Position numbers and translations under genes: made by a program
Notes under the pieces: model-generated
Database searches by the model: none
What the model was told of the DNA's origin: nothing
What the model saw: only the letters and a program-made list of their open reading frames with translations
Source: an uncultured Actinomycetota bacterium
Lineage (GTDB): Bacteria; Actinomycetota; Actinomycetes; Mycobacteriales; Mycobacteriaceae
Reading direction: 5' to 3'
DNA: 64,000 nt
Assembly: GCA_963820045.1 (NCBI GenBank)
Contig: CAWFYN010000007.1
Location: forward strand, 21,832 to 85,831
Shown here: piece after piece, positions 1 through 64,000 of the stretch
Layout of the letters: every line of letters begins with the position of its first letter
Position numbering within the stretch: position 1 is the first letter of the stretch

Positions 1-1782
1 CTCGAGCATCGGCAGCTCGACCTGTTGTCCCGAACCGGTGCGTTCCGCGAAGTGCAGCGCGGCCAGCACGGCGAACGCGGCGTGCACGCCGGCCAGCGGA
101 TCGCAGGCTCCCCGCGGCGTCACCGGCGGGGCATCGGGTAGCCCGGTCACCCAGGCCAGGCCGGCTATCTGCTCCATGGTGGGGGCGAATCCGACTCGAT
201 CCCGCCACGGCCCATCCAGCCCGAACGCCGGCATCCGGGCGACGACGAGCCTGGGGTTGACGTTCAGCAGCACGTCGGCGGTCAGGCCGAACTGGTCCAT
301 CACCCGCGGTGAGAAGTTCTCGATCACCACGTCGGCGCCGGCGGCCAGCTCGGTGAACAGGCGGCGCCCCTCCGCCGAGCCCAAATCCACTGTGACGGAA
401 CGCTTGTTGGTGTTCATGGCGTGGAACACCCAGCCGTACTCCCACCAATCCTCGACGTCGGTGCGCATGCCGCCCGAGTATCGGATGCCGTCGGGCCGCT
501 GTATCGACTCGACCTTGACGACGTCGGCGCCGAAAGCGGCCAGCAGGTGGGTCGCCGCGGGACCGGCCCAGAACGCGGTCAGGTCGACTATGCGCACACC
601 GGCCAGGGGCAGCCCTTGCGGCGCCGAGCGTACCGCGGGTTCTCTTCGGGTCCAGGGGGTTTCGCCGTTCCCCTCACCGATAGCGGGGGTGGCCCGCGGA
701 GGCGCGGGCGCGCACGCCGACATCAGCCACGGCGCGCGGGGCTGGTGAAATCCGGCGGGGTTGGGGATGAATGCCCCGCGCTGGCTCACGTACTCCATGT
801 CCCGGATCGTGGAGCCGTTGCCAAGCGCCGCGATCGGCAGGCGGAACAGTTGGCCGAACTCGACGATTTCCTCGACGGTCCGTTCGGCCAGCCATGGGCC
901 GATCTGTTCGCGGATCAGGTCACGGTAGGCCCACCGGCCGATCTGAAAGCGGAGCTGTTCGATCTCCTCGAGCTGCGGGCATTCGACCATCGCGAGGAAG
1001 TCCAGCCATTGCTGGCCGGTGACCATGGTGATCCCGACGTAGCCGTCCTTGGCGGGCTCGATCGATGGCACTTCGAGCGTGCGGCGGATCGGGGGCACCC
1101 GCAGCAGCTGGGAGTGCAGCCATTCGCTGCTCTGCATCGCGGTCAACGCCTCGAGCATGGACAGATCGAGGTGCTCACCGGGGCCACCGCGCTCGACTCG
1201 GCGGCACACGGCCAGTGCGCCGAAGGCGGCGTAGACCCCACCCATGTACTCCCCCAGCTCGCCGCCGATGGAGATGGGCGGCCCGGCGGGATCGCCGCGG
1301 AAGCCGGGCGAGCCCGCCCACGCTTGCAGGGTGAACTCGCTGGCGGCCCGGTCGGCGTACGGCCCGGTCCAGCCGAAGTCAGAGATTGTGACGATGATTG
1401 CCCGCGGCGAGGCTGCCAGCAGCCGCTGCGGATCGACGCCCAGCGCCGCGGCCTGCGCCCGGCCGGCCGTGACCACCACCACGTCCGCGGCGGCCAGTAA
1501 CTCGCGAAATCGCGCCGAACCTTCAGCAGTCGCGGGGTAGGTCAAGCTGCGCTTGCCGGCATTGAGGTAGGCGAAAAACGGCGAGCTCTCCCCGTCTGCC
1601 ACCGGCGATCGCGTCGCGGAATACCGGCGGAGCCAATCTCCTTGCGGCGGTTCGATCTTGCACACCTGCGCTCCGGCGTCGGCCAGCAGCTTCCCGCAGT
1701 AGCCGCCGGCGATCCGGTCACTGATCTCGACGACACGCAGGTCATGCAGCGGTGTGGGGTGGCTGTCGGACCGCTCGCTCAC
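1..1782 (-). CDS. CaiB/BaiF family III CoA transferase with two tandem domains, 3' end runs off window
   Basis: GTG at 1782 gives MSERSDSHPTPLHDLRVVEISDRIAGGYCGKLLADAGAQVCKIEP; second domain in the same frame at 597, VRIVDLTAFWAGPAATHLLAAFGADVVKVES..NTNKRSV. Absent from ORF track because it has no stop in the window. Confidence 0.9.
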   Translation of the reverse strand, partial: MSERSDSHPTPLHDLRVVEISDRIAGGYCGKLLADAGAQVCKIEPPQGDWLRRYSATRSPVADGESSPFFAYLNAGKRSLTYPATAEGSARFRELLAAADVVVVTAGRAQAAALGVDPQRLLAASPRAIIVTISDFGWTGPYADRAASEFTLQAWAGSPGFRGDPAGPPISIGGELGEYMGGVYAAFGALAVCRRVERGGPGEHLDLSMLEALTAMQSSEWLHSQLLRVPPIRRTLEVPSIEPAKDGYVGITMVTGQQWLDFLAMVECPQLEEIEQLRFQIGRWAYRDLIREQIGPWLAERTVEEIVEFGQLFRLPIAALGNGSTIRDMEYVSQRGAFIPNPAGFHQPRAPWLMSACAPAPPRATPAIGEGNGETPWTRREPAVRSAPQGLPLAGVRIVDLTAFWAGPAATHLLAAFGADVVKVESIQRPDGIRYSGGMRTDVEDWWEYGWVFHAMNTNKRSVTVDLGSAEGRRLFTELAAGADVVIENFSPRVMDQFGLTADVLLNVNPRLVVARMPAFGLDGPWRDRVGFAPTMEQIAGLAWVTGLPDAPPVTPRGACDPLAGVHAAFAVLAALHFAERTGSGQQVELPMLE

Positions 1783-1818
1783 TTACACCCGCCCTCCCGA
1801 CCGACACGCGACCGAAGA

Positions 1819-1849
1819 AGCTATTTATACCATTACTGCTAAAATAGCT
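1819..1849. promoter_or_regulatory. Inverted repeat AGCTATTT-N15-AAATAGCT in divergent CoA-transferase/gntR promoter; candidate GntR operator
   Basis: 8-bp arms in an AT-rich patch between divergent genes. Confidence 0.45.
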
Positions 1850-1881
1850 AAGCCAGCGAGTTGGTTTGTTTCGAGGATCGG

Positions 1882-2703
1882 ATGACCGCCTTGGGAATTG
1901 GGAGCGACGCCCGTCGCCGATTGTCCGCGCCGCGGATCGCAGAAATCGTAGCCGACGAGTTGCGCCGCCAAATCATCAACGGCGAGCTCGCCGACGGCGA
2001 TCTGTTGCCACGCCAAGAGGTGCTCGTCGAGCAGTTCAGCGTGAGCCTGGTTTCGCTGCGGGAGGCGCTGCGGATCCTGGAAACCGAGGGGCTGGTTTCG
2101 GTTCGGCGCGGAAATCGAGGTGGCGCCGTCGTGCACGCCCCGGCGAAGACCAGCGCCGCGTACATGCTCGGATTACTACTGCAGAGCGAGTCCGTGGCGG
2201 TCGCCGACCTCGGCATGGCGTTGCAGGAGCTCGAGCCCGCCTGCGCCGCGCTGGCCGCCCGGCGGCCAGACCGGGCGGACACCTTGGTTCCAGAGCTCAA
2301 CCGGGTCAACGAGTCCATGGCCGAAAACATCGAGGACGGCGGGCTGTTCACCGAAATCGGTCGTGAATTCCACGATCTCGTGGTCCGCGGCTGCGGAAAT
2401 CACACCATCATCGCGGTGGTCGGCAGCTTGGAGACGCTGTGGACCAGCCACGAACAGCAGTGGGCGGACGAGAGCGCGGCGCGCGGCACCTACCCCTCGT
2501 TGGCTCAACGCCGTGCGGTGCTCAGCACGCACGTCAAGCTGACCGAGACCATCGCGGAGGGGGACGTCGACCGGGCGCGCCGCATCGCGGGTCGCCATCT
2601 CGCCGACACCCAGACCTACGTGCTCTCCGGTCGGCACGATCAACGAATCCACGCGCAGTCTCCGCAGGCGCTGTCGCGCACGCGGGATTTCCGCCAACCC
2701 TGA
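1882..2703 (+). CDS. GntR/FadR family transcriptional regulator
   Basis: wHTH LPRQEVLVEQFSVSLVSLREALRILETEGLV plus FCD-like C-terminus; ATG 1882 preferred over TTG 1861. Confidence 0.9.
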   Translation: MTALGIGSDARRRLSAPRIAEIVADELRRQIINGELADGDLLPRQEVLVEQFSVSLVSLREALRILETEGLVSVRRGNRGGAVVHAPAKTSAAYMLGLLLQSESVAVADLGMALQELEPACAALAARRPDRADTLVPELNRVNESMAENIEDGGLFTEIGREFHDLVVRGCGNHTIIAVVGSLETLWTSHEQQWADESAARGTYPSLAQRRAVLSTHVKLTETIAEGDVDRARRIAGRHLADTQTYVLSGRHDQRIHAQSPQALSRTRDFRQP

Positions 2704-2713
2704 GAGGCAGCCC

Positions 2714-3433
2714 TTGAGAACCGCATTGGTCACCGGCGGCAGCGGCGGGATCGGAAAAGGGTGCGGTCGCAAGTTGGTCGAGCTGGGTTACGACGTGGTG
2801 CTGGCGGCGCGCCGCGAGGCTCCGTTGCGCGCGGCCGCCGAGGAGCTCGGTGCGCGCCATATCGTGGCCGATGCGTCGGATCCGGACGGATTCTCCGCTG
2901 CGACAAGCGCCTTGGAGACTATCGACCTCGTCGTCCACGCGGCCGGCACGCTGGGCGGGACGTACGCGCGCAAGCAGACGTTCGAGCAATGGCGGACGAT
3001 CATTTCGGCCAACCTGGATTCGTGCTTCGTGGTGACGGCCGCCGCGCTGCCAAGGATGCGCGCGGGTTCGCGGTTCGTGTTCGTGTCGTCGTCGGCGGCG
3101 CACGAGCCGATGATGGCCCGGACCGCCTACTCGGCGTCGAAGGCCGGCATGAATGCGTTCGCCCGCGCCCTGGCGCTGGAAGTCGACCGGGACGGCATCA
3201 GCGTCCACATCGTCACGCCGGGCCCGGTGGAAACCGACATGTTGTCCGACGTCCCCTTCGAGATGTACGCGATTCAGGTCTCCGATGTCGCGGATGCGGT
3301 CGCCTGGCTGGACACGGTCGACCCGTCGGTCGACCTGCCGGAGATCCGGCTCAACGCGGTGCAGCGCGGACCCTACGCCCGGCCGCCGGTCGTTCCCACC
3401 GAAGCGCGGCGGCGCGCCGCGCAACGGGGGTGA
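2714..3433 (+). CDS. Short-chain dehydrogenase/reductase
   Basis: TGGSGGIG and YSASK motifs. Confidence 0.9.
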   Translation: MRTALVTGGSGGIGKGCGRKLVELGYDVVLAARREAPLRAAAEELGARHIVADASDPDGFSAATSALETIDLVVHAAGTLGGTYARKQTFEQWRTIISANLDSCFVVTAAALPRMRAGSRFVFVSSSAAHEPMMARTAYSASKAGMNAFARALALEVDRDGISVHIVTPGPVETDMLSDVPFEMYAIQVSDVADAVAWLDTVDPSVDLPEIRLNAVQRGPYARPPVVPTEARRRAAQRG

Positions 3434-3436
3434 CGG

Positions 3437-4294
3437 TCACGGTGCCGGGAAAGCCTTGATCACCGATTCGCCGAACTCATGCAGCGAATCGGGCACCGCG
3501 AAATCGGCGAACCATACGTAGAACCGCTCGACGCGCTGGGCGGCCAGCCCGGTGAAGTGGGCGATGAGCTCGTCGGCATCGCCGCAGACCAGCCCCGAGC
3601 CCAGGTTGCCGAATCGCCGCATGCTCACCTCGCGCACGGTCTCGGGATCGGTGCCCGTCCGCACGAACCCCACCATCTGCTGCACCGAGAGCCGGGCCGT
3701 TCCGGCCCGCGGGGCCAGCTCGGGCAGCTTGTCGAGATGGTTCGCGGGCAGGTTCCACCAATCCGCGTGTTTGCGAACGAGTTCCATCATCCGGCGCCCG
3801 GTACCGCCCAGGACCAGAGGTATCGGATGAGACCTGCGCGGGGCTTGCGGAGCCGAGCCGGCCTGCGGATCGTCACCCCAGTACTGCCGCAGCAGCGCGA
3901 GGTGCCGATCCAGCTGTTCGACCCTGGCCACCGGATCCTGCTGTCCGACACCGAATCTGGCGAACTCCGCGGGCCAGGATCCCGCACCCAGGCCTAGATC
4001 GAATCGGCCCTCCGACGCGTCCGACAAGGTGACGGCCTGTTTGGCCAGCACGGCCGGGTGGCGAAACGCGTCGCACAGCACCAAGTGGCCGATCCGCAGA
4101 CGCTCCGTCTTCGCCGCCACCCAGCCGGCAATGCCCATTGCCTCCCAGATGCTTTCATCGGGCAGACCCGGCGCCTCGAGGTGATCGATGAACGCGATGC
4201 CGTCGAACCCGCCGGCCTCGGCGTGGCGCGCCCGCTCGGCGATGTCGGCCGCCGACAGCCGCACCTGCGGCAGGAACAGATACCACTCGACCAT
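3437..4294 (-). CDS. LLM (luciferase-like) flavin/F420-dependent oxidoreductase
   Basis: AEAGGFDGIAFIDH, LRIGHLVL..FRHPAVLAKQAVTL, GRFDLGLGAG. Confidence 0.88.
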   Translation of the reverse strand: MVEWYLFLPQVRLSAADIAERARHAEAGGFDGIAFIDHLEAPGLPDESIWEAMGIAGWVAAKTERLRIGHLVLCDAFRHPAVLAKQAVTLSDASEGRFDLGLGAGSWPAEFARFGVGQQDPVARVEQLDRHLALLRQYWGDDPQAGSAPQAPRRSHPIPLVLGGTGRRMMELVRKHADWWNLPANHLDKLPELAPRAGTARLSVQQMVGFVRTGTDPETVREVSMRRFGNLGSGLVCGDADELIAHFTGLAAQRVERFYVWFADFAVPDSLHEFGESVIKAFPAP

Positions 4295-4340
4295 GCATCC
4301 ACCTATGCGTATGTTCCCGTGCCGTTGCGAACAGGGGCGC

Positions 4341-4362
4341 TAGTTTACTATTTTTATTATGT
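4341..4362. promoter_or_regulatory. AT-rich divergent promoter with TAGT-TT-ACTA palindrome (FadR-type TNGT-Nx-ACNA)
   Basis: tagtttactatttttattatgt between LLM gene and ACAD operon. Confidence 0.4.
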
Positions 4363-4372
4363 TAGGGGTCTT

Positions 4373-5446
4373 ATGGATGTCGGACTGAATTCGGAGCAGC
4401 TGTCGCTGCGCGACACCGTGCGCGGCATCCTACGAGCCGAGTGCCCGCCCGACGCCGCTCGCCAGGCGATGACGGACCCGGAGCGCTGGCGGACGCTGTG
4501 GAAGACGGTCGTGGATCTGGGTTGGACGGAACTGGCCGCTCCCGGGGCGGGCGACTACGGACCGGTTGAGCTGGCCGTGGTGCTCGAGGAATGTGGCGGC
4601 GCCCTCGCGCCGATCCCGCTGTTGAGCAGTGTCGGTCTGGCCGCCGGCGCGTTGCGGGGCACGGGCCTCGACGCGGTTCTCGACGACATCGCCGGCGGTG
4701 TCGTCGCCACCCTGGCCGTGCACACCAGGGGATCTCGGCTGCCCGGGGCACCGATGACGCTGCGCGGGGGGCGCCTGCGCGGGCGGGCGGTCGCGGTTCC
4801 CAACCTGTCCCGCTCCGAGCTGCTCGTCACGCTGGCGCGGGCCGACACCGGCCCCAGTGGCACAGTGGTGGCGGTCGCGCGCTGCGGCAACGGGGTGACC
4901 GTGATTGCGGGCGAGGCGACCGATCCCGCGCAACCGCTGGCAGACGTCGAGGTCGACGCCGAACCGTTGGCTACCGCGCCCGCCGATATCGATAAGGCGT
5001 TGACCGCGCCGTGGGTGGCCGCAGCCGCCGACCTGGTGGGCGCGGCGAGCGCCGTCTTGCACCGCTCCGTCGAGCACGCGAAGTCGCGTCGCCAGTTCGG
5101 CGCGCCGATCGGGGCGTTCCAGGGCATCAAGCATGCGCTGGCCGACAACTACGTCGGCTTGGAGCGTGCCCGCAGTCTGACCTACGCCGCGGCCGCGCGG
5201 CTGGGCGATCCGGACGTAGCGCCCGCGGAAGCCTGGACCACCGCGGCGCTGGCGAAGGCCGCGGCGGGTGACGCGGCGACCACCTGCGCGCGGACCGCGG
5301 TTCAGGTACACGGCGCGCTCGGGCAGACCTGGGAGCATGACGCCCACCTGTACGTCCGGCACGCGTGGCAGGCCGCCGCGATGCTGGGAGACAGCCGCGC
5401 GCTCTACCACGAGGTCGGCCGCCGCTTCGCCGGAGGCGCGAAATGA
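4373..5446 (+). CDS. Acyl-CoA dehydrogenase, short beta-type subunit
   Basis: ATG 4373 (MDVGLNSEQLSLRDTVR); RRQFGAPIGAFQGIKHALAD, QVHGALGQTWE. Confidence 0.9.
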   Translation: MDVGLNSEQLSLRDTVRGILRAECPPDAARQAMTDPERWRTLWKTVVDLGWTELAAPGAGDYGPVELAVVLEECGGALAPIPLLSSVGLAAGALRGTGLDAVLDDIAGGVVATLAVHTRGSRLPGAPMTLRGGRLRGRAVAVPNLSRSELLVTLARADTGPSGTVVAVARCGNGVTVIAGEATDPAQPLADVEVDAEPLATAPADIDKALTAPWVAAAADLVGAASAVLHRSVEHAKSRRQFGAPIGAFQGIKHALADNYVGLERARSLTYAAAARLGDPDVAPAEAWTTAALAKAAAGDAATTCARTAVQVHGALGQTWEHDAHLYVRHAWQAAAMLGDSRALYHEVGRRFAGGAK

Positions 5447-6540
5447 CGGCAGTGGTAGAGGAATTCGGCGCGTGGCTGGCGGACTTCTTGCCCAAGGACT
5501 ACTACGCGGACTATCGCCGATACCGCTGGGATCTGACGTTGCGGCGTGACTACCAACGGGCCGCCTTCGAGGCCGGGTGGATACAGCCGACCTGGCCCCG
5601 CGAGCACGGCGGTCGATCGCTGGGTTTGCGGGACGCGATGGAGGTTCGAATCGAGGCGGCGCTGCGGTCGGCGCCGAAACTACCCAACATTCAGGGTCCT
5701 GGCGTCGCCGCGCCCGGCATCCGGCAGTTCGGCACGCCCGACCAGATCGACCGCCTGCTGGTTCCGCTGTTGCGCGGTGACGAATGGTGGGCGCTGGGCA
5801 TGTCCGAGCCGGAAGCCGGCTCCGATTTCGCCGGGCTGCGCACGCGCGCCGAGCGTGACGGCGACGTATTTCGGGTGAACGGTCACAAGATATGGACCAC
5901 CCAGGCCCACGAGTCGCGGTGGTGCACCCTGTATGCCCGTACCGACCCGGCGGCGCCGAAGCACCGCGGCATTTCCTGCCTCATTCTCGACCTGCACGCG
6001 CCGGGGGTGCGGATCGAGCCCATCCGCATGGCGTCGATCTCCGACGAGACTTTCTGCGAGGTCTTCCTCGACGACGTCGAGGTGCCGGTGGAAAACCTGC
6101 TGGGGCCGCTCAACGGCGGGTGGAACGTCGCACTGTCCTCGCTGCACCATGAACGCCAAATGATCTGGATCATGAACTGGGTCGAGATCAAGCGCGGACT
6201 TGACTCGGTACGCAGGGCGCAGCCGACCGCCGATATCTGCACCGAGCTCGGTTCCCTGCTCGCCGACGCCGAAGCGTTGCGGGCCACCGGATACCGCGCA
6301 CTGGGCAACGAACTGGCGGGTCGGAGCAGCCCGGAGGCGGATACCATGAAACTGCTCGGATCGGTTACCTTGCAACGTGTTTGGGAACTCGCCGCCGTCG
6401 CCGAAGGAACCCAGTCACTTAGCGACCCGGATCTGCTCTTCGAACGCCAGGACGCGCTGGCCGCGACCATCTATGGCGGAACGTCGGAGGTCCAGCGCAA
6501 CATCATCGCCGAGCGGCTGCTCGGGCTGCCGAAGGGATGA
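5443..6540 (+). CDS. Acyl-CoA dehydrogenase, alpha-type subunit
   Basis: ATGA overlap; GMSEPEAGSD, NGHKIWTT, IYGGTSEVQRNII. Confidence 0.92.
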   Translation: MTAVVEEFGAWLADFLPKDYYADYRRYRWDLTLRRDYQRAAFEAGWIQPTWPREHGGRSLGLRDAMEVRIEAALRSAPKLPNIQGPGVAAPGIRQFGTPDQIDRLLVPLLRGDEWWALGMSEPEAGSDFAGLRTRAERDGDVFRVNGHKIWTTQAHESRWCTLYARTDPAAPKHRGISCLILDLHAPGVRIEPIRMASISDETFCEVFLDDVEVPVENLLGPLNGGWNVALSSLHHERQMIWIMNWVEIKRGLDSVRRAQPTADICTELGSLLADAEALRATGYRALGNELAGRSSPEADTMKLLGSVTLQRVWELAAVAEGTQSLSDPDLLFERQDALAATIYGGTSEVQRNIIAERLLGLPKG

Positions 6541-7694
6541 CGACGATGGATTACGACCTCGGCGACGACGCCGCACAATTGCGAAACCACCTGCGCGAGC
6601 TGGTATCCAACCACATCCCCGCCGACTTCCTCGGCGCCTGCACCGAGAACCCGCGTGACCTGGCCACCACCGAGACGTTCTGCAAACTACTGGCCGCCGA
6701 GGGCCTGCTGGCGCTGGCCTGGCCGAAAGAACATGGCGGCGGCGGCGGTTCGGTGTGGCAGCAGACGGTGCTGCGCGAGGAGATGTGGGCCCAGCACGAG
6801 CCCCGCGGACCCCAGTACATGGGTATCAACTGGGTGGGCCCGGCGCTGATGCGTTATGGAACGGCCGAGCAGAAGGCCAAGCACCTGTCGGCCATCGCCG
6901 CCGGTGACGTGATCTGGTGTCAGGGCTTTTCCGAGCCGGAGGCCGGGACCGACCTCGCCTCGTTGCGCACCCGCGCGGTGCCGGACGGGGACGGTTGGCG
7001 CATCACCGGCCAGAAGGTGTGGACGTCGTACGCGCTGATGGCATCCTGGTGTGTGCTGGCGGCGTGCACCGATCCCGACGCCCCAAAGCCCAAGCGGCTC
7101 ACCCTGTTTCTGGTTCCGATGGACCGGCCAGGCTTCACCGTCCGGCCGATCGGGTCAATGCTGGGGCCGCATCACCTCAACGAGATGTTCCTGGACGACG
7201 TGCAGGCGTTTCCCGGCGATGTCCTCGGCGACGTCGGCGACGGCTGGCGGGTGATGCGCGAAGCGCTGGCATTCGAGCGGGTGGGCATCGCCCGCTACGC
7301 GCGGTGTGAGTCGCTGCTAGAGCGGATGCGCGCACAGCTCGGCGACGACTGGGGCGCTCTGCCCGAATCACTTCGCTCGCGGTGGGTGCGGGCGCTCGTC
7401 GATCTCCGGGTGGCCAGGCTGCTGGCCTATCGAGCCGTGTCACTCCAGGATGACCCCGCGGCGGGCGCGGCAGCCAGCGCGGCCCGCATCGCGACCACGA
7501 CGTGCGACCAGCAAGTCGCCGAGCTGCTTTTCGACGTGCTGGGCCCCGTCGCGCTGGACAGCGGCGCCGGCGCACCGCTGCACGGGGCGATCGAGGACCA
7601 TTGGCGTTACGCACAGGCGGCCACCGTGGCATCGGGCACCATCGAAGTGCAGAAGATGTTGGTGGCCCGGGACGTGTTGGGAGAGCACCGGTGA
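6537..7694 (+). CDS. Acyl-CoA dehydrogenase, alpha-type subunit
   Basis: GFSEPEAGTD, GQKVWTS, ASGTIEVQK. Confidence 0.92.
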   Translation: MTTMDYDLGDDAAQLRNHLRELVSNHIPADFLGACTENPRDLATTETFCKLLAAEGLLALAWPKEHGGGGGSVWQQTVLREEMWAQHEPRGPQYMGINWVGPALMRYGTAEQKAKHLSAIAAGDVIWCQGFSEPEAGTDLASLRTRAVPDGDGWRITGQKVWTSYALMASWCVLAACTDPDAPKPKRLTLFLVPMDRPGFTVRPIGSMLGPHHLNEMFLDDVQAFPGDVLGDVGDGWRVMREALAFERVGIARYARCESLLERMRAQLGDDWGALPESLRSRWVRALVDLRVARLLAYRAVSLQDDPAAGAAASAARIATTTCDQQVAELLFDVLGPVALDSGAGAPLHGAIEDHWRYAQAATVASGTIEVQKMLVARDVLGEHR

Positions 7695-8626
7695 AAACCG
7701 ATTTGCCACAAGACATCAGCGACTTCGCCGCGGTCGCGGCCAAGCGACTCGGCCGGCTGGGCGGGCCGCCGGCGGCGTTGCGCGCCGAGACCGACGACGG
7801 CGTCCGGGACGCCGCGCGCACGGCCCTGGCCGAAGTCGGCGCGTTCGAACTCGATGTCCGGTCGGACCCGGATGACCTGCTGGCCGCCGCCGTGCTCTGC
7901 CGGGCCGCCGGCGCAACCGTGTTGCCCTACCCCCTTGTCGAAGAGTTGCTGGCGATCGACGGCGCCCGCCTCGCTTTGGTCAACCCGGCGGCCCCGCGCA
8001 TCGACCATGGCGACCTCCCCGGTGACTGGATCGCCGCGGACCTGGACGGCACCCGGTACCAGCCGCGCCCGGCGTCGCGGACCACCGCCAAACTCGGGCC
8101 GTTTTTGGTGCCGGCTTCCCTCGGCGCACCCGATGGAACTGTTCCGGCCGACGACGTTAACCTTCATCTCGTGCTGGGGTCATGGCGGATTCTGGGATCG
8201 ATGCAGCAGGCGCTGCGGATCGTCACTGATCATGTGCGCGCCCGCGTCCAGTTCGGTAAGCCGCTGGCGGATTTCCAGGCCGTCAGGTTCGCCGTCGCGG
8301 AGGCTGCCGTCGCCGTGCGGGGGCTGTACGAATTGGCGAAATTCACTGTCTGCCGGCCGGAATCGCTACCGATACAGATCCGCTCCGCGGACGCACTCGT
8401 CCTTCGGCTCAAGGCATCCGACACCGCGCGGCAGATCCTACGCACCTCCCACCAGTTGCTCGGCGCTCTGGGTTTTTGCGACGAATCCGACGTGAGTGTG
8501 CTCGACCGACACACCCAGCCCCTGATCCGGTTGCCGCTGGGCGCCGAGGCGCTCGCGTTGCGCCTGATCCGGGGCGTCCCGGACGGCTCCCTGGAGACGC
8601 TGTTCAGCGGGCCGGTATCGGCGTGA
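7691..8626 (+). CDS. Acyl-CoA dehydrogenase, short beta-type subunit
   Basis: GTGA overlap; RVQFGKPLADFQAVR, HQLLGALGFCDE. Confidence 0.88.
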   Translation: MKTDLPQDISDFAAVAAKRLGRLGGPPAALRAETDDGVRDAARTALAEVGAFELDVRSDPDDLLAAAVLCRAAGATVLPYPLVEELLAIDGARLALVNPAAPRIDHGDLPGDWIAADLDGTRYQPRPASRTTAKLGPFLVPASLGAPDGTVPADDVNLHLVLGSWRILGSMQQALRIVTDHVRARVQFGKPLADFQAVRFAVAEAAVAVRGLYELAKFTVCRPESLPIQIRSADALVLRLKASDTARQILRTSHQLLGALGFCDESDVSVLDRHTQPLIRLPLGAEALALRLIRGVPDGSLETLFSGPVSA

Positions 8627-10119
8627 GCGAATCCGCCGCGGCCGAAGTGGCTGCCAACCCGTTAGCGGACGGGATCCCGTTCGGGGTCAAGCTTCAGGAG
8701 CTCGCCGAGCAGCGTCCAGACGACACTGGGCTGACGATCGTCGCCCTCGACGGGACCGCGCAGTCGCTGACGTTCGGTGAACTCGACGCCCGCGCCAACC
8801 AGTGGGGCCGGGCGCTGGCCGCCCACCGCGCCGAGACCGGTTCCCTTGTCGCGCTGGCCATTCCCAACTCGCAGCACCTCGTGCTGGCGACGCTGGGGTG
8901 CTGGAAGATCGGCGCCGTTCCCGTGCCCATGCACTGGGACCTGCCCGAGTGGGAGCGCGACAGGGTACGCGAGGTGATCAACCCCGCGGTGGTCGTCGAC
9001 GAGGCGAGTCGATGGCGCCTCGAGGCGCGAGCGGCGGCCGAGTCTGCCGACGCCCTGCCCGAGGCCGTCTCCCCCAACGTCAACGGCATCTGCAGCAGCG
9101 GTTCGACCGGCGTACCGAAAGTGATCCTCAGCCTGGCGCCGTCGCTGTGGACCCCTCAGCACGGCGAGCCGTTCCTGTCGAACTGGACGCCGGTGGCTCA
9201 GCCGCAGACCATCATGGTGCCCGCGCCGATGTATCACACCAACGGCTTCGCCACTTTTTTCTTCCTGCTGGCCGGTGACCATTTGGTGGTGCTGGAAAAG
9301 TTCGATGCCGCATTGGCTCTGGATGTGATCGAACGCTTCAAGATCACCAATTTCACGGCAACGCCCACGATGCTGGCGCGCATCGCGGCCCGACCGGACG
9401 TTCGGCAGCGAGACCTGTCCAGCATCGTCTTCGTTCTGCAGGGCGCCGCCGTGATGCCGCCGGCGCTCATGCATACCTGGTTCGAACTGCTGAGCCCGCA
9501 GCAGATCGTGTCGGCATACGGCATGACCGAAAACCTTGGGCTCACCGCGTTGCGCGGTGACGAGTGGCTTGCCCATCCCGGCAGCGTCGGCCGCGGTTTC
9601 CGCGATACCGAGATCAGGATTCTCGACGCCGGAACGAAGCAGCTTGGCCCCGGCGAACACGGCGAGATCTATCTGCGCGCACCGATGAGCGCCGGGTCCC
9701 GCTATGTCGGCGGCGCGCCGCCCCTACCGTCGACCCAGGATGGCTTCCGCTCCGCCGGGGACATCGGCTATGTGGACGAGGACGGCTACCTCTACATCGT
9801 CGACCGCCGGGTCGACATGATCATCACCGGCGGCGCGAATGTGTTTCCGGCGGAAGTGGAGTCGGCTTTGGCGGGTCATCCCGGCATCGCCGACGTCGTC
9901 GTCATCGGCCTGGCCGACCCGCAGTGGGGACGTCGGGTGCACGCGGTCGTACAGCTCGCCGACGGCGCGGCGCTCACCGAAGGGCAGGTGATCGAGTACG
10001 CGAAGAGTCGGCTCGCCCACTACAAGGCCCCGAAGACAGTCGAGTTCGTCGACGCGATTCCCCGCACCGCGGCGACCAAGGTCAATCGTTCGGCCATGAT
10101 CGAGGCCCGGGGCGGCTGA
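8623..10119 (+). CDS. AMP-dependent acyl-CoA synthetase
   Basis: GTGA overlap; SSGSTGVPK, YGMTE, GDIG, DRRVDMIITGGANVFPAEVE. Confidence 0.92.
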   Translation: MSESAAAEVAANPLADGIPFGVKLQELAEQRPDDTGLTIVALDGTAQSLTFGELDARANQWGRALAAHRAETGSLVALAIPNSQHLVLATLGCWKIGAVPVPMHWDLPEWERDRVREVINPAVVVDEASRWRLEARAAAESADALPEAVSPNVNGICSSGSTGVPKVILSLAPSLWTPQHGEPFLSNWTPVAQPQTIMVPAPMYHTNGFATFFFLLAGDHLVVLEKFDAALALDVIERFKITNFTATPTMLARIAARPDVRQRDLSSIVFVLQGAAVMPPALMHTWFELLSPQQIVSAYGMTENLGLTALRGDEWLAHPGSVGRGFRDTEIRILDAGTKQLGPGEHGEIYLRAPMSAGSRYVGGAPPLPSTQDGFRSAGDIGYVDEDGYLYIVDRRVDMIITGGANVFPAEVESALAGHPGIADVVVIGLADPQWGRRVHAVVQLADGAALTEGQVIEYAKSRLAHYKAPKTVEFVDAIPRTAATKVNRSAMIEARGG

Positions 10120-10138
10120 GGGGTCCGGCGCCGAAACG

Positions 10139-10561
10139 TCAGCCGGCGGCCGTGATTCCGGCGTTGGATATGGTGAAGCCGCGACCCGGAACGACCGTGC
10201 ACGTCACCCCGCCGGTCTCCGACCGGCACGTGAACGGGCCGGCTCCCATCGTCTGGCCGTAGCCGAGGATCGGGGTACCCTCCGCCGGGTTGGCCAGGCA
10301 GCTTTCGCCCGTGCAGCGCGAGAGGACCCCACCGGTGTCCATCCGTACCGACGCCGGCGGTGAGCCGGTGAAGCAGAACGTTTCGTCCGGTATGCCGCGG
10401 CGCTGGTAGTCGATCTCGCAGCTGATGTTGCGTGACGGGGACAGGAAAGCCACGTAATTATCCTGGTCTGCGGCGGCCAACGGCACGAACGCCTGGGGCG
10501 TGAGAATGGTCCCGGCGCCGCCCAGCGCTGTTGCGGCGGCGGTCAGCGCTTTTGTCAACAC
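10139..10561 (-). CDS. Putative secreted Cys-containing protein
   Basis: GTG 10561 gives signal-peptide-like LTKALTAAATALGGAG..AAAD; FLSPSRNISC..FTCRSETGGVTC, 6 Cys. Confidence 0.65.
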   Translation of the reverse strand: MLTKALTAAATALGGAGTILTPQAFVPLAAADQDNYVAFLSPSRNISCEIDYQRRGIPDETFCFTGSPPASVRMDTGGVLSRCTGESCLANPAEGTPILGYGQTMGAGPFTCRSETGGVTCTVVPGRGFTISNAGITAAG

Positions 10562-10613
10562 ATGCCAACCGTGCCATAGCGGGGCAAGCGGCGGACCGAT
10601 TTGGCGCCTCCGG

Positions 10614-11159
10614 TCAGGGATGTTCGTCTTGGACGCCGAAGGTATTGACGGCCATCGCCAAGAGAAGATACCCACCGATCGTGAAGACCAGATCCATACG
10701 TTGCTGGTCACTGAAAGAGCGGCCCAACTCGTCCCAGGTGGGCCGCGTGATGCTGCTGGACGCAGTCAACTCATCGACGGCGCGAATCACCGTCGCGTCC
10801 AAGGGGTCTACGGCGTCGCCGGACCGGATGCCGCTGATGTCCCGGGCACTCAGGCCGGCGCTTTCCGCGATGGGTAGGTGGTGGGACCACAGGTATGCAC
10901 ACTCGCCACGGTGCACGGCACGCAGCAGCGCAACCTCCCTGATCCGGGGGGAGAGCGTCGAGCCCTTCAGCAAGTAGGCGTTGAAGGGAAGGTAGGCGCG
11001 GGTGAGGTCGGGATGGCGTACCAAGGTTGACAACACGTTGCCGGCCCCGCTCGGGTCCGCCCGCTCCGCCGGTATCAGGGAGGCGAGCGAAGCGCGGGCA
11101 TGCTCATCCCACTCCTCGGTCGGCAAGGGCGTCAACCGAACTGGGCGCGGGTCGGTCAT
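10614..11159 (-). CDS. Carboxymuconolactone decarboxylase (CMD/AhpD-like) family protein
   Basis: ATG 11159; NVLSTLVRHP, LSPRIREVALLR..YLWSHH, DLVFTIGGY. Confidence 0.8.
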   Translation of the reverse strand: MTDPRPVRLTPLPTEEWDEHARASLASLIPAERADPSGAGNVLSTLVRHPDLTRAYLPFNAYLLKGSTLSPRIREVALLRAVHRGECAYLWSHHLPIAESAGLSARDISGIRSGDAVDPLDATVIRAVDELTASSSITRPTWDELGRSFSDQQRMDLVFTIGGYLLLAMAVNTFGVQDEHP

Positions 11160-11167
11160 GGCGCTGG

Positions 11168-12013
11168 CTATTGGATCGGTTCGTCGCCGAGCACGGTCGT
11201 GCGCAGCATCTCGCGCTGCGAGGTGGGATCGTAGGGGGCGGCGCGGTGCAGCACTCCGCGGTTGTCCCAGATGACGGTGTCCCCCACCGACCATTGGTGG
11301 CTGTACACCTTGTCCGCCTTGGTGGCCCGCTCGAGTAACTCCTGAAGCAGCGCCCGGCCCCCGTCGAGATCCATGCCCACCACGTAGTCGGCCGATGCGC
11401 CCAGCACCAGCGACTTACGGCCACTGCGGTGCGTCCACACCAGCGGGTGTTCATGCGTGCGCCGGGAGCGCCAGCCGGCCAGCTGCTTTTCCGACGGGTC
11501 GGGATGGACGCGCCGCTGAGACGCCTCCAGCGAGTGCACGACGCGAAGCGAGCCGAAGCGATCCTTCTCTTCGTCACTCAGTTCCTCATAGGCGGCATAG
11601 GAGTTGGCGAATTCGGTTTCGCCGCCCCACTCGGCGACCTGCACGGCCGACAGGACGGTGGCCTTCTGCGGGCACTCGTCACCGAGCGGGGTGCATCCAT
11701 CGATGTGCCAGTCGAAAGTGGCCTTCAGTATTTCCGCCGAGGAGTTCTTCGCCGGGTTCAGCGAGATGGGATAAATCCCGGCCACCGGGTGATGCCCGTC
11801 AGCGGAGTGATCGACCTCGCCCAGCAGGCGACAGAAATCTACCTGGGTCTCGGGGGCGAGCTGCAGACCGCGGAAGACCAGAACCCCGTTGTGCTCCAAG
11901 GCATCCAGGACCGCGTCGCCGACGGGGTCGCCGGAAGCCAGCCGCGCCGGATCGAGGCCGGTGACTTCGGCGCCGACGGACGCGGTGAGCTTGTTGATGG
12001 TGAGCAGACTCAT
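11168..12013 (-). CDS. TauD/TfdA family Fe(II)/2-oxoglutarate dioxygenase
   Basis: ATG 12013; WHIDG, GGETEFAN, IWDNRGVLHRA. Confidence 0.92.
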   Translation of the reverse strand: MSLLTINKLTASVGAEVTGLDPARLASGDPVGDAVLDALEHNGVLVFRGLQLAPETQVDFCRLLGEVDHSADGHHPVAGIYPISLNPAKNSSAEILKATFDWHIDGCTPLGDECPQKATVLSAVQVAEWGGETEFANSYAAYEELSDEEKDRFGSLRVVHSLEASQRRVHPDPSEKQLAGWRSRRTHEHPLVWTHRSGRKSLVLGASADYVVGMDLDGGRALLQELLERATKADKVYSHQWSVGDTVIWDNRGVLHRAAPYDPTSQREMLRTTVLGDEPIQ

Positions 12014-12054
12014 GGTCTGTCCTTCCTGACGAAGCGCATGGATGCCGGCACGGG

Positions 12055-12390
12055 TCAGGGCACCGGTTCGACGGTGCGAATCATGACCGCGTCGGCGGCG
12101 CTGACCGGCGCGGGTTGGTGCATGATCTCGACCGCCATCGCGACCATGATGAGCGAATAGATCAGGTACAGCAGGTTGAGCGCGTCGTCGGGCATGTTGT
12201 CGAGCGGGAACTTGTCGCAGTACTCGATGGCCTCCTCGAGCCGAGGAAAGAATGCGTCGTAGAACTGGTGCATCTCGGGCATCGTGCTGGTAACCCTGGC
12301 GTCCCAGCGTTCGGTTTCCGTCGCCAGGCACCACCTTCGGGCGAACTTCTCCAATTCAGCGAATGCGCTGGGCAGCAGGACATCTGACAT
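12055..12390 (-). CDS. Hypothetical 111-aa protein directly downstream of Rieske oxygenase 1 (paralog of 16615-16953)
   Basis: MSDVLLPSAFAELEKFARRWCLA..FYDA..YCDKF..EPVP; strong similarity to second copy. Confidence 0.85.
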   Translation of the reverse strand: MSDVLLPSAFAELEKFARRWCLATETERWDARVTSTMPEMHQFYDAFFPRLEEAIEYCDKFPLDNMPDDALNLLYLIYSLIMVAMAVEIMHQPAPVSAADAVMIRTVEPVP

Positions 12391-12394
12391 GGGA

Positions 12395-13663
12395 TCAAAC
12401 TCCCGCCGTCGTCGGCGCGCGTTCGCCCTGGTAGGCATTGACCCAGTCGACGACCACCTTGTGCAGGTGGCGTACCAGGATTTCCTGGTCGCTGAGTGGA
12501 AACTCATCGACGATGCCGTATTCCAGCGCGGCCTGTGTACCGCCGAGCATCCCCGCGTCCTGCAGCGCGAACTCCTTGAGTACCACCGACGCCACTTCGT
12601 GTTCGATGCGTTCGCGCACGCTGCGAGCGGGGTGGAAGTAGGTGTAGGCCTCGAAGCGATGCGTGTTGTGCGAGGTGGGCCAATACCGATAGAGCAGATA
12701 CCAGCCGCCGTAGATCAATATCTCGATATTGGGGAAGATCTGGAAATTGCTGATCCCCCAGGGCTCGATGTTTCCCGGGTTGAGGCCGGGCGGTAGCGCA
12801 CCGATATCCGGCGTGCGCCAAGGGCCCACGAGTCCGCTCTGAGTGGCACGCTCGATCGGATACATGAACTCAGGGGACAGCAGCCACCGCCGCCGCCCGG
12901 CGGTCGACACCAGCCGATGCGGACCGTCGAGCTGGAAGTGACCACAGGTGAATCCGGCATTGGGGTCGCGCACGTCGGGGGGTACTTGCTGCGGATGCAG
13001 CGAAGGCACGTGGTAGTACTCCTGGAACGCGTCGGCGAAGATCTTCCAGTTGCTGTTGTTGTGCGCCACCCACTCGTAGCGTTCGGTCAGCTTGTCGAAG
13101 GGGTAGCCGTCGAGACCCGTGACCATGGGTCCGAGAAAGTCGCGCAGGCTCTGCCGCGGTTCGTCGTCGAGGTTGATGAAGACGAACCCGTTCCAGACGT
13201 CGCAATGCACGGGCCGCAGTCCGTAATCGGACAAGTCGAGGTCGAAGAATTCGGCTTCCTGCTGCACGAATTTCAAGGCGCCCTCGAGGTCGTAACGCCA
13301 GCCGTGGTACTTGCAGGTGAATTGCCGGCAGGTGCCCCGCGTCTCCTCGGCCGGAATGTCGTTCCACACCAGTTTGTTTCCTCGATGGCGGCACACGTTG
13401 TAGAAGGCGCGGATGTGCTCGTCTCGCCCCTTCACCACAATGACCGAAGTCCCGGCGACCTCGATCTCTTTGGTCAGGTAGCTGCCGACGCGGGGCAGCT
13501 CCTCGACCCTGGCGACGTTGAGCCAGGCGCGTTTGAAGATCGCCTCGCGTTCGAGTTGGTAGAACTCCGGCGAGGTGGAGTCGCCGAATGACACATCGCC
13601 GGTGCCCAATTCGGGGTAGTGTTCGGTCCACGACCCCTCCGGGGGCCTGCCTGACCGGGTCAT
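12395..13663 (-). CDS. Rieske ring-hydroxylating-type oxygenase alpha subunit (copy 1)
   Basis: ATG 13663 with GGAGG RBS; CRHRG..CKYHGW; DAFQEYYHVPSLH; QDA. Confidence 0.93.
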   Translation of the reverse strand: MTRSGRPPEGSWTEHYPELGTGDVSFGDSTSPEFYQLEREAIFKRAWLNVARVEELPRVGSYLTKEIEVAGTSVIVVKGRDEHIRAFYNVCRHRGNKLVWNDIPAEETRGTCRQFTCKYHGWRYDLEGALKFVQQEAEFFDLDLSDYGLRPVHCDVWNGFVFINLDDEPRQSLRDFLGPMVTGLDGYPFDKLTERYEWVAHNNSNWKIFADAFQEYYHVPSLHPQQVPPDVRDPNAGFTCGHFQLDGPHRLVSTAGRRRWLLSPEFMYPIERATQSGLVGPWRTPDIGALPPGLNPGNIEPWGISNFQIFPNIEILIYGGWYLLYRYWPTSHNTHRFEAYTYFHPARSVRERIEHEVASVVLKEFALQDAGMLGGTQAALEYGIVDEFPLSDQEILVRHLHKVVVDWVNAYQGERAPTTAGV

Positions 13664-13715
13664 CTGATCCTCCTGATCGACGCAGAAGTCGAACGCCTGA
13701 GTGCGGAAACGGTTG

Positions 13716-14459
13716 TCACAACACCGCCCCGCCGTTGACGCCCAAAACCTGGCCGGTGATATACCTGGCCTCCTCCGAGCACAAGAAACCCACCGCCGCG
13801 GCAACGTCCGCCCCCGTGCCCAAGAAGCCCAGCGGGATGTTGGCGGCGATCTGCTCGTTGGAGGGCAGGTAGCCGGCAACCTGCCCTTGATGCTGCATCG
13901 GTGTTTCGATGCCCGACGGCGGGATGTTGTTGACCGTGATGCCGTACGAGGCATACTCCCGCGCAAGGGATTTCGTCAGCGTGATGACGCCGCCTTTGGA
14001 CGCCGCGTAATGCGCGGCGAACGGCGAGCCCCGTTGAGCGCTGGACGACGAGATCATCACGATCCTGCCCCACTTCGCATCGACCATGTCCGGAAGCGCA
14101 ATCTGGCAGCAATGAAACGTGCCGGTCAGATTGACGTCGATGATTCGCGCCCACGATTCGGCGGTGATGTCGGCGAAGGCCGAAAATCCGAACAGCCCGG
14201 CGCTGGTGACCAACACCGTGACACCGCCCAACTCGCTGCGGACCTTGGCGAAGGCCTGCTCGAGCGCGGTCCTGTCGGTGACATCGGCGCTTACCCCGAC
14301 AGCGCTGACGCCCTCGGCACGCAAGTCTTCGGTGACGCGCTGCGCCGCTTGCTCGTTGACGTCAAGGACAGCGACCTTGTGCCCGCGCCTGCCAAGTTCG
14401 TGACACGTGGCTTCACCCATGCCGGAGGCTCCGCCCGTCACCACGGCTACCCGGCTCAT
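13716..14459 (-). CDS. Short-chain dehydrogenase/reductase
   Basis: TGGASGMG, NLTG, YAASK, ITGQVLGVNGG. Confidence 0.92.
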   Translation of the reverse strand: MSRVAVVTGGASGMGEATCHELGRRGHKVAVLDVNEQAAQRVTEDLRAEGVSAVGVSADVTDRTALEQAFAKVRSELGGVTVLVTSAGLFGFSAFADITAESWARIIDVNLTGTFHCCQIALPDMVDAKWGRIVMISSSSAQRGSPFAAHYAASKGGVITLTKSLAREYASYGITVNNIPPSGIETPMQHQGQVAGYLPSNEQIAANIPLGFLGTGADVAAAVGFLCSEEARYITGQVLGVNGGAVL

Positions 14460-14490
14460 CGACTCCGCCCCATCGCGGTAGCTCCCTTGT

Positions 14491-14820
14491 TCACTCGTAG
14501 ACCACGCGCACGGTGCGGCTGGTCGGCAGCGCCTGGCAGGTCAACACCCAACCCTGGATGACCTCGTCGTCATCGAGTGCGTCGTTGTTGAGCATCCGGG
14601 CGCTTCCCTGCGTCAGCCGCGCCATGCACGTTGCGCAGGAACCGGTTTCGCACGAGGAGGGCGCGGCCAAGCCGGCCATGCGGGCGGTCTGCAGCAAGGT
14701 GTCGCCCGCACTGTAGGGCACCGTGGTGGCGCGCCGGTCCAGCTCGATGGTCACTTCCTCGGTCACGACCCCGTCGTTGTCGTGCGGCCCCGCCCCGGCG
14801 GCCGCGGTGGACTCTGACAT
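14491..14820 (-). CDS. Stand-alone [2Fe-2S] ferredoxin (resembles KshB/PaaE C-terminal domain)
   Basis: SSCETGSCATC..VLTCQA. Confidence 0.9.
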   Translation of the reverse strand: MSESTAAAGAGPHDNDGVVTEEVTIELDRRATTVPYSAGDTLLQTARMAGLAAPSSCETGSCATCMARLTQGSARMLNNDALDDDEVIQGWVLTCQALPTSRTVRVVYE

Positions 14821-14828
14821 CCCCCGAA

Positions 14829-14863
14829 CAATATCAACTACTTGCCATTAATATCAAGTACTA
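14829..14863. promoter_or_regulatory. Candidate MarR operator: AATATCAA(C/G)TACT twice, 20 nt apart; first copy shares 17 bp with 18348-18364
   Basis: CAATATCAACTACTTGC is the exact reverse complement of GCAAGTAGTTGATATTG at 18348. Confidence 0.65.
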
Positions 14864-14919
14864 GAGATACATCGTTGCGGTGCACCGCCCAAGCGCGGCG
14901 TCGACCGGCAGCGTCAACG

Positions 14920-15372
14920 TCAGTTGTCGACGTGGTCGTTGAAAAGCTCGTGGCCGGTGCCCTTTTCGACTACGCGGCCCAGCAGCTCGCGCAGCGTCTG
15001 CTGCTCCTGCACGCTGAGCACACCGAACACCTCCTCGTGAGCGGCGATCGCGTCGTTGACGACCGTTCCCGCGACGTTTCGGCCCTCCCCCGTGAGGTGG
15101 GCCCGGAGGATGCGGCCGTGCTGGGGATCTGGTTTCCTCTCCACCAGGCCACGCCGTTCCAGGGCGGTCAGCGCGAGCTGAACCCCTTGCGGGCTGATCA
15201 ACAGACGCCGGGCGAGTTCGGCTCCGGAAAGGCCGGGCTCATTGGCGAGTTGGCGCAACACACCGATCTGGGCGGTGCTGACGCCGTGCACTCGCATGGC
15301 GTCGTTGATGGTGGTCAGCGAATAGTAGAAGGCCTGCTTGAGCAGCCACAGGATGTTATCGGTGAGTTCCAT
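14920..15372 (-). CDS. MarR family transcriptional regulator
   Basis: STAQIGVLRQL..SGAELARRLLISPQGVQLALTALERRGLVERKPDPQHGR. Confidence 0.92.
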   Translation of the reverse strand: MELTDNILWLLKQAFYYSLTTINDAMRVHGVSTAQIGVLRQLANEPGLSGAELARRLLISPQGVQLALTALERRGLVERKPDPQHGRILRAHLTGEGRNVAGTVVNDAIAAHEEVFGVLSVQEQQTLRELLGRVVEKGTGHELFNDHVDN

Positions 15373-16618
15373 GCTCGGCTCCCTGCTTGTAGATCTCGCC
15401 GCCCTTCATGACAAACGGCACCTCAAGTGTGGTGTCGATGTCCCGGGAGGGATCGCCGGGCACGGCGATGATGTCGGCGAGGTAGCCGGGCGCCAGCCGG
15501 CCCAGTTCGTCGTCTGCGTCGATGAGCTCCGCGGCCACGACGGTGGCCGCCCGGATCGCCTGCATCGGCGACATGCCCCGCTTCACCAGCGCGCCGAGCT
15601 CCTTGGCGTTTTGCCCGTGCGGAATCGCCGGCGCGTCGGTGCCGCATGCGATCCGGACGCCGGCGGCAATCGCCTTGGGGAGCATGGCTTTCGCCCGCGG
15701 GAAGACCTCTTCGGCTTTCCGGCGGAGCTCGGGCGCGATCCGGTCGATCGCCATGGCCTCGGTCAAATACGTGGTCGAGACCAGGAAGGTGCCGTGATCG
15801 ACCATCATCTGGATGGTCTCGTCGCTGGCCAGGAACCCGTGTTCGATGCAGTCGATTCCGGCACGGATGCACGCCTGTATCGCGCTGTCGCCGACGGCGT
15901 GGGCGGCCACCCGGACTCCGGCGCGGTGAGCTTCGTCGGCGATCGCGGCGAATTCGGCATCGGAGTATTGCTGCGCGCCGGGGGCGGTGCTGTGGGACAT
16001 GACCCCGCCTGACGCGGACACCTTGATCAGCTTGGCGCCGTGCCGAACTTGGTACCGGACACAGGCAATGACGTCCGGCACCCCGTTGGCGATGCCCTCG
16101 GCAACCGACAGTGGCATGATCCCGGGCGCGAGCCGCTGAAAGACCGTGGGATCCAAGTGCCCGCCGTAGGGGGTGACGGCGTGACCCGCGGGATAGATAC
16201 GGGGACCGGCGTGCCAGCCCTGGTCGATGGCGCGCTGCAGCGCCACGTCGAGCAGGTAGCCGCCGGTCTTGACCATCAGGCCCAGGTTGCGCACGGTGGT
16301 GAAACCGGCCTCCAGCGTGGTGCGCGCGTTGACCGCACCACGCAAAGTCCGATAGGCCGGATCGTCTTGGACACCATGCATCGGCGACGGCAGGCCCTCG
16401 GGTCCACCGGGGCCGCCGATCAGCAGGTTGAGCTCCATGTCCATTAGGCCCGGCAGCAACGTCACGTCTCCCAGGTCGACGACCGAGGCCGAATCCGGCA
16501 CGCCACCTTCGGGATTGATGGCGGCGATGCGCTCGCCCTCGACCACCACGACCGCCGGTGAGCGAACCTGGCCGTCGACGACGTCAGCCCATCGCGCCGC
16601 CCGCAGGACCGTGGTCAC
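15356..16618 (-). CDS. Metal-dependent amidohydrolase (prolidase-like, Amidohydro_1 type)
   Basis: GTGA overlap at 16618; LLPGLMDME, IKVSASGG, AAHA, CIEHG, GTDA, GRLAPGYLADIIAV. Confidence 0.88.
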   Translation of the reverse strand: MTTVLRAARWADVVDGQVRSPAVVVVEGERIAAINPEGGVPDSASVVDLGDVTLLPGLMDMELNLLIGGPGGPEGLPSPMHGVQDDPAYRTLRGAVNARTTLEAGFTTVRNLGLMVKTGGYLLDVALQRAIDQGWHAGPRIYPAGHAVTPYGGHLDPTVFQRLAPGIMPLSVAEGIANGVPDVIACVRYQVRHGAKLIKVSASGGVMSHSTAPGAQQYSDAEFAAIADEAHRAGVRVAAHAVGDSAIQACIRAGIDCIEHGFLASDETIQMMVDHGTFLVSTTYLTEAMAIDRIAPELRRKAEEVFPRAKAMLPKAIAAGVRIACGTDAPAIPHGQNAKELGALVKRGMSPMQAIRAATVVAAELIDADDELGRLAPGYLADIIAVPGDPSRDIDTTLEVPFVMKGGEIYKQGAEHGTHR

Positions 16619-16953
16619 GGAACGGGCTCGGACACGCAATCCAGGGTGGACGCACCGGAGTCGGGCACCCGGGGTTGCTTCCAGCACTCCACCGGAAACG
16701 ACACCATGATCATCGAATACAGTAGGTGCATGAGATTCAGCACGTCGTCGGGCAAGTCGTCGAGGGAGAACTTGTCGCAGTAGGAGAGGGCCTCTTCCGC
16801 CCGGGGCATGATTGCGTCGTAGAAGGCCTTCATATCCGTCATGGTGCTCGCCAGCCGCTTGGCGTAGCGCTCAGGTTCAGAAGCCAGACACCAGTCCGCG
16901 AATTGTTCCAGGTCGGCGAATTCACTTGGCAGCATGGGGGACATCGCGCTCAC
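16615..16953 (-). CDS. Hypothetical 112-aa protein directly downstream of Rieske oxygenase 2 (paralog of 12055-12390)
   Basis: GTGA overlap with Rieske stop; MLPSEFADLEQFADWCLA..FYDA..YCDKF..EPVP. Confidence 0.85.
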   Translation of the reverse strand: MSAMSPMLPSEFADLEQFADWCLASEPERYAKRLASTMTDMKAFYDAIMPRAEEALSYCDKFSLDDLPDDVLNLMHLLYSMIMVSFPVECWKQPRVPDSGASTLDCVSEPVP

Positions 16954-18218
16954 ACTCCCGCCGTGGAGGTCCGGCGATACTGATCGATCCACGCCGCGGT
17001 CTCCTTGTGCAAGTGCCGCAGCAAGATCTCCTGATCGTTGAGCAGGAACCGATCGATCACACGCGACTCGATCATGCTTTGCGTCGCCTCCAGCGTGTTG
17101 GCGTCCTGCAGGCCGTATTCCTTGAACGAGACCGCCGCGAGTTCCTGGGCGACGCGCTCGCGCGGAGTGCGCGGCTCCGGGAAGTACAGCGTTCCCTCGA
17201 AGATGTGGGAGTTATACGAGGTGGGCCAGTAGTGGTACGTCAGATACCAGCCCTGACCCCAGAACAAAATCACGAAGTTGGGGAACAGCTGGAATGAATC
17301 CAGCCCCCATGGATCACACTTCGCGGGGTTGAGCCCGGCGGGCATCTCGCCCAGATCCGGCTTGTCCCAGGGACCGAACAGCCCGCTCTGGCAGATGTCT
17401 TCGATCGGCTTGCGCATCTCGGCCGACATCTCCCAGGCCCGCACGCCCGATGTGCTGACCAGCCGGTGCGGGCCGTCCAAACGGTAATGCGGTGCCTCAA
17501 AACCGGCCTCGGCGGCCGCCTTCGAGTACGCCGTCGGTGACTGGTTCGCGTGCAGCACGGGTGCGTGGTAGAACTCCTGGAACGCGTCCATGTAGAGCTT
17601 CCAGTTCGCCTTGACCTCCGAGCGGTAACACCAGCGCGAGGTCATCTTGTCGAATGGATAGCCCTGAAGGCCCATGACCATGGGCCCGAGGAATTCCCGC
17701 AGCGACTGTGCGGGCTCCTTGGCGAAGTTGACGAAGATGAAGCCTTCCCACACTTCGCAGTGCACCGATACCAACCCGTAGCGGCTCTTGTCGAGGTCGA
17801 AGAACTCCTCCTCCTGCTGGACGAAGGTCAGATTCCCGTCCAGGTCGTACCGCCAGGCGTGGTACTTGCAGGTGAATTGGCGGCACACACCGCTGGTTTC
17901 CTCGAGCGGCATGTCGTTCCACACCAGCTTGTTCCCGCGGTGGCGGCAGACGTTGTGATAGGCCTTGATTTCCCCGGACTTCGTGCGCACCAGGATGATC
18001 GAGGTGTTGACGGCCTTGAGTTCTTTGGTGAAGTAGCTGCCGGTCCGCGAGAGTTGTTCGACGCGACCGACATTGAGCCAGGCCCGCTTGAAGATCGCTT
18101 CGCGTTCCAACTCGTGGATCTCCGGACTGATGGAATCCTCATATGAGACCGGTCCGGTTCCCAGTTCGGGGTAGTGCTGCGTCCAGCTGCCCTCCGGGGG
18201 CTTGGGGAATCGAGGCAT
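16950..18218 (-). CDS. Rieske ring-hydroxylating-type oxygenase alpha subunit (copy 2)
   Basis: CRHRG..CKYHAW; DAFQEFYHAPVLH; QDA; ends TAGV like copy 1. Confidence 0.93.
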   Translation of the reverse strand: MPRFPKPPEGSWTQHYPELGTGPVSYEDSISPEIHELEREAIFKRAWLNVGRVEQLSRTGSYFTKELKAVNTSIILVRTKSGEIKAYHNVCRHRGNKLVWNDMPLEETSGVCRQFTCKYHAWRYDLDGNLTFVQQEEEFFDLDKSRYGLVSVHCEVWEGFIFVNFAKEPAQSLREFLGPMVMGLQGYPFDKMTSRWCYRSEVKANWKLYMDAFQEFYHAPVLHANQSPTAYSKAAAEAGFEAPHYRLDGPHRLVSTSGVRAWEMSAEMRKPIEDICQSGLFGPWDKPDLGEMPAGLNPAKCDPWGLDSFQLFPNFVILFWGQGWYLTYHYWPTSYNSHIFEGTLYFPEPRTPRERVAQELAAVSFKEYGLQDANTLEATQSMIESRVIDRFLLNDQEILLRHLHKETAAWIDQYRRTSTAGV

Positions 18219-18347
18219 GAGCGCTCCTATCCGATCTCACCGGGGCCGCCCGACGGACGGTTCACTCCGAATGGCCGGGCAGCCACCGGTTTCAGTGATT
18301 CCGTAGGACTCCGTCGGGGCCGACGGTATATGCTCGACCGGATAATC

Positions 18348-18364
18348 GCAAGTAGTTGATATTG
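18348..18364. promoter_or_regulatory. Candidate MarR operator, second copy
   Basis: GCAAGTAGTTGATATTG, 16 nt upstream of the ALDH ATG. Confidence 0.65.
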
Positions 18365-18380
18365 CAGCTAGGAGCCTTCG

Positions 18381-19826
18381 ATGGATCAAAACCTTGGGTT
18401 GCGTGTCGCTCGGGGCCGCTCGGTGCTCTCGCACGCAGAGGTGTTCGAGGTCATCTCCCCGCACACCGAGGAACCCATCGCCGAAGTGGCCGCCGCCGGA
18501 CCGACAGACGTCGAAGCGGCGGTCGGCGCCGCGCGCGCAGCGCTCGACTCGGGAGCCTGGAGCCGAACCGACCCCGCCGGACGGATCGCGGCGATCCGGC
18601 GCCTCGCCGACATCTACGACCAACGGCGCGCAGAAATGGCCGGTGTCATCACCGCCGAGATCGGCGCTCCCATCACCTTCGCGCAGCGCGCCCAAGTCGG
18701 CCTGCCCGCGATGATGATGCGCGCATTCTGCGACCTCGCCGAGCGGCACACCTGGAAGGAGACCCGCCGCGGCTTCTTCGGTGCCGACGTGCACGTGCAC
18801 AAGGAACCCGTCGGCGTGGTCGCCGCGATCGTGCCGTGGAATATGCCCCAATTCCTCATCGCCACCAAATTGGTGCCCGCGCTGCTCGCCGGGTGCGCCG
18901 TTCTGCTCAAACCCGCGCCCGAATCACCCTTGGACGCAATGCTTCTGGGGGAGATGCTCGACGAAATCGGCCTGCCCCCGGGCCTGGTCAGCATCCTGCC
19001 CGGCGGCAGTTCCGTCGGTGAACTCCTGGCATCCCACCCGGGTGTGGACAAAGTGTCGTTCACGGGATCGACGGCCGCGGGGCGCGCCGTCGCAGCCGCA
19101 TGCGCGGTGAATCTCACGAAGGTCAGCCTCGAGCTCGGCGGCAAATCGGCCGCCATCATCCTCGATGACGCCGCACCCGAGGCGGTCGCCACAGGCGTGC
19201 GATCAGCGAGCCTGTCGAACAGCGGGCAAATTTGCAACGCCCTCACCCGCCTATTGGTCCCCCGCCACGACCACGACGAGTATGTCGATGCGCTCGCGGC
19301 GGAGATGACCACGCTGCGAGTGGGCGATCCCAGCGATCCCGCTACCCAGCTGGGCCCGCTGGTCTCCCGCCGCCAACAGACGCGCGTTCGCGATTACATC
19401 CGAATCGGCCAGGACGAAGGCGCCCGCCTCGTCACCGGCGGGACCGAAATGCCCGATGGGCTCGACCGCGGCTGGTACGTCGCGCCCACCCTGTTCGCGT
19501 CCGCCGCGAACAGCATGCGCATCGCCCGCGAAGAAATCTTCGGTCCCGTGATCACCGTCATTCCCTATCGCGACGAGGACGACGCCGTCGCGATCGCCAA
19601 CGACTCCGACTACGGCCTGGCGGGATCGGTGTGGGCCGCCGACACCGACCGGGCTCTGTCGATCGCCGGGCGCGTGCGCAGCGGCACCGTCGGGATCAAC
19701 CAGGGCTACACCATGGATCCGTTCGCGCCGTTCGGCGGTGTGAAGGGCAGCGGTTACGGTCGCGAACTGGGACCCGAGGGCATCGAAAGCTACCTGGAAA
19801 CGAAATCGATCGCGGTTTCGCCGTAA
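18381..19826 (+). CDS. Aldehyde dehydrogenase
   Basis: PWN, FTGS, ELGGKSA, GQIC, EEIFGPV, PFGGVKGSG. Confidence 0.95.
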   Translation: MDQNLGLRVARGRSVLSHAEVFEVISPHTEEPIAEVAAAGPTDVEAAVGAARAALDSGAWSRTDPAGRIAAIRRLADIYDQRRAEMAGVITAEIGAPITFAQRAQVGLPAMMMRAFCDLAERHTWKETRRGFFGADVHVHKEPVGVVAAIVPWNMPQFLIATKLVPALLAGCAVLLKPAPESPLDAMLLGEMLDEIGLPPGLVSILPGGSSVGELLASHPGVDKVSFTGSTAAGRAVAAACAVNLTKVSLELGGKSAAIILDDAAPEAVATGVRSASLSNSGQICNALTRLLVPRHDHDEYVDALAAEMTTLRVGDPSDPATQLGPLVSRRQQTRVRDYIRIGQDEGARLVTGGTEMPDGLDRGWYVAPTLFASAANSMRIAREEIFGPVITVIPYRDEDDAVAIANDSDYGLAGSVWAADTDRALSIAGRVRSGTVGINQGYTMDPFAPFGGVKGSGYGRELGPEGIESYLETKSIAVSP

Positions 19827-19938
19827 TCGTCAGCCGCACCGGAGTTTGGGGTCGGTAACCGGCGGCGGGCGCAAGAATGTCCAGCAGATACTCGGAATCT
19901 TCTGCCCGAAGGCATGAGCGCCACGCCTGCCCGGACGC

Positions 19939-19957
19939 GCGGTAACCTCATTCTCAT
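19939..19957. promoter_or_regulatory. Degenerate copy of the 21052 palindrome upstream of the TetR-hotdog gene
   Basis: GCGGTAACCTCATTCTCAT, 14/19 identical to GTGGTAACGTCATTACCAC. Confidence 0.5.
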
Positions 19958-19995
19958 AGCGCGAGCACCGCGCCAGGGAAGGGGACGAAACGCTG

Positions 19996-21024
19996 ATGGC
20001 CGACCTTGGCGACGACGTCGAAGTGACGCGCGGCGACCGCTTCATCAAGACGGCCGTCGAGATCTTGGGCGAGACCGGACGCACCGACTTCACCGTGCAG
20101 GAAGTGGTCGCGCGCTCCAAGACGTCGCTGCGTGCCTTCTACCAGCATTTCAGCGGCAAGGACGAATTGCTGCTGGCACTGTTCGACCGGACCATCGCCC
20201 AATCGGTGGAGACCTGGCGCACCGAAACCGACGGGCTGGACAGCACCGCGGCACTGAAGCTGGTGATCGACCGCATCAGCCAGCAGCCGGAATCGAGCAC
20301 CCAAGACAGCCTCAATCGCGCACTGACTCTCTACAACCAACACTTGGCCGAGACCCGTCCCCGCGACTACGCCCGGGTCCTCTCACCGCTGCATCGGTTG
20401 ATTCGCGACATCGTGGGGCAGGGCATCACCGAGGGCGTCTTCAACCCCGGGCTGGACGTCGGGGCGGCGGCCGCAATCGTCATGCAGGCGGTGATGGGCG
20501 CGCAGCGGTTGCATTGGCTGGGAACGGAATTGAACGGGGCACCGGTTGACGTCGGCCAACTGTATGACTTCTGCAGTCGCGCCCTGGGCATCCGGGATAG
20601 CGACGAGGAGCCGGGCGCGCCGTCGCTGGCCGAGTTGTTCGCGCAGATCGGCATGCGGCCGGGAACCCGCGACGGCGAATTCGCCATGACGATGCCGGTC
20701 AGCCCGGCCGTCGTGAACACATCCGGCGCGCTGCAGGGCGGCTTGATCGCGACCCTCGTCGACGTGGCGGGTGGACAGTTCGGGCTTGACCACCTGCAGC
20801 CGGGCACCACGATGACCACGGCGGACCTCTTCGTTCGATACCTGCGTCCGATCCGGGCGGGCTCGGCGTTCGCGGTGCCCCGGATGCTGCGGTCCGGGCG
20901 GCGGGCGATGGTGATGCAAGTGGACATCTACGACGACGCCGACGAGCTGGTCGCGACGGCGACCGTGAATTTCGCCGTCATCAACGGAGAGACACCGACG
21001 ATCGGCCTACGCGCGGGCACCTAA
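19996..21024 (+). CDS. TetR family regulator fused to C-terminal PaaI-type hotdog (thioesterase) domain
   Basis: HTH FTVQEVVARSKTSLRAFYQHFSGKDELL; C-terminal VNTSGALQGGLIATLVD..YLRPIRAG. Confidence 0.88.
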   Translation: MADLGDDVEVTRGDRFIKTAVEILGETGRTDFTVQEVVARSKTSLRAFYQHFSGKDELLLALFDRTIAQSVETWRTETDGLDSTAALKLVIDRISQQPESSTQDSLNRALTLYNQHLAETRPRDYARVLSPLHRLIRDIVGQGITEGVFNPGLDVGAAAAIVMQAVMGAQRLHWLGTELNGAPVDVGQLYDFCSRALGIRDSDEEPGAPSLAELFAQIGMRPGTRDGEFAMTMPVSPAVVNTSGALQGGLIATLVDVAGGQFGLDHLQPGTTMTTADLFVRYLRPIRAGSAFAVPRMLRSGRRAMVMQVDIYDDADELVATATVNFAVINGETPTIGLRAGT

Positions 21025-21051
21025 CGCCCCTGTACACCTAGATAAATAAAA

Positions 21052-21070
21052 GTGGTAACGTCATTACCAC
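21052..21070. promoter_or_regulatory. Palindrome GTGGTAA-N5-TTACCAC, candidate TetR operator
   Basis: Perfect 7-bp arms next to AT-rich patch upstream of 21108. Confidence 0.7.
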
Positions 21071-21107
21071 CGACCGAGAACCCAAGTCCTTCCGCAAGGA
21101 GATCGCC

Positions 21108-22316
21108 ATGCCGTCTCGCGAACTTTCCTTCCCCGTGTTCGACGCGGACAACCACATGTACGAGCCCCAGGAGGCGCTGACCAAGTTCCTCCCCGACAAG
21201 CGCAAGAACGTCATCGACTACGTGCAGGTGCGCGGTCGCACCAAGATCGTGGTGCGCGGCCACATCAGCGAGTACATCCCCAACCCGACGTTCGAAAAGG
21301 TGGCACGCCCCGGCGCCCAGGAGGACTACTTCCGCAACGGCGCACAAGGCAAGACCTACCGAGAGATCCTCGGCGAGCCGATGAAGGCCATCCCCGCCTT
21401 CCGCGAACCGGGAGCCCGTCTAGAGGTCATGGACGAGCTCGGCATCGACTACGCCCTGATGTTCCCGACCCTGGCCAGCCTGGTCGAGGAACGCATGAAG
21501 GACGACCCGGAGATGACCCACGACGTCATCCACGCGCTCAACGAGTGGATGCACGAGCAGTGGTCGTTCAACTACAAGGACCGCATCTTCGCCACCCCGG
21601 TCATCACGCTTCCCATCGTCGAGCGCGCGCTCGAAGAACTCGAATGGTGCTTGGAGCGCGGTGCTCGCACCGTGCTGGTCCGTCCGGCGCCGGTGCCCGG
21701 TTACCGCGGCAGCCGGTCGTTCGGACTCGCGGAATTCGACCCGTTCTGGCAGGCCTGCATCAAAGCCGAGCTGCCGGTCTCGATGCACGCCTCGGACAGT
21801 GGTTACTCGGAGTTCGCGAACGTGTGGGAGCCCGGCGACGAGTTCCTGCCGTTCAAGCCGACCGCCTTCCGCAGCTTCGCGATGGGCCATCGCCCGATCC
21901 TGGACGCAATGGGTGCGCTGGTGTGCCACGGCGCGCTGTCGCGCAACCCGGAGCTGCGGATCCTGTCGATCGAAAACGGCGCCGACTGGGTGCCAGACCT
22001 GTTCAAGGGCCTCAAGGGCGTCTACAAGAAGATGCCGCAATCGTTCAGCGAGGACCCGATCGAGGCGTTCAAGCGCTGCGTCTACATCACCCCGTTCTGG
22101 GAGGACCGGTTCACCGAGATCGTCAAGATGGTGGGGACCGACCGGGTGCTCTTCGGCTCCGACTGGCCGCACCCCGAGGGCCTGAAGGACCCCATCTCCT
22201 TCGTGGACGAGCTGACCGATTTCGACGCGGAGGACGTCGCCAAGATCATGGGCGGCAACCTGATGAAGCTGATGAAGGTTTCGGCGCCGGCTTCGAAGAA
22301 GCCCGTCTCGGCCTAG
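21108..22316 (+). CDS. Amidohydrolase_2-fold protein (possible dinuclear oxygenase)
   Basis: DADNH, MHAS, IENG, GSDWPHPEG. Confidence 0.88.
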   Translation: MPSRELSFPVFDADNHMYEPQEALTKFLPDKRKNVIDYVQVRGRTKIVVRGHISEYIPNPTFEKVARPGAQEDYFRNGAQGKTYREILGEPMKAIPAFREPGARLEVMDELGIDYALMFPTLASLVEERMKDDPEMTHDVIHALNEWMHEQWSFNYKDRIFATPVITLPIVERALEELEWCLERGARTVLVRPAPVPGYRGSRSFGLAEFDPFWQACIKAELPVSMHASDSGYSEFANVWEPGDEFLPFKPTAFRSFAMGHRPILDAMGALVCHGALSRNPELRILSIENGADWVPDLFKGLKGVYKKMPQSFSEDPIEAFKRCVYITPFWEDRFTEIVKMVGTDRVLFGSDWPHPEGLKDPISFVDELTDFDAEDVAKIMGGNLMKLMKVSAPASKKPVSA

Positions 22317-22327
22317 GAGCTAGCGGA

Positions 22328-22489
22328 TCAGGCGTCCGATCCCGGGCCGACGACTCGGGCAGCGCAAGAGTGACTGGCTGACTTATCGGGTTCGCGATGG
22401 GGGTCCCCTTTGGTTTGAGGCGCCGCCGCGGCGAAGCCCAAAGCCGACCCGGCCCATGAGACGGCGGTCAACCAGGCGGGCGGGCCCAT
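22328..22489 (-). pseudogene. Short ORF coupled to DUF421 stop; possible truncated membrane-protein remnant
   Basis: TGATG overlap at 22489; MGPPAWLTAVSWAGSALGFAAAA then low-information tail. Confidence 0.25.
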
Positions 22490-23010
22490 CAGGAATCGCC
22501 GGTTACCTTGGCTGGCGGGGGCGGCGTGTCGGGATTGGTTAAGACCGAAACCACACCCTTGGTCTCGAACAGCGCGAGGCGGACGTCGGCAGGTGTTCGG
22601 TGACCGTGCCGGCGCAAGATAGCGTCCATGTCCTCGTGAGTCAGTCTGCAACGCAGCAAGTTGCGCTCATCGAGTTGGCCATCGCGGATGAGCACCCGCA
22701 CCGGCGGATCAACGACTCTCCGCACCCATGGAATGAACCGCAGGCGCGCGACAATGTCATGTGCGGCGATCAATGTGAGCAGTGCGGCGGCTCCAGTCAG
22801 CCACGCGGTGCCGGCGGCCGTGGCGGTCCGGCCCACGATGGCGCCCACCGCGACGCCTGTGACCCAATCGAATGGGGTGAATTCGCCGATGGTGCGCCGC
22901 AGCGTCAGCCGGAAAGCCGCTGCGGCGGTGAGGAACAACGCTAGAGCCTTGATGGCCGCGTAGAGCACCGGGCGCCACCCGTTGTATAGCTGGAGTAATA
23001 GGTCATGCAT
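22489..23010 (-). CDS. DUF421/YetF family membrane protein
   Basis: FTPFDWVTGVAVGAIVG, VLIRDGQL, LRRHG..DVRLALFETKGVVSVL. Confidence 0.85.
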   Translation of the reverse strand: MHDLLLQLYNGWRPVLYAAIKALALFLTAAAAFRLTLRRTIGEFTPFDWVTGVAVGAIVGRTATAAGTAWLTGAAALLTLIAAHDIVARLRFIPWVRRVVDPPVRVLIRDGQLDERNLLRCRLTHEDMDAILRRHGHRTPADVRLALFETKGVVSVLTNPDTPPPPAKVTGDS

Positions 23011-23278
23011 CACGATCACCCCGTTTCACTCGTTGCCGGCGCGCACATAGCTGGCGTGACTTACCTAGCAAGTCGTTTACTTCGGGCTGCACCGTGTCGA
23101 ACAGCGGCCCAAGCTTTTGCGATTCACCGGCGCGTGGTGGACGCTGGTGTTCCCGTTGGGGATGTATTCGGTAGCTACCAAACATGATCGCCGGCGAGAT
23201 GCCATTCAGGGTGAGCAGCGGTGAGGACACGATGCTTCGCCAGAGCGAGATCAACCGCCCTGGGACGAGATTGATCAT
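23003..23278 (-). CDS. Hypothetical 91-aa protein
   Basis: ATG 9 nt after a SigF-type -10; stop overlaps DUF421 ATG by 8 nt; no recognisable motif. Confidence 0.35.
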   Translation of the reverse strand: MINLVPGRLISLWRSIVSSPLLTLNGISPAIMFGSYRIHPQREHQRPPRAGESQKLGPLFDTVQPEVNDLLGKSRQLCARRQRVKRGDRDA

Positions 23279-23287
23279 GGGCGCGTG

Positions 23288-26700
<3,413 letters not shown>

Positions 26701-26704
<4 letters not shown>

Positions 26705-27843
26705 CTGTTCGAACGACCCGCCTTCTCGCATTCATACACCCGCAGGTTGTGTTCCTCCGGTGTCCCAAACATGAAGCGGTACAACGTGATCCGGCGCAGA
26801 TAGAGGTGCAGGTCGTGTTCCCACGTGACGCCGATGCCCCCATGCATCTGGACGCAGGCCTGGACGATCTGGCCGCCCATCTCGCCCACGTAGGACTTGG
26901 CGATGCTGGCCGACAGGCCCGCCCCGGGTGAGTGGGCGGCAACGTCGGCGACCGCCGCGGCGGTGGTGGCGCGGCAGGCTTCCAGCCACAGCTTCATGTC
27001 GGCGAACTTGTGTTTGAGGGCCTGGTAGGACGCCAGCGGCCGCCCGAACGTGTGCCGGTCCAGCGCCCACTGGACGGTCAGGTCGAACACCGTCTGCAGG
27101 ATGCCGATCACCTCGGCGCACTGCAGTGTCTGTGCGATTTGGCTCTGCCGGTCGACCAGCGCCGCGGTTTCGGCGGGCGTGCCGACGGCCGCGGATCGCT
27201 CCACCACCACACCGTCGAAACGCACCCGGGCGTATTGCTTGACCAGGTCGACCGACTGCTGCGGCTCGATCGTGACGCCCGGCGCATCCGTGGGGACGAG
27301 AATCTGGCGGAGCTCGTCACCGCAGCGCGCCACCACGAGCAACACCGCGCTCTGCGCGCCGGCCTCCACCCGGTCCTTCGTGCCGTCGATGCGGTAGCCC
27401 GAATCGGTTGGCGTGGCCGTCACAGAGGGATTCAGCGGCGCCCAGCCCCGGCCCGGCTCCGAAACCGCCCACGACGCCACGATTTCCCCGGACATCAAGG
27501 CTTCGATGGTGGTGGTGTGCGGTTGCCAGTCCGCGCATTCGACGAGTGCGGCCAACACGACGCTGACCGGATACAACGGCCCGGGCGCCACCGTCTTGCC
27601 GAGCTGTTCGGCGACCATCGCCAGATCCGCCAAACCGCTGTCCGAGACGCTGCCGCCGCCCAATTCCTCCGGCACCAGCAGGCCCGTCCACCCGAGGTCC
27701 GCGGCGCGCCGCCACCATGCCGGATCAAAGGACACCCCCTCGGCGTGCAGCTCACGCACGCGGCGCAGCGGCGCTTCCTTTTCCAGAAAGGCTTGCGTTG
27801 TCGAGGTGAACAGCGTCTTTTCCGGTGAGTCGAGTGTGGTCAT
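26701..27843 (-). CDS. Acyl-CoA dehydrogenase, beta-type subunit
   Basis: ATG 27843; RHTFGRPLASYQALKH, QMHGGIGVTWEHD. Confidence 0.9.
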
Positions 27844-27893
27844 GCTGCCTCTCGTCCGCGTTCGCCTGCGGTTTCGATGGTAGCAACGAGCAC

Positions 27894-27912
27894 TACGGTA
27901 AGAGATACCGGA
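27894..27912. promoter_or_regulatory. 19-bp TACTGTAA-N3-TTACAGTA family site 1
   Basis: TACGGTAA-GAG-ATACCGGA, 12/16 arm matches. Confidence 0.55.
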
Positions 27913-27937
27913 GTTCCGTCGGTATTGCTGCTCACCG

Positions 27938-28909
27938 CTACACGGCGAACACACGGCGCAGCGAACGCGCGTGCAGGGCCCGGTTCTCCTGCGAAACAAC
28001 CCACTCGGGAACCAACGAGTCGAACCCGTTGAATGCCGCTGCGATGACGTGCAATTCGGTGTGCACGTAGGCGTGCAGCAGCCTGTTCGCGTAGTCGATG
28101 GCCTCATCGCGGCACGGATCGATCTCCGCGCAGCTGATGAACGTGGGCGGCAGGCCCTCGAGGTTCGCCCGGTGTGCGGGGACGTGTTGACCGCTGGCGC
28201 TCGCGTGCCCGAGGTAATGACCCCACGCCCGGCTCACCGCCGGCCCGTTGAGACCCGGCGTGCGCTGGAACTCACGCCTTGACTGGGTGGCGTCGGAGTC
28301 GAGCATCGGCTGGTGCAGGATCTGCACCAGGATCGGCGGACCTTCGTCGTCGAACATGCGCTGACTCAGGCCCGCAACCAGCGCCGCACCGGCGTCGCGC
28401 CCCATCACCGCGATGCGGTTGACATCCACGTTCAGCTCGGCGCAATTCCGGATGGCGTGATAGAAGCCCGCCTCGACGTCGTCCAACGCCGCGGGGCACG
28501 GATGTTCCGGCGCGAGCCGGTAGTCGACCGATATCAGCAGGCAACCGCCCGCTCTGGCCAGCTCCACGCATTGCGCGTGATCGGTGTCCAGGTTCCCGGT
28601 CACGAAGCCACCGCCGTGGGCATACAGGACAAGTGGTGAGGCCGACTCCGCTCGATCAAGGTCGGGACCCCGGTACAAACGGAGGTTCAGCTGGTGGCCG
28701 CCCGGGCCGGCGATGGTGCGCGTTTCGATGCCCACATCGGCGGTGTCGACTGCCGCGGCGCGCTCGGCGGCAAGCCGGTTGGCGTGTTCCCGCTCGACGG
28801 GCAGTGTCTCGGTGCGGAATTCGACGACGCCCAGTGCGGTGGCAGCCTCCCGGAGCACCGGGTCGATCCGGGTAAGGCCCTGCGGCCGCGTCAGATTCGT
28901 TTGTGTCAT
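27938..28909 (-). CDS. HSL-family alpha/beta hydrolase-fold protein with non-canonical catalytic residues
   Basis: HGGGF, SVDYRLAPEHP; nucleophile elbow GRDAG instead of GxSxG; AFNGF instead of xFHGF. Confidence 0.88.
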   Translation of the reverse strand: MTQTNLTRPQGLTRIDPVLREAATALGVVEFRTETLPVEREHANRLAAERAAAVDTADVGIETRTIAGPGGHQLNLRLYRGPDLDRAESASPLVLYAHGGGFVTGNLDTDHAQCVELARAGGCLLISVDYRLAPEHPCPAALDDVEAGFYHAIRNCAELNVDVNRIAVMGRDAGAALVAGLSQRMFDDEGPPILVQILHQPMLDSDATQSRREFQRTPGLNGPAVSRAWGHYLGHASASGQHVPAHRANLEGLPPTFISCAEIDPCRDEAIDYANRLLHAYVHTELHVIAAAFNGFDSLVPEWVVSQENRALHARSLRRVFAV

Positions 28910-28931
28910 ACCCTCTCATCTTCCGGGCTCA

Positions 28932-29063
28932 TCATGCGGGCTCGTCCCGTTCCGGCGTGGGGCCGTGCCGGAAACCCTCTTCAACGTAGACCTGCGATTC
29001 CGCCTGGTAAAAGATGAGGTGCTTCTCGCTTCGGCTTGGCGGCCAGATGGGCCGCCGGCTCAG
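28932..29063 (-). CDS. Candidate 43-aa sORF, or frameshifted C-terminal tail of 29060-30208
   Basis: CTGA overlap with upstream stop; coding-like GC3 bias: SRRPIWPPSRSEKHLIFYQAESQVYVEEGFRHGPTPERDEPA. Confidence 0.3.
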   Translation of the reverse strand: MSRRPIWPPSRSEKHLIFYQAESQVYVEEGFRHGPTPERDEPA

Positions 29064-30208
29064 CGTTCTCCGGGAAGCGCCTTGACCGTCGCCGGTAGCC
29101 CGTAGAGAGCCATCGCGTTGCCGCGCATGATCCGTTCCCGCTGATCGGCGGGGAACCGGTTGATCGCGTAGGTGGGCGAGTCGTAGCTCCAGTGCGGGTA
29201 GTCCGTCGAGAACATCAGGTTGTCGCCGAGGTCCATCATCTCCAGGTACTCGCGGAACTGCACGGTGTCGGCGTCTTCCAGCGGCTGGGTGGTGAACCGA
29301 ACATGTTCGCGCACATACTCCGACGGGCGCCGCCGCACGTGCGGCAGGTCGCCGCGGCGGGCTTCCCAGATGCGGTCCATCCGCGACATCACCGGCATCG
29401 CCCACGTAAAGCCGCCTTCGACGAATACCACCCGGAGGTTGGGGTGGCGGTCGAAAGCGCCGTCGAACACCAGGCTCATCAGGTGCGAGACGTACAGCAG
29501 CGGCCAGGAGGCGAAGAAGTCGTGCCAGTGCCCGGGGTTGCCGACCGGGTACAACGGAATCAGCTCGAACGGCGTCTGCCCCATCAGGTGCGTGGCCACC
29601 GGGAAACCATTGCGCGCCGCGGCTTCATACAGCGGGTCGAAATGTGGGTTGCCGAAGGGAATTCCACGAGTCTGCGGTGTCATCAGCACTTGGGCCATGT
29701 ACGGATGTCCCGCCCACCGTTCCACCTCGCCTGCCGCCTGCTCGGGCGTCTGCGCGCTGACGCTGATCGATCCGCGCCAGCGGCCGTGCGCGTTGTTCTC
29801 ATCGAGCCAGACGTCGGCCAGCCAGTCGTTGTAGGCGGACTTGAGAATGTGTTCGGCCTGTGGCAGCTGGGCGTCACACATCGGCTCCAGCGTCGCGATG
29901 CTCACGCCGGCATCGAGCAGCAGCTGCTTGGCGGCGAACTCCGGGTCGCTGCCCGCGAATCCCCCACCCGGCGGGGCGGCGTCCATGCGCAGCGACATGG
30001 TCTTGTACGAATCCGGTGTGTCGTAAAAATGCGGCACCGGGGTCACCGCGTTGCCGGTCGGCCATATCTTGTCCACCCATTCCGGCGCCGCATACGACTT
30101 CAGCACGTCGGTCGAGACCGGCAACGGGTGCACGTCGGTGTCGACGATGGTGACCGCTATTTCGTCGTCGTGGCCGGTCGGCGAATCGACCCGTTCGATC
30201 GTGGTCAT
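29060..30208 (-). CDS. Amidohydrolase_2-fold protein with intact metal motifs (AibH2-like dinuclear oxygenase candidate)
   Basis: ATGA overlap; DTDVH, ATHL, FVEGG, STDYPHWSYD. Confidence 0.85.
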   Translation of the reverse strand: MTTIERVDSPTGHDDEIAVTIVDTDVHPLPVSTDVLKSYAAPEWVDKIWPTGNAVTPVPHFYDTPDSYKTMSLRMDAAPPGGGFAGSDPEFAAKQLLLDAGVSIATLEPMCDAQLPQAEHILKSAYNDWLADVWLDENNAHGRWRGSISVSAQTPEQAAGEVERWAGHPYMAQVLMTPQTRGIPFGNPHFDPLYEAAARNGFPVATHLMGQTPFELIPLYPVGNPGHWHDFFASWPLLYVSHLMSLVFDGAFDRHPNLRVVFVEGGFTWAMPVMSRMDRIWEARRGDLPHVRRRPSEYVREHVRFTTQPLEDADTVQFREYLEMMDLGDNLMFSTDYPHWSYDSPTYAINRFPADQRERIMRGNAMALYGLPATVKALPGER

Positions 30209-31251
30209 GCGACACGCTCCTTCAGTCCGTAGAGCTCGCTGGCGTTTCGCCATAACACCTTGTCGCGTTGCCCGGCGTCGAGGCCCTCGGCGACGCTCGC
30301 CGGCGGCGAGGTGGACCAATGGGGGTACGCCGACCCGTACATCAGCAGGTCGGACTTGTCGGTGAACGCCATCCATCGCTGCGTGTCCCCGGGGTCGGTC
30401 GGTCCGTCGAACGCCGACGAGCAGAACCTGACATGACCGGGCAGGTATTCGCTCGGGTAGCGATCGACCCACGGCGTCTGGTCACGCATCGACACCCAGA
30501 AGGTGTCCAGCCGCCAGATCAGCGGGGTGAGGATGTCGTAGCCGCCGTCGGCGAAGACGAACTTCAGGCCGGGGTGCCTGCCGAACATGCCCTCGACGAT
30601 GAGGGTGGCCAGGTGCACGAAGTAGTTCAGCGGCATGAACGCCGCGTATCCCGGATAGGTGTGGGCGTGCCCGGCGAAGGTGGGCGGATAGTCGACGCCA
30701 TTGCCACCGTTGATGTGCACCGCCACCGGCAGGCCGTGGGCGGCTGCGGCCTCCCAGATCGGCTCGAACATCGGTTTGCCGTAGGGCTCGCGGGACTGCA
30801 TAGGGACGCCGACCTGCACCAGCTTCGGGTGATCGGCCAGGCGCTCGATCTCCGCGACGGCACCCTTGGGGTCTTCGGGATTCACGCGGATGGTGCCCCG
30901 GAATCGGTCGGTGGTGTCGGGCTCGAGCCAGCGGTCGAGCAGCCAGTCGTTGACTGCGGCGCAGATCCTGCTGTTGAGCAGGTAGTCGGCGATATTGCCG
31001 CGCGTCAGCGGGTTGAGGATGGCGTAGTCGACACCCTGCGAGGACAGATATCGGCCGACGGTCTGCGGGTCGGACCCCGGGTAGTGGTCCCCGTAGAGGT
31101 CTTGGCGGTAGTCACCGCCGGGTGCGGAGTACCACTGCTGTTCGACGTCGGGAATCGATCGCAACTTGTGGGCGGCGGGCAAATAGCGCCGTATCTCCGC
31201 GTTGGAACGGAAATGCGGCTGCACGTTGGCATCGATCATCGATGGACTCAT
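30205..31251 (-). CDS. Amidohydrolase_2-fold protein with degenerate metal motifs (AibH1-like partner candidate)
   Basis: ATGA overlap; DANVQPH, FADGG, GSAYPHW. Confidence 0.85.
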   Translation of the reverse strand: MSPSMIDANVQPHFRSNAEIRRYLPAAHKLRSIPDVEQQWYSAPGGDYRQDLYGDHYPGSDPQTVGRYLSSQGVDYAILNPLTRGNIADYLLNSRICAAVNDWLLDRWLEPDTTDRFRGTIRVNPEDPKGAVAEIERLADHPKLVQVGVPMQSREPYGKPMFEPIWEAAAAHGLPVAVHINGGNGVDYPPTFAGHAHTYPGYAAFMPLNYFVHLATLIVEGMFGRHPGLKFVFADGGYDILTPLIWRLDTFWVSMRDQTPWVDRYPSEYLPGHVRFCSSAFDGPTDPGDTQRWMAFTDKSDLLMYGSAYPHWSTSPPASVAEGLDAGQRDKVLWRNASELYGLKERVA

Positions 31252-31613
31252 GCCCTCACATACACCTCCCCGTCGGTGACGTCGACCTGGTAGGTGCGGA
31301 TACGCCGCGTCGGATCGGCGACGTTTTGCCCGGTGGTGATGTCGAATTCCCAATTATGCCAAGGGCATCGGACGATTTGGCCGTCGCGGACACGCCGCAT
31401 CCGATCGGGTTCGTCCGGGGCGAACTCGTTGGTGCCACCGATCAAGCCGAGACACAGCGGGGCGCCCTCGTGCGAGCAATAGTTCACGATCGCGTAGAGC
31501 TCGCCGCGCACGTTGTACACGCCGATACCGAACTTCCCGACGTCGACGAGCTTCATCCCGCCGGGCGGCAGATCGTCCAGGGAGCACACAAAACGCCGCT
31601 GGGGCACTTGCAT
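31248..31613 (-). CDS. Rieske-type [2Fe-2S] ferredoxin
   Basis: NYCSHEGAPL..VRCPWHNWEFD; GAGG RBS before ATG 31613. Confidence 0.92.
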   Translation of the reverse strand: MQVPQRRFVCSLDDLPPGGMKLVDVGKFGIGVYNVRGELYAIVNYCSHEGAPLCLGLIGGTNEFAPDEPDRMRRVRDGQIVRCPWHNWEFDITTGQNVADPTRRIRTYQVDVTDGEVYVRA

Positions 31614-31641
31614 CACCACCTCTGACGCCACGCAACATCAA

Positions 31642-31660
31642 TACTGTGCCGGTTACGGTA
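31642..31660. promoter_or_regulatory. 19-bp family site 2
   Basis: TACTGTGC-CGG-TTACGGTA, 13/16. Confidence 0.65.
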
Positions 31661-31687
31661 ACCACGACAAGCCCGTTGGGCTTAGTT

Positions 31688-31707
31688 GCTATCTATACTA
31701 TGATAGC
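31688..31707. promoter_or_regulatory. Palindrome GCTATC-N8-GATAGC enclosing TATACT (-10-like) upstream of P450
   Basis: gctatctatactatgatagc. Confidence 0.4.
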
Positions 31708-31757
31708 GATATTCCCCGCGTATCGATCCGCTTACCGGCTGCTCAGGAGGAGCGCTG

Positions 31758-32984
31758 ATGACGCTCAGCACCGACCCGGCTAACCAGCCCGTCACACTCG
31801 ACCTCACCGGCGACACGAGTCCCTACCCGTTCTTCGAATACATGAGGCGCGCGGACCCGGTTTGGCACGGCGCCCTTTCGGACCACTCACAGATGCCGGA
31901 GGAATTGCGACCCAGCGACGAGTGGGTGTTGTTCGGCTACGACGGCGTTTTCCAGGCGTTCCGGGACGACCGAATCTTCACCTCGGCCGCCTACGACAAG
32001 ACGATCGGTTTGGTGATGGGCCACACCATCCTGGCGATGGGCGGTAGGGAGCATCACGATCACCGCAACCTGGTGGCCAAGGCCTTTCGCGCCACCGCGC
32101 TGGAACGCTGGGAGCCCTCGGTCATCGGGCCGGTCTGCGATCAGCTGATCGACGAGATCAAATACGACGGCCACGCCGACCTGGTCAAGGCGCTGACGTT
32201 CGAGTTTCCCACCCGAATCATCTCCGCACTGCTCGGTCTGCCCCCGGAGGACCTGGACCTCTTCCGGCGACTGTCGCTGGGTCTGATCTCGATTCAGACC
32301 GATATCGCGGCGGGGCTGACGGCGGCGGCGGAGTTGCAGGGGTACTTCCTCGAACAGGTCGAGCAGCGCCGGCGCAGACACACCGACGACATCATCGGCG
32401 ACCTGGTGGCCGCCGAGATCGACGGCGAGAAACTCTCCGATGAGGCCATCATCGCGTTCCTGCGCCTGCTCCTGCCCGCCGGCCTCGAGACCACCTACCG
32501 GTCGTCGGGTAACCTGCTGTACCTGCTGCTCACGCACCCCGAGCAGCTCGCGCTCGTTTACCAGGACCGGTCGCTGATACCGATGGCGATCGAAGAGGGC
32601 CTGCGCTACGAGACGCCGCTGACGATGGTCATGCGGACCACGACCGAGGAGGTCGAAATAGGCGGCAAGACAATCCCGTCCGACGCGCAGATCGACATGT
32701 GCATGGGCTCGGCCAACCGCGACGAGAGCCGGTGGACCGACCCCAACACCTTCGACATTCGCCGCCCGCGGCAAGCGCACATCGCGTTCGCCGGCGGTAT
32801 CCACATGTGTCTCGGCATGCATCTGGCCCGGCTCGAAACGCGGGTCATGCTGAACAGCCTGTTCGACCGCGTCAGGGATTTGGCCTTCGTGGCCGACGAC
32901 GGAACCGGCCAGGAGTCCAAGATCGTCGGGCTTACCTTCCGTTCCCCCAACAAGCTTCCGGTCACATTCGCCCCGGCCCGATGA
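31758..32984 (+). CDS. Cytochrome P450 (paralog of 46496-47704)
   Basis: AGLETT, EGLR, FAGGIHMCLG. Confidence 0.95.
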   Translation: MTLSTDPANQPVTLDLTGDTSPYPFFEYMRRADPVWHGALSDHSQMPEELRPSDEWVLFGYDGVFQAFRDDRIFTSAAYDKTIGLVMGHTILAMGGREHHDHRNLVAKAFRATALERWEPSVIGPVCDQLIDEIKYDGHADLVKALTFEFPTRIISALLGLPPEDLDLFRRLSLGLISIQTDIAAGLTAAAELQGYFLEQVEQRRRRHTDDIIGDLVAAEIDGEKLSDEAIIAFLRLLLPAGLETTYRSSGNLLYLLLTHPEQLALVYQDRSLIPMAIEEGLRYETPLTMVMRTTTEEVEIGGKTIPSDAQIDMCMGSANRDESRWTDPNTFDIRRPRQAHIAFAGGIHMCLGMHLARLETRVMLNSLFDRVRDLAFVADDGTGQESKIVGLTFRSPNKLPVTFAPAR

Positions 32985-34138
32985 GAAGCCGAGCGGCGCT
33001 CCTTCATGACGTCGGCGGGCCCTGGTCCGTCGAGGAATTCGAGCTCGACCCGCCCCGCGCCGGCGAAGTCCTGGTCGAGATGGCGGCGGCCGGGCTGTGC
33101 CACTCCGACGACCACATCCTCAAAGGCGACATGTCGGCACCCAACGAGGTGATGCGGTCCCTCGGCCTGCCGACCATGTTCCCGACGATCGGAGGCCACG
33201 AGGGCTCTGGGATCGTGCGGCAAGTCGGCGATGGCGTAACGGATTTCGCCCCCGGCGACCACGTGGTGATGTCGTTCGTCGCGGTGTGTGGACAGTGCCG
33301 ATGGTGCGCGACCGGCATGGAATACATTTGTGACGTCGGCGCTTTCACCCTCACGCCGGGGATGCCCACCGACGGCACCTTTCGTCATCACACCGCGGAC
33401 GGCCGCCCGCTGGGGCATTTAGCGAAGGTCGGGGCGTTCGCCGAACACACTGTGGTCTCGACGAATTCACTGGTGAAGATCGAGCCGCACCTGCCGTTGG
33501 CGCCGAGCGCGCTGCTGTCGTGCGCCATTCCGACCGGCTACGGCTCGGCCGCCAATCGCGCCGGCGTGCGCGGCGGCGACACCGTCGTCGTCGTCGGCGC
33601 GGGCGGAATCGGGACGGGCGCGATCCAGGGCGCCCGGATCAGCGGCGCCGCACAGATCGTCGCGGTGGACCCGGTGGACTTCAAGCAGAAATCGGCGCTG
33701 CAGTTCGGCGCGACCCACAGCGCCGCCACGATCGCCGAGGCGCAGGACATCGTGCGGGACTTGACATACGGCGTCATGGCCGACGCAGTGGTGGTCTCGC
33801 CTTCACTGATCACCCCCGACGACGTTCGCGACGCGCTGACGCTGACCCGCAAGGGCGGGACGTGTGTGCTCACCGGCATGACCTCGCAACTGACCCGATC
33901 GGTGAAGATCGACCTGCAGGAGTTCATCCTGATGAACAAGACCCTGGCCGGAACCATCTTCGGCTCGTGCAACCCGAGGGCGGACATCACCCGGCTGGCC
34001 AGGCTCTATCAAACCGGGCAGCTGCAGCTCGACGAGATGATCACCCGGCGTTATCGCCTCGACGAGATCAACGACGCCTACGACGACCTCCGCAACGGCA
34101 AAATCATTCGCGGCATCATCGATTTCGGGATCAGCTGA
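32981..34138 (+). CDS. Zn-dependent alcohol dehydrogenase (NDMA-dependent/Rxyl_3153-like)
   Basis: ATGA overlap; GLCHSD, GGHEG, CGQCRWC, GAGGIG. Confidence 0.88.
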   Translation: MRSRAALLHDVGGPWSVEEFELDPPRAGEVLVEMAAAGLCHSDDHILKGDMSAPNEVMRSLGLPTMFPTIGGHEGSGIVRQVGDGVTDFAPGDHVVMSFVAVCGQCRWCATGMEYICDVGAFTLTPGMPTDGTFRHHTADGRPLGHLAKVGAFAEHTVVSTNSLVKIEPHLPLAPSALLSCAIPTGYGSAANRAGVRGGDTVVVVGAGGIGTGAIQGARISGAAQIVAVDPVDFKQKSALQFGATHSAATIAEAQDIVRDLTYGVMADAVVVSPSLITPDDVRDALTLTRKGGTCVLTGMTSQLTRSVKIDLQEFILMNKTLAGTIFGSCNPRADITRLARLYQTGQLQLDEMITRRYRLDEINDAYDDLRNGKIIRGIIDFGIS

Positions 34139-34883
34139 GGCCGCTTCGACCCATCACCCGCTGCAGTTGGCCGTACGCGTCGATGGGGCTGTGCAGCGCC
34201 AGGCCGCCGTCGGCGTGCACGACTTGGCCCGTCACCCAAGGCAATTCGAGGACCCCCACGATCGCCCCGGCCACGTCGACCGCGTTCCCTAGACCGCCCA
34301 GCGCCGTCCGCTCGGACAAGGCCTCGACCCAGCCGGGGAGTTGTTCCGGTTTCGCCAGCATCGGCGTGCGCGTCACGCCCGGCCCGACGGCGTTCACCCG
34401 GATACCGTGCACGCCCCACTCCGCCGCGGCGACCTTCACCAACATGTCCACCCCCGCCTTCGACACGCAGTAAGCACCCATGTCCCGGTCGGCGAGGGTG
34501 CCGCTGATGCTGGAGACCGCAACGATCGAGCCGCCCACCCCGGCGTCGACCATGGCCTGCGCTCCGGCACGAATCGTCAGCCAGGTGCCCGTCAGGTTGA
34601 CTGCCAATACCCGGTTCCACTCCGCGGGTGATTGTTCGAGCAACAGGCCCGAGGCGCCGACCCCGGCGCAGGTGACGATCCTGGTGGGCGCGCCGTGGTC
34701 GCGCACGGTTTGCGCCATCGCGGTCGCCACCGCGTCGGGATCACTGACGTCGCAAGCGATGTCGCCGGCCGAGAGGTCCCACACCACGACGTGGTGCCCC
34801 GCGTCGCGCAGTCGTGCGGCGACTTCGCGCCCGATGCCGGACGCGGCTCCGGTCACCAGGGCCGGGTGGTGATCACCTCGCAT
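34131..34883 (-). CDS. Short-chain dehydrogenase/reductase
   Basis: TGAASGIG, YCVSK, VTGQVVHADGG. Confidence 0.9.
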   Translation of the reverse strand: MRGDHHPALVTGAASGIGREVAARLRDAGHHVVVWDLSAGDIACDVSDPDAVATAMAQTVRDHGAPTRIVTCAGVGASGLLLEQSPAEWNRVLAVNLTGTWLTIRAGAQAMVDAGVGGSIVAVSSISGTLADRDMGAYCVSKAGVDMLVKVAAAEWGVHGIRVNAVGPGVTRTPMLAKPEQLPGWVEALSERTALGGLGNAVDVAGAIVGVLELPWVTGQVVHADGGLALHSPIDAYGQLQRVMGRSGLS

Positions 34884-34935
34884 GAGATGTGAGTTTAGCC
34901 CGGCTCAACCGCGTCACCGGCACGCTCGGGTGCCG

Positions 34936-35757
34936 CTAGGTGAGCTTGGCCAGCGTGCGATCCCACAGCTTTCGTGCGAGGACGGGATCGTCGGCGGCGC
35001 GGTTGGCCCTCGCGGCTTTGCCCTTCGAGTAGTACTCGCCGGAAGACCAGTCGACGTCGGGCGTGCTGGAGGCCAACCAGACCAGCTGGTCGGCGCCCTG
35101 ATCCGGGGTCTTGATGAGCCGGCTCACCGGGGTGCGCTGCATGGTCGTCAGGAACCGTGATCCCGACGAGTGACCGATGTTGGTGTTGACGAAACCCGGG
35201 TGGATCACGGCGGCCGAAAGCCCTTCGGCATGGTAGCGGCGGTGTAATTCCCTGGTGAACAAGATGTTTGCCAGTTTCGCGAGGGCGTAGCCGGTGCTGG
35301 GCCGGCGCCGGCCGGTCGTTTCGAAATCGGTGAGGGTGACGTTGCGAAGCAGGCGCTGCGACGAGCTCGACGTGTTGACGACCGTGGCGCGCGAACCCAC
35401 GAGCACATCGAGCAACAGCGTGGTGAGCAGAAACGGCGCCAGGTAGTTGACCTGAAGGGTTATCTCATGGCCGTCCGCCGTTTCGCGCAGCTGGCTGAAG
35501 ACGCCGCCGGCGTTGTTGCCCAAGACGTCGATGCGCGGGCACTGGTAGCGGATCTTTTCCGCCAGGGCCCGCACTTGGCACAGGTCGGCGAAGTCGGCCA
35601 CGAAATAGTCGGCGTCCAGCTCCGCGGCCATGGCGGCGGTCTTGCTTTCCGTCCGCCCGACCAGCACGACGTTCGCGCCGCCGCGGCGTATCCGGCGGGC
35701 CGCCGCTGCGCCAATGCCGTCGCTGGCGCCGGTGATGACAATCGTCCTGCGCGTCAC
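34936..35757 (-). CDS. Short-chain dehydrogenase/reductase (retinol-DH-like)
   Basis: TGASDGIG, NNAG, VNYLAPFLLT, YALAK. Confidence 0.9.
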   Translation of the reverse strand: MTRRTIVITGASDGIGAAAARRIRRGGANVVLVGRTESKTAAMAAELDADYFVADFADLCQVRALAEKIRYQCPRIDVLGNNAGGVFSQLRETADGHEITLQVNYLAPFLLTTLLLDVLVGSRATVVNTSSSSQRLLRNVTLTDFETTGRRRPSTGYALAKLANILFTRELHRRYHAEGLSAAVIHPGFVNTNIGHSSGSRFLTTMQRTPVSRLIKTPDQGADQLVWLASSTPDVDWSSGEYYSKGKAARANRAADDPVLARKLWDRTLAKLT

Positions 35758-35833
35758 TGCCTAGACCTCCGCGGGAGCGTAACGGTCGCGATCGTCGCAC
35801 ACGGTCGATAAGCGGGTCGCTCAACCCGGGCCG

Positions 35834-37069
35834 CTAGGCCAATGAGTAGCGAACCGGCAGGTGTTTGAGGCCGCCGACGAACGTGGTGGCGACCAGTTCC
35901 GGCTCACCGCTCAGTTCAATGGATTTGAGCCTGGGCAGTAGCTCGGTGAAGAAGCTGTTGACCTCCATACGGGCCAACGCCGCGCCCATGCAGAAGTGCA
36001 CCCCGTAGCCGAAGGCGAGGTGTTTGTTGGGATCCCGCCCGACGTCGAAGCGGAACGGATCGGCGAAGACGTCCTCGTCACGGTTGGCCGACACGTAGGA
36101 CAGCAGCACCGAATCCCCCGCCGCGATGGGCACCCCACGCACGGTGGTGTCTTCGCTGGCGGTGCGCATGAATTCCTTGACCGGGGTGACCCAGCGGATC
36201 ATTTCCTCGGTGGCCAGCGGCATCAGGTCGAGGTTGTCGCGCAGGCGCTCGCGCTGGTCGGGGTTTTCGATGAGCGCCTGCAGGCCACCCGAGATCGTCG
36301 CGCTGGTGGTGTCGTGGCCGGCGGTGGCGACGATGAGGTAGTACGACACGGTGTCGATGTCCGACAGCGGCTCGCCGTCGACGCGGGCGTTGGCGATGGC
36401 GGACGCCAGATCCTCGGTGGGATGCTCGCGGCGCGAGGCGGTCACCCCGTTGAAGTAACCGAACATGTCGAACAACGCGGGCAGCTGATCCTCGTTGGTG
36501 GTGCCCCGCTTGAATTCGGAGTCGTCGCTGCCGAACAGTTCCTGCGTCAACTTGAGCATCCTCGGGAAGTCGGCCTCCGGCAGACCCAGCAACGACATGA
36601 TGACGTAGAGGGGGTAATTGACCGCCACTTCCTGAACGAAGTCGCACTCCGGACTTGCGGCCATCATTTTGTCGACGTAGCTCTTGGCGAGTTCGTCGAC
36701 GCGAAGTTTCAACGCCCGCATCGCCTTCGGGCGGAACCAGTCGGAGCCGATCGCGCGCACCACCCGATGCTGCGGATCATCCAAATGGATCAGCGTGCGC
36801 ACGCCCGCGGCGGCCTGCATTTCGTCGCCCTCGGCGGTCGTCAGGACGGGGCGGGGCCAATTGGTGAACAGCATGTTTTCGCGTTCGATGTCCATGATGT
36901 CGGCGTGCTTGGTGATCGCCCAGAAGGGCCGGTAGTTCGGCACCTCGACCCACGACACCGGCGCGCTGACGCGCAGATGAGTCAGCGCCGCATGCAACCG
37001 CTTCTCGTCGGTGTACGCCAAGGGATCTGCCAGCAGCTTGGCGGAATCGTCCACCGTGGTTGTACTCAC
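35834..37069 (-). CDS. Cytochrome P450
   Basis: GTGA overlap at 37069; AGHDTT, EMIR, FGYGVHFCMG. Confidence 0.95.
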   Translation of the reverse strand: MSTTTVDDSAKLLADPLAYTDEKRLHAALTHLRVSAPVSWVEVPNYRPFWAITKHADIMDIERENMLFTNWPRPVLTTAEGDEMQAAAGVRTLIHLDDPQHRVVRAIGSDWFRPKAMRALKLRVDELAKSYVDKMMAASPECDFVQEVAVNYPLYVIMSLLGLPEADFPRMLKLTQELFGSDDSEFKRGTTNEDQLPALFDMFGYFNGVTASRREHPTEDLASAIANARVDGEPLSDIDTVSYYLIVATAGHDTTSATISGGLQALIENPDQRERLRDNLDLMPLATEEMIRWVTPVKEFMRTASEDTTVRGVPIAAGDSVLLSYVSANRDEDVFADPFRFDVGRDPNKHLAFGYGVHFCMGAALARMEVNSFFTELLPRLKSIELSGEPELVATTFVGGLKHLPVRYSLA

Positions 37070-38088
37070 TCGCGAAACTCCTTCAGTGCGGCGGTGATAC
37101 AGGGCTGGGAGGCGTTCAAGAAGATCGGCAGCACCCGGTCGACCGCGCCTTGGCAGCGATCCCGCAGGGCGGCGGCGACGGTGTTCACCGGGCCGACGAC
37201 CGCGAAGGCCGCGAGCACCTCGCCGTCGATGAGCGAGCCCATGGCGTCCCACTCGCCCGCAAGCGACAGGCGGTGCAGTTCGGTCTGCAGGTCTCCCCAA
37301 CCATGCAGCTCCAACACCTTGCGGTAAGCGGGCGTCGACCCATAGAAGGCGATCTGCTTGCGCACGGCGGCGGTAGCGGCCGTCAGTTCATCCTCGTTCT
37401 CTCCGGTCGCGATCAGCACCTCGCTCGACACCTCAAAGTCGCTGCGGCGCCGGCCGGCTCGCTGCATGCCGCGCAGCAGCGCCGGCATCGTGACCTCGTC
37501 GAGGTAGCGCTTGGAAACCATCGGGTGACCCAGGTGACCGTCGCCGACCTCGCCGCACATCTCGGTCATCGCTTCGCCCACCGCCGCGATGAAAACCTTC
37601 GGCGCAGGATAGGGCTGGGGCTCCGGGGTGAACATCGGCGTCATGATCTTGTGCGTGTAGAAGTCTCCCTCGAAACGCAGTTTGCCGCCGTCCTTCCACA
37701 CGGACCAGATCGCGTGCAGGGCGGAGACGAACTCGCGCATCCGTCGCGCCGGGTGGCTCCACGGCATGCTGAACCGTTTTTCGATATGGGGCTGAATCTG
37801 GGTGCCCAGGCCGAGGATGAACCGGCCCCTCGAGTACGCCTGCAGGTCCCAACCGATGTTGGCGACGATCATCGGATTGCGGGCGAACGCCACCGCGATG
37901 TTGGTGCCGAGTTCGAGCCGCGACGTGTGCTCGGCGGCCAGCAGCAGCGGCAGGAATGGGTCGTGACTGGTCTCCGCCGTCCAGCCGCCGTCATACCCAT
38001 CTCGCTCCAGGGCGGCCGCTGCCTCGGTCACCCGTGCCAGTTGATTGGGGATGCCCCCGTCGACCTTGAGGCGGGCGGCGTCGGCCAT
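37066..38088 (-). CDS. LLM class probable F420-dependent oxidoreductase (MSMEG_2256-like)
   Basis: AETSHDPFLPL, GTNIAVAFARNPM, GLGTQIQPHIEKRFSMPW, FYGSTPAY. Confidence 0.85.
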   Translation of the reverse strand: MADAARLKVDGGIPNQLARVTEAAAALERDGYDGGWTAETSHDPFLPLLLAAEHTSRLELGTNIAVAFARNPMIVANIGWDLQAYSRGRFILGLGTQIQPHIEKRFSMPWSHPARRMREFVSALHAIWSVWKDGGKLRFEGDFYTHKIMTPMFTPEPQPYPAPKVFIAAVGEAMTEMCGEVGDGHLGHPMVSKRYLDEVTMPALLRGMQRAGRRRSDFEVSSEVLIATGENEDELTAATAAVRKQIAFYGSTPAYRKVLELHGWGDLQTELHRLSLAGEWDAMGSLIDGEVLAAFAVVGPVNTVAAALRDRCQGAVDRVLPIFLNASQPCITAALKEFRE

Positions 38089-38099
38089 GCGGGTAACTT

Positions 38100-38118
38100 T
38101 ACAGTAAGCAATCCAGTA
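38100..38118. promoter_or_regulatory. 19-bp family site 3
   Basis: TACAGTAA-GCA-ATCCAGTA, 13/16. Confidence 0.65.
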
Positions 38119-38227
38119 TGTGACCCTGCGCATCGTGGCGATCGCAAGCGCGGCGTAGCCGGGCGCAGCGGGTCGCCACCATCGGGACTGCTCGCGTGAC
38201 GAAACTCCCATGAGGTAGGACATAGGC

Positions 38228-39724
38228 ATGCCGAAAACCCAGGACTGGGGAGAAACGCTCGACGACCTCGGGCGGCGCCGTCAGCACGCATTGGAAATGG
38301 GAGGGCCGGAGCGGCTCGACAAGCACCGCGATAAGGGCAAGCTCGACGCCCGGGCGCGCATCAACCGGCTGCTCGACCCCGGCACCTTCCGTGAACTCGG
38401 CACCCTGGTCGGGGGCCAGGTCGCGGCCGACGGGATCGTCGTCGGCTCCGGTTTGATCAATGGCTCACCGGTGATGCTCGGCGCCGAGGATTTCACCACG
38501 ATGGCCGGCAGCATCGGGCCGGGTGGCAACTCGAAGCGCTATCGCATCGCGGAACTCGCGCTGCGCGACAAGATTCCGCTGGTGATGCTGCTCGAGGGCG
38601 CCGGCTTTCGTCCCACCGGCGGTCACTACGGGCGCACTCCCACCGACCTGCTCGCCCAGGCGCAGTGCTCGGGCCGGGTTCCGACCGTCGCCGCCGTGCT
38701 CGGCCCCTCGGCCGGACATGGTGCGCTCGTCGCGCCGGTGTGCGATTTCCGCATCATGAGTGCCCAGGGCGCCATCTTCACCGCCGGGCCGCCCGTGGTC
38801 AAAGAGTCAACAGGCGAAGACATTTCGAAAGAAGACCTCGGTGGGCCGGACGTCGCGTTGCCCAGTGGGGTGATCCACAACGTCGCCGAAGACGACGAAG
38901 ATGTTCTCGACGACATCCGGCGCTACCTGTCCTACTTCCCGCCCAGCGCTTGGTCCTACCCGTCGGCGCTGCCCGCCGACCAGGCCAGCGAGCCGCGGCA
39001 GACACCAGAGCTGCTCGACATCGTCTCCCGCGACAACCGCCGCGTGTACGACATGCGCGCCGTGCTCGACGTGATCTTCGACCGGCCGGACTGGTTCGAG
39101 GTGCAGCCGCGGTTCGGCAAGGCGATCATCTGCGGGCTGGCCCATCTCGGGGGGCATCCGGTCGCGGTGGTGGCCAACCAGCCCCAGGTGATCGCCGGCT
39201 CGATCGACGCGGACGCAGCGGACAAGGCGGCGCACTTCATCTTGGTGGCCGACTCATTCCACTTGCCGATCGTCTTCCTGGCCGACAACCCCGGCATGCT
39301 GCCCGGCAGCCGCTCCGAGCGCAGCGGGGTGCTGCGCGCCGGTGGGCGGATGTTCGCCGCCCAGACAGCGGCCACCACCTTGAAGCTGCACGTCACGCTG
39401 CGCAAGGCGTACGGGTTCGGTTCGATGGTCATGTCGCTGCTGGGTTTCGACCACCAGGTTGCGACGTTCGCGTATCCGGGGGCGACGATGGGCGCGATGA
39501 GCGCGGCGGCGCTGAGTCGGGCATCGCACGCCGGTGAGGACCTCACGGCGAAGCTGCGCGACGCGGAACTGCAAGCGTCCTACCGCTCGGCCGAACACAT
39601 GGGTTTCGACGAACTCATCGATCCCCGCGAGACGCGGGACGCCCTGATCGCCGCCCTGCGACGCGGCCTGTCCAGTCGGCAGGCCGCTGCGGAACCGGTC
39701 ACCCGAACCGCCATCATGCCCTGA
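38228..39724 (+). CDS. Acyl-CoA carboxylase carboxyltransferase subunit (AccD-like)
   Basis: GGPERL..GKLDARARI, AEDFTTMAGS, IFTAGPPVV, DNPGMLPG, RKAYG. Confidence 0.9.
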   Translation: MPKTQDWGETLDDLGRRRQHALEMGGPERLDKHRDKGKLDARARINRLLDPGTFRELGTLVGGQVAADGIVVGSGLINGSPVMLGAEDFTTMAGSIGPGGNSKRYRIAELALRDKIPLVMLLEGAGFRPTGGHYGRTPTDLLAQAQCSGRVPTVAAVLGPSAGHGALVAPVCDFRIMSAQGAIFTAGPPVVKESTGEDISKEDLGGPDVALPSGVIHNVAEDDEDVLDDIRRYLSYFPPSAWSYPSALPADQASEPRQTPELLDIVSRDNRRVYDMRAVLDVIFDRPDWFEVQPRFGKAIICGLAHLGGHPVAVVANQPQVIAGSIDADAADKAAHFILVADSFHLPIVFLADNPGMLPGSRSERSGVLRAGGRMFAAQTAATTLKLHVTLRKAYGFGSMVMSLLGFDHQVATFAYPGATMGAMSAAALSRASHAGEDLTAKLRDAELQASYRSAEHMGFDELIDPRETRDALIAALRRGLSSRQAAAEPVTRTAIMP

Positions 39725-39733
39725 CGGCTTCGG

Positions 39734-39795
39734 CGCGAGCGTGCGTGTCTGTACACGACACGCCGCCCGCGGCCGTACAACTGCGCACGCTCGCG
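39734..39795. repeat. REP-like intergenic palindrome between convergent genes (possible bidirectional terminator)
   Basis: CGCGAGCGTGCG..CGCACGCTCGCG 12-bp arms plus inner TGTAC/GTACA. Confidence 0.65.
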
Positions 39796-39800
39796 GCTAA

Positions 39801-40844
39801 CTAATCCCCGGCCCGATACGCCCCAACCACGGGCTCCAGTTCGTCCGGTGTCGCGCCGTGCATGATCACGGCGTCGGCCCCGTAGTCGAACTCCTTGCGG
39901 ACGCGATCCGCGCATCGCCGGGCCGACCCGGTGGCCGACGGCTCCAGCCACTCGTCGGGGATCAACGTCGCGATGTGCTCGATCTGCTCGGCCGTGGCCT
40001 TGTGGTCGATTCCGCCCGCGATCGACGTCACCACCGGGTCTTCCCGGAAGCGTTGCAGCACAGCCGGATCCCAGTTGTTGGTCCGGACCATCAGGTCGCC
40101 GTAGCCCTGCAGATAGGTGGCCAGGCGGGCGACCGTCTTCTTCAGCCGCAACTCCTCGGGGAGATGGTCACCGACCGTGGCGAAGCACGACCACACCCGC
40201 ACGCTGTCGGGGTCGCGGCCGGCCTTTTCGGCCGCGGACTTCACGGTGTTGGCGCAGCGCCGCAGCGTCTCCGGGGTGAAGTACGTGTGCAAGATGACGT
40301 CATCGAAGACACGGCCCCCGAGTTCGAGGGTCTTGGGACCGAAAGCCACCAGCGCCAACCGGATGTCCTCGTTGAAATCCGGGTCGAGAAACAGGATCGG
40401 GTACTTGCCCATGGGCCCGTCGTGGTTGAAGATCAGCTCGCCGTGCCAGAGGCGGCGCATGACCTGGGCCCAATCCTCCATCTGCGCGGTGGTCACCGCC
40501 GGTATGCCGAACGCACTGTAGATCGCCGCGATGCCGCGTCCGATACCCAGCGTGAAGCGTCCGCCGGAGAGCCGGTGCATGGTGGTGGCCCACGATCCGG
40601 TGATCAACGGGTGGCGGGTGTTGTGATTGGTTGCGGCGGTGGCGATCTGCATCCTGCTCGTCACGGCGCATGCGGCCCCGACGAGGGACGACGCCTCTTT
40701 GACGTTCCAGCGTTCGGAGATGAACGCGGTGCCGAAGCCCAACTCCTCGCCGCGGCGTGCCTCGTCGAGCAGTGTCGCGGGCCCCTCCCCGCCGGCACCC
40801 GCCAGCAGGTAGTAGCCCAATTCATCAAGCGTGCGATCGCTCAA
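39801..40844 (-). CDS. LLM class probable F420-dependent oxidoreductase (MSMEG_2249-like)
   Basis: TTGA overlap at 40844; ISERWNVKEA, TAATNHNTRHP, FTLGIGRG. Confidence 0.85.
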   Translation of the reverse strand: MSDRTLDELGYYLLAGAGGEGPATLLDEARRGEELGFGTAFISERWNVKEASSLVGAACAVTSRMQIATAATNHNTRHPLITGSWATTMHRLSGGRFTLGIGRGIAAIYSAFGIPAVTTAQMEDWAQVMRRLWHGELIFNHDGPMGKYPILFLDPDFNEDIRLALVAFGPKTLELGGRVFDDVILHTYFTPETLRRCANTVKSAAEKAGRDPDSVRVWSCFATVGDHLPEELRLKKTVARLATYLQGYGDLMVRTNNWDPAVLQRFREDPVVTSIAGGIDHKATAEQIEHIATLIPDEWLEPSATGSARRCADRVRKEFDYGADAVIMHGATPDELEPVVGAYRAGD

Positions 40845-41221
40845 CTCCAAACTCCTTGCTGATAGCCGCAATTCCAGACTTCGCTGATCTTCCCCTCGAC
40901 GACGCGGAACACCTCGATGCTGGCGACGTTGGTTTCGGTGCCGTCCTTGGTGGTCATCGACGAGTCGTAGACGATCGCGACGTGCTCGCCGTCGTCCCCG
41001 GCGGCGACGATGTTCAGATCGAAGCGCAACTTGTCGAACATCTCCCAGACGTCCTTGACCCGGCCGACCGCCTGGTCGCGGGTGAGAGTGTGTGCCTCCC
41101 CCACCCCGTGCCGGATCACGGTGTCGGCGAACAGCTCCTCGGCCAGCGCAAGGTTGTGCTCGTTCCAGACGACCAGGTTGTAGAGCTCGACCACCTCACG
41201 GGCCGTGCGCGTGGCCGCCAT
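40841..41221 (-). CDS. SnoaL/NTF2-like protein
   Basis: AREVVELYNL..IEVFRVVEGKISEVW. Confidence 0.8.
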   Translation of the reverse strand: MAATRTAREVVELYNLVVWNEHNLALAEELFADTVIRHGVGEAHTLTRDQAVGRVKDVWEMFDKLRFDLNIVAAGDDGEHVAIVYDSSMTTKDGTETNVASIEVFRVVEGKISEVWNCGYQQGVWS

Positions 41222-42363
41222 CAGCCCGCGACCCCGCGCAGGAATCGGTCGGTCACCCGCTGTACCCGCCGGGAGAATACGTGTCCGACGTGGCTGCCGT
41301 CATACCAGTACAGCTCGCCACCCCAGCGCTCCTGCAACGCAACCGCCGGCTCGCGCATCGCCATCCGGTCGTGCCAGGCGCCGACGATCAGCCGGCGATC
41401 CGGCGGCGGTGCCGGATCCACCCGCAGCGGATCGATCACCGAGGTCAACTTCGCCACCTCCGGGGACGCCAACAGCTCCCGGAATCCGTCCCGGGACGAC
41501 CCCCAGCGCCCCAGGTGCCGGGCGATCATCGCGTTGAGCCCCAGGATCGGCGTATAGAGCGCGACGGCATCGATCTGCCTCTCCAGGTGTGAAACCAGCG
41601 CGGCGACCGGGCTTCCCATCGAAATCCCCGCTACCACAACGGCGGTGGCCTGCGGTTGTACCCAGCGCACCACCGCGCGGATCTCCGAGACCGCGCGCAT
41701 CATGCCGGCAACATTGCCCAAGGGGTCCATGTCGGGGTAAGCGGGCCATTCGCGGCGCCGGCAGCCGTGACCGGGCTGCACCGGCATCGCGACGTTGAAT
41801 CCCAGCTGGTGATGTATCGGGCCGATGCGCGTCAACAACAGGTCCTCGGTGCCGCCCTGACCGGCACCGTGCACCCAGACGAGCCACGGCCTCGGGCCGT
41901 CGCGGTGCCGGCACAGGTGCACCACCGCCCTGGCCGGTCCACCCAGGCCCTCGGCTTCCAGCGTTTTCGGCAACGCCGGATCGTGCTCGAACGCCATCCG
42001 CTCATACGCGAGATTGCCGATGCGCCGCCGCCGCACCGACGTCGCGCGCAGCGGCGCCGGGTCGCCGTGCGCGCGGTCAATGCCCAGGGCGGCCAACTCG
42101 TCCGCCGCGGCCGTGCAACCGGCCAGGGGCCGTATCGCCGCCGGGCTCCCGCCGAGCAGCGAAAAGCCGCTCAGCACAAGCTCGTCCAACATGACCTCGC
42201 CGAACTGCCGCATGCCACGCGGCGACGCCGCGGCCCAGCCGGTCGATTGGTTCAGCCCGGCGACCGTACGGGGCAGCAACATGCCGAGCTCGCGGGTCGC
42301 CTCCCGGGCCAGACCCAGCCCGCGCGCCATCCTCGACATGCCCGCGCCAGCCGCCTCAGTCAT
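41221..42363 (-). CDS. Alpha/beta hydrolase
   Basis: ATG 42363 with GGAG RBS; VHGAG, GISMG, GAWHD, SHVG. Confidence 0.85.
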   Translation of the reverse strand: MTEAAGAGMSRMARGLGLAREATRELGMLLPRTVAGLNQSTGWAAASPRGMRQFGEVMLDELVLSGFSLLGGSPAAIRPLAGCTAAADELAALGIDRAHGDPAPLRATSVRRRRIGNLAYERMAFEHDPALPKTLEAEGLGGPARAVVHLCRHRDGPRPWLVWVHGAGQGGTEDLLLTRIGPIHHQLGFNVAMPVQPGHGCRRREWPAYPDMDPLGNVAGMMRAVSEIRAVVRWVQPQATAVVVAGISMGSPVAALVSHLERQIDAVALYTPILGLNAMIARHLGRWGSSRDGFRELLASPEVAKLTSVIDPLRVDPAPPPDRRLIVGAWHDRMAMREPAVALQERWGGELYWYDGSHVGHVFSRRVQRVTDRFLRGVAG

Positions 42364-42403
42364 TTCGCTCCTTGCCGTGCACGGGCCAGACTGCTGAAAT
42401 CTA

Positions 42404-42422
42404 TACTGTAACGGGCTTAGTA
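42404..42422. promoter_or_regulatory. 19-bp family site 4
   Basis: TACTGTAA-CGG-GCTTAGTA, left arm perfect. Confidence 0.6.
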
Positions 42423-42444
42423 TCAGGCGATCGGAGGCTTCGGC

Positions 42445-43464
42445 GTGAAAGTCCCCTTCACCTGGAAGGTAACCGGGTGGTTCATGGTCGGGTGGTCGCC
42501 GGAATTTCCAATCGGCGAGGTGCGGCCGCTGAAGTACTTCGGCGAGGATCTGGTGGCCTACCGCGACGAGTCCGGTGAACTGCACGTCCTGGAGGCGCAC
42601 TGCAAGCACCTCGGCGCACACATCGGCCACGGCGGCAAGGTGCTCGGTGACTGCGTCCAGTGCCCCTTCCACGGCTGGCGCTGGGGCCCGGACGGGAGCA
42701 ATCGGTACATCCCCTACCAACCCGACCGGCCCAACCGCGCGCTGCGGCTGCGCGTGTTTCCGGTGCGCGAGCAGTACGACTGCGTGTTCATCTGGCATCA
42801 CCCGGACGGCAAGGAACCGCAATGGCAGATGCCGGACATCTTCAGGAAGTTCCCGCAATTCGAGACCGACCCGGCGGCCTACTACCGCGCCTATCCGGAA
42901 TTCTCCCGACGCGCGGAACGCGAACCGGTGCATCCGCAGATCGTCGCGGAGAACGCCCCCGACAGCGCCCATTTCGAATACGTGCACCACGCCACGGTGA
43001 CGCCGCGGGTGCTGGACTGGAAGATCGTCGACCGCGAGTGGCAGTTCGTCGCGGGATGGCCGGACGCGCGCAGCGACAGCGCCGAGGATCTCGCGTTGCG
43101 GTTCCACAGCCATCTGTTCGGCCTGGGCGGGGCGATCAGCGTCTTCGAGGGGGCGCAGAACCACCGGCTGATCTTCACCTGCACGCCGGTCGATGACCAG
43201 TGTTCGGATCTGTTCTACTCGATCTGGTGGCCGCGAATCCCCGGCGATACCTCCGACGTGCCGGACGGAAAGCTGCGCGACCTGATCGAAAGGCAGTTCC
43301 TGTCCACCGTCTTCGACGATCTGCAGATCTGGAGGTACCAGAAATACGTGGAACATCCGGCACTCTCCAAGGTCGACGCGAAAGGGTACATGGCACTGCG
43401 GAAGTGGGCCACGCAGTTCTATGACGTCGCGCCGGAGGCGGCGAACGGTTGCGGGTCGGCATGA
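42445..43464 (+). CDS. KshA-like Rieske oxygenase
   Basis: CKHLG..CPFHGW; ENAPDSAHFEYVH; DDLQIWRYQKY. Confidence 0.9.
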   Translation: MKVPFTWKVTGWFMVGWSPEFPIGEVRPLKYFGEDLVAYRDESGELHVLEAHCKHLGAHIGHGGKVLGDCVQCPFHGWRWGPDGSNRYIPYQPDRPNRALRLRVFPVREQYDCVFIWHHPDGKEPQWQMPDIFRKFPQFETDPAAYYRAYPEFSRRAEREPVHPQIVAENAPDSAHFEYVHHATVTPRVLDWKIVDREWQFVAGWPDARSDSAEDLALRFHSHLFGLGGAISVFEGAQNHRLIFTCTPVDDQCSDLFYSIWWPRIPGDTSDVPDGKLRDLIERQFLSTVFDDLQIWRYQKYVEHPALSKVDAKGYMALRKWATQFYDVAPEAANGCGSA

Positions 43465-44082
43465 CGCAGCGACTGGCCGAAATCGCGGCCGCCCGAACAC
43501 ACCGCGATCGTCACGCAGGAATGCCAGGGAGCGGTCATCGGGCCGGACGCCGGGCTGGCGCAGCTGGCCGAGGAAGCACGTCGGGTTGCGCTGCCCAATA
43601 TCGTGCGGCTGTTGCCGGCGGCCCGGGCGGCCGGGGTGCGCGTCGTGCACTGCCTGGTGCAGCGACGGCCCGACGGGCTCGGGGCCAACCACAACGCCAA
43701 GATCTTCGCCATCGGACACGGTCAAGTCGACATCGCCCCGGGCACGCCCGGGGCGGCCCTGCTACCCGAATTAGGGCCCGAGCCAGGCGATCTCGTGCTC
43801 AGCCGCTGGCACGGCGTCGGCCCGATGGGCGGCACGGACCTGGACACGATACTGCGCAACCTCGGGGTCTCCACCATCGTCGTCGTCGGCGTGTCCCTCA
43901 ACATCGCCATTCCCAACGTCGTCATGGACGCCGTCAACGCCGCCTACCGCGTCATCGTGCCCCGTGATGCCGTGGCCGGCATACCCACCGAATACGGAGA
44001 AGCCATCATCGCCAACACGTTGTCGCTGCTCGCGACCATCACCACCACCGACGAGCTGCTCGGGGTGTGGACACAGCGATGA
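43461..44082 (+). pseudogene. Isochorismatase-family protein with +1 frameshift near 43491
   Basis: ATG 43461 (MTQRLAEIAA) then PEHTAIVTQECQ.. continues in the +1 frame with no own start. Confidence 0.8.
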
Positions 44083-44700
44083 CCGACACCGCACCCGTAG
44101 TTCGCGGCGGATTTCCCGAGATCGGGCCGGCCGACCACGCGCCGCCCGGCCTGGGCCGGTTCGTCGACGCGATGCGCCGCCTGCACGACCTCACCGTCAC
44201 CAGCAATCCCGACAGCTCGGCGTGGACCGCCGCGGCTCAGCACGTCGAAAACGCCTGCGCCCTATTGGAGGGCCATCAGGTTCCCGAAGGCATGGCGCCG
44301 GCCGGCCGAGTCCTCGAACTGCCCGGCCTGGGGCATCCCCTGCTCCCGCCGTGGATCGTCACCGAATCGGGTCCGAACGGCGTCACCATGGAAGGCCACT
44401 TCACCCGATCCCACGTGGGCGGAAACAACGCCGTGCACGGCGGCATGATCCCCCTGTTCTACGACTGGCTGTTCGGAATGGTGGTCTCCACAGCTGGATA
44501 TGCCGCCCACCCGCACCGCTTACCTGCATGTCGACTACCGAAACATCACCCCGATCGACGAACCGCTGACCGCCCGCGGCCGCATCGCCGACATCGACGG
44601 CAGGAAGGTTTTCATCTCGGCTACGATGACGGCCACTGATGGCACGCGGCTCACCGAAGCCAACGGCCTGATGGTCCGACTGCTCCCCCACCAGCCGTGA
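44079..44700 (+). pseudogene. PaaI-family thioesterase with +1 frameshift near 44499
   Basis: ..HGGMIPLFYDWLFGMVVSTAG | MPPTRTAYLHVDYR..; GGA-T-ATG. Confidence 0.82.
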
Positions 44701-44728
44701 AAGCAGCTCCCGGTACGCGAAAGGTCTA

Positions 44729-46381
44729 ATGCCTGACACAGCAACACAATTCACAATGCCCGCCGTCGCGGCAGCCGTCGCAGCCGCAATTCCCGATCGC
44801 GACCTGTTGATCCAGGGTGGGCGGCGGTACAGCTACGAGCAAGTGATCGAACGGTCGCACCGCCTCGCCGCTTACCTGCATTCCCGCGGGTTGGGGTGCC
44901 ACACCGACCGATCAACGCTCGCCGGGCATCAGGTCGGTCAGGACCTGCTTGGCATCTACGCCTACAACGGGAACGAGTTCGTCGAGGCGTTGCTGGGCGC
45001 ATTTCAGGCCCGAGTCGCCCCGTTCAACGTCAACTTCCGCTACGTGAAGAACGAGCTGCACTATCTGTTGGCGGATTCGGGGGCAAGCGCGCTGATCTAC
45101 CACGCCGAGTTCGCGCCGCGGGTGGCCGAAATCCTGCCGGACCTTCCCCAGCTTCGGGTGCTGATTCAGATCGCCGATGACTCGGGCAATGAATTGATCT
45201 ACGGCGCAGTGGATTACGAGAGCATACTCGCATCCTCCGCCCCAAAGCCACCGCCGGTGCAGCATTCGCCCGACGATCTGTACGTCCTGTACACGGGCGG
45301 CACGACGGGTATGCCGAAAGGCGTGCTGTGGCGCCAGCACGACATCTTCATGACGTCCTTCGGCGGGCGCAACCTGATGACCGGCGAGCCGTTTGGATCC
45401 GTCGAGGAGATCACGGCGGGGGTGGCTGCCGGTCCCGGCACCAAATTGATGGTCCTGCCGCCGCTGATGCACGGCGCGGCCCAGTGGAGTGTGATGACGG
45501 CGATCACGACCGGGCAATCCGTCGTCTTCCCGTCGGTCGTCGATCGTCTGGACGCCGACGACGTCGTCCGCACCATCGAGCGCGAGCGCGTGACCGTGGT
45601 GACGGTGGTCGGCGATGCGATGGCCCGCCCACTGGTCGCCGCCATCGAGAAGGGGATCGCGGATGTGTCGTCGTTGGCCGTGGTCGCCAACGGGGGCGCG
45701 TTGCTCACCCCGTTCGTCAAGCAGCGTTTGATCGAAGTCCTGCCGAACGCCGTCGTCGTCGATGGTGTCGGATCCTCGGAGACCGGCGCGCAGATGCACC
45801 ACATGTCGACGTCGGGGGCGGTGTCAACCGGCACCTTCAACGCGGGGCCGGACACATTCGTGGCGGCCGAGGATCTGACCTCCATCCTGGAACCGGGTCA
45901 CGACGGAATGGGCTGGCTGGCGCAGCGCGGTTACGTTCCGCTCGGCTACAAGGGCGATGCGGCCAAGACCGCCAAGACATTTCCCGTCATCGGCGGGCAG
46001 CGGTACGCGATTCCCGGTGACCGGGCACGCCACCACGCCGACGGCAGCGTCGAATTGCTGGGCCGCGATTCGGTGACGATCAACTCGGGCGGCGAGAAGA
46101 TCTTCGTCGAGGAGGTCGAAACCGCGATCGCGTCGCACCCGGCGGTGGCCGACGTGGTGGTGTCCGGGCGGCCCAGCGAACGGTGGGGCCAGGAGGTCGT
46201 GGCCGTCGTCGCGCTGGCCGAGGGCGCCCACGCGAACGCCGACGAATTGGTCGCACACGCCGGGGAGTCGTTGGCCCGCTACAAGCTTCCCAAAGCGATC
46301 GTGTTCCGCGCGCAAATCGAACGCAGCCCGTCGGGCAAGGCCGACTATCGGTGGGCGCGCGAGCAAGCGGTGAACGGCTGA
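44729..46381 (+). CDS. Acyl-CoA synthetase (FadD19-like)
   Basis: YTGGTTGMPKG, GSSETG, PGDRA, GRDSVTINSGGEKIFVEEVE. Confidence 0.93.
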   Translation: MPDTATQFTMPAVAAAVAAAIPDRDLLIQGGRRYSYEQVIERSHRLAAYLHSRGLGCHTDRSTLAGHQVGQDLLGIYAYNGNEFVEALLGAFQARVAPFNVNFRYVKNELHYLLADSGASALIYHAEFAPRVAEILPDLPQLRVLIQIADDSGNELIYGAVDYESILASSAPKPPPVQHSPDDLYVLYTGGTTGMPKGVLWRQHDIFMTSFGGRNLMTGEPFGSVEEITAGVAAGPGTKLMVLPPLMHGAAQWSVMTAITTGQSVVFPSVVDRLDADDVVRTIERERVTVVTVVGDAMARPLVAAIEKGIADVSSLAVVANGGALLTPFVKQRLIEVLPNAVVVDGVGSSETGAQMHHMSTSGAVSTGTFNAGPDTFVAAEDLTSILEPGHDGMGWLAQRGYVPLGYKGDAAKTAKTFPVIGGQRYAIPGDRARHHADGSVELLGRDSVTINSGGEKIFVEEVETAIASHPAVADVVVSGRPSERWGQEVVAVVALAEGAHANADELVAHAGESLARYKLPKAIVFRAQIERSPSGKADYRWAREQAVNG

Positions 46382-46425
46382 CCTGGCCAAGCGAGCAACT
46401 TCCGGTGGCCCCCGCCCATATTGTC

Positions 46426-46444
46426 TACTGTAAGAATTACAGTA
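46426..46444. promoter_or_regulatory. 19-bp family site 5 (perfect palindrome)
   Basis: TACTGTAA-GAA-TTACAGTA. Confidence 0.8.
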
Positions 46445-46495
46445 CGATCTTACGCAAGCGCTTGCCGTTCACGCCGAAGATGCTGGAGATCCAAG

Positions 46496-47704
46496 GTGAC
46501 GACCAACCTTCACGCTGCCGCCGGTGCCGACGGCCAGACCGTCAGCCTGCGTGATCCCTACCCGTTCTTTGCCCGCAAGCGCCGGGAATCCGGGGTGTTC
46601 TGCGGGACGGTCATGGACTATTCCAAGACGCCGGAGTCCCTGATGCCCAAGCGCGAATTCTCCGCGGTGTCCTTCGACGCGGCGAACAAGGCGTTCCGGG
46701 ACGGCCGGGTGTTCAGCTCCGCACCGTACGACAAGACGATCGGCCTCTTCATGGGTCCCACCATCCTGGCGATGGAGGGAAAGAAGCATCGCGACCATCG
46801 CAACCTGGTGTCCGCGGCGTTCAAGTCCAAGGCGTTGGCCCGCTGGGAGGACACCATCGTCCGGCCGATCTGCAACGCGCTGATCGACGAATTCATCGAC
46901 ACCGGCGAAGCCGACTTGATCCGGAATTTCACCTTCGAATTCCCCACCCGCGTCATCGCCCAACTGTTGGGGCTGCCCGCCGAGGACCTTCCGACGTTCC
47001 GCAAGCGCGCCGTGCAGTTGATCAGCTACCACATCGACTACGAGCGCGCCTTCGAGGCGTCGGCGGCGCTCAAGGATTACTTCGTCGAGCAGATCGAACA
47101 GCGCAAATCCCAGCCCACCGAGGACATCATCGGCGATCTGGTCACCGCGGAGATCGACGGCGAAAAGCTAAGCGACGAAGCCATTTACTCCTTCCTGCGA
47201 CTGCTGCTGCCGGCCGGGTTGGAGACCACGTACCGGTCGTCGGGCAACCTGCTCTACCTGCTGCTCAACCATCCGGACCAGTTCGCCGCCGTGCAGGCCG
47301 ACCGCGAGCTCTTGCCGCAGGCAATCGAGGAAGGGCTGCGCTTCGAGACGCCGCTGACCACCGTGCAGCGATTCACCACCGAGGACACCGAACTGGAAGG
47401 TGTCGAGATTCCGGCGCGTTCGGTGGTCGGCGTCTGCATCGGGTCCGCGAACCGCGACGAGCGGCGCTGGGATCGTTCGGAGGAATTCGACATCTTCCGC
47501 GAGCACCTGCCGCACATCTCCTTCGCCGCCGGTGAGCACACATGTCTGGGTCTGCATCTGGCGCGCTTGGAAACCCGCGTCGCGGTCGACTGCCTGCTGA
47601 ATCGGGTGACCAACGTCAAGTTGCTGACCGACGACGACCCACACATCCACGGCCAGCCCTTCCGTTCGCCGACGGCGCTTCCCGTGACGTTCGACGCCAA
47701 GTAG
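46496..47704 (+). CDS. Cytochrome P450 (paralog of 31758-32984)
   Basis: GTG 46496 after GGAG; AGLETT, EGLR, FAAGEHTCLG. Confidence 0.95.
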   Translation: MTTNLHAAAGADGQTVSLRDPYPFFARKRRESGVFCGTVMDYSKTPESLMPKREFSAVSFDAANKAFRDGRVFSSAPYDKTIGLFMGPTILAMEGKKHRDHRNLVSAAFKSKALARWEDTIVRPICNALIDEFIDTGEADLIRNFTFEFPTRVIAQLLGLPAEDLPTFRKRAVQLISYHIDYERAFEASAALKDYFVEQIEQRKSQPTEDIIGDLVTAEIDGEKLSDEAIYSFLRLLLPAGLETTYRSSGNLLYLLLNHPDQFAAVQADRELLPQAIEEGLRFETPLTTVQRFTTEDTELEGVEIPARSVVGVCIGSANRDERRWDRSEEFDIFREHLPHISFAAGEHTCLGLHLARLETRVAVDCLLNRVTNVKLLTDDDPHIHGQPFRSPTALPVTFDAK

Positions 47705-47713
47705 GGTCCGGAA

Positions 47714-48940
47714 ATGGTCAAAGTGATGTCGGGCTTCCGGGTCCTGGAACTTGCGCAATTCACGTTCGTCCCGGCGGCAGGCGCCATCCTGGCCGATTGG
47801 GGCGCGGACGTCATCAAGGTCGAACATCCGCTGCGCGGCGACACCCAACGCGGCTTCATCAACATGGGTGGCATTCAACTCGATCCGGAACGGCACCCGC
47901 TGATGGAACATCCCAACCGGGGCAAGCGCAGCGTCGGCATCGACGTCTCCACGCCGGGCGGCCAGGAAGTGATCTACGAACTGGCCAAGACCTCCGATGT
48001 CTTCCTCACCAACTACATGCCGGCGCAGCGGCAGAAGCACAAGTTCGACGTGGAGCACATCCGCGCGGTGAACCCGAACATCGTCTACGCGCGCGGTTCG
48101 GCTTACGGCGACAAGGGCACCGAACGTGACATGGGCGGCTACGACGGGACGGCGTTCTGGACGCGCAGCGGCATCGGGTACGCGCTGACGCCCGAGGAGC
48201 TGGGCGGCGCACTGGGACAAGGCATTCCCGCGTTCGGCGACTCCATCGGCGGCATGTTCATCGCCGGCGGTATCTCGGCCGCGTTGCTGCACCGCGAGCG
48301 CACCGGCGAAGCCGTCGAGCTCGACGTGTCGTTGTTGAGCACGGCCTGGTGGGCCGCGGGAGCGAGCGTCACGCAGGGCATGGAGACCGGCCAGGTCATG
48401 CGCACACCCATGCCCGGCTCCGGCGCACCCTCGGTCAACCCCTTGATGGGCAATTACGAAACCTCCGACGGCGGCACGATCAATCTGTGCATCATCAGCC
48501 CGACCGGCTTGATCCGCGACACCTTCGAGCATCTCGGCATCCCCGAGGCGGCCGACGATCCCCGGTTCTCCGACGTACTCCCGCTGATACAGAATGCCGA
48601 CGCGGCCGCCGCCCTGATCGCAAAGGCCTTCGCCGGCAAGCCCTTCGACTATTGGCGCCAGCACCTGAAGACGATGAAGGGGCAGTGGGCACCGTTCCAG
48701 AGCCTCCTTGACCTGGTCAACGATGAGCAGGCCCTTGCCAACGACATGATCAGCGAGGTCGAGCTCGGCGGCGGCGGAAAGCCTTTCCGCGTAGTGCGCG
48801 GACCCGTGCAGTTCAACCACGAGCCGCTGGAGACCACGAGGGCGCCCCAGGCCTCCGAACACACCGAGATCGTGCTGATGGAACTGGGCATGGATTGGGA
48901 CCGCATCGAGGAATTGAAGGAGTCGGGAGCGATCGCGTGA
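47714..48940 (+). CDS. CaiB/BaiF family III CoA transferase
   Basis: RVLELAQF..LADWGADVIKVE, NRGKRSV, GYD. Confidence 0.92.
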   Translation: MVKVMSGFRVLELAQFTFVPAAGAILADWGADVIKVEHPLRGDTQRGFINMGGIQLDPERHPLMEHPNRGKRSVGIDVSTPGGQEVIYELAKTSDVFLTNYMPAQRQKHKFDVEHIRAVNPNIVYARGSAYGDKGTERDMGGYDGTAFWTRSGIGYALTPEELGGALGQGIPAFGDSIGGMFIAGGISAALLHRERTGEAVELDVSLLSTAWWAAGASVTQGMETGQVMRTPMPGSGAPSVNPLMGNYETSDGGTINLCIISPTGLIRDTFEHLGIPEAADDPRFSDVLPLIQNADAAAALIAKAFAGKPFDYWRQHLKTMKGQWAPFQSLLDLVNDEQALANDMISEVELGGGGKPFRVVRGPVQFNHEPLETTRAPQASEHTEIVLMELGMDWDRIEELKESGAIA

Positions 48941-49068
48941 ATCGCGCCGGCGACGATGCAGTGGGGGTACCGCCCGCTTGTGGGGGACGGAGCGATGAGG
49001 TGGGGGCACGCCCCCACAAGTGGGAGGTACCCCACCCGCTTGCGGGGGAGAGCGGCGCTCATGAATGA
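48937..49068 (+). repeat. MIRU-type interspersed element with internal hairpin and 43-codon coupling ORF
   Basis: GTGA..CGCGCCGGCGACGATGCA..AGCGATGAGGTGGGGGCA..CCCGCTTGCGGGGGAGAGCGGCGCTCATGA; 48961-48986 pairs with 49011-49035. Confidence 0.8.
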
Positions 49069-50206
49069 CGTCGCAGTAATCGGTGTCGGCCTGCACCCGT
49101 TCGGTCGCTTCGAGGGCAAGTCCGCGATGGAGATGGCGGCGGACGCCATCCAACTCGCGATCGCCGACGCGGGCATCGAATGGAAGGACGTCCAGGCCGC
49201 CACGGGCGGCAGCTGGACGGTGGCCAATCCGGACGCGATCGTCGCCATGGTGGGTTTGTCGGGCATCCCGTTCACCAACGTGTTCAACGCGTGCGCGACC
49301 GCGGCCAGCGCCGCCAAGGCGTGTGCTGACGGCATCCGGCTGGGCGACTACGACATCGGGATCGCCATCGGTCTGGACAAGCACCCGCGCGGCGCGTTCA
49401 CCGAGGACCCGGCCCTGGTGGGGATGCCGCGCTGGTACGCCGAGAACGGGCAGTACCTCACCACCAAGTTCTTCGGCATGAAGGCCAACCGCTACCTGCA
49501 CGACCACGGCATCTCGCGGCACACCCTGGCCAGGGTGGCCGCCAAGAACTTCCGCAACGGGGCATTGAACCCCAATGCCTTTCGCCGCAAGCCGCTCTCC
49601 GAAGACGACATCCTCAACTCAGCGATGCTGAACTACCCGCTCACCCAATACATGTTCTGTGCACCCGACGAGGGCGCCGCCGCGGTGGTGATGTGCCGCG
49701 CGGACATCGCTCACCGCTACGCCAGCACGCCGATCTTCTTGCGGGCGGTCGAGGTGCGCACCCGCCGGTATGGCGCCTACGAGGTCAACACCACCTTCGC
49801 TCCGGTCGACGAGGACGTCTCCCCGACCGTGTACGCGTCGCGCGCCGCGTTCGAAAAGGCGGGCGTGGCGCCGCCGGACGTCGACGTCATCCAGCTGCAG
49901 GACACCGACGCCGGCGCGGAGATCATCCACATGGCCGAGTGCGGGTTCTGCGCCGACGGAGAGCAGGAAAAGCTATTGGCCGACGGCGCCACCGAGATCA
50001 GCGGCTCCATGCCGGTCAACACCGACGGCGGGCTCATCGCGAACGGCGAACCGATCGGGGCGTCGGGTCTGCGCCAGATCCACGAATTGGTCCGCCAACT
50101 TCGCGGCCAGGCAGGCGATCGCCAAGTCCCGGGTGAGCCGCGCGTCGGGTTCGCCCAGCTCTACGGGGCGCCGGGCACCGCCGCGGCGACGATCCTGACG
50201 ACCTGA
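49061..50206 (+). CDS. Thiolase-like protein (SCP-2/Ltp type)
   Basis: VAVIGVG, NACATA, DEGAAAVV, NTDGGLIANGEPIGASG. Confidence 0.9.
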   Translation: MNDVAVIGVGLHPFGRFEGKSAMEMAADAIQLAIADAGIEWKDVQAATGGSWTVANPDAIVAMVGLSGIPFTNVFNACATAASAAKACADGIRLGDYDIGIAIGLDKHPRGAFTEDPALVGMPRWYAENGQYLTTKFFGMKANRYLHDHGISRHTLARVAAKNFRNGALNPNAFRRKPLSEDDILNSAMLNYPLTQYMFCAPDEGAAAVVMCRADIAHRYASTPIFLRAVEVRTRRYGAYEVNTTFAPVDEDVSPTVYASRAAFEKAGVAPPDVDVIQLQDTDAGAEIIHMAECGFCADGEQEKLLADGATEISGSMPVNTDGGLIANGEPIGASGLRQIHELVRQLRGQAGDRQVPGEPRVGFAQLYGAPGTAAATILTT

Positions 50207-50217
50207 GCGGACGTACG

Positions 50218-50349
50218 CTACCTGGCGACGCTACGGCCGCAGGTGCATCGTTGGTCGGCCGGCACACGTTTCATCACGCTCTCGGCGTGCTGGCCGCAGC
50301 CCGCCCAGGTGATGTTGCCGCAGTGGCGGCAGCGTACGGGGTAGCACAT
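50218..50349 (-). CDS. 43-aa Cys-rich small protein (below ORF-track cutoff)
   Basis: MCYPVRCRHCGNITWAGCGQHAESVMKRVPADQRCTCGRSVAR; 6 Cys, 2 His; GAGAG upstream; follows trx. Confidence 0.75.
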   Translation of the reverse strand: MCYPVRCRHCGNITWAGCGQHAESVMKRVPADQRCTCGRSVAR

Positions 50350-50386
50350 GGTTGCTCTCAACTATCGGGACCAAGCGGCTGGGCCA

Positions 50387-50761
50387 CTATGTCTTCACGG
50401 CAGCTTTGCGCTCAGCGATCTTGGCGCGGACCCTCTTCATGTCGAGACCCTTGATCTGGTCGATCAAATCGTCCAGCACCGCTGGTGACATCGCTCCCGG
50501 CTGGCTGTAGATCAGGATCCCGTCGCGGAATGCCATGATCGTCGGAACTGAGCGGATGCCTACGGTAGCGGCCAGTTCGCCCTCGGCATCGGTGTCCACT
50601 TTCGCGTACACGATGTCCGGGTGGTTTTGCGCGGACCGTTCGAAGACCGGCGCGAAGGCCCGACACGGGCCGCACCACGGGGCCCAGAAATCAACGAGCA
50701 CAATCGGATTTGCCAGTATCGTCGACTCGAAATCGGCGCCGGTGAGCATCTTGACGGTCAT
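50387..50761 (-). CDS. Thioredoxin
   Basis: VDFWAPWCGPC, IRSVPT. Confidence 0.95.
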   Translation of the reverse strand: MTVKMLTGADFESTILANPIVLVDFWAPWCGPCRAFAPVFERSAQNHPDIVYAKVDTDAEGELAATVGIRSVPTIMAFRDGILIYSQPGAMSPAVLDDLIDQIKGLDMKRVRAKIAERKAAVKT

Positions 50762-50843
50762 GGTTGTTCCTTTCGGGGTTTGATGGTTACGACCGAATCT
50801 GGGTCCGAAATCGGGCTAACTAACGGCCCACTCGGTTGCGTCT

Positions 50844-51224
50844 TCATTGAGTCGATCCGGGGACGGGATCCGGGGTCCTGTCGGCGAATTCGCAGAAAGC
50901 ATCGTAAGCACGAGCACCGTAAATCGTGGCCGGCCCGCCATGCATGAGGATGGTGACGCCGATCGCCTCCGCGGCCTCTTCCTTGGATGCGCCGGCGCGA
51001 GCTGCTCCCTGGGCGTGGGAGGCGATGCAGCCGTCACATCCGGCTACCACCCCGATCGCCATCGCGATCAGCTCCTTGAACTTTTTGTCCAACGCCCCCG
51101 ACGCGAGTGCGCCATTGCTCATCTCGGCAAAACCCCGGTACACCTCGGGGATCATCTTGCGCAGGGCGCGGTGCTGTGGGTTGAGGTCGTCCAGTACCTG
51201 TTGGTAGTGAGTGTGCTCTGTCAT
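50844..51224 (-). CDS. AhpD-like CMD family protein with CxxC
   Basis: ATG 51224; LDKKFKELIAMAIGVVAGCDGCIASH. Confidence 0.88.
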   Translation of the reverse strand: MTEHTHYQQVLDDLNPQHRALRKMIPEVYRGFAEMSNGALASGALDKKFKELIAMAIGVVAGCDGCIASHAQGAARAGASKEEAAEAIGVTILMHGGPATIYGARAYDAFCEFADRTPDPVPGSTQ

Positions 51225-51230
51225 AACTGT

Positions 51231-51257
51231 TATAATACCCATACGGGTAGGGGTATT
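51231..51257. promoter_or_regulatory. Overlapping -10 boxes and RicR/CsoR-type operator TACC-N5-GGGTA
   Basis: TATAAT(+) 51231; TATTAT(-) 7 nt before ATG 51224; TACCCATACGGGTA 51236-51249; AATACCC-N10-GGGTATT. Confidence 0.65.
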
Positions 51258-51429
51258 CCCGGAAGGTTGGATTTGCCCTTCGGGGCACATATACCCCGGC
51301 CCGTAGGGCCCATCGACCCTAGGAAGGTGGTCTCCGCGGAGCGCAATCTGACCTCGGAGCGTCCGGTGTTCCCTACGCGGTGCACCTACACTGCGGGGGT
51401 TCATGCCGACGCCGAACAGAGGAGCATCA

Positions 51430-52887
51430 ATGGCACGAGTCGTAATCCTCGGCGCTGGTATCGCCGGCCACACCGCCGCGCTGCACCTGCGCCGATGGCT
51501 GGGCCGCAGTCACGAAGTCGTCGTGATTTCTCCCAACGCCGATTGGAACTGGATCCCCTCGAACATCTGGGTGGGCGTGGGCCGGATGGATCCGGCCAAG
51601 GTACTCATACCACTCAGGCCGATCTACCGGCGCAAGGGTATTGCATTTCATCAAGGGCTTGCCACGGCGATCCATCCGGAGGGCAGTGAAGACCAGTCGG
51701 CACCCTCGGTGGACTTCACCTACACCGATGAGGAGCACGACGGCCAGACCGGCACCATTACTTATGACTACCTCATCAATGCGACCGGCCCGCGACTGAA
51801 CTTCGCGGCCACCCCCGGGCTTGGCCCCGCCGGCCACTCATACTCTGTGTGCACCGCCGCCCACGCCGTCGAGGCGGCCGAGGCGCTCGACCGGGTCATC
51901 GCCAGGCTGAAGGCCGGCGAGAAGCAGCGCCTCGTCATTGGCGTCGGACACGGCACCTGCACGTGCGAGGGTGCGGCGTTCGAGTACGCCTTCAACGTTG
52001 AGCACGCGCTACGGGCTGCCGGCGTGCGAGACCTCGCCGAAATCGTCTACCTCACGAACGAGTACGAGCTGGGCGACTTCGGCGTCGGTGGCATGAGTTT
52101 TGTCGAGAAGGGCTTCGTGCAGTCCAGTCGGCTCTGGACCGAGTCGCTGTTCCGCGAGCGCGGCGTCAGGGCCATCACACAAGCGGCCGTCCATGAGGTG
52201 ATGGACGGCAAGCTGCGTTACGAGCAACTCGACGGCAAAGAGCACGAGTTGGACTTCGACTTCGCCATGCTGCTACCCCCTTTCAGGGGAGCGGCCCTCA
52301 CGGCATACGACAAGCGCGGCAACGACATTACTTCTGTTCTGTTTGCGCCGTCGGGCTTCCTCAAGGTCGACGCGGACTACTCGGGCAAGCCCTACGACGA
52401 GTGGTCCGCCGAGGATTGGCCGCACACCTACGAGTCCCCTGCCTACCCGAACATCTTCGCGCCGGGCATCGCGTTCGCGCCCCCGCATCCCATCTCCCGG
52501 CCGCGCACGAGTCCTAACGGGACCGTCATCACGCCCAGCCCGCCGCGCACCGGCATGCCGTCGGGCATTATGGCCAAGACGGTTGCCGAGACCATCCGCG
52601 ATCGAATCACTAAGGGAACGGCCAGTGTTGCGCACCGCGCCTCGATGTCGAGCATGGGCGCTGCGTGCGTTGCGTCCGCGGGCACCGGTTTGCGTGAGGG
52701 CTCAGCGGCCGCGATGACAATGTTTCCAGTTGTCCCCGACCCGGTGAAGTATCCGCAAACGGGTCGCGACATCGCCGGCACCTCCGGTGAGCTCGGCTTG
52801 GCCGGCCACTGGATCAAGCTGCTCTTGCATCATCTCTTCATTTACAAGGCGAAAGCCCGCCCATTCTGGTGGCTGATCCCTGAGTGA
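51430..52887 (+). CDS. sqr: Sulfide:quinone oxidoreductase-like flavoprotein
   Basis: GAGIAG, WIPSNIWV, YDYLINATG, SVCT, CTCEGAAFEY, PPRTG, ACVASAG, amphipathic C-terminus. Confidence 0.8.
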   Translation: MARVVILGAGIAGHTAALHLRRWLGRSHEVVVISPNADWNWIPSNIWVGVGRMDPAKVLIPLRPIYRRKGIAFHQGLATAIHPEGSEDQSAPSVDFTYTDEEHDGQTGTITYDYLINATGPRLNFAATPGLGPAGHSYSVCTAAHAVEAAEALDRVIARLKAGEKQRLVIGVGHGTCTCEGAAFEYAFNVEHALRAAGVRDLAEIVYLTNEYELGDFGVGGMSFVEKGFVQSSRLWTESLFRERGVRAITQAAVHEVMDGKLRYEQLDGKEHELDFDFAMLLPPFRGAALTAYDKRGNDITSVLFAPSGFLKVDADYSGKPYDEWSAEDWPHTYESPAYPNIFAPGIAFAPPHPISRPRTSPNGTVITPSPPRTGMPSGIMAKTVAETIRDRITKGTASVAHRASMSSMGAACVASAGTGLREGSAAAMTMFPVVPDPVKYPQTGRDIAGTSGELGLAGHWIKLLLHHLFIYKAKARPFWWLIPE

Positions 52888-52898
52888 AAGGCACTCCG

Positions 52899-53072
52899 AT
52901 GGACGACGAAAACACCTATTCAGACGTGAATGCGCTGACAGCCGAGCGCATTGCCGACGCGCCGCTGCCCACCCCCGGGAGGCTGCGGATGCGTCAGAAC
53001 GTCCTCGTCCAGTTCGGGCGTTTCATCCGTGTCAACCTTAAGATGCTGCGGATTATCTACCGGCACGGCTGA
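52899..53072 (+). CDS. 57-aa hypothetical protein downstream of sqr
   Basis: GAAAGG RBS; LPTPGRLRMRQNVLVQFGRFIRVNLKMLRII basic amphipathic segment. Confidence 0.6.
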   Translation: MDDENTYSDVNALTAERIADAPLPTPGRLRMRQNVLVQFGRFIRVNLKMLRIIYRHG

Positions 53073-53118
53073 CAGGCTGCCGGGTTCGGCTCGCACGAAC
53101 CCGATGGCGATGGCACGA

Positions 53119-54312
53119 TCAGGAGACCTTCTTGACCGGCGGCGCGTAGGCCGGCTTACCCAGGCCGAGCATGTACTGCGCGATCATGTTGCGGAACACC
53201 TCGAGCGTGCCGCCGTAGATTCCCACCAGCGGGGCGAACCGGTAGGCGTATTCGGCGCTGCCGTCGTCGGCGGCGGCTTCGGTTCCGAACGGCAGCGTTG
53301 ACGCGGCGCCGAGGAGGTCCATCAATTCCGGCGAGATGTCGCGCATCGTTTGCGCGATGGCGACGCGGCCGAAAATGCCAGGGGTCGCCAGCGCAGTCTC
53401 CAATCGAGCGACGCAGCGGCCCAGCCGATATGCGACCGACATGTCGTCGATGAGCCGGCGCCCGTCGTGGTCGGGCCGTGTCACGCTCGCCGCCGCCTTA
53501 TCCACCGCCTCGGACAGAAACCCGGCCTGGTGCATCATGATCGACGTGTCCTGCAGCCCGTCGGGGGCGGCGGCGACCGCGCCATGCTCGACGTTGAGCG
53601 GTTCGCGCAGCACCGTCCAGCCGCCGTTCACCTCCCCCAGCCGATACTTGTCGTCCACGCGGACGTCGCTGTAGTAGACGATGTTGGTCCGATCGCCATC
53701 CACCGTGCGGATTCCCTGGATTTCGATGCCCGGCGAATCCAGCGGCACCAGGAACATGGTCAGGCTCTTGTGCTTGGGCGCGTCCGGCGCGGTGTTGGTG
53801 ATCAGGAAGACGTACTGGCAGTTGTGGGCGCCGGTCGTGAACATCTTCGAGCCGTTGACAATCCACTCGTCGCCGTCGCGCACCGCGCGGGTCTTACAGG
53901 TGGCGACATCGGAGCCGCCTTCGGGCTCGGTGTACCCCAGGCACAACCGAACCTCGCCGCTGAAGACTTTCGGTAATACCTCGTCGCGCAGTTGCGGCGA
54001 CCCGAACTTGTCCACCGAACGGGCCACCATCGCGGTCGTCCCCCACGTCACCCAGGGAACGTGCGCCCGTCGCTTCTCCAGCTCCCAGACGCGGCGCCGC
54101 ACCCGGCTGAAACCGCCGTCGGATTCGGGTTTCCACTCGGCCGCCAAATAGCCTGCGGCGCCGAACTTCAGGTGCAGACTCTCGTCGAAATTATCGCCCG
54201 TTTCCCGGTCCCGACGCCTGACCTCTTCGGTCATGTGCGCGGTCAGAAAGCTCCGCGCTTCGTCGCGGAATGCTTTGTCCTCGTCCGACAGCTCGACGCG
54301 GGAAAAATCCAT
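53119..54312 (-). CDS. Acyl-CoA dehydrogenase, alpha-type subunit
   Basis: GYTEPEGGSD, NGSKMFTT, YGGTLEVFR. Confidence 0.92.
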   Translation of the reverse strand: MDFSRVELSDEDKAFRDEARSFLTAHMTEEVRRRDRETGDNFDESLHLKFGAAGYLAAEWKPESDGGFSRVRRRVWELEKRRAHVPWVTWGTTAMVARSVDKFGSPQLRDEVLPKVFSGEVRLCLGYTEPEGGSDVATCKTRAVRDGDEWIVNGSKMFTTGAHNCQYVFLITNTAPDAPKHKSLTMFLVPLDSPGIEIQGIRTVDGDRTNIVYYSDVRVDDKYRLGEVNGGWTVLREPLNVEHGAVAAAPDGLQDTSIMMHQAGFLSEAVDKAAASVTRPDHDGRRLIDDMSVAYRLGRCVARLETALATPGIFGRVAIAQTMRDISPELMDLLGAASTLPFGTEAAADDGSAEYAYRFAPLVGIYGGTLEVFRNMIAQYMLGLGKPAYAPPVKKVS

Positions 54313-54326
54313 GATGTCGCCCCTTC

Positions 54327-55382
54327 CTACGCCGGCTGCGCCGCGGCCTCGCGGGCGGCCACGATCTCGGCGACCCGTTGGGCCGTGGCGCCCGGATCGC
54401 CGCCGGCCAATGGCCACCCCCGGGCGCGCACCAGATACGCTGTCGCCGCGGCTTCGGCCGAAACCCCCAGTCCGCCTTGGATGTGGACCGCCATCGTCGC
54501 CGCCCTGGAGGCCTCCTCGGCCATGAAAACGAATGCGGAGGGCGCCAATTCGGGTCGTTCGTCGGGTTCGTTGTCCAGGAACCAGGCGGCGCGTCGAGCC
54601 AGATTACGTCCACCTTGGACGGTGATCACCATATTCGCCAGGGGATGCGAGATCGCCTGCAGCGTGGAGATGGGCACGCCCAGCGTGTAGCGGGTCTTCG
54701 CGAATTCGGCCGCGATGGTCATGGTCTCCTCCACCAGTCCGACGAGTGCCGCCGCGGTCAACAGCCGCCATTCGTCCAGCGCCAGCCGGTAGATCGCCAG
54801 CGCATCGGGTCCTTCTGCGACGACCGTGCGAGTGTCGGCCGCGGCCGGATCCACCCAGGCCATCGGCAGCCGGCCGATGTTGTCGACCTTCGCCGGGCGG
54901 GTCGCGAAGGTCAGCCGCACGACTTGGTCACCATCGCGGACGACGATGTGGTCGGCGATCGACCCCGAGGGAATCAGCCGCGGGCCGCGCCCGGCGTCGA
55001 TTCGCGGGTCGAGCGCGGCCAGCTGTTCTCCACCGGCCACCCCGGCGCCCTCGCCCAGCGCGCCGAGGCGCCCCAGCAGCCGTGCGGTGCAGACGTGATC
55101 GATCCACGGGACCGGGGCCAGGGACCGGCCGATCTCCTCGGCCACCAGGGTGAGATCGACCAGGGTCGCGCCGTCACCGCCGCATTCTTCCGGCAGGGCC
55201 ATCGTGGTCGCGCCCATCCCGCACAACCGCTCCCAGAGGTTTTTATCGAAGCCGGATGGCTCTGCGGCGCGGACTGTTTCGATCGAGCAGTGGGTCTTGA
55301 AGAACTGCTTGTAGGCATCCTGCAGGGCCACATGGTCGTCGGACAGGCTGTAGTCCAGTCTGCGTAGCTCGAAGCGGTCCAT
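54327..55382 (-). CDS. Acyl-CoA dehydrogenase, beta-type subunit
   Basis: RYTLGVPISTLQAISHPLA, HIQGGLG. Confidence 0.9.
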   Translation of the reverse strand: MDRFELRRLDYSLSDDHVALQDAYKQFFKTHCSIETVRAAEPSGFDKNLWERLCGMGATTMALPEECGGDGATLVDLTLVAEEIGRSLAPVPWIDHVCTARLLGRLGALGEGAGVAGGEQLAALDPRIDAGRGPRLIPSGSIADHIVVRDGDQVVRLTFATRPAKVDNIGRLPMAWVDPAAADTRTVVAEGPDALAIYRLALDEWRLLTAAALVGLVEETMTIAAEFAKTRYTLGVPISTLQAISHPLANMVITVQGGRNLARRAAWFLDNEPDERPELAPSAFVFMAEEASRAATMAVHIQGGLGVSAEAAATAYLVRARGWPLAGGDPGATAQRVAEIVAAREAAAQPA

Positions 55383-55384
55383 CG

Positions 55385-56215
55385 TTACTCGTCCTTCCCG
55401 AAGAAGAAGTCTCGCGCGTTGTTGTAGAGGTAGTTATCCAGCACCTCGGCCGGCAGATCAAGAGCGCGCGCTTCGGGTATGACCCGACGCATGGGCAACA
55501 CCGGCCAATCCGACGCGTAGATCACCTTGTCGGGACCACGTGTGCGCATGTAGTGCAGCAGGCTCTCCGGCAGTCGCTTGGGCGACCACGCCGAGGTCAT
55601 GAGCCGCAGGTTGGCGTACTTCAGCAGCAAGCGGATCGCGACGTCCCACCACGGGTCGGCGCCGTGAATCATGCACAGCCGCAGTTCGGGAAAACGCACG
55701 CACACCCGGTCCAGGTGCATCGGGTGCTGCACCTCGCCGGGTATGGGTGGTCCCGGAATACCGGTGTTGACACACAGCGGAAGGTTCAGTTCTGCGCACT
55801 TGGCGTAGAGCGGGTAGTACACCGCGTCGCTGGGCGGGTACTGGCCGTCGCCCCAAAAGCTTGGGCCCACTACCGCATACGCGACGGGCAGCTCGCCCGC
55901 GACGGCGGTCAACTCGCGCAGCGACCGCACCGGGCGCAGCAGGTTGACCCCGCCCATGGCCAACGCGAACCGATCCGGCCTGGCTTCGACGAATTTGCGC
56001 GCGGTCGTGGATGGGTTGGCAAGCGAGTCCATCAGGATCGCCTTCTGCACACCCTGTTCGTCCATCTCGGCGAGCAATTCGGAGAGGTCGACCGGGGCGA
56101 ACATCGACTCGGGGCCCTTGAAGTAATCGTCCCTGACCTTGAGCATCCACGTCGGCTGAGATTCCGCTTCCCCGAAATGGACGTTCACCAGGCAGTCAAT
56201 CGCTTTGGTGTTCAT
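55385..56215 (-). CDS. Amidohydrolase_2 family protein
   Basis: YPLYAKCAELNLP, FPELRLCMIHG, YASDWP. Confidence 0.85.
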   Translation of the reverse strand: MNTKAIDCLVNVHFGEAESQPTWMLKVRDDYFKGPESMFAPVDLSELLAEMDEQGVQKAILMDSLANPSTTARKFVEARPDRFALAMGGVNLLRPVRSLRELTAVAGELPVAYAVVGPSFWGDGQYPPSDAVYYPLYAKCAELNLPLCVNTGIPGPPIPGEVQHPMHLDRVCVRFPELRLCMIHGADPWWDVAIRLLLKYANLRLMTSAWSPKRLPESLLHYMRTRGPDKVIYASDWPVLPMRRVIPEARALDLPAEVLDNYLYNNARDFFFGKDE

Positions 56216-57863
56216 GACTTCCTTCGGGGTCGGACGGGACCAGCGCGATCACCGGAACGTGTTGAGTGGCTTGCTCTCTGGCCCAACGGTAATTGGGCTT
56301 GCCGTTGCCCAGCCGTTCGATCTGCTCGACGAAGATAACGGCTTTGGGCGCCTTGAAATGCGCCAGTTGCGCCGTGCACGCTCCGTAGAGGGCTTCCTGG
56401 GTGAGGTGGGCATCGGGGTGCGTCGCGACGAGCGCGACGACCTCTTGCCCCCACCGCTCGCTTGGTCGCCCTACGACAAGGGCGTCGATGACGCCCGGCT
56501 GCGCGCGCAGCACTTCCTCGACCTCTTCGACGAAAACCTTTTCGCCACCTGTGTTCACGACCAGCGAATCGCGGCCCAGCAGGCGGATGGTGCCGTCGGT
56601 CTCGAGCGATGCCCGGTCGCCGGGTATCACCACCCGCTGTCCGTCGATCTCCGGGAAGGTTCGCTGGGTGGCCTCGGCGTCACCGAAGTAGCCGAGCGGA
56701 ATCCGGCCCGTCCGGGCGGCCCAGCCGACCTCCTGCTCGCCGGGCCGCAGGAACCGACTCCGGTCGGCCGACACGACGGTGGCCCCGTCCCTGGGCTGGA
56801 AGGTTTCGCTGGCGTTGCCCTCCCGGCTGTGACCGAACGCCATGTTGCCGCTCTCGGAAGAACCGTAACCCTCGATGATGGTGATGTGGGGCAGGCATTC
56901 CATCAGTGCGCGTTTGTGTTTCGCGTTCGTCGCGGCCCCTCCGGTGCCGATCGCCTGCAGCGAGGACAGGTCATAGGAACGCGCACGCAGCTCGGCGATC
57001 AGCGGCCCGGCGTACGCGTCGCCCACCATGGTCATCATGCCCACCCTCTCGCGCTCGGCGGTTTCCCACACCGACCGTACGTCCAGCTTGTTGCGGTCGT
57101 CGTAGAGCACCACCGGTAGGCCGGCGCAGAGCGCGGCGAAGGCGGTCCACATGCCGGCCGCGTGCATGAGCGGGGAGACGGCAAACCACGGCTGGCCTCC
57201 CCCGGCGACCTTGTCGTGGATCTCGGTGACGCTGGCATGGTCGGCGCCCACCATTGACGACACGTACATGTCGCTCTGTCGCCACAGCACGCCCTTCGGG
57301 CGTCCCGTCGTTCCGCCGGTGCACATCATGATCAGGTCATCCGGGGACCCCGCGTCCTCGCGGTCGGGGCCGGCCGCCGCCAGAACGTCATCGAGTGAGA
57401 CCGCTTTTGGCAGTTGGGGAACCGTACTGCCGTCGTCGATCGATATCAGCAACTCGGTGCCAGTCGGTGGCAACACGTCGGCGAACCGGGCGCCGAGCGA
57501 GCGGTGATAGATGATCCCCCGGGGGCGGACGTAGTCGAGCAGGTCGCGGATTTCACGGGGCGAGTAGTGGTGATTCACGTTGACCGGGACGGTGCGCGCC
57601 TTGAGACATCCGATCACCATGTCGGGGTACAGGTCGTTGTACATGAGGAGCGCGATGCGGTCCTGGCCGCACTCCCAGCGCTGCAGCCCGTCACGCGCCG
57701 CGTAGACGCCGAAACCCTTGCCGGCGAGGTAGTTCGCCAGTCGGTCGGTGCGCCGCGCGGATTCGGCAAACGTGCTCTTGCGGTCTCCGCACACGGTCAT
57801 CAGGCGGTCGGGCACGACGTCCGCAATGGCGTCGAGAACGGCGCCCACAGTCCATTCACCCAT
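56196..57863 (-). CDS. Acyl-CoA synthetase (FadD19-like)
   Basis: TGGTTGRPKG, GYGSSE, PGDRA, GGEKVFVEEVE. Confidence 0.93.
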   Translation of the reverse strand: MGEWTVGAVLDAIADVVPDRLMTVCGDRKSTFAESARRTDRLANYLAGKGFGVYAARDGLQRWECGQDRIALLMYNDLYPDMVIGCLKARTVPVNVNHHYSPREIRDLLDYVRPRGIIYHRSLGARFADVLPPTGTELLISIDDGSTVPQLPKAVSLDDVLAAAGPDREDAGSPDDLIMMCTGGTTGRPKGVLWRQSDMYVSSMVGADHASVTEIHDKVAGGGQPWFAVSPLMHAAGMWTAFAALCAGLPVVLYDDRNKLDVRSVWETAERERVGMMTMVGDAYAGPLIAELRARSYDLSSLQAIGTGGAATNAKHKRALMECLPHITIIEGYGSSESGNMAFGHSREGNASETFQPRDGATVVSADRSRFLRPGEQEVGWAARTGRIPLGYFGDAEATQRTFPEIDGQRVVIPGDRASLETDGTIRLLGRDSLVVNTGGEKVFVEEVEEVLRAQPGVIDALVVGRPSERWGQEVVALVATHPDAHLTQEALYGACTAQLAHFKAPKAVIFVEQIERLGNGKPNYRWAREQATQHVPVIALVPSDPEGSHEHQSD

Positions 57864-57874
57864 GGCGCGAGCGG

Positions 57875-59077
57875 CTAGACTGCCGACGGGACCGGAACGC
57901 CGAGCAAGTCGAGGGCGTTGTCGCGCATCACTTTTCGGACGTCGGACTCCCCGAAACCATTGAGTTCCTCGGCGAACGACAGTGGCGACTCTAGGCCTTC
58001 ACCGTGCGGCCAGTCGGAACCGAACAGGATCTTGTCGATGCCGATGGCATCGGCCAGCTCGGGCAGATCATCCTCGTAGTAGGGAGCGATCCACACGTTG
58101 TTTCGCAACTGCTCCACCGGGTCTTCGGGAAAATACCGCGGGTAATTGTTGGCCACCTTCTTCAGCCGCTTGATCAGCCGGTGCACGAAGTACGAGCCGT
58201 TTTCGATGCTGACCGCCCTGAGTTTCGGGTGGCGGGTGAACACGCCGTGCACGATCATCGAGGCCATCGTGTCGTGGATGGCTCGGTCGTCGAGCAGAAC
58301 CTGATCCAGTGGGTCCTTTTCGCCGAAGCCCTCGAAGGTCGCCTTGCCGCCCCACTGCCCCGCGATGTGCAAATAACCACTGTCGCTGAGGTGGAAGCCG
58401 ACCGGTACGCCCGCCTCGGCCAGCCGGGCCCACACCGGGTCGTGGCTGGGGTCGCCCAGCGACCTCGGCTTGACCACCCCGGGCACCGGTGCCGGCCGTA
58501 CCAGCACCAGCTTGGCGCCGCGGGCCAACACGAACTCGACCTCTTCGAGCGCCTTAGCCGGGTCCGCCAGCGAGATGATCGGCGCGGCAATGATTCGGTG
58601 ATCGGGCCGGTCGAAGCCCCAATCCTCGTCGAGCCATAGATTGAATGCGTGCAGCGACGCCATCGTCGCATCGATGTCGTGCTTGAGCGCCTCCTCGACG
58701 CCGCACGCGAAAGTCGGCAGCATGAACACCGTTTCGATGTCCTGAGTGTCCATCACCGCGATCCGTGCATCGCGGTTCTGGTACTCGGGATGGCTGGCCA
58801 GTCGCTCGACCTTCATCAGCGAGGCCGGGTCGACGCCCTCGGGGATCTCGCCCCGGAACAACAAGTCGAGGCAGCCCGGCACGATGATCGGGTCGAAGGT
58901 CGGGTTGGGGATGAAGTGGTTGACCCGGTCCCCGATCACGGCCCAGGTGCGCTTGCCGTCGCTGAGCATCTGCACGCCGCGGCGCTTGAACTTCTTGTCC
59001 AGGTGACGGGTGAAGGCGTCCAGCGGCTCGTAGTAGTGGTTGTCGACGTCAATCGCCTGGTAACCCAAATTGGCCAT
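57875..59077 (-). CDS. Amidohydrolase_2-fold protein (paralog of 21108-22316)
   Basis: DVDNH, FHLS, IENG, GSDWPHGEG. Confidence 0.88.
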   Translation of the reverse strand: MANLGYQAIDVDNHYYEPLDAFTRHLDKKFKRRGVQMLSDGKRTWAVIGDRVNHFIPNPTFDPIIVPGCLDLLFRGEIPEGVDPASLMKVERLASHPEYQNRDARIAVMDTQDIETVFMLPTFACGVEEALKHDIDATMASLHAFNLWLDEDWGFDRPDHRIIAAPIISLADPAKALEEVEFVLARGAKLVLVRPAPVPGVVKPRSLGDPSHDPVWARLAEAGVPVGFHLSDSGYLHIAGQWGGKATFEGFGEKDPLDQVLLDDRAIHDTMASMIVHGVFTRHPKLRAVSIENGSYFVHRLIKRLKKVANNYPRYFPEDPVEQLRNNVWIAPYYEDDLPELADAIGIDKILFGSDWPHGEGLESPLSFAEELNGFGESDVRKVMRDNALDLLGVPVPSAV

Positions 59078-59107
59078 GATCATCCTTTCCGGCATCACCG
59101 GCGAACA

Positions 59108-59950
59108 CTAAGCGTCGGTCGAGTTGAGCGAGGGAAACTTCGGCGGTCGCTTCTCGAGGAAGCTGGTGATGCCTTCGATGACGTCCGGCCGCGGCATGGC
59201 CTCGTGCAGCAAGACCTCGGCCCGCGACGTGGCGTCCACGACATCGCGAGTGGCGTCACCGTATACCTGCCTCTTGATCACTTCCATGGAAGCCGGCGAA
59301 CAATTGCGAGCGATGTCCTCCGCGTAGTCCAGCGCACGCTCCATGAGTTCCTCGGGCGCGACCACTTCCTTGACGAGGCCGAGATCGGCCGCCTCTTCGG
59401 CGAGGAAGGTGCGGCCACTCAGCAGCAGATCCAGGGCGACGCCCCATGTGGTGAGGCGCGGCAGTATCCAGGAGATGCCGAACTCGGCGATCAGTCCGCG
59501 GCGCGCGAAGACCGCGGCGAACTTGGCGCCGGCGGCCGCGAACCGGACGTCGCACATGAGCGCCTGGGTCAGGCCGATACCAACACAGGCGCCGTTGATG
59601 GCCGCAATGACGGGCTTGCGCAGCGTCGTTACGAAATGCGGCGGGCGTTCCCCGACCAAGTCGGCGAGGTTCGTCTGACTCGCCTTCTCCATCGTCTCGT
59701 CCAAGGTTGGTGCGGAACTCGGCGCGCCCAGATACGCGCCGGCGCAAAAACCCTTGCCCCGGCCGGTCAGCACGATCACGCGGACGGCGGGGTCGCCTTC
59801 GGCGCGGTCGATCGCGGAGTAGAGCCCCGCGGCGATGTCCGGCCCCCAGGCGTTGAGGCGATCGGGCCGGTTGAAGGTCAGAATCGCGACGCCGCTGCCG
59901 GTGGCCTGATAGAGCACCGCGTCTGCGGAAGCGCCGTCGCTGCCGGACAT
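59108..59950 (-). CDS. Enoyl-CoA hydratase/isomerase
   Basis: FNRPDRLNA, GKGFCAG, AAINGACVGIG, CDVRF. Confidence 0.92.
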   Translation of the reverse strand: MSGSDGASADAVLYQATGSGVAILTFNRPDRLNAWGPDIAAGLYSAIDRAEGDPAVRVIVLTGRGKGFCAGAYLGAPSSAPTLDETMEKASQTNLADLVGERPPHFVTTLRKPVIAAINGACVGIGLTQALMCDVRFAAAGAKFAAVFARRGLIAEFGISWILPRLTTWGVALDLLLSGRTFLAEEAADLGLVKEVVAPEELMERALDYAEDIARNCSPASMEVIKRQVYGDATRDVVDATSRAEVLLHEAMPRPDVIEGITSFLEKRPPKFPSLNSTDA

Positions 59951-60003
59951 CTCCCCCGGCACCTCCTCACGATTACTACGGATTCCGCGATACTTTGTAC
60001 GCA

Positions 60004-60022
60004 TACTGTATACCTATCGGTA
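60004..60022. promoter_or_regulatory. 19-bp family site 6
   Basis: TACTGTAT-ACC-TATCGGTA. Confidence 0.55.
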
Positions 60023-60173
60023 CCGTTCTCCACAACCGCCGCCAGGCGCCCGCGAACCCCGGCCGAACAGCGGATATCGGCTTACTGAACGGCACCTTTG
60101 ACCACGGCGAGACGGCGGATCGTCCCGCCGACTCCCGGCATCCGGAGTGTGGCGAGCGCCACGTCCCGATCAC

Positions 60174-60200
60174 GTTTTCTCCGACCGCCAAACAGGGAAA
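60174..60200 (+). promoter_or_regulatory. SigF/SigB-type promoter GTTT-N17-GGGAAA
   Basis: 37 nt upstream of the csbD-like ATG. Confidence 0.5.
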
Positions 60201-60237
60201 GCCAACACAGATACCCACTACCAGGGAGGGGAGACGC

Positions 60238-60474
60238 ATGGTTGACGAAAAGAGCGGCCCGATCGAGTTGATCCAGGGCATCGTGGAGGCTGTCTTCGGC
60301 AAGGCCAAGGAAATCGTCGGTACGATCATCGGCCGCAACGATCTGGTCAACGAAGGCCAGGCTCAGCAGGACAAGGCTGACGCGCAGCGCAGCGCGGCCA
60401 AGAAGGAAGCCGCGGCCGACAAGGCCCGGGGCAAGGCCAAGGCGGCGGAGGCACGCGAAAAGGCCGAACAGTAG
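60238..60474 (+). CDS. csbD: CsbD-like stress protein
   Basis: GGAGG RBS; GKAKEIVGTIIGRNDLVNEGQAQQDKA. Confidence 0.85.
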   Translation: MVDEKSGPIELIQGIVEAVFGKAKEIVGTIIGRNDLVNEGQAQQDKADAQRSAAKKEAAADKARGKAKAAEAREKAEQ

Positions 60475-60481
60475 ACGGCTG

Positions 60482-60520
60482 GCGAGCGGCCCGGTCACCG
60501 TCGGTGGCCGGGCCGCTTGC
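60482..60520. terminator. GC-rich hairpin between convergent csbD and DHDPS-like genes
   Basis: GCGAGCGGCCCGGTCACC-gtc-GGTGGCCGGGCCGCTTGC, 18-bp stem with G-U pairs. Confidence 0.7.
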
Positions 60521-60558
60521 TTATGGGTTGAGTTGTGGCGCAGGCGTTTTGGTGGACG

Positions 60559-61566
60559 CTACGTCCCGATGAGCCCGAGGCGGCGGTAGGCCTGCGCGAT
60601 CTGCGACTTGGCCTCCGGCGGCAACTTCGCTTGCGGAGGCCGGGAATGCGGATAAGCGCCTATCGGCAACCCCAGTAGCGAGGCAGCGTACTTGAACGCC
60701 CCACCCCAGTGAGTGAAGTAGTCCGGCCGCCCCGGGTAGCAGGTCCACCAGGATCCGACGTCGAGGTCGAACTGGTCCAGGCCCGACTCACGGCCGAAGT
60801 CCATGGCCTCGAGCAGCTTGTCATTTTGCACCAAATCCCAATACTGGGAGAACAATCGCCGCTGCGGCGTCTCGAACAGGTAGCCCGCGGTGCCCAGTTG
60901 CGCCGGGCAGACGATCCCGTCGCGCAGCCATCCCGCGCGGTACACCGTCTTGTCGCATTCCCAGAGCACCAGGCCGGGCGCCAGCTGGTGCAGCAACCGG
61001 CTGCTCGCCGGCCGGAACGCGCCCTCCTTGGTGGCGCACACCGCGGGCACCTCGTCGTAGATCCGTGCGCTTTCGGCCGCAGTCAGCACGTAGCCGGACG
61101 ACGGCGAGTTGAACATGCCCAGTGCGATGTCGGTGCGGGCAGCGATGTAAGAGAAGAATCGCAGCACACCCTCGCCGCCGTGCACCTCCATCATCGGGGT
61201 CTGGATGTAGACGATGTCGGCGCCGGCCCCCTGGGCGTGCAGCGTCAAGTCCAGACAGTCCTTCGCACTGATGGCCGCCGTGCAGGCTTGCACGATGACG
61301 TCGGGGTTGGCGGCACGGCCCTCTTCGATCGCCACCTCCAGCAAGCGTTTTCGCTCGTCGAGGGTCAACGACCAGAATTCGGAGAGGCCGCTGGTGCACC
61401 ACAACATCGGGTGTCCGAGGTCTCCGACGCAGTAGCGGACCAGCGTCCGGTATGCCTCCCAGTCGATGTCGTCGCCGTCCGGGCCGCAGAACGGGGTGTA
61501 GAGGGAATCGCCGATTCCCCGCAATGCGCCACGCGCCCAGGCGCGTGCCTCGCTTGCCGTCGCCAC
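60559..61566 (-). CDS. DapA/DHDPS-like class I aldolase family protein
   Basis: GTG 61566; LYTPF, SEFWSLTLDERKRL, GADIV, ATKEG. Confidence 0.82.
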   Translation of the reverse strand: MATASEARAWARGALRGIGDSLYTPFCGPDGDDIDWEAYRTLVRYCVGDLGHPMLWCTSGLSEFWSLTLDERKRLLEVAIEEGRAANPDVIVQACTAAISAKDCLDLTLHAQGAGADIVYIQTPMMEVHGGEGVLRFFSYIAARTDIALGMFNSPSSGYVLTAAESARIYDEVPAVCATKEGAFRPASSRLLHQLAPGLVLWECDKTVYRAGWLRDGIVCPAQLGTAGYLFETPQRRLFSQYWDLVQNDKLLEAMDFGRESGLDQFDLDVGSWWTCYPGRPDYFTHWGGAFKYAASLLGLPIGAYPHSRPPQAKLPPEAKSQIAQAYRRLGLIGT

Positions 61567-61601
61567 AGTCTTCGCCCGTCCAGCTTCGTTACCAAAAAGC
61601 C

Positions 61602-61620
61602 TACGATAGGCGTTACAGTA
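61602..61620. promoter_or_regulatory. 19-bp family site 7, between divergent DHDPS-like gene and tetR
   Basis: TACGATAG-GCG-TTACAGTA, right arm perfect. Confidence 0.65.
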
Positions 61621-61748
61621 GCAGATGGAAAAGCGCACAGAAGCCGGGTTGGCGGTCACCGTCGAGCGGCGACACGCCTACGTATGCGCAGGTGAGCCGG
61701 CACGGCTCTCGGACCGCATGCCCAGGATACATCGCGATGGAGGTGCCC

Positions 61749-62546
61749 GTGGTGGCAAAGCAGGCTACCGCCGATAAACGTCAACGACGCGAACGCGGAT
61801 CCATCAATCCGGATGACATTATCAGTGGCGCATTCGAACTCGCGGAGCAAGTATCGATCGACAATCTGAGCATGCCACTGCTTGGCAAACACCTCGGGGT
61901 CGGCGTCACCAGCATTTACTGGTACTTCCGCAAGAAGGATGACCTGCTCAACGCGATGACCGACCGCGCATTGGGCAAGTATGTCTTCGCCACCCCGTAC
62001 GTCGAAGCCAGTGACTGGCGCGAAACGTTGCGCAACCATGCGCGCCTGATGCGTAAGACGTTCATGGGCAACCCAATTCTGTGCGACCTGATTTTGATTC
62101 GCGCGGCGCTCAGCCCGAAAGCGGCGCGGTTGGGCGCCGAGGAGATGGAGAAGGCCATCGCCAATCTGGTCGAGGCGGGCCTGTCGCCGGAGGATGCCTT
62201 CGACACCTACTCGGCGGTCTCGGTGCACGTCCGCGGATCGGTGGTGCTGCAGCGGCTGTACGAGAAGAACCAATCCTCCGACGAGGGGGCGCGTGCCATC
62301 GAGGACGCCGTCGCCATCGATCCCGAGAAGACCCCCCTCCTCGCTCAGGTGAGCCGGATCGGTCACCGGATCGGGGCCCCCGACGAAACCAACTTCGAGT
62401 ACGGCCTCGGCTGCATCCTCGATCACGCCAGTCGGTTGATCGAGGAGGGCAACGGATCGAAAGGCGGCAAGGCGGCACCGCGGCCACGCAAGGCGGTCAA
62501 GTCGCCTGCGTCGCGGGCGCGCGCCAAGGCGCCGGCCGCCCGCTAG
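61749..62546 (+). CDS. TetR family transcriptional regulator
   Basis: GGAGG RBS; LSMPLLGKHLGVGVTSIYWYFRKKDDLL; start may be 61737 or 61752. Confidence 0.92.
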   Translation: MVAKQATADKRQRRERGSINPDDIISGAFELAEQVSIDNLSMPLLGKHLGVGVTSIYWYFRKKDDLLNAMTDRALGKYVFATPYVEASDWRETLRNHARLMRKTFMGNPILCDLILIRAALSPKAARLGAEEMEKAIANLVEAGLSPEDAFDTYSAVSVHVRGSVVLQRLYEKNQSSDEGARAIEDAVAIDPEKTPLLAQVSRIGHRIGAPDETNFEYGLGCILDHASRLIEEGNGSKGGKAAPRPRKAVKSPASRARAKAPAAR

Positions 62547-62567
62547 CCCCGGGCGTCAATCGGCTTA

Positions 62568-63465
62568 TTACGCTTCGGGTTCCGGCACGTCGAAGTGTTC
62601 GTCGCGGAGCCGGAACGCTTCCTTGGTGCCGTGCTGCGCGCGGGTTTTGACGAAGTTGAACTCGCCCGGCCCGAATTGCAGGTTGGTGCCGAAGGCGTGG
62701 AAGAGATAGCTCGCGACTTCCTCGCCCTGGTACGCCTGGCTCTGCTCGACGAGGCGGAACGCTTCCTTGGCGATGACGACTCCGTCGGCGGGCATTTTCG
62801 CCGCCTTCTCGGCCCAGTACCGGGCGCGCGCCGTCACGGCGCCGGGATCGCATGTGTCGGTGAAGATTCCGAGATGTTCGAGCTCGCCGGCTTCGATGAC
62901 GTCGCCGGTCAGCAGCAGGCGCCGGGCCAGCACCGGGCCCAACCGATGGAAGAACATGTGCAGGCTGCCGAGCGCGGGGCCAAGGAAGCGGGTCGCCGGC
63001 ATGCCGATCTTCGTGTCGCGCGCGATCACCGAGATGTCGGTCATCAGCGCCATCTCGAAGCCGCCGCCGAGCGCGTAGCCGGCGATCTCGCCCACCGTCA
63101 CCTTCGGGAAGCCCATGAAGTTGTGGTAGAAGCCAAATGACTTGCGGTCCACCGTAAGTCGCCGGCGCTGACTGGGGCGGCGCTTGGCCGACGGCATCGT
63201 CGGGCGCCTTGGCCTTGTCGCCGTACCAGCCATATGCGTTGTTCATGTCGGCCCCGGTGCTGAAGACTCCGCCGGCTCCGCGCAGCAGCACCACGGTCAG
63301 GTCGTCGTCTTCGGCCACCCGATCCAGGCAGCGGGCGACGGCCTCACGCATGGCCGCGTCATAGGAGTTGCGTTGCTTCGGATTGTTCAGTGTGATCGTG
63401 GCGATTCGACGGTCGCGATCGACCTCGAAAAGCACGCGATCGTCCGAGGTGCTCGAGGCAGTCAT
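62568..63465 (-). pseudogene. Enoyl-CoA hydratase with +1 frameshift near 63192 (possibly sequencing error)
   Basis: N-terminal TLNNPKQRNS..FSTGAD in one frame, KVTVGEIAGYALGGGFE in the next. Confidence 0.85.
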
Positions 63466-64000
63466 GTAGTCGGACTCCTTTCGCCGCCTGCCGAATCTGG
63501 TAGCCGGCCAGCTTGTCCGGCGGCGACGCCAACGTGTTGACCTCGCCGGTGCAGAGCACTTCGTCGTCGAGCAGCAGCCGCGCCGTCGACTGCGATGCCC
63601 CGCTCGACCGTGGCGCGGGCAATGTCGAACCGCAGCTCGGTCAGCATGGCGTGGGCCGACGGAAGGTCACGGCCAGCGATCGCGTCTTGCCGGACAGGCC
63701 CATGACGCAATTGTGGTGCTGGATGACGCAGTCGAAGAAGACGGCCAGAAAGCCGCCATGCACCAGTCCGGGTGGTCCCTCGTAGACCAGCGGGAAGACG
63801 ACCCGCCCGTCGGCTGCCTCGGCATCGAGATGATCGAACCGAGTACTCGGGAAAGCACGGGTTGTAGGCGCCGATGTCGGTCGCGTGGTTGAGATAGACC
63901 CGCCGGGGGTCGTTGTCGCCGTCACCGATTCGGGGCGCGTTGTCCGGCGGGGCCGCGGAGGCCAGCTCGCGCTCCCACTCGCGCGAACTTCGCCAGCATG
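63462..64000 (-). pseudogene. Hotdog/thioesterase-fold gene broken by several indels, 5' end outside window
   Basis: Segments MLAKFA | EWERELA..NPCFPEYS | FDHL..EGPPGLVHGGFLAVFFD..RRPTP | MLTELRF..GI | QSTARLL.. lie in alternating frames. Confidence 0.7.

What the first reader, a model, noticed from the sequence alone, without database searches (positions are those of the whole stretch)
12055..18218. Duplicated Rieske alpha subunit plus unknown ~110-aa partner: candidate new oxygenase architecture
Seen: two paralogous Rieske alpha genes, each immediately followed by a paralogous small protein (shared LPSxFAxLExFA, WCLAxExER, FYDA, YCDKFxLD, PDD, EPVP). No canonical NTF2-fold beta subunit is recognisable. 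Both alphas have Glu (DAFQExYH) where many Rieske oxygenases have a bridging Asp. Copy 1 sits with a ferredoxin, SDR, TauD and CMD; copy 2 with an amidohydrolase and MarR. Inference: the small protein is an obligate non-canonical subunit, maturase or coupling factor, since it was co-duplicated with the alpha.
Basis: partly seen in the sequence, partly recalled or inferred. Interest (0 to 1): 0.75.

Follow-up and report, generated by a model that had tools for sequence, protein, structure and literature searches.

The report
Unnamed helical partner of Rieske oxygenases
Two related Rieske oxygenase genes in this Mycobacterium catabolic cluster are each followed by a small acidic all-helical protein from a large unnamed family that, in every lineage sampled, sits directly behind one clade of these oxygenases, so it is most likely an undescribed partner protein of the enzyme, though binding has not been shown.

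Summary
On the minus strand lie two paralogous Rieske alpha genes (59% identical). Each is followed after 4-5 nt by a paralogous 109/111-aa protein (53% identical). The small proteins match no Pfam, NCBIfam or PDB entry. AlphaFold gives a confident four- to five-helix fold (pLDDT 86) with no structural neighbour, so this is not an NTF2-type beta subunit. The family is large: 1155 clusters at 50% identity, in Actinomycetota, Acidobacteria and deltaproteobacterial-type MAGs.

- In 181 of 184 cases examined the small gene lies directly downstream of a Rieske alpha. The three exceptions are technical.
- 169 of 181 gaps are -20 to +16 nt.
- Alpha and partner diversify together (r = 0.94; cluster agreement 0.96).
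- Partner-bearing alphas form one supported clade that excludes the six partner-less alphas of this genome.

The alphas resemble the alpha3-only quaternary-amine oxygenases CntA and Stc2. The "bridging Glu" is a known trait of that group.

The best reading is a dedicated, probably stoichiometric, non-catalytic partner. An assembly chaperone or an effector remain possible. Physical binding, role and substrate are untested. Other agents of this scan reached the same view on other genomes.

The parts
16950..18218 (-). alpha2: Rieske oxygenase catalytic subunit, 422 aa (CRH...CKYH Rieske ligands; DAFQEFYH...H iron motif)
   Evidence: ORF. Pfam Rieske 1.9e-14 and Ring_hydroxyl_A 1.4e-34. Best PDB sequence hits are CntA and Stc2.
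16615..16944 (-). small2: 109-aa acidic helical partner protein. Its ATG lies 5 nt after the alpha2 stop.
   Evidence: 53% identical to small1. No Pfam or NCBIfam hit. Family profile hit 6.4e-40.
15356..16618 (-). Amidohydro_1-family hydrolase. The likely start is the GTG at 16618, in a GTGA overlap with the small2 stop.
   Evidence: Pfam 3.3e-39. Junction sequence CCGTGACC. The M. smegmatis orthologue overlaps its small gene by 4 nt.
14920..15372 (-). MarR-family regulator, last gene of the alpha2 operon
   Evidence: Pfam MarR_2 7.1e-17.
18343..18364 (.). 22-nt motif upstream of alpha2, in the divergent region shared with the aldehyde dehydrogenase gene. Inverted copy of the motif at 14829-14850. 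Probable MarR operator.
   Evidence: the repeat finder pair I1, 95% complementary. Sequences.
14829..14850 (.). Second copy of the 22-nt motif, just upstream of the ferredoxin start
14491..14820 (-). Plant-type [2Fe-2S] ferredoxin, 109 aa. It corresponds to the C-terminal Fer2 domain of the 344-366 aa FNR-Fer2 reductase found at this position in relatives.
   Evidence: Pfam Fer2 2.9e-16. 72% identical to residues 266-355 of the M. smegmatis reductase. Reductase domain architecture.
13716..14459 (-). Short-chain dehydrogenase/reductase, 247 aa
   Evidence: Pfam adh_short 1.4e-59.
12395..13660 (-). alpha1: Rieske oxygenase catalytic subunit, 421 aa (start MTRSG)
   Evidence: Pfam Rieske 2.4e-15 and Ring_hydroxyl_A 1.9e-50. 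59% identical to alpha2. The alignment to CntA shows the F/E/H/H equivalents of Y203, E205, H208 and H213.
12055..12390 (-). small1: 111-aa acidic helical partner protein. Its ATG lies 4 nt after the alpha1 stop.
   Evidence: AF2 model with pLDDT 86 and pTM 0.75, helices 8-20, 25-33, 37-58, 68-90 and 98-105. No PDB fold match.
11168..12013 (-). TauD/TfdA-family 2-oxoglutarate dioxygenase, 281 aa. The alpha1-small1-TauD trio is conserved as far as Actinomadura and Acidimicrobiales.
   Evidence: Pfam TauD 1.8e-56. Synteny.
10614..11159 (-). CMD (AhpD-like) family protein. The likely start is MTDPRP.
   Evidence: Pfam CMD 9.7e-08. Conserved at this position in many loci.

Best explanation
The ~110-aa protein is a dedicated, cofactor-less protein partner of one clade of Rieske non-haem-iron oxygenases. 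The alpha subunit is a CntA/Stc2-like catalytic subunit. By analogy with CntA and Stc2, it should form a head-to-tail alpha3 trimer in which a bridging Glu relays electrons from the Rieske cluster of one subunit to the mononuclear iron of the next. Electrons come from an FNR-Fer2 type reductase, of which only the ferredoxin domain remains in this genome. The small acidic helical protein is made in near-equal amounts by translational coupling. I propose that it binds alpha stoichiometrically through its conserved hydrophobic fourth helix and its invariant Arg/Glu/Trp residues, giving an alpha3-plus-three-partner assembly that stabilises or completes the oxygenase. In that role it would stand in for the NTF2-type beta subunit without being related to it. 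Shown here: the strict gene pairing, the coupling distances, the co-diversification, the clade restriction, the helical non-beta fold, and the absence of any conserved metal-binding Cys or His. Inferred: physical binding, stoichiometry, and a structural role. The two pairs here belong to one MarR-controlled pathway whose substrate is unknown. The Phe at the CntA Y203 position, together with the TauD, amidohydrolase, SDR and aldehyde dehydrogenase neighbours, hints at an N-alkylated or quaternary-amine compound.
For: Pairing:
- 181 of 184 family members have a homologous alpha ending -60 to +400 nt upstream on the same strand.
- This holds in all 80 Mycobacteriaceae loci where the alpha position is covered, in 28 hits from a 301-genome Actinomycetota sample, and in all 13 contexts from other phyla.
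- Starting instead from alpha orthologues in Nocardia, Gordonia, Actinomadura and Acidimicrobiales, 4 of 4 are followed by a family member at E 1e-43 to 1e-47.

Coupling: 169 of 181 junctions are -20 to +16 nt, including ATGA/GTGA-type overlaps of -1, -4 and -8 in unrelated lineages.

Co-evolution:
- The identity matrices of 133 pairs correlate at r = 0.94, Mantel p = 0.001.
- Alpha and partner clusters agree with ARI 0.96.
- The three pairs in this genome mirror each other in identity (alpha 0.59/0.52/0.61; small 0.54/0.46/0.63).

Clade restriction:
- All partner-bearing alphas form one clade (support 98/99) that excludes the six partner-less alphas of this genome.
- The genome has 9 alphas, 3 partners and 1 canonical beta.

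Fold: confident all-helical model with no Foldseek hit in the PDB (best E 1.7) and no Pfam, NCBIfam or PDB sequence hit.

Pseudo-fusion model: in M. paraffinicum the TGA stop of alpha1 is in frame with small1. Read through, it gave a model with pLDDT 86.4 and pTM 0.78, and the partner helices scored pLDDT 84-98. That is somewhat above my rough estimate of about 0.70 for a freely floating partner.

Family size: 1155 clusters at 50% identity.
Against: - No experiment and no true multimer prediction supports binding. The pseudo-fusion run returned no PAE or contact list, had only 3 paired rows, and its short linker forces proximity.
- The closest characterised enzymes, CntA and Stc2, work as alpha3 with no extra subunit (PMC7948474, PMC12445004), so a structural subunit is not obviously needed.
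- No natural alpha-partner fusion appeared among the best 120 hits to the fused query.
- Tight operon linkage is also seen for transient assembly factors.
Confidence: 0.5

Rival explanations
1. The small protein is a transient assembly or maturation factor, not a subunit. It would bind nascent alpha, help insert the mononuclear iron or the Rieske cluster or help trimer formation, and then leave. From memory, analogues are DmpK/MmoD-type helpers of diiron hydroxylases and the ~14-kDa activators encoded after nitrile hydratase genes.
For: The protein is acidic: 18-19 Asp+Glu against 8 Lys+Arg. It has invariant or near-invariant Glu residues (E14, E27, E88), as iron-handling acidic proteins do. 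Its position immediately after the enzyme gene fits known activator genes. CntA and Stc2 need no permanent extra subunit (PMC12445004).
Against: There is no conserved Cys or His, nor any clustered metal site. One-to-one co-duplication and overlap-type translational coupling in nearly every lineage suggest equal stoichiometry rather than a catalytic helper. Each paralogous alpha keeps its own private copy, even within one operon system, so one helper does not serve several alphas.
Confidence: 0.2
2. The small protein is an effector or docking adaptor. This would be a cofactor-less regulator that binds the mature oxygenase to gate O2 activation or substrate access (like MmoB/DmpM in diiron monooxygenases), or to dock the acidic ferredoxin/reductase.
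For: Its size and lack of cofactor ligands resemble effector proteins. The partner-bearing alpha clade shares a distinctive Rieske-loop signature (HRGNKxxW plus an extra Cys before the second ligand pair) near the surface where, from memory, redox partners dock on Rieske oxygenases. The pairing persists whatever the rest of the operon is.
Against: No Rieske oxygenase is known to need an effector (PMC12445004 lists none). The fold is unrelated to MmoB-type effectors, with no Pfam or PDB match. An acidic protein is an unlikely bridge to an acidic ferredoxin.
Confidence: 0.12
3. The small protein has a function of its own in the pathway, for example a ligand carrier or small regulator. On this reading it is only co-inherited with alpha as a selfish two-gene cassette and does not bind it.
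For: No interaction has been demonstrated. Operon neighbours can be functionally rather than physically linked.
Against: The surrounding pathways differ widely: glycine-reductase/cupin/SnoaL, CoA-transferase, luciferase-like, acyl-CoA dehydrogenase, and TauD/SDR. Yet the pair never separates. Its rate of sequence change tracks that of alpha. A 110-aa helical protein with a strongly hydrophobic conserved helix and no pocket-forming fold is an unlikely enzyme.
Confidence: 0.08
4. The small protein is a membrane tether that brings the oxygenase to the membrane through helix 4.
For: In the mycobacterial small1 group the helix LNLLYLIYSLIMVAMAVEI reaches a Kyte-Doolittle mean of 1.8-2.0 over 19 residues.
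Against: Across the family the median is 1.28, and only 13 of 63 members exceed 1.6. The window usually holds 2-3 charged residues, including an invariant Glu. small2 itself reaches only 1.37. AF2 packs the helix against helix 3 in a soluble bundle.
Confidence: 0.03

Closest known systems
Group V quaternary-amine Rieske monooxygenases: carnitine monooxygenase CntA/CntB (PDB 6Y8J, 6Y9C), stachydrine demethylase Stc2 (3VCA, 4QUQ), glycine betaine monooxygenase GbcA/GbcB
   Same: They give the best sequence and structure matches for the alphas: phmmer 3.6e-28 to CntA, and Foldseek E 6.5e-22 to Stc2 and target-normalised TM 0.80-0.82 to CntA. The bridging carboxylate is Glu, as CntA E205, and an aromatic residue (Phe) sits at the CntA Y203 position (PMC7948474). 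There is no NTF2 beta subunit. Relatives carry a single FNR-Fer2 reductase like CntB/GbcB.
   Different: The NCBIfam GbcA model scores 120-132 bits against a cut-off of 670, and only the N-terminal half aligns by sequence. CntA and Stc2 are alpha3 with no further protein, whereas this clade always carries the ~110-aa partner. The actinobacterial members have a 23-residue Rieske ligand spacer instead of 16-18. The substrate is unknown.
Beta (small) subunits of alpha3beta3 Rieske oxygenases (Pfam PF00866 Ring_hydroxyl_B, NTF2 fold; e.g. NDO, BPDO, HcaF)
   Same: A non-catalytic small protein encoded immediately downstream of, and co-expressed with, the alpha subunit. A supportive structural role is presumed.
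   Different: It is unrelated in sequence (no PF00866 hit), in fold (all-helical versus alpha+beta cone; no beta chain among the Foldseek hits) and in size (~110 versus ~150-190 aa). The one true beta gene of this genome sits beside a different alpha.
Small accessory proteins of other oxygenase and metalloenzyme operons (DmpK/MmoD assembly proteins, MmoB/DmpM effectors, nitrile hydratase activators; analogy recalled from memory, not tested)
   Same: These are cofactor-less proteins of about 10-15 kDa encoded within the enzyme operon and needed for assembly or activity.
   Different: No sequence or fold relation was detected. Those systems are diiron or Co/Fe nitrile hydratase enzymes, not Rieske oxygenases.

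Membership tests
Rieske oxygenase beta subunit (PF00866, NTF2 fold), tested for the small protein | Sequence match to Ring_hydroxyl_B | tested here: not met
   There is no Pfam hit at E<=0.01 for small1 or small2. No consistent hit appears among 63 family members at E<=1.
Rieske oxygenase beta subunit (PF00866, NTF2 fold), tested for the small protein | Alpha+beta cone (NTF2-like) fold | tested here: not met
   The AF2 model is all-helical with no strands, pLDDT 86. Foldseek against the PDB finds nothing at E<=1.7 and no beta-subunit chains.
Rieske oxygenase beta subunit (PF00866, NTF2 fold), tested for the small protein | Encoded directly downstream of its alpha and co-inherited with it | tested here: met
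Rieske oxygenase beta subunit (PF00866, NTF2 fold), tested for the small protein | Forms a stoichiometric complex with alpha | not testable with these tools
   Only a read-through pseudo-fusion AF2 run was possible (pTM 0.78), and it returned no PAE or contacts.
Rieske non-haem iron oxygenase alpha subunit, tested for alpha1 and alpha2 | Rieske [2Fe-2S] ligands CxH...CxxH | tested here: met
   CRHRG...CKYH in both alphas. Pfam Rieske hit.
Rieske non-haem iron oxygenase alpha subunit, tested for alpha1 and alpha2 | Catalytic domain with the His-x4-His iron motif and a bridging carboxylate | tested here: met
   Ring_hydroxyl_A hits at 1.9e-50 and 1.4e-34. E-Y-Y-H-x4-H aligns to CntA E205, H208 and H213. 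The third ligand, Asp, was not mapped.
Group V quaternary-amine Rieske monooxygenases (CntA/GbcA/Stc2) | Bridging Glu instead of Asp | tested here: met
   PMC7948474.
Group V quaternary-amine Rieske monooxygenases (CntA/GbcA/Stc2) | Passes a curated equivalog model (GbcA NF058607) | tested here: not met
   131.6 and 120.4 bits against a cut-off of 670.
Group V quaternary-amine Rieske monooxygenases (CntA/GbcA/Stc2) | Aromatic residue at the CntA Y203 position (subgroup Va) for the cation-pi contact | tested here: met
   Phe in DAFQEYYH aligns with Y203. The paper notes Phe in OxyBAC (PMC7948474). This is a hint only.
Group V quaternary-amine Rieske monooxygenases (CntA/GbcA/Stc2) | Two-component system: an alpha3 oxygenase plus an FNR-Fer2 reductase, with no other protein | tested here: not met
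   A reductase of that type is present in relatives but is truncated to the Fer2 domain here. An extra obligate partner gene is always present.
Group V quaternary-amine Rieske monooxygenases (CntA/GbcA/Stc2) | Activity on a quaternary ammonium substrate | not testable with these tools
   The substrate is unknown.

The most novel reading that the evidence does not exclude
The helical protein is an obligate third kind of Rieske oxygenase component. It would be a stoichiometric subunit defining a quaternary architecture (alpha3 plus three helical partners) outside the alpha3, alpha3beta3, alpha3alpha'3 and alpha3alpha3 forms listed in the 2025 review. It would be required for stability or for catalysis in a clade of well over a thousand enzymes across several phyla.
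Probability: 0.45. Interest if true: 0.8.

Novelty: new variant of a known kind. Interest (0 to 1): 0.68.

Why it matters
Rieske oxygenases are heavily studied for bioremediation, natural-product chemistry and biocatalysis. Their accepted component list is alpha, an optional NTF2-type beta, a ferredoxin and a reductase.

A widespread, unannotated protein that is never separated from one alpha clade would add a component type. It could also explain failed heterologous expression of such "alpha-only" enzymes, and it would give a simple rule for annotation and enzyme mining: co-express the downstream 110-aa gene.

The family has no Pfam or NCBIfam model. In UniRef it is even mislabelled "Xaa-Pro dipeptidase". 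The M. smegmatis orthologues make the question directly testable in a laboratory strain.

Tried and rejected
- **Divergent beta subunit.** Rejected on fold and sequence.
- **Metal-binding maturase with Cys/His ligands.** No conserved Cys or His exists across the family. The mycobacterial WCL and YCDKF cysteines are not conserved in distant members.
- **Membrane anchor.** Hydrophobicity is high only in the small1 subgroup.
- **Rosetta-stone fusion.**
  - Apparent alpha-partner, partner-TauD and partner-amidohydrolase "fusions" among the library representatives are frameshifted or read-through gene calls.
  - A search with the read-through fusion found only ~420-aa alphas.
- **Gene fission from a longer alpha.** Partner-bearing alphas (about 390-425 aa) are no shorter than Stc2 or CntA.
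- **Metagenome scan with the distant alignment.** It failed for lack of a conserved 7-10 column stretch.
- **MAFFT block alignments for the pseudo-fusion.** The alignments misplaced either the alpha-only or the small-only rows (A4, A6, A7). The mix was then balanced to give A9.
- **Literature searches.** Searches for a described small partner of Rieske oxygenases, or for this mycobacterial cluster, found nothing relevant.
Full report
**What is in the window**

The stretch 10614-18218 carries ten genes, all on the minus strand. Pfam names them in transcription order:
- alpha2, a Rieske plus Ring_hydroxyl_A protein (16950-18218)
- small2 (16615-16944)
- an Amidohydro_1 hydrolase
- a MarR regulator
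- a Fer2 ferredoxin
- an SDR
- alpha1 (12395-13660)
- small1 (12055-12390)
- a TauD-family dioxygenase
- a CMD-family protein

The two alphas are 59% identical over their whole length.

Each small ORF begins 4-5 nt after the alpha stop, behind a GGGAG that lies inside the alpha tail. small2 ends in a GTGA overlap with the likely start of the amidohydrolase.

A 22-nt motif is present in inverted orientation before the ferredoxin gene and before alpha2. This fits one MarR-controlled regulon for both operons.

**What the small protein is not**

It has no hit in Pfam or NCBIfam. Scanning 63 family members one by one also gave no consistent weak hit. A profile search of PDB sequences found nothing, with best E 1.8.

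AlphaFold2 on a 63-sequence alignment gives a confident all-helical model: pLDDT 86, pTM 0.75, helices 8-20, 25-33, 37-58, 68-90 and 98-105. Foldseek against 350,542 PDB chains finds no neighbour; the best has E 1.7 and TM below 0.4. In particular, none of the many deposited beta subunits appears.

It is therefore not an NTF2-type beta subunit. No Cys or His is conserved across the family. The invariant positions are P7, W20, R28, R32, Y44, P67, L73 and E88. The protein is acidic, with 18-19 Asp+Glu against 8 Lys+Arg. Its hydrophobic fourth helix is membrane-like only in the mycobacterial small1 subgroup, not across the family.

**How large and how faithful the family is**

A profile search of 1.84 billion representatives finds 1155 clusters at 50% identity, 569 of them below 1e-10. 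All named members are "hypothetical"; some are mislabelled "Xaa-Pro dipeptidase".

Gene context:
- In the Mycobacteriaceae loci that cover it, the whole cluster is syntenic.
- A sample of 301 Actinomycetota genomes finds the family in 10 genomes with 1-4 copies each.
- A sample of 301 genomes from the phylum of a deltaproteobacterial-type MAG finds it in 2.
- Thirteen contexts from Acidobacteria and other MAGs were read.

Pooling all loci, 181 of 184 small genes have a homologous Rieske alpha ending just upstream on the same strand. Two of the exceptions lie at the edge of the fetched DNA. The third is in a MAG (L016) in which no intact alpha1 ORF was detected, probably because of frameshifts.

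The junction is -20 to +16 nt in 169 of 181 pairs, with overlaps of -1, -4 and -8 nt in unrelated lineages. Everything else in the neighbourhood changes:
- glycine reductase, cupin and SnoaL
- CoA-transferase
- luciferase-like oxidoreductases
- acyl-CoA dehydrogenases
- TauD and SDR

Going the other way, alpha1 orthologues from Nocardia, Gordonia, Actinomadura and an Acidimicrobiales MAG are each followed by a family member and then by TauD.

**Co-evolution and clade restriction**

For 133 non-identical pairs, the pairwise identity matrices of alpha and partner correlate at r = 0.94 (Mantel p = 0.001). Clusterings of the two proteins agree with an adjusted Rand index of 0.96.

This genome has nine Ring_hydroxyl_A alphas. 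Three of them have the partner: the two in the window and a third on contig C3, followed by an amidohydrolase, a SnoaL_4 protein and an acyl-CoA dehydrogenase pair. There is only one canonical beta gene, beside yet another alpha.

In a maximum-likelihood tree, all partner-bearing alphas from all phyla form one clade (support 98/99, stem 0.98). That clade excludes the six partner-less alphas of this genome. The single partner-less member inside the clade is an identical tandem copy in one metagenome contig. The partner is thus a defining trait of one alpha clade and has been duplicated with it.

**What the alphas are**

Their closest solved relatives are the alpha3-only quaternary-amine oxygenases CntA and Stc2, both by sequence and by fold of the model.

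That residue is the "bridging glutamate" shown to carry electrons between subunits and is a hallmark of group V enzymes (PMC7948474). It is real but already known. A Phe occupies the CntA Y203 position, as reported for OxyBAC. This is a weak hint at an N-alkylated or quaternary substrate.

The alphas fail the curated GbcA model by a wide margin. They carry a clade signature in the Rieske loop (HRGNKxxW plus an extra Cys), and the actinobacterial branch has a 23-residue ligand spacer.

In M. smegmatis, Nocardia and Gordonia the cluster encodes one FNR-Fer2 reductase of the CntB/GbcB type. In this window only its Fer2 domain survives, as a 109-aa ferredoxin.

**An attempt at the complex**

No multimer tool was available. 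In M. paraffinicum the TGA stop of alpha1 is in frame with small1. Under table 4 the locus therefore reads as one 534-aa chain, 91% and 87% identical to the window's alpha1 and small1.

This chain was folded with a checked block alignment of 3 read-through rows, 20 alpha rows and 45 partner rows. The result was pLDDT 86.4 and pTM 0.78, with the four partner helices at pLDDT 84-98.

By my rough estimate, a freely floating partner would cap pTM near 0.70, so the result leans towards a defined docking. However, no PAE or contacts are returned, the linker is short, and pairing information was minimal. I count it as weak support only.

**Interpretation**

The comparative evidence makes it very likely (about 0.85) that the small protein works on or with its own alpha.
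- I favour a stoichiometric non-catalytic subunit (0.5). The reasons are the overlap-type coupling, the private copy kept by every paralogous alpha, and the conserved hydrophobic helix.
- A transient assembly or iron-loading factor (0.2) remains open.
- An effector or docking adaptor (0.12) also remains open.
- An independent pathway function (0.08) fits poorly.
- A membrane tether (0.03) fits poorly.

A 2025 review of Rieske oxygenase architecture lists only alpha3, alpha3beta3, alpha3alpha'3 and alpha3alpha3 forms and mentions no accessory protein (PMC12445004). Literature searches found no description of this partner.

Earlier notes of this scan on other genomes describe the same pairing and reach the same view. 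They are not independent evidence, but everything I re-tested agreed with them.

**Verdict**

This is a real, well-conserved and apparently undescribed partner family of a known enzyme class, so I class it as a new variant of a known kind. Binding, stoichiometry, role and substrate are all untested.

Noticed in passing
window 14491-14820 (-): The 109-aa ferredoxin is 72% identical to residues 266-355 of the 355-aa FAD_binding_6/NAD_binding_1/Fer2 reductase that M. smegmatis has at this position. Nocardia and Gordonia have a full reductase there too. In this lineage (loci L001-L015 show the same short MarR-ferredoxin spacing) the flavin/NAD module has been lost, so the two oxygenases must draw electrons from a reductase encoded elsewhere.
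   Followed up: partly
window 14829-14850 and 18343-18364: A 22-nt motif (GCAAGTAGTTGATATTG core) occurs in inverted orientation just upstream of the ferredoxin gene and in the alpha2/aldehyde-dehydrogenase divergent region. It is 95% complementary and is probably the operator of the MarR encoded between the two operons.
   Followed up: partly
window 13300-13400 and 17850-17950 (Rieske ligand loops of alpha1 and alpha2): The Rieske ligands are spaced C-x-H-x23-C-x2-H in the actinobacterial partner-bearing alphas (113 of 123 with the motif), against 16-18 in most other alphas compared. All partner-bearing alphas share HRGNKxxW, and nearly all (121 of 133) have an extra Cys before the second ligand pair. 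This may be a clade-specific surface near the cluster.
   Followed up: partly
own genome contig C3:66934-68483 (locus L091 2982-8483): A third alpha-partner pair in this genome heads an operon of alpha, partner, Amidohydro_1, SnoaL_4 and a two-gene acyl-CoA dehydrogenase. The alpha-partner-amidohydrolase trio also follows alpha2 in the window. SnoaL-type (NTF2-fold) genes recur near pairs in Acidobacteria and other MAGs (L081, L122, L123, L124).
   Followed up: partly
window 16615-16618: The small2 stop and the likely amidohydrolase start share a GTGA overlap. alpha2, small2 and the hydrolase therefore form a chain of translationally coupled genes. The longer ORF call (start 16687) is probably an over-extension.
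   Followed up: yes
protein clusters P0003, P0023, P0071, P0082, P0095: UniRef names several small-protein clusters 'Xaa-Pro dipeptidase'. This is evidently an annotation carried over from the neighbouring amidohydrolase or from read-through gene calls. Several library representatives are frameshifted chimeras of partner plus neighbour.
   Followed up: partly
L123 3688-4929 and 5993-7234: One metagenome contig carries two identical 413-aa alphas separated by the partner and a SnoaL_2 gene. Only the first is followed by a partner. This is either a recent tandem duplication or an assembly artefact.
   Followed up: no
window 7502-10119 (+) and 18381-22316 (+): The cluster is flanked on one side by an ORF that looks (by eye, not scanned) like an acyl-CoA-dehydrogenase C-terminal region and by a 547-aa ORF that looks like an AMP-dependent ligase. 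On the other side lie what look like an aldehyde dehydrogenase, a TetR-hotdog fusion and an Amidohydro_2 protein; the last two are flagged by other first-reader notes, and the M. smegmatis cluster has Aldedh and Amidohydro_2 genes in that position. The substrate of the whole island may be handled as a CoA thioester at some step.
   Followed up: no

Follow-up and report, generated by a model that had tools for sequence, protein, structure and literature searches.

A 19-bp palindrome stands before nearly every operon of a ~46-kb catabolic island in a slow-growing Mycobacterium and is a genuine, conserved switch site. Judged from sequence, this dyad is probably the operator of a TetR repressor encoded at 61752–62546, which would repress both the units of the island and its own gene. 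No published description of this regulator–box switch was found in the literature. All positions are those of the window, i.e., the whole 64,000-nucleotide stretch of DNA that was analyzed.

The box and the genes it heads

The dyad has the consensus TACTGTAA-N3-TTACAGTA and spans 19 bp. Its half-site, TACnGTA, is a small palindrome itself, and the two half-site centers lie 12 bp apart. The original prediction listed seven copies, one of them perfect and six degenerate, and all seven are present at the predicted coordinates, far beyond chance by shuffles, simulations, and a genome scan. Mismatches to TACTGTAANNNTTACAGTA number 0 at 46426, 3 at 31642, 38100, and 61602, and 4 at 27894, 42404, and 60004. 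The set was nevertheless incomplete, as an eighth box lies just beyond the window. The boxes are as follows.

27894..27912: box 1, TACGGTAAGAGATACCGGA, 50 bp upstream of the ACAD pair (start 27843, minus strand); 16.3 bits
31642..31660: box 2, TACTGTGCCGGTTACGGTA, in the divergent gap between the Rieske ferredoxin (start 31613, minus strand, 28 bp) and P450 (start 31758, plus strand, 97 bp) genes; 18.5 bits
38100..38118: box 3, TACAGTAAGCAATCCAGTA, in the divergent gap between an F420-type LLM oxidoreductase gene (ATG 38088, minus strand, 11 bp) and, opposite, the carboxyltransferase gene (ATG 38228, plus strand); 22.1 bits
42404..42422: box 4, TACTGTAACGGGCTTAGTA, in the 81-bp divergent gap between the esterase-like (start 42363, minus strand) and KshA-like Rieske oxygenase (GTG 42445, plus strand) genes; 18.1 bits, with an accompanying matrix match shifted 12 bp, at 42392
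46426..46444: box 5, the perfect palindrome TACTGTAAGAATTACAGTA, 51 bp upstream of GTG 46496 (plus strand), heading the P450/CoA-transferase/thiolase operon; 33.8 bits, the top-scoring match of the genome
60004..60022: box 6, TACTGTATACCTATCGGTA, 53 bp upstream of the ATG of a six-gene operon (59950, minus strand); 22.8 bits
61602..61620: box 7, TACGATAGGCGTTACAGTA, in the ~185-bp divergent gap between the DHDPS-like gene (GTG 61566, minus strand, 35 bp) and tetR (~130 bp)
64229 (window-equivalent, 229 bp beyond the window): eighth box, TACTGTATGGGTAACCGTA, heading six further genes, three for enoyl-CoA hydratases and three for acyl-CoA ligases

The transcription units within the window were assigned as follows.

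27843 to 25460, minus strand: ACAD pair, one of two units in 25460..31613 (Pfam, refined starts)
31613 to 27938, minus strand: Rieske ferredoxin, two amidohydrolase-fold genes, and alpha/beta hydrolase, codirectional with the ACAD unit (Pfam)
31758..34138, plus strand: P450 and Zn-alcohol dehydrogenase operon (Pfam)
34131..38088, minus strand: LLM (TIGR03617 F420 class), CYP108/P450terp-like P450, and two SDRs
38228..39724, plus strand: carboxyltransferase (AccD/MmdA-like)
39801..42363, minus strand: operon of esterase-like, SnoaL-like, and LLM (TIGR03857 F420 class) genes
42445..46381, plus strand: operon of KshA-like Rieske oxygenase, isochorismatase-like hydrolase, unknown ORF, and acyl-CoA ligase
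46496..50206, plus strand: operon of P450, family III CoA-transferase, and SCP-x/lipid-transfer-type thiolase
53119..59950, minus strand: operon of ECH, amidohydrolase, acyl-CoA ligase, amidohydrolase, and ACAD pair
60082..61566, minus strand: DHDPS/aldolase-family gene and a 138-aa ORF of unknown function, divergent from tetR
61752..62546, plus strand: TetR-family regulator gene (TetR_N HTH and TetR_C_1), the presumed repressor
62568..64000, minus strand: truncated ECH and small ORFs, toward the eighth box at 64229

This gene set looks like a pathway for the breakdown of terpenoid, alicyclic, or sterol-like acids. As expected from the original prediction, every copy of the box is intergenic and heads an operon, lying 11–53 bp 5' of the nearest start codon once gene starts had been refined, and four (31642, 38100, 42404, and 61602) fall in divergent promoters. 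The regulon would span about 46 kb, from 25.46 to ~71.4 kb in window-equivalent coordinates, with ~12 transcription units and roughly 40 genes, in place of the ~37 kb first proposed.

The enrichment of the motif over background was borne out by several counts. In the window, 4 sites have at most 3 mismatches, compared with 0.00 in 100 shuffles, and the whole 5.16-Mb genome holds 8 such matches, 5 of them inside the island. A weight matrix built from 48 sites in ten other species only (cut-off at least 16 bits) gave 17 matches genome-wide, 9 of them within the island, and ranked all seven predicted boxes among the top 16 of the 5.16-Mb genome. The island's intergenic DNA (3,036 bp) contains 8 matches of at least 16 bits; 2000 AT-matched first-order Markov simulations gave 0.0015 on average and never more than 1. 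A blind count of 3-mer dyads also picked TAC-N13-GTA together with TAC-N1-GTA in exactly the seven box gaps, where shuffles gave 0–2 gaps. The SQR cassette showed no box match in the weight-matrix scan, in line with the earlier claim; the companion claim, that no copy lies left of 27 kb, holds apart from one weak, AT-rich 14-bit match at 4346.

These counts bear on whether the similarity could be an artifact of AT-rich promoters or a LexA/SOS-like CTGT...ACAG box. Mycobacterial -10 elements take the form TANNNT, which the half-site TACnGT fits, and CTGT-N7-ACAG, at the core of the dyad, is similar to CTGT-N8-ACAG, the SOS box of E. coli. The full dyad at its fixed 12-bp spacing is, however, nearly confined to the island (9 of 17 genome matches; 8 versus 0.0015 in its intergenic DNA), its two halves are conserved together across species, and the target genes are all catabolic. 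The spacing is also unlike that of the E. coli SOS box, and the mycobacterial LexA box, TCGAAC-N4-GTTCGA, differs in sequence. An artifact or SOS-type origin is therefore hardly credible.

Conservation of the box across relatives

The boxes are under purifying selection at orthologous promoters, and they are promoter-located and island-specific. Syntenic islands of 10–13 other species carry the box at the corresponding promoters, and ten such islands, with 57–98% protein identity, were compared promoter by promoter. The box is retained in the LLM/carboxyltransferase gap in 7 of the 10 (9 relatives when further comparisons are counted), in the esterase/KshA-like gap in 8–9 of the 10, at the P450 promoter of box 5 in 7 of 10, and before tetR in all 10. 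Box 5, aligned in 8 relatives, has invariant half-sites and a variable spacer. The ECH promoter keeps box 6 in 9 of 10 diverged relatives; among the close loci, 71 have a flank long enough to include this promoter, and 70 of these carry the box. More generally, the alignments show half-sites that are fixed and a 3-bp spacer and flanks that vary. Wherever insertions split the operon of the CoA-transferase and thiolase genes, new boxes are found before these genes.

The promoter gap of tetR shows the strongest conservation. All 80 close loci have box 7, whose column conservation is 1.0 versus 0.65–0.73 in the flanks, and a box lies upstream of tetR in most diverged orthologues of the genus (~14 of 18 aligned, 14 of 15 scanned), so that box 7 is presumed to be the autoregulatory operator of tetR and autoregulation, as originally proposed, appears likely. 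A box was also found upstream of a tetR orthologue in a second genus; the tetR orthologues of one other genus (65–70% identical, same HTH) had no box of at least 13 bits within 1.5 kb. Across the 80 close loci (1.53 Mb), 226 of 227 matches of at least 16 bits fall at three conserved promoter positions.

The boxes at 27894 and 31642 are the weakest two, and their conservation among relatives is patchy. Box 1 is kept in two of the genomes compared (G004 and G035) and missing in two others (G026 and G010), in which the ACAD genes abut the upstream operon. Box 2 is kept in G003, G010, and G026 and missing in G004, G035, and G013. A strongly conserved promoter-like palindrome at 31686–31709, before the P450 gene at 31758, is retained even where the TetR box is missing. 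Since this P450 gene has its own conserved element, TetR control is least secure there. This qualifies the proposal of one local TetR regulon, which is otherwise supported by the conservation of the boxes and by the co-occurrence of TetR, island, and box.

The adjacent TetR as the probable repressor

The regulator gene is present in a single copy in the genome and is the sole regulator gene inside the island. A box does precede it as predicted, but its conserved start is more likely GTG 61752 than the preceding in-frame GTG at 61749. The 264-aa protein has a single TetR_N domain (PF00440, E 8.3e-12, above the curated cut-off) and a TetR_C_1 domain (PF02909, E 1.2e-10), its HTH aligns with that of TetR(A/B), and its alignment to TetR class A spans residues 19–228. 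By sequence, it has the attributes of the TFR family: an N-terminal HTH, a C-terminal domain of the ligand-binding and dimerization type, and a palindromic operator in its own promoter gap. The HTH is nearly invariant among orthologues of 65–100% identity, as expected for a fixed operator.

The box also follows the regulator across genomes. Within the genus, the pattern (at most 2 mismatches) was found in 26 of the 29 genomes that carry the TetR and in 1 of the 8 that lack it, and none of 24 genomes from other families had it; the reversed control pattern gives about 0–2 matches per genome. The TetR-negative genomes also lack an orthologue of the island's KshA-like oxygenase, and the co-occurrence of TetR, island, and box taken alone is compatible with another factor traveling with the island. 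In some relatives, a second TetR paralogue (50–58% identical) is found inside the island and could share or split sites there.

We consider it unlikely that the boxes are a real cis-element bound by a different factor while the adjacent TetR recognizes something else. The window does hold two other regulator genes, for a TetR_N-thioesterase fusion (19996–21021) and a GntR protein (1861–2700), which together with a regulator elsewhere would be the candidates. There are also candidate boxes at remote lipid-metabolism genes, one adjoining a gene for a double-HTH Mce3R-like TetR, which makes remote regulon members outside the island plausible. No box, however, lies near the fusion or GntR genes, in every species no box is better conserved than that of the tetR promoter gap, and box presence follows the presence of the adjacent TetR. 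Mce3R-type proteins, moreover, bind asymmetric 25-bp sites and not short palindromes (PMC11667970).

With the adjacent TetR as the probable binding protein, we infer that one homodimer would sit on each box and repress transcription, and that the inducer would be a pathway substrate or CoA-thioester intermediate that binds the C-terminal domain and releases TetR. A dimer bound 11–53 bp upstream of the first start codons would hinder RNA polymerase, and in the four divergent gaps a single box could serve both directions. In this way TetR would hold off ~12 transcription units (~40 genes) and tetR itself. The predicted targets include three P450s, the Rieske-ferredoxin/amidohydrolase module, the KshA-like oxygenase, and two F420-type LLM oxidoreductases, as well as the carboxyltransferase, acyl-CoA ligases, ACAD pairs, hydratases, thiolase, and CoA-transferase.

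A scan for E. coli-type promoters found nothing. At the LLM gene at 38088, which is probably leaderless, the box directly adjoins a hexamer, TAAAGT, that lies 7 nt before the ATG and matches the TANNNT form, and a hexamer of this form is found at the corresponding LLM position in the diverged relatives examined. This arrangement is consistent with a leaderless promoter and an operator lying across it.

The position of this box also bears on the idea that the adjacent TetR binds the boxes but activates, or acts dually, at some promoters, e.g., that of the P450 gene at 31758. Box 31642 sits upstream of the -35-like part of the conserved element of this gene and not on it, and box-to-start distances vary from 11 to ~130 bp, as activation might allow. 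Among characterized TetR-family members whose operators are palindromes in divergent gaps, however, the great majority act as repressors, and the LLM box overlaps the likely -10 region. KstR and KstR2, from the same genus, are also repressors (PMC1995591, PMC3068626). Activation or dual action is accordingly improbable.

Close relatives of the TetR are found in M. marinum (ACC42426.1, 84% identity), M. ulcerans, and M. intracellulare; no orthologue from the M. tuberculosis complex was among the best matches. A broader and distinctly tentative reading is that the TetR–box pair is the master switch of a conserved, unnamed terpenoid/alicyclic/sterol-like pathway, with a regulon beyond the island and the half-site TACnGT doubling as a -10 element. 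The pathway may then be common to many slow growers of the genus, among them M. marinum, M. ulcerans, M. riyadhense, and the M. avium/intracellulare group, and apparently not kept in M. tuberculosis. The regulon may extend to distant genes for hydratase, thiolase, thioesterase, and kinase-like proteins. If it serves on either strand as a -10-type element, the half-site may allow one dimer to shut two divergent promoters at the same time.

The probable repressor switch is of the ordinary TetR kind. Being of a conventional type, it is of value for annotation and as a way in, and not as a new principle. For a catabolic island that is large and widely conserved among mycobacteria, it offers a testable ~40-gene regulon, and the repressor–box pair is a handle for finding the island's substrate. 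The predicted co-regulation helps a joint reading of several unusual enzyme sets: the amidohydrolase-fold/Rieske ferredoxin pairing, the CYP108-type P450, the KshA-like oxygenase, and the F420-type LLMs. The regulator also exists in M. marinum, a species in which genetics is routine.

Comparison with known TetR-type systems

Among solved structures, the nearest are those of true tetracycline repressors, although the similarity is weak (5mru, E 3.5e-15). The island protein shares TetR_C_1 with TetR(A/B/D) and keeps the Y-W pair of the recognition helix. The island box shares its geometry with tetO, a 19-bp dyad of odd length bound by one TetR dimer, and would likewise suit a single dimer. The residues aligned to Arg28 and Gln38, which contact bases in TetR (1QPI complex), are Pro and Val in the island protein, which fits a different half-site sequence. 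It is not a tetracycline-resistance TetR: it scores 75.2 bits on the NF010319 equivalog model against a cut-off of 265, and its neighbors are aldolase-family and hydratase genes with no efflux pump. The island also has many operators at catabolic operons, not one divergent pair.

Mce3R (Rv1963c) of M. tuberculosis is a double-HTH fusion that binds asymmetric 25-bp sites (PMC11667970). The likeness is that of a mycobacterial TetR-type repressor of lipid operons including LLM, ACAD, and ECH genes. The island protein is not of this double type, having a single HTH and a symmetric 19-bp operator. The Mce3R-like double TetR beside one remote candidate box is encoded elsewhere in the genome and not in the island.

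The closest parallels in organization are with KstR (Rv3574) and KstR2 (Rv3557c), which control the cholesterol-catabolism regulons of Mycobacterium and Rhodococcus from short palindromic operators that are intergenic, often divergent, and 20–80 bp from start codons (PMC1995591, PMC3068626). The gene content of the island is unlike theirs, and the operators differ as originally predicted: the 19-bp island box stands against TnnAACnnGTTnnA for KstR and AnCAAGnnCTTGnT for KstR2 (14 bp). A search of the window with the KstR operator gave a single match, which falls within a gene and is no more than chance predicts (24 of 100 shuffles had one or more), and the KstR2 operator gave none. The island TetR is also not an orthologue of either: neither was among the 41 PDB sequences matched at E ≤1e-3, although structures of both have been solved. 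As with KstR and KstR2, a TetR-family repressor gene lies inside a large lipid/ring-catabolic island with its own box, and the regulator–box pair is conserved across mycobacteria. The KstR and KstR2 regulons were defined by the same logic, from a motif in the promoters of orthologous regulators followed by a genome scan.

Boxes and transcription units of the island

The ~46-kb catabolic gene island carries a real, well-conserved predicted TetR regulon. Its presumed operator is a 19-bp palindrome (the box), in which two half-sites flank a 3-bp spacer. The original prediction placed seven palindromes at 27894, 31642, 38100, 42404, 46426, 60004 and 61602, and all are present there (boxes 1–7, with 4, 3, 3, 4, 0, 4 and 3 mismatches to TACTGTAANNNTTACAGTA, respectively). 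When up to three mismatches are allowed, the window (C7:21832-85831) has four matches, compared with none in 100 shuffles. The whole genome (5.16 Mb, 13 contigs) has only eight, five of them inside the island, including one that lies 229 bp past the window end, at window-equivalent position 64229.

A weight matrix built from 48 distinct sites in ten other species, with the studied genome excluded, gives 17 matches of at least 16 bits across the 5.16-Mb genome. Nine are in the island, a tenth, on contig C8, is a paralogous copy, and all seven predicted sites rank within the top 16. For the background check that the original prediction proposed, 3,036 bp of intergenic DNA from the island gave eight matches of at least 16 bits; 2000 Markov simulations matched for composition averaged 0.0015. 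A blind count of 3-mer dyads recovers TAC-N13-GTA together with TAC-N1-GTA in precisely the seven gaps (shuffles, 0–2); exact enumeration of 4-mer dyads missed the motif, owing to the degeneracy of the local copies. The 48-site consensus is T(92%) A(97%) C(99%) T(69%) G(85%) T(76%) A(89%) A(69%), followed by N3 and the mirror image. Matrix matches shifted by 12 bp at 38088, 42392 and 61590 were considered as tandem operators and rejected, as they are mostly explained by one shared strong, self-palindromic half-site.

Genes were mapped by GC3-guided ORF calling with Pfam and NCBIfam searches, and starts were refined afterwards (LLM, ACAD, ECH and SQR are enzyme classes).

Transcription units of the island
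27843 to 25460, minus: ACAD pair
31613 to 27938, minus: Rieske ferredoxin, two amidohydrolase-fold genes, alpha/beta hydrolase
31758 to 34138, plus: P450, Zn-ADH
38088 to 34131, minus: F420-type LLM, CYP108/P450terp-like P450, two SDRs
38228 to 39724, plus: carboxyltransferase
42363 to 39801, minus: esterase-like gene, SnoaL-like gene, second F420-type LLM
42445 to 46381, plus: KshA-like oxygenase, isochorismatase-like gene, unknown ORF, acyl-CoA ligase
46496 to 50206, plus: P450 (P450c), family III CoA-transferase, SCP-x-type thiolase
50207-53118, no box: thioredoxin / CMD / SQR-like cassette
59950 to 53119, minus: ECH, amidohydrolase, ligase, amidohydrolase, ACAD pair
61566 to 60082, minus: DHDPS-family gene, small ORF
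61752 to 62546, plus: TetR gene (tetR)

MSMEG names attached to the LLM family models were rejected as gene identities, being family exemplars only. The box copies are intergenic and upstream of genes, as predicted, each 11–53 bp from the nearest start codon; with refined starts, four lie in divergent gaps, again the predicted number. A box precedes every island transcription unit in the studied genome except the SQR cassette, near which the prediction had noted no copy.

The predicted ~37-kb span holds for its seven boxes and falls short as a complete set, since an eighth box lies at 64229. Downstream of this box runs a plus-strand operon with three genes for hydratases and three for acyl-CoA ligases, which reaches ~71.4 kb; the box probably also serves minus-strand genes running back to 62568. 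The first enoyl-CoA hydratase after it (C7:86122-86928, window-equivalent 64291-65097) is apparently split by a frameshift, with the N-terminal part in one frame and a 146-aa C-terminal part in another. A copy of the hydratase/ligase operon occupies C8:1-7709 (80–86% identical to C7:85.4-93.2 kb, with an identical eighth box), and C9:3109 and C8:20380 are near-identical reverse-complement copies. These C8 and C9 copies reflect either genuine paralogous islands or the presence of a second strain in the assembly.

Further candidate boxes elsewhere in the genome, all in promoter positions, are leads only as regulon members.

Remote candidate boxes
C2:309550: before a hydratase; conserved in relative G003, near the island in relative G031
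C3:442592: AACTGTATGGGTAACAGTT, before an SDR, beside a double-HTH TetR
C4:265765: before a thioesterase
C4:281330: before a thiolase
C9:3109 and C8:20380: before kinase-like genes
C4:151215: before a hydrolase / MDMPI pair

Immediately upstream of AACTGTATGGGTAACAGTT and the SDR gene lies the gene for this regulator, an Mce3R-like double TetR of 432 aa that carries two TetR_N domains (C3:442625-443923, minus). A regulator–enzyme fusion also occurs in the window: a 342-aa ORF at 19996-21021 (plus) joins a TetR_N HTH to a 4HBT hotdog thioesterase domain; the amidohydrolase gene at 21108 follows closely, and no island box lies nearby.

Conservation among relatives

The TetR protein is 83–97% identical in slow-growing Mycobacterium, including M. 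scrofulaceum, M. parascrofulaceum, M. colombiense, M. triplex and M. genavense, and copies 84–90% identical are found in M. marinum, M. ulcerans, M. liflandii, M. intracellulare/paraintracellulare, M. gordonae and M. riyadhense. All carry generic database names, and no M. tuberculosis orthologue appears among the best 80 loci or best 120 proteins. In those best 80 loci (~20 kb each), 226 of the 227 matrix matches of at least 16 bits fall at three fixed places: the tetR promoter gap (80/80 loci), the ECH operon promoter (70 of the 71 loci with a long enough flank) and a promoter ~2.5 kb downstream of tetR (72/77). Column conservation across these loci is 1.0 at the tetR box versus 0.65–0.73 in its flanks. 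Among more diverged genus members (TetR identity 60–96%), conservation in the gap is confined to the box, the ribosome-binding site, the start codon and one other short block. This second block, GCGACACGCCTACGTATGCGCAGGTGA, is found at 61665-61695, past box 7 and ahead of the tetR start; many of the diverged orthologous loci retain it, and it may be a tetR promoter or leader element.

The island is syntenic in ten species sampled over 36–40 kb upstream of tetR (more from three of them), with mapped window proteins 57–98% identical. Boxes are kept ahead of tetR in all ten species, ahead of the ECH operon in nine, at the esterase/KshA gap in eight or nine, and at the LLM/carboxyltransferase gap and ahead of the P450c operon in seven each. 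Where insertions have parted the P450 from its CoA-transferase and thiolase partners (genomes G011, G024, G025, G034), each of these two genes gains its own box. In alignments the half-sites are invariant, the 3-bp spacer varies freely and the flanks drift. Boxes 1 and 2 depart from this pattern: box 1 is present in G004 and G035 and absent from G026 and G010; box 2 is present in G003, G010 and G026 and absent from G004, G035 and G013. In G026 and G004 the thiolase and ACAD operons converge directly, with no SQR cassette between them. On this evidence the cassette is a lineage-specific insertion into the island, which fits its missing box.

Probable pairing of box and regulator

TetR is the sole regulator gene within the island and is single copy in the genome. 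In a sample of 61 genomes, with up to two mismatches allowed, the box pattern occurs in 26 of 29 TetR-positive genus members, in one of eight TetR-negative members (a 61%-complete genome) and in none of 24 genomes of other families; with the pattern reversed as a control, each genome has 0–2 matches. The TetR-negative genomes also have no orthologue of the island's KshA-like gene. Most pattern matches in other genomes lie within ~30 kb of their own tetR.

Orthologues down to 65% identity, from four genera, hardly differ in the HTH region (…LSMPLLGKHLGVGVTSIYWYFRKKDDLLNAMTDRAL…). This is expected if the operator is fixed, and it makes HTH–operator co-variation unusable as evidence. TetR orthologues occur in nine of the family's 34 genera. 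The box upstream of tetR persists in a second genus and has weak versions in a third; in a fourth, no box of at least 13 bits lies within 1.5 kb of tetR, and the conserved upstream block resembles the motif only in part. Many relatives (G024, G018, G190, G325 and others) have a second TetR paralogue, 50–65% identical, in the same island ~15–25 kb from the first, in G024 directly after the P450c gene. The studied genome has one of the pair only.

The protein combines a TetR_N with a TetR_C_1 domain, and its nearest solved structures are true tetracycline repressors, at weak similarity (5mru, E 3.5e-15). It differs from tetracycline-resistance TetR in scoring 75 bits against an NCBI equivalog cut-off of 265 and in having no adjoining pump gene. 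In alignment its recognition helix keeps the Y-W of tetracycline TetR, whereas Pro and Val replace Arg28 and Gln38, which are base contacts in the TetR–tetO complex. By analogy with tetO, the simplest geometry would be one dimer per 19-bp odd-length dyad. The C-terminal tail (62450-62546) is basic and rich in lysine, arginine, alanine and proline (…KGGKAAPRPRKAVKSPASRARAKAPAAR), differs in length among orthologues, and may make non-specific DNA contact.

Predicted repression and known systems

The predicted TetR would repress box-bearing promoters by occluding them, and a pathway metabolite would relieve the repression. Occlusion is inferred from the box positions and the family precedents KstR and KstR2, which belong to the same genus (PMC1995591, PMC3068626). 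A TAAAGT hexamer 7 nt before the ATG of the LLM gene directly adjoins the box, and a TANNNT-form hexamer occupies the corresponding site in the diverged relatives examined; this arrangement points to a leaderless promoter that the predicted operator overlaps. An E. coli-type sigma-70 promoter scan of 27.8–46.6 kb found no promoter. Upstream of the P450 at 31758 is another palindrome, TTGCTATCTATACTATGATAGC (GCTATC-N8-GATAGC; 31686-31709), which is single copy in the genome and sits within a sigma-A-like TTGGGC-N17-TATGAT arrangement. Across G000, G026, G004 and G013 this palindrome is conserved more than the adjoining TetR box, and it may represent either the promoter of this P450 or the operator of another regulator.

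The regulon is apparently without earlier description. Literature searches on the half-site with TetR and Mycobacterium, on CYP108 with M. marinum and TetR, and on MSMEG_2249/2256 and neighbours found no description of the regulator or island; the M. smegmatis neighbours named there, MSMEG_2252 and MSMEG_2254, are unrelated. A survey of mycobacterial TetR motifs covers Rv-numbered regulators only, displayed as logos (PMC4482099). A LexA-type reading of the box was rejected on its spacing, and Mce3R uses asymmetric 25-bp sites unlike it (PMC11667970). Pattern scans also speak against KstR and KstR2 and agree with the original view that the motif differs from their boxes: the window contains a single match to the KstR pattern, within a gene and at chance level, and no match to that of KstR2. 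The island system resembles KstR and KstR2 in its mode of operation and differs from them in both box and protein. This type of regulon is already known, and the pair of box and regulator is apparently new.

What the first reader, a model, noticed from the sequence alone, without database searches (positions are those of the whole stretch)
29060..31613. Rieske ferredoxin plus degenerate and intact amidohydrolase-fold pair: candidate AibG-AibH1H2-like dinuclear monooxygenase
Seen: three genes coupled by ATGA overlaps: Rieske ferredoxin; a TIM-barrel gene with eroded ligands (DANVQ, FADGG, SAYPH); a paralog with full ligands (DTDVH, H, E, DYPHWxxD). A hydrolase would not need a ferredoxin. Known: Rhodococcus AibH1H2 with Rieske ferredoxin AibG is an amidohydrolase-fold heteromeric Mn/Fe or Fe/Fe C-H hydroxylase. 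Inference: an uncharacterised mycobacterial member with a new substrate, divergent from and probably co-regulated with a P450-ADH operon.
Basis: partly seen in the sequence, partly recalled or inferred. Interest (0 to 1): 0.85.

Follow-up and report, generated by a model that had tools for sequence, protein, structure and literature searches.

The report
Two-subunit Rieske-coupled amidohydrolase-fold oxygenase
A soil Mycobacterium carries an operon for a small iron-sulfur electron carrier plus two related 'amidohydrolase-like' proteins, one with a ruined and one with an intact two-metal site; it most likely forms an oxygen-inserting enzyme like Rhodococcus AibH1H2, but its subunits differ from the published pattern.

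Summary
Three minus-strand genes are joined by ATGA overlaps: a Rieske ferredoxin (31613-31248), a ligand-eroded PF04909 protein 'AroA' (31251-30205) and a ligand-intact paralogue 'AroB' (30208-29060).

Both PF04909 proteins match the amidohydrolase-related dinuclear oxygenases (AROs: 8SM7, SfbO, AibH2) far better than they match decarboxylases or hydrolases, by sequence and by predicted fold. The AibH1H2-like reading is therefore supported, with three corrections.

1. AroB keeps the six first-shell ligands (D25, H27, H207, E264, D336, H339). It has Ser where AROs have the second-sphere Asp (AibH2 D342), so it fails the published D-x-P-H-x-[D/E] motif. Ser or Thr is fixed throughout its clade.
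2. AroA is not an AibH1 orthologue. It belongs to a separate, large clade of degenerate partner subunits. Every one of the five other members examined lies next to an intact PF04909 gene and a small Rieske gene.
3. No reductase is encoded nearby. A paralogous cluster elsewhere in the genome carries a NuoF-like flavoprotein.

The module with its divergent P450-ADH pair is conserved in about 76 of 80 related mycobacterial loci, and all three genes are under purifying selection. The substrate is unknown; a bulky lipid or acyl-CoA is a guess from context. Verdict: a new variant of a known kind, of moderate interest.

The parts
31248..31613 (-). Small Rieske [2Fe-2S] ferredoxin (121 aa; C46-S-H48 ... 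C83-P-W-H86), the proposed electron donor
   Evidence: PF00355 at 1.4e-15. Nearest solved relatives are the ferredoxin components of oxygenase systems: CarAc, TodB, BphF. The C-x-H...CPWH motif was found in 61 of the 77 orthologues extracted; in the other 16 the pattern match returned nothing, which I attributed, without checking, to misplaced start coordinates in my extraction. dN/dS 0.15. A GAGGTGG Shine-Dalgarno-like sequence precedes the ATG at 31613.
30205..31251 (-). AroA: PF04909 TIM-barrel paralogue with an eroded metal site (N8, Q10, H179, D235, A308, H311, S313). Proposed non-catalytic partner subunit.
   Evidence: PF04909 at 1.5e-29. 38% identical to AroB. AF2 pLDDT 81; best Foldseek hits are SfbO, 8SM7 and AibH1/H2. 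In orthologues the two lost Asp positions drift freely (N/C/S/G and S/G/A/N), while Q, H, D and YPHWS are kept. dN/dS 0.12. Member of a 100/99-supported clade of degenerate subunits.
29060..30208 (-). AroB: PF04909 subunit with all six first-shell ligands of the ARO dinuclear site (D25, H27, H207, E264, D336, H339) but Ser341 in place of the second-sphere Asp. Proposed catalytic subunit.
   Evidence: PDB sequence hits: 8SM7 1.8e-63, AibH2 5.1e-54, decarboxylases 1e-12 or weaker. AF2 pLDDT 90, pTM 0.90. Foldseek 8SM7 TM 0.84/0.92. Ligand columns read from the alignment. DYPHW[ST][YF]D in nearly all full-length homologues listed, down to 43% identity; the few exceptions change the aromatic, the final Asp or, in one protein, the ligand Asp, never the Ser/Thr. 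dN/dS 0.08.
31614..31757 (.). 144-bp divergent intergenic region between the Rieske gene and the P450 gene; presumed shared promoter/operator region
   Evidence: Read directly. The simple scans found no sigma-70-like promoter and no long inverted repeat. Co-regulation is inferred only from the conserved divergent arrangement.
31758..32984 (+). Cytochrome P450, divergent from the Rieske-AroA-AroB operon
   Evidence: PF00067. Generic CYP107/CYP125-like PDB hits around 1e-53 to 1e-58. An orthologue lies in the same divergent position in 76 of 80 loci.
33014..34138 (+). Zn-type alcohol dehydrogenase downstream of the P450 (start codon approximate)
   Evidence: ADH_N plus ADH_zinc_N. Present in 70 of 80 orthologous loci.
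27938..28909 (-). Alpha/beta-hydrolase (HSL-type) gene 150 bp downstream of AroB, with G-R-D-A-G in place of the G-D-S-A-G nucleophile elbow
   Evidence: Abhydrolase_3 at 2.5e-51. Motif read from the translation. Present in 62 of 80 loci. Operon membership is inferred.
25460..27831 (-). Two adjacent, overlapping acyl-CoA dehydrogenase genes (26701-27831 and 25460-26731), probably a heteromeric pair
   Evidence: ACAD domains. Best solved relatives are the two chains of 6WY8 (Tcur3481/Tcur3483), followed by 4X28 (fourth to eleventh in the lists). From my own knowledge, these are alpha2beta2 ACADs of steroid catabolism. Present in 63-66 of 80 loci.

Best explanation
The three genes encode the ferredoxin and the two-subunit oxygenase component of a multicomponent, O2-dependent oxygenase of the amidohydrolase-related dinuclear oxygenase (ARO) type.

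Proposed electron path: NAD(P)H, then a reductase encoded elsewhere, then the Rieske [2Fe-2S] ferredoxin, then a dinuclear Mn/Fe or Fe/Fe site in AroB. Reductase candidates are the NuoF-like flavoprotein of the paralogous cluster on contig C3, or one of the genome's two ferredoxin reductases. The AroB site would be held by D25, H27, H207, E264, D336 and H339. It would activate O2 and hydroxylate, or otherwise oxidise, a C-H bond of an unknown substrate.

AroA has lost both Asp ligands and carries Asp in place of the bridging Glu. It most likely binds no catalytic metal and serves as an obligate structural partner of AroB, as AibH1 does for AibH2.

Shown: homology, ligand pattern, fold, synteny, purifying selection and translational coupling.
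Inferred: the heterocomplex, the two-metal site, O2 chemistry, and the electron path.
A guess from context: the substrate is a bulky lipid, terpenoid or steroid-like molecule or its CoA ester. The context is the divergent P450-ADH pair, the heteromeric-type ACAD pair, and the acyl-CoA ligase and CoA-transferase genes of the island.
For: - AroB and AroB-clade proteins are nested among canonical DHHEDH-D AROs (100/98).
- Sequence and fold match solved AROs about 40-50 orders of magnitude (sequence) and about 18 orders (Foldseek) better than non-redox PF04909 enzymes.
- All six first-shell ligands are invariant in 96 homologues.
- The residues the ARO literature calls gamma1 (V26), gamma4 (W340) and gamma5 (Y342), and the probable gamma2 (E108), fit the low-potential, Rieske-coupled, Mn-capable class (criteria in PMC13154177).
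- The AibH2 D342A variant still takes up its full metal complement (PMC10401708), so loss of this Asp need not abolish the two-metal site.
- The Rieske gene is coupled to the pair by ATGA overlaps. It follows the pair in loci without any P450 (L083, with a ferredoxin reductase 2 kb upstream of the Rieske gene).
- In the paralogous A'-B'-Rieske' module, a NuoF-like FMN/4Fe-4S protein is conserved in 8 of the 10 fetched genome regions, plus the window's own genome.
- All five other A-type proteins checked lie beside an intact partner and a Rieske gene.
- dN/dS is 0.08-0.15 for all three genes.
- The stop/start overlap between A and B is kept in 72 of 78 loci.
Against: - AroB fails the published C-terminal ARO motif (Ser in place of D/E). 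Hibi et al. (PMC7782822) argued that this carboxylate distinguishes binuclear AibH2 from mononuclear AibH1, and D342A lowers AibH2 activity.
- No reductase lies within the window or within 7 kb in any of the 80 orthologous loci.
- Three S/T-clade members occur without a partner or a Rieske gene (L085, L088, L092).
- There are no expression, metal or activity data; only soil metagenome DNA runs hold the sequence.
- A heterocomplex could not be modelled with the tools available.
Confidence: 0.68

Rival explanations
1. AroB (with AroA) is a mononuclear, non-redox PF04909 enzyme (decarboxylase, hydratase or hydrolase) acting on a product of the neighbouring P450/ADH. The Rieske ferredoxin serves the P450 rather than the barrel proteins.
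For: Ser replaces the carboxylate said to be needed for the second metal (PMC7782822). The P450 is conserved next door in 76 of 80 loci and has no ferredoxin gene of its own in the core module. One S/T-clade homologue sits directly behind a P450 with no Rieske gene (L085).
Against: The Rieske gene is translationally coupled to AroA/AroB, not to the P450. The Rieske-A-B module occurs without any P450 (L083, L096-L100). All six dinuclear ligands are invariant, which known mononuclear PF04909 enzymes do not show (PMC13154177). Decarboxylases are only remote matches. D342A AibH2 still binds all its metals (PMC10401708).
Confidence: 0.12
2. It is an ARO-type oxidase, but the chemistry is not hydroxylation. 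The Ser/Thr swap at the water-binding second-sphere position retunes the site for desaturation, oxidative decarboxylation or C-C cleavage, as in the BarH/LynB7/DolJ branch.
For: AROs already span hydroxylation, dealkylation and oxidative decarboxylation (PMC10811679, PMC13154177). The substitution is fixed across a whole clade, which suggests functional retuning rather than drift.
Against: There is no direct evidence. The oxidative decarboxylases belong to the distant high-potential cluster, which largely lacks Rieske partners (PMC13154177).
Confidence: 0.12
3. AroB works alone as a homo-oligomer like SfbO. AroA is an independent enzyme or binding protein, or a decaying duplicate, that merely shares the operon.
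For: The characterised relatives 8SM6-8SM9 were each expressed and crystallised as single proteins (PMC10811679). Single B-type genes exist (L085, L088, L092).
Against: AroA dN/dS is 0.12. A-type proteins form an old, diverse clade. All five other A-type representatives examined sit next to a B-type gene and a Rieske gene, as do the paired A' genes of the cluster-2 loci. The A-to-B overlap is kept in 72 of 78 loci. The two genomes with single B genes that were examined also carry a paired copy (G047, G298).
Confidence: 0.08

Closest known systems
AibH1H2-AibG-AibF, the 2-aminoisobutyrate hydroxylase of Rhodococcus wratislaviensis (PDB 6M1W, 8FUL-8FUO)
   Same: Two paralogous PF04909 barrels are encoded side by side with a small Rieske ferredoxin. 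One subunit carries the six-ligand dinuclear site (AibH2 D25, H27, H211, E265, D337, H340 correspond to AroB D25, H27, H207, E264, D336, H339). The other is presumably non-catalytic. The host is an actinobacterium and the context is catabolic.
   Different: - AroA is not in the AibH1 lineage: AibH1-like proteins are sister to AibH2-like proteins at 100/97.
- AibH1 keeps D, H, H, E, D and binds one metal. AroA has lost both Asp ligands and has Asp in place of Glu.
- AroB has Ser where AibH2 has D342, which hydrogen-bonds an M2 water and contacts AibH1 K282 (PMC12141560).
- No AibF-type reductase or permease is linked.
- Gene order is Rieske-A-B, against H1-H2-G-F in the aib cluster.
- AroB is only about 31% identical to AibH2.
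Homomeric low-potential AROs: SfbO (8SM6) and the orphan 'TruffO' proteins 8SM7, 8SM8 and 8SM9
   Same: These are the best sequence and fold matches of both AroA and AroB. They share D-V-H with a hydrophobic gamma1, aromatic gamma4 and gamma5, and a neighbouring Rieske ferredoxin.
   Different: They were each expressed alone, and the papers read here describe no degenerate partner; SfbO crystallises as a homotetramer (PMC13154177). They carry the canonical D-Y-P-H-[WF]-D.
PtmU3 and DitZ (high-potential diiron AROs acting on diterpenoid substrates)
   Same: Same superfamily and ligand set. They provide precedent for bulky terpenoid or CoA-ester substrates, which fits the lipid/CoA context here.
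   Different: They are only remote matches (E about 1e-13, TM about 0.7). They have a hydrophilic gamma1 and no Rieske partner.
Non-redox PF04909 enzymes (LigW, ACMSD, gamma-resorcylate and 2,3-DHBA decarboxylases)
   Same: The same Pfam family and TIM-barrel fold.
   Different: E-values of 1e-12 or weaker and TM about 0.64. They lack the D-x-H and D-x-P-H ligand motifs (PMC13154177).

Membership tests
ARO superfamily (amidohydrolase-related dinuclear oxygenases; Liu et al. 2024/2026) | PF04909 amidohydrolase_2 TIM-barrel fold | tested here: met
   Pfam hits for both proteins. AF2 models with pLDDT 90 and 81. Top Foldseek hits are all solved AROs.
ARO superfamily (amidohydrolase-related dinuclear oxygenases; Liu et al. 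2024/2026) | N-terminal D-x-H on beta-strand 1 (ligands of metal site 1) | tested here: met
   AroB has D25-V26-H27 on predicted strand 22-26, invariant in 96 homologues. AroA does NOT meet it (N-V-Q).
ARO superfamily (amidohydrolase-related dinuclear oxygenases; Liu et al. 2024/2026) | C-terminal D-x-P-H-x-[D/E] motif | tested here: not met
   AroB reads D-Y-P-H-W-S, and S/T is fixed across its clade. AroA reads A-Y-P-H-W-S. The two metal ligands of the motif (D336, H339) are present in AroB; only the last, second-sphere position fails.
ARO superfamily (amidohydrolase-related dinuclear oxygenases; Liu et al. 2024/2026) | All six first-shell ligands (Asp, His, His, Glu, Asp, His) | tested here: met
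   By alignment with AibH2, SfbO, 8SM7 and 8SM8, AroB reads DHHEDH and AroA reads NQHDAH.
ARO superfamily (amidohydrolase-related dinuclear oxygenases; Liu et al. 2024/2026) | Redox-active two-metal cofactor that reacts with O2 | not testable with these tools
   Needs purified protein (ICP, UV/vis at 350 nm, EPR).
ARO superfamily (amidohydrolase-related dinuclear oxygenases; Liu et al. 2024/2026) | Low-potential subclass: hydrophobic gamma1, hydrophilic gamma2, aromatic gamma4, and a neighbouring small Rieske ferredoxin | tested here: met
   V26, E108 (the gamma2 column is my own mapping onto the SfbO Thr), W340, and an aromatic gamma5 Y342. The Rieske gene overlaps aroA.
AibH1H2-type heteromeric three-component monooxygenase | Two adjacent paralogous PF04909 subunits, one catalytic and one not | tested here: met
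   38% identical paralogues joined by an ATGA overlap. The ligand patterns are intact in one and eroded in the other.
AibH1H2-type heteromeric three-component monooxygenase | The non-catalytic subunit belongs to the AibH1 lineage | tested here: not met
   In the careful tree the A-type clade (100/99) is separate, and AibH1-like is sister to AibH2-like (100/97). The AU test against a joint clade gives p 0.049 and a log-likelihood 28.9 lower, which is borderline. An earlier test on the quick tree was uninformative.
AibH1H2-type heteromeric three-component monooxygenase | The non-catalytic subunit keeps a structural mononuclear site (D, H, H, E, D) | tested here: not met
   AroA has N, Q, H, D, A at these positions. 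The two Asp positions vary freely among orthologues.
AibH1H2-type heteromeric three-component monooxygenase | A dedicated ferredoxin:NAD+ reductase in the same cluster (AibF) | tested here: not met
   No NuoF-like or ferredoxin-reductase homologue lies in the window or in the 80 orthologous loci. Candidates lie elsewhere in the genome.
AibH1H2-type heteromeric three-component monooxygenase | Stable alpha2-alpha'2 heterotetramer | not testable with these tools
   Only indirect support: conserved adjacency, overlap and purifying selection.
Non-redox PF04909 decarboxylases/hydrolases | Closest similarity to LigW, ACMSD, LigI or other PF04909 decarboxylases/hydrolases, with a mononuclear ligand set lacking D-x-H and D-x-P-H | tested here: not met
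   These are 50 orders of magnitude weaker hits than AROs, with TM about 0.64 against 0.84. AroB carries both ARO ligand motifs.

The most novel reading that the evidence does not exclude
The degenerate 'A-type' proteins define an unrecognised, old and widespread heteromeric branch of the ARO superfamily. They have lost both Asp ligands and carry Asp in place of the bridging Glu, and they lie next to an intact partner and a Rieske ferredoxin in every case examined. This partner arose separately from AibH1. In the mycobacterial Ser/Thr clade, the missing second-sphere carboxylate sits on the loop that forms the subunit interface in AibH1H2. Its role would then be taken over or retuned by the A subunit, giving a dinuclear site whose properties depend on the heterocomplex. 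In the paralogous module, a NuoF-like FMN/4Fe-4S flavoprotein would be a new kind of reductase for Rieske ferredoxins.
Probability: 0.3. Interest if true: 0.72.

Novelty: new variant of a known kind. Interest (0 to 1): 0.52.

Why it matters
AROs are a recently recognised class of Mn/Fe or Fe/Fe C-H oxidising enzymes. The papers I read describe only one heteromeric example (AibH1H2) and call the role of its silent subunit elusive.

This locus shows three things. A second lineage of silent partner subunits, probably of separate origin, is common. Catalytic subunits paired with it can lack the carboxylate used to define the superfamily in silico, so the published motif filter misses this whole clade, which is common in mycobacteria. 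And such systems sit in lipid-catabolic islands of environmental mycobacteria.

This offers a natural test of what the second-sphere Asp and the partner subunit actually do. It also points to an unassigned oxidation step in mycobacterial lipid, terpenoid or steroid-like catabolism.

Tried and rejected
- Promoter/terminator and inverted-repeat scans of the operon and the 144-bp divergent region gave nothing above shuffled background. Co-regulation therefore stays an inference.
- The search for public RNA runs found only soil metagenome DNA contigs, so there is no expression evidence.
- The genome-contig scan with a diverse alignment returned only close orthologues (84-97% identity). Distant contexts had to come from the look-up of encoding contigs and the fetch from genomes instead.
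- The first AU test on the quick 130-sequence tree was uninformative: the constrained search found a better tree than the free quick search. I rebuilt a careful 67-sequence tree and repeated the test. It favours a separate origin for AroA and AibH1, but only at p 0.049.
- I considered that AroA might be a decaying pseudogene. This is rejected by dN/dS 0.12 and by the age and diversity of its clade.
- I considered that the Rieske protein is really the P450's partner. This is judged unlikely because the Rieske-A-B module occurs without P450s.
- NCBIfam has no model for either barrel protein.
- A heterodimer model and metal-site geometry could not be computed: only single chains are folded and model coordinates are not exposed.
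Full report
**1. What is there**

On the minus strand, three genes are joined by ATGA stop/start overlaps:
- a 121-aa Rieske ferredoxin (31613-31248);
- a 348-aa PF04909 protein, here called AroA (31251-30205);
- a 382-aa PF04909 protein, here called AroB (30208-29060).

Pfam gives Rieske at 1.4e-15 and Amidohydro_2 at 1.5e-29 and 3e-32. NCBIfam has no model for either barrel. The Rieske ligands are intact (C46-x-H48 ... C83-P-W-H86). Its nearest solved relatives are ferredoxin components of oxygenase systems such as CarAc, TodB and BphF. AroA and AroB are 38% identical.

**2. Family assignment**

Against all PDB sequences, AroB hits the orphan oxygenase 8SM7 (1.8e-63), AibH2 (5.1e-54), 8SM9, 8SM8, SfbO and AibH1 (about 1e-38). 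PtmU3 follows at 1.8e-13, and decarboxylases at 4e-12 or weaker. AroA hits SfbO (1.4e-54), 8SM7 (6.9e-53), and AibH1 and AibH2 at about 1e-36.

AlphaFold2 models are confident: AroB has pLDDT 90 and pTM 0.90, and AroA has pLDDT 81. Foldseek ranks the solved AROs first for both. For AroB, 8SM7 gives E 1.5e-32 and TM 0.84/0.92. Decarboxylases appear only at E about 1e-14 and TM about 0.64.

These relatives are the 'amidohydrolase-related dinuclear oxygenases' (AROs) defined by the Rittle laboratory (PMC10811679, PMC13154177). That group also published the rule that a PF04909 gene next to a small Rieske gene marks a candidate oxygenase (PMC10401708, PMC10811679).

**3. Ligands**

I aligned both proteins with AibH2, SfbO, 8SM7 and 8SM8.
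- AroB carries all six first-shell ligands: D25, H27, H207, E264, D336 and H339. These correspond to AibH2 D25, H27, H211, E265, D337 and H340 (PMC7782822). They are invariant in 96 homologues.
- AroA reads N, Q, H, D, A, H at the same positions.

The published C-terminal ARO motif is D-x-P-H-x-[D/E] (PMC13154177), and AroB reads D-Y-P-H-W-S. The missing carboxylate is AibH2 D342, which hydrogen-bonds a water on metal site 2.
- The D342A variant has reduced activity but still binds a full set of metals (PMC10401708).
- Hibi et al. regarded this residue as the feature that separates binuclear AibH2 from mononuclear AibH1 (PMC7782822).
- In AibH1H2, D342 also contacts AibH1 K282 at the subunit interface (PMC12141560).

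The Ser is not a local accident. Nearly every listed full-length homologue of AroB, down to 43% identity, has DYPHW[ST][YF]D; the few exceptions change the aromatic, the final Asp or, in one protein, the ligand Asp, never the Ser/Thr. The Ser/Thr proteins form one clade (100/99) nested among canonical Asp-bearing AROs (100/98). The motif filter used to count about 17,000 AROs would therefore miss this clade.

By the published metal-preference criteria, AroB looks like a low-potential, Rieske-coupled, Mn-capable ARO. Gamma1 is Val, gamma4 is Trp, gamma5 is Tyr, and the probable gamma2 is Glu. The gamma2 column is my own mapping.

**4. The eroded subunit**

In 78 orthologues of AroA, the two lost Asp positions drift freely (N/C/S/G and S/G/A/N). 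The Q, H, D and Y-P-H-W-S positions are kept. The gene is nevertheless under purifying selection: dN/dS is 0.12, against 0.08 for AroB and 0.15 for the Rieske gene. Its stop overlaps the AroB start in 72 of 78 loci.

An exhaustive HMMER search with AroA found 326 cluster representatives at E ≤ 1e-30. Among 130 aligned sequences, 37 formed one clade with the AroA-type signature (SH-aLRT 100; 100/99 in the careful 67-sequence tree). The signature is loss of both Asp ligands with Asp in place of the bridging Glu.

AibH1 and its relatives keep the DHHEDH pattern. They sit elsewhere in the tree, as sister to the AibH2-like clade (100/97). Forcing AibH1-like and A-type proteins into one clade costs 28.9 log-likelihood units, with AU p = 0.049. 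A separate origin is thus favoured but not firmly proven, and an earlier quick-tree test was uninformative.

I looked up five A-type representatives from different subclades. Every one lies beside a longer PF04909 gene with an intact DYPH[WH]D motif and a small Rieske gene. The A + B + Rieske architecture is therefore general. I found no description of it in the ARO papers I read: a search of PMC13154177 finds neither 'heteromer' nor 'heterodimer', and the 2025 review notes only that AibH2 homologues often lack AibH1-like neighbours.

**5. Distribution and context**

The 80 best genomic loci are all from Mycobacterium. They include M. nebraskense (97%), M. scrofulaceum, M. interjectum, M. bohemicum, M. 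alsense, M. paraense, M. asiaticum and M. paraffinicum, plus soil MAGs.

Gene presence across these 80 loci:

| Gene | Loci with it |
|---|---|
| Rieske | 77 |
| AroA | 78 |
| Divergent P450 | 76 |
| ADH | 70 |
| ACAD genes | 63-66 |
| HSL-type hydrolase | 62 |

In a sample of 301 genomes of the class, only 11 have an AroB relative at E ≤ 1e-60, and 10 of these 11 belong to the window's own family.

The window's own genome (5.16 Mb, 13 contigs) holds a second, paralogous module on contig C3. Its order is A'-B'-Rieske'-alpha/beta hydrolase, followed by a NuoF-like protein (Complex1_51K plus NADH_4Fe-4S domains) and another ACAD pair. This module is conserved in 8 of the 10 further genome regions fetched, including one genome from another family.

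More distant pairs (54-58% identity) also keep the order Rieske-A-B. One of these has a classical ferredoxin reductase 2 kb upstream of its Rieske gene and no P450.

Three Ser/Thr-clade genes occur alone. The two genomes among these also carry a paired copy.

No reductase homologue lies in the window or in any of the 80 orthologous loci. The genome encodes the NuoF-like protein, the true NuoF and two ferredoxin reductases elsewhere.

**6. Mechanism proposed**

Electrons pass from NAD(P)H through a reductase encoded in trans to the Rieske ferredoxin. From there they reach a dinuclear Mn/Fe or Fe/Fe site in AroB, which activates O2 and oxidises a C-H bond. AroA is an obligate, metal-poor scaffold.

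The substrate is unknown. Several features point to a bulky lipid, terpenoid or steroid-like compound or its CoA ester:
- the conserved P450-ADH pair;
- an ACAD pair whose best solved relatives are the two chains of 6WY8, followed by 4X28 (fourth to eleventh in the lists), which I know as heteromeric ACADs of steroid catabolism;
- the surrounding genes whose N-terminal sequences look like acyl-CoA ligases and a family III CoA-transferase (not checked against Pfam).

This is context only.

**7. Rivals**

- A non-redox mononuclear enzyme, with the Rieske protein serving the P450. This is disfavoured by the translational coupling, by P450-free Rieske-A-B modules and by the invariant six-ligand set.
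- A different oxidative chemistry retuned by the Ser/Thr swap. This remains open.
- AroB working alone. This is disfavoured by the evolutionary persistence of A-type partners.

**8. Verdict**

This is a new variant of a known kind, not a new class, because the oxygenase prediction for Rieske-linked PF04909 genes is already in the literature.

The new points are:
- the distinct partner-subunit lineage;
- the Ser/Thr catalytic clade that escapes the published motif;
- the NuoF-like reductase candidate in the paralogous module.

Nothing biochemical was or could be tested here.

Noticed in passing
own genome G000 contig C3:86861-89166 (= L001 8861-11167, minus strand): A second, paralogous module: A' (ligand pattern S-H-H-D-S-H), B' (DHHEDH-T), Rieske', an alpha/beta hydrolase, a NuoF-like FMN/4Fe-4S protein and an ACAD pair. 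The module is conserved in 8 of the 10 other genome regions fetched, including one genome from a different family. The NuoF-like protein is a candidate NADH:Rieske-ferredoxin reductase.
   Followed up: partly
L001 about 9900-9960 (own genome C3, B' gene): In this genome the B' catalytic gene has a +1 frameshift in a CCCC run near codon 33. This separates the D-S-D-V-H ligand motif from the rest of the barrel. It is either a real pseudogene or a homopolymer assembly error; orthologues are intact.
   Followed up: partly
window 27938-28909 (-): The HSL-type alpha/beta hydrolase just downstream of AroB has an intact HGGG oxyanion motif. It reads G-R-D-A-G instead of G-D-S-A-G, and F-N-G-F where the catalytic His is expected. 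The putative operon would then hold two catalytically eroded proteins. An orthologue is present in 62 of 80 loci.
   Followed up: partly
window 21108-22316 (+) and 57875-59098 (-): Two further PF04909 genes carry D-x-D-N-H (hydrophilic gamma1). The first also has SDWPHPE, the signature of PtmU3/DitZ-like high-potential diiron AROs. Each is 26-28% identical to AroB, and neither has a Rieske neighbour.
   Followed up: no
L085 4619-8833: A single Ser/Thr-clade AroB homologue (46% identical) sits between a P450 and a ChsH2-like/thiolase pair, with no partner subunit and no Rieske gene. This looks like a steroid side-chain context.
   Followed up: no
window 25460-27831 (-) and L001 12782-14939 (+): Both ARO-like modules of this genome have an adjacent, overlapping pair of ACAD genes. 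The best solved relatives of the window's pair are the two chains of the heteromeric 6WY8 enzyme. This suggests CoA-ester substrates for both modules.
   Followed up: partly
window 12055-18218 and 42445-43464: The same 64-kb island also holds two Rieske ring-hydroxylating alpha subunits and a KshA-like Rieske oxygenase. It holds luciferase-like monooxygenases, a second P450 and several SDRs as well, making it a dense oxidative catabolic island.
   Followed up: no
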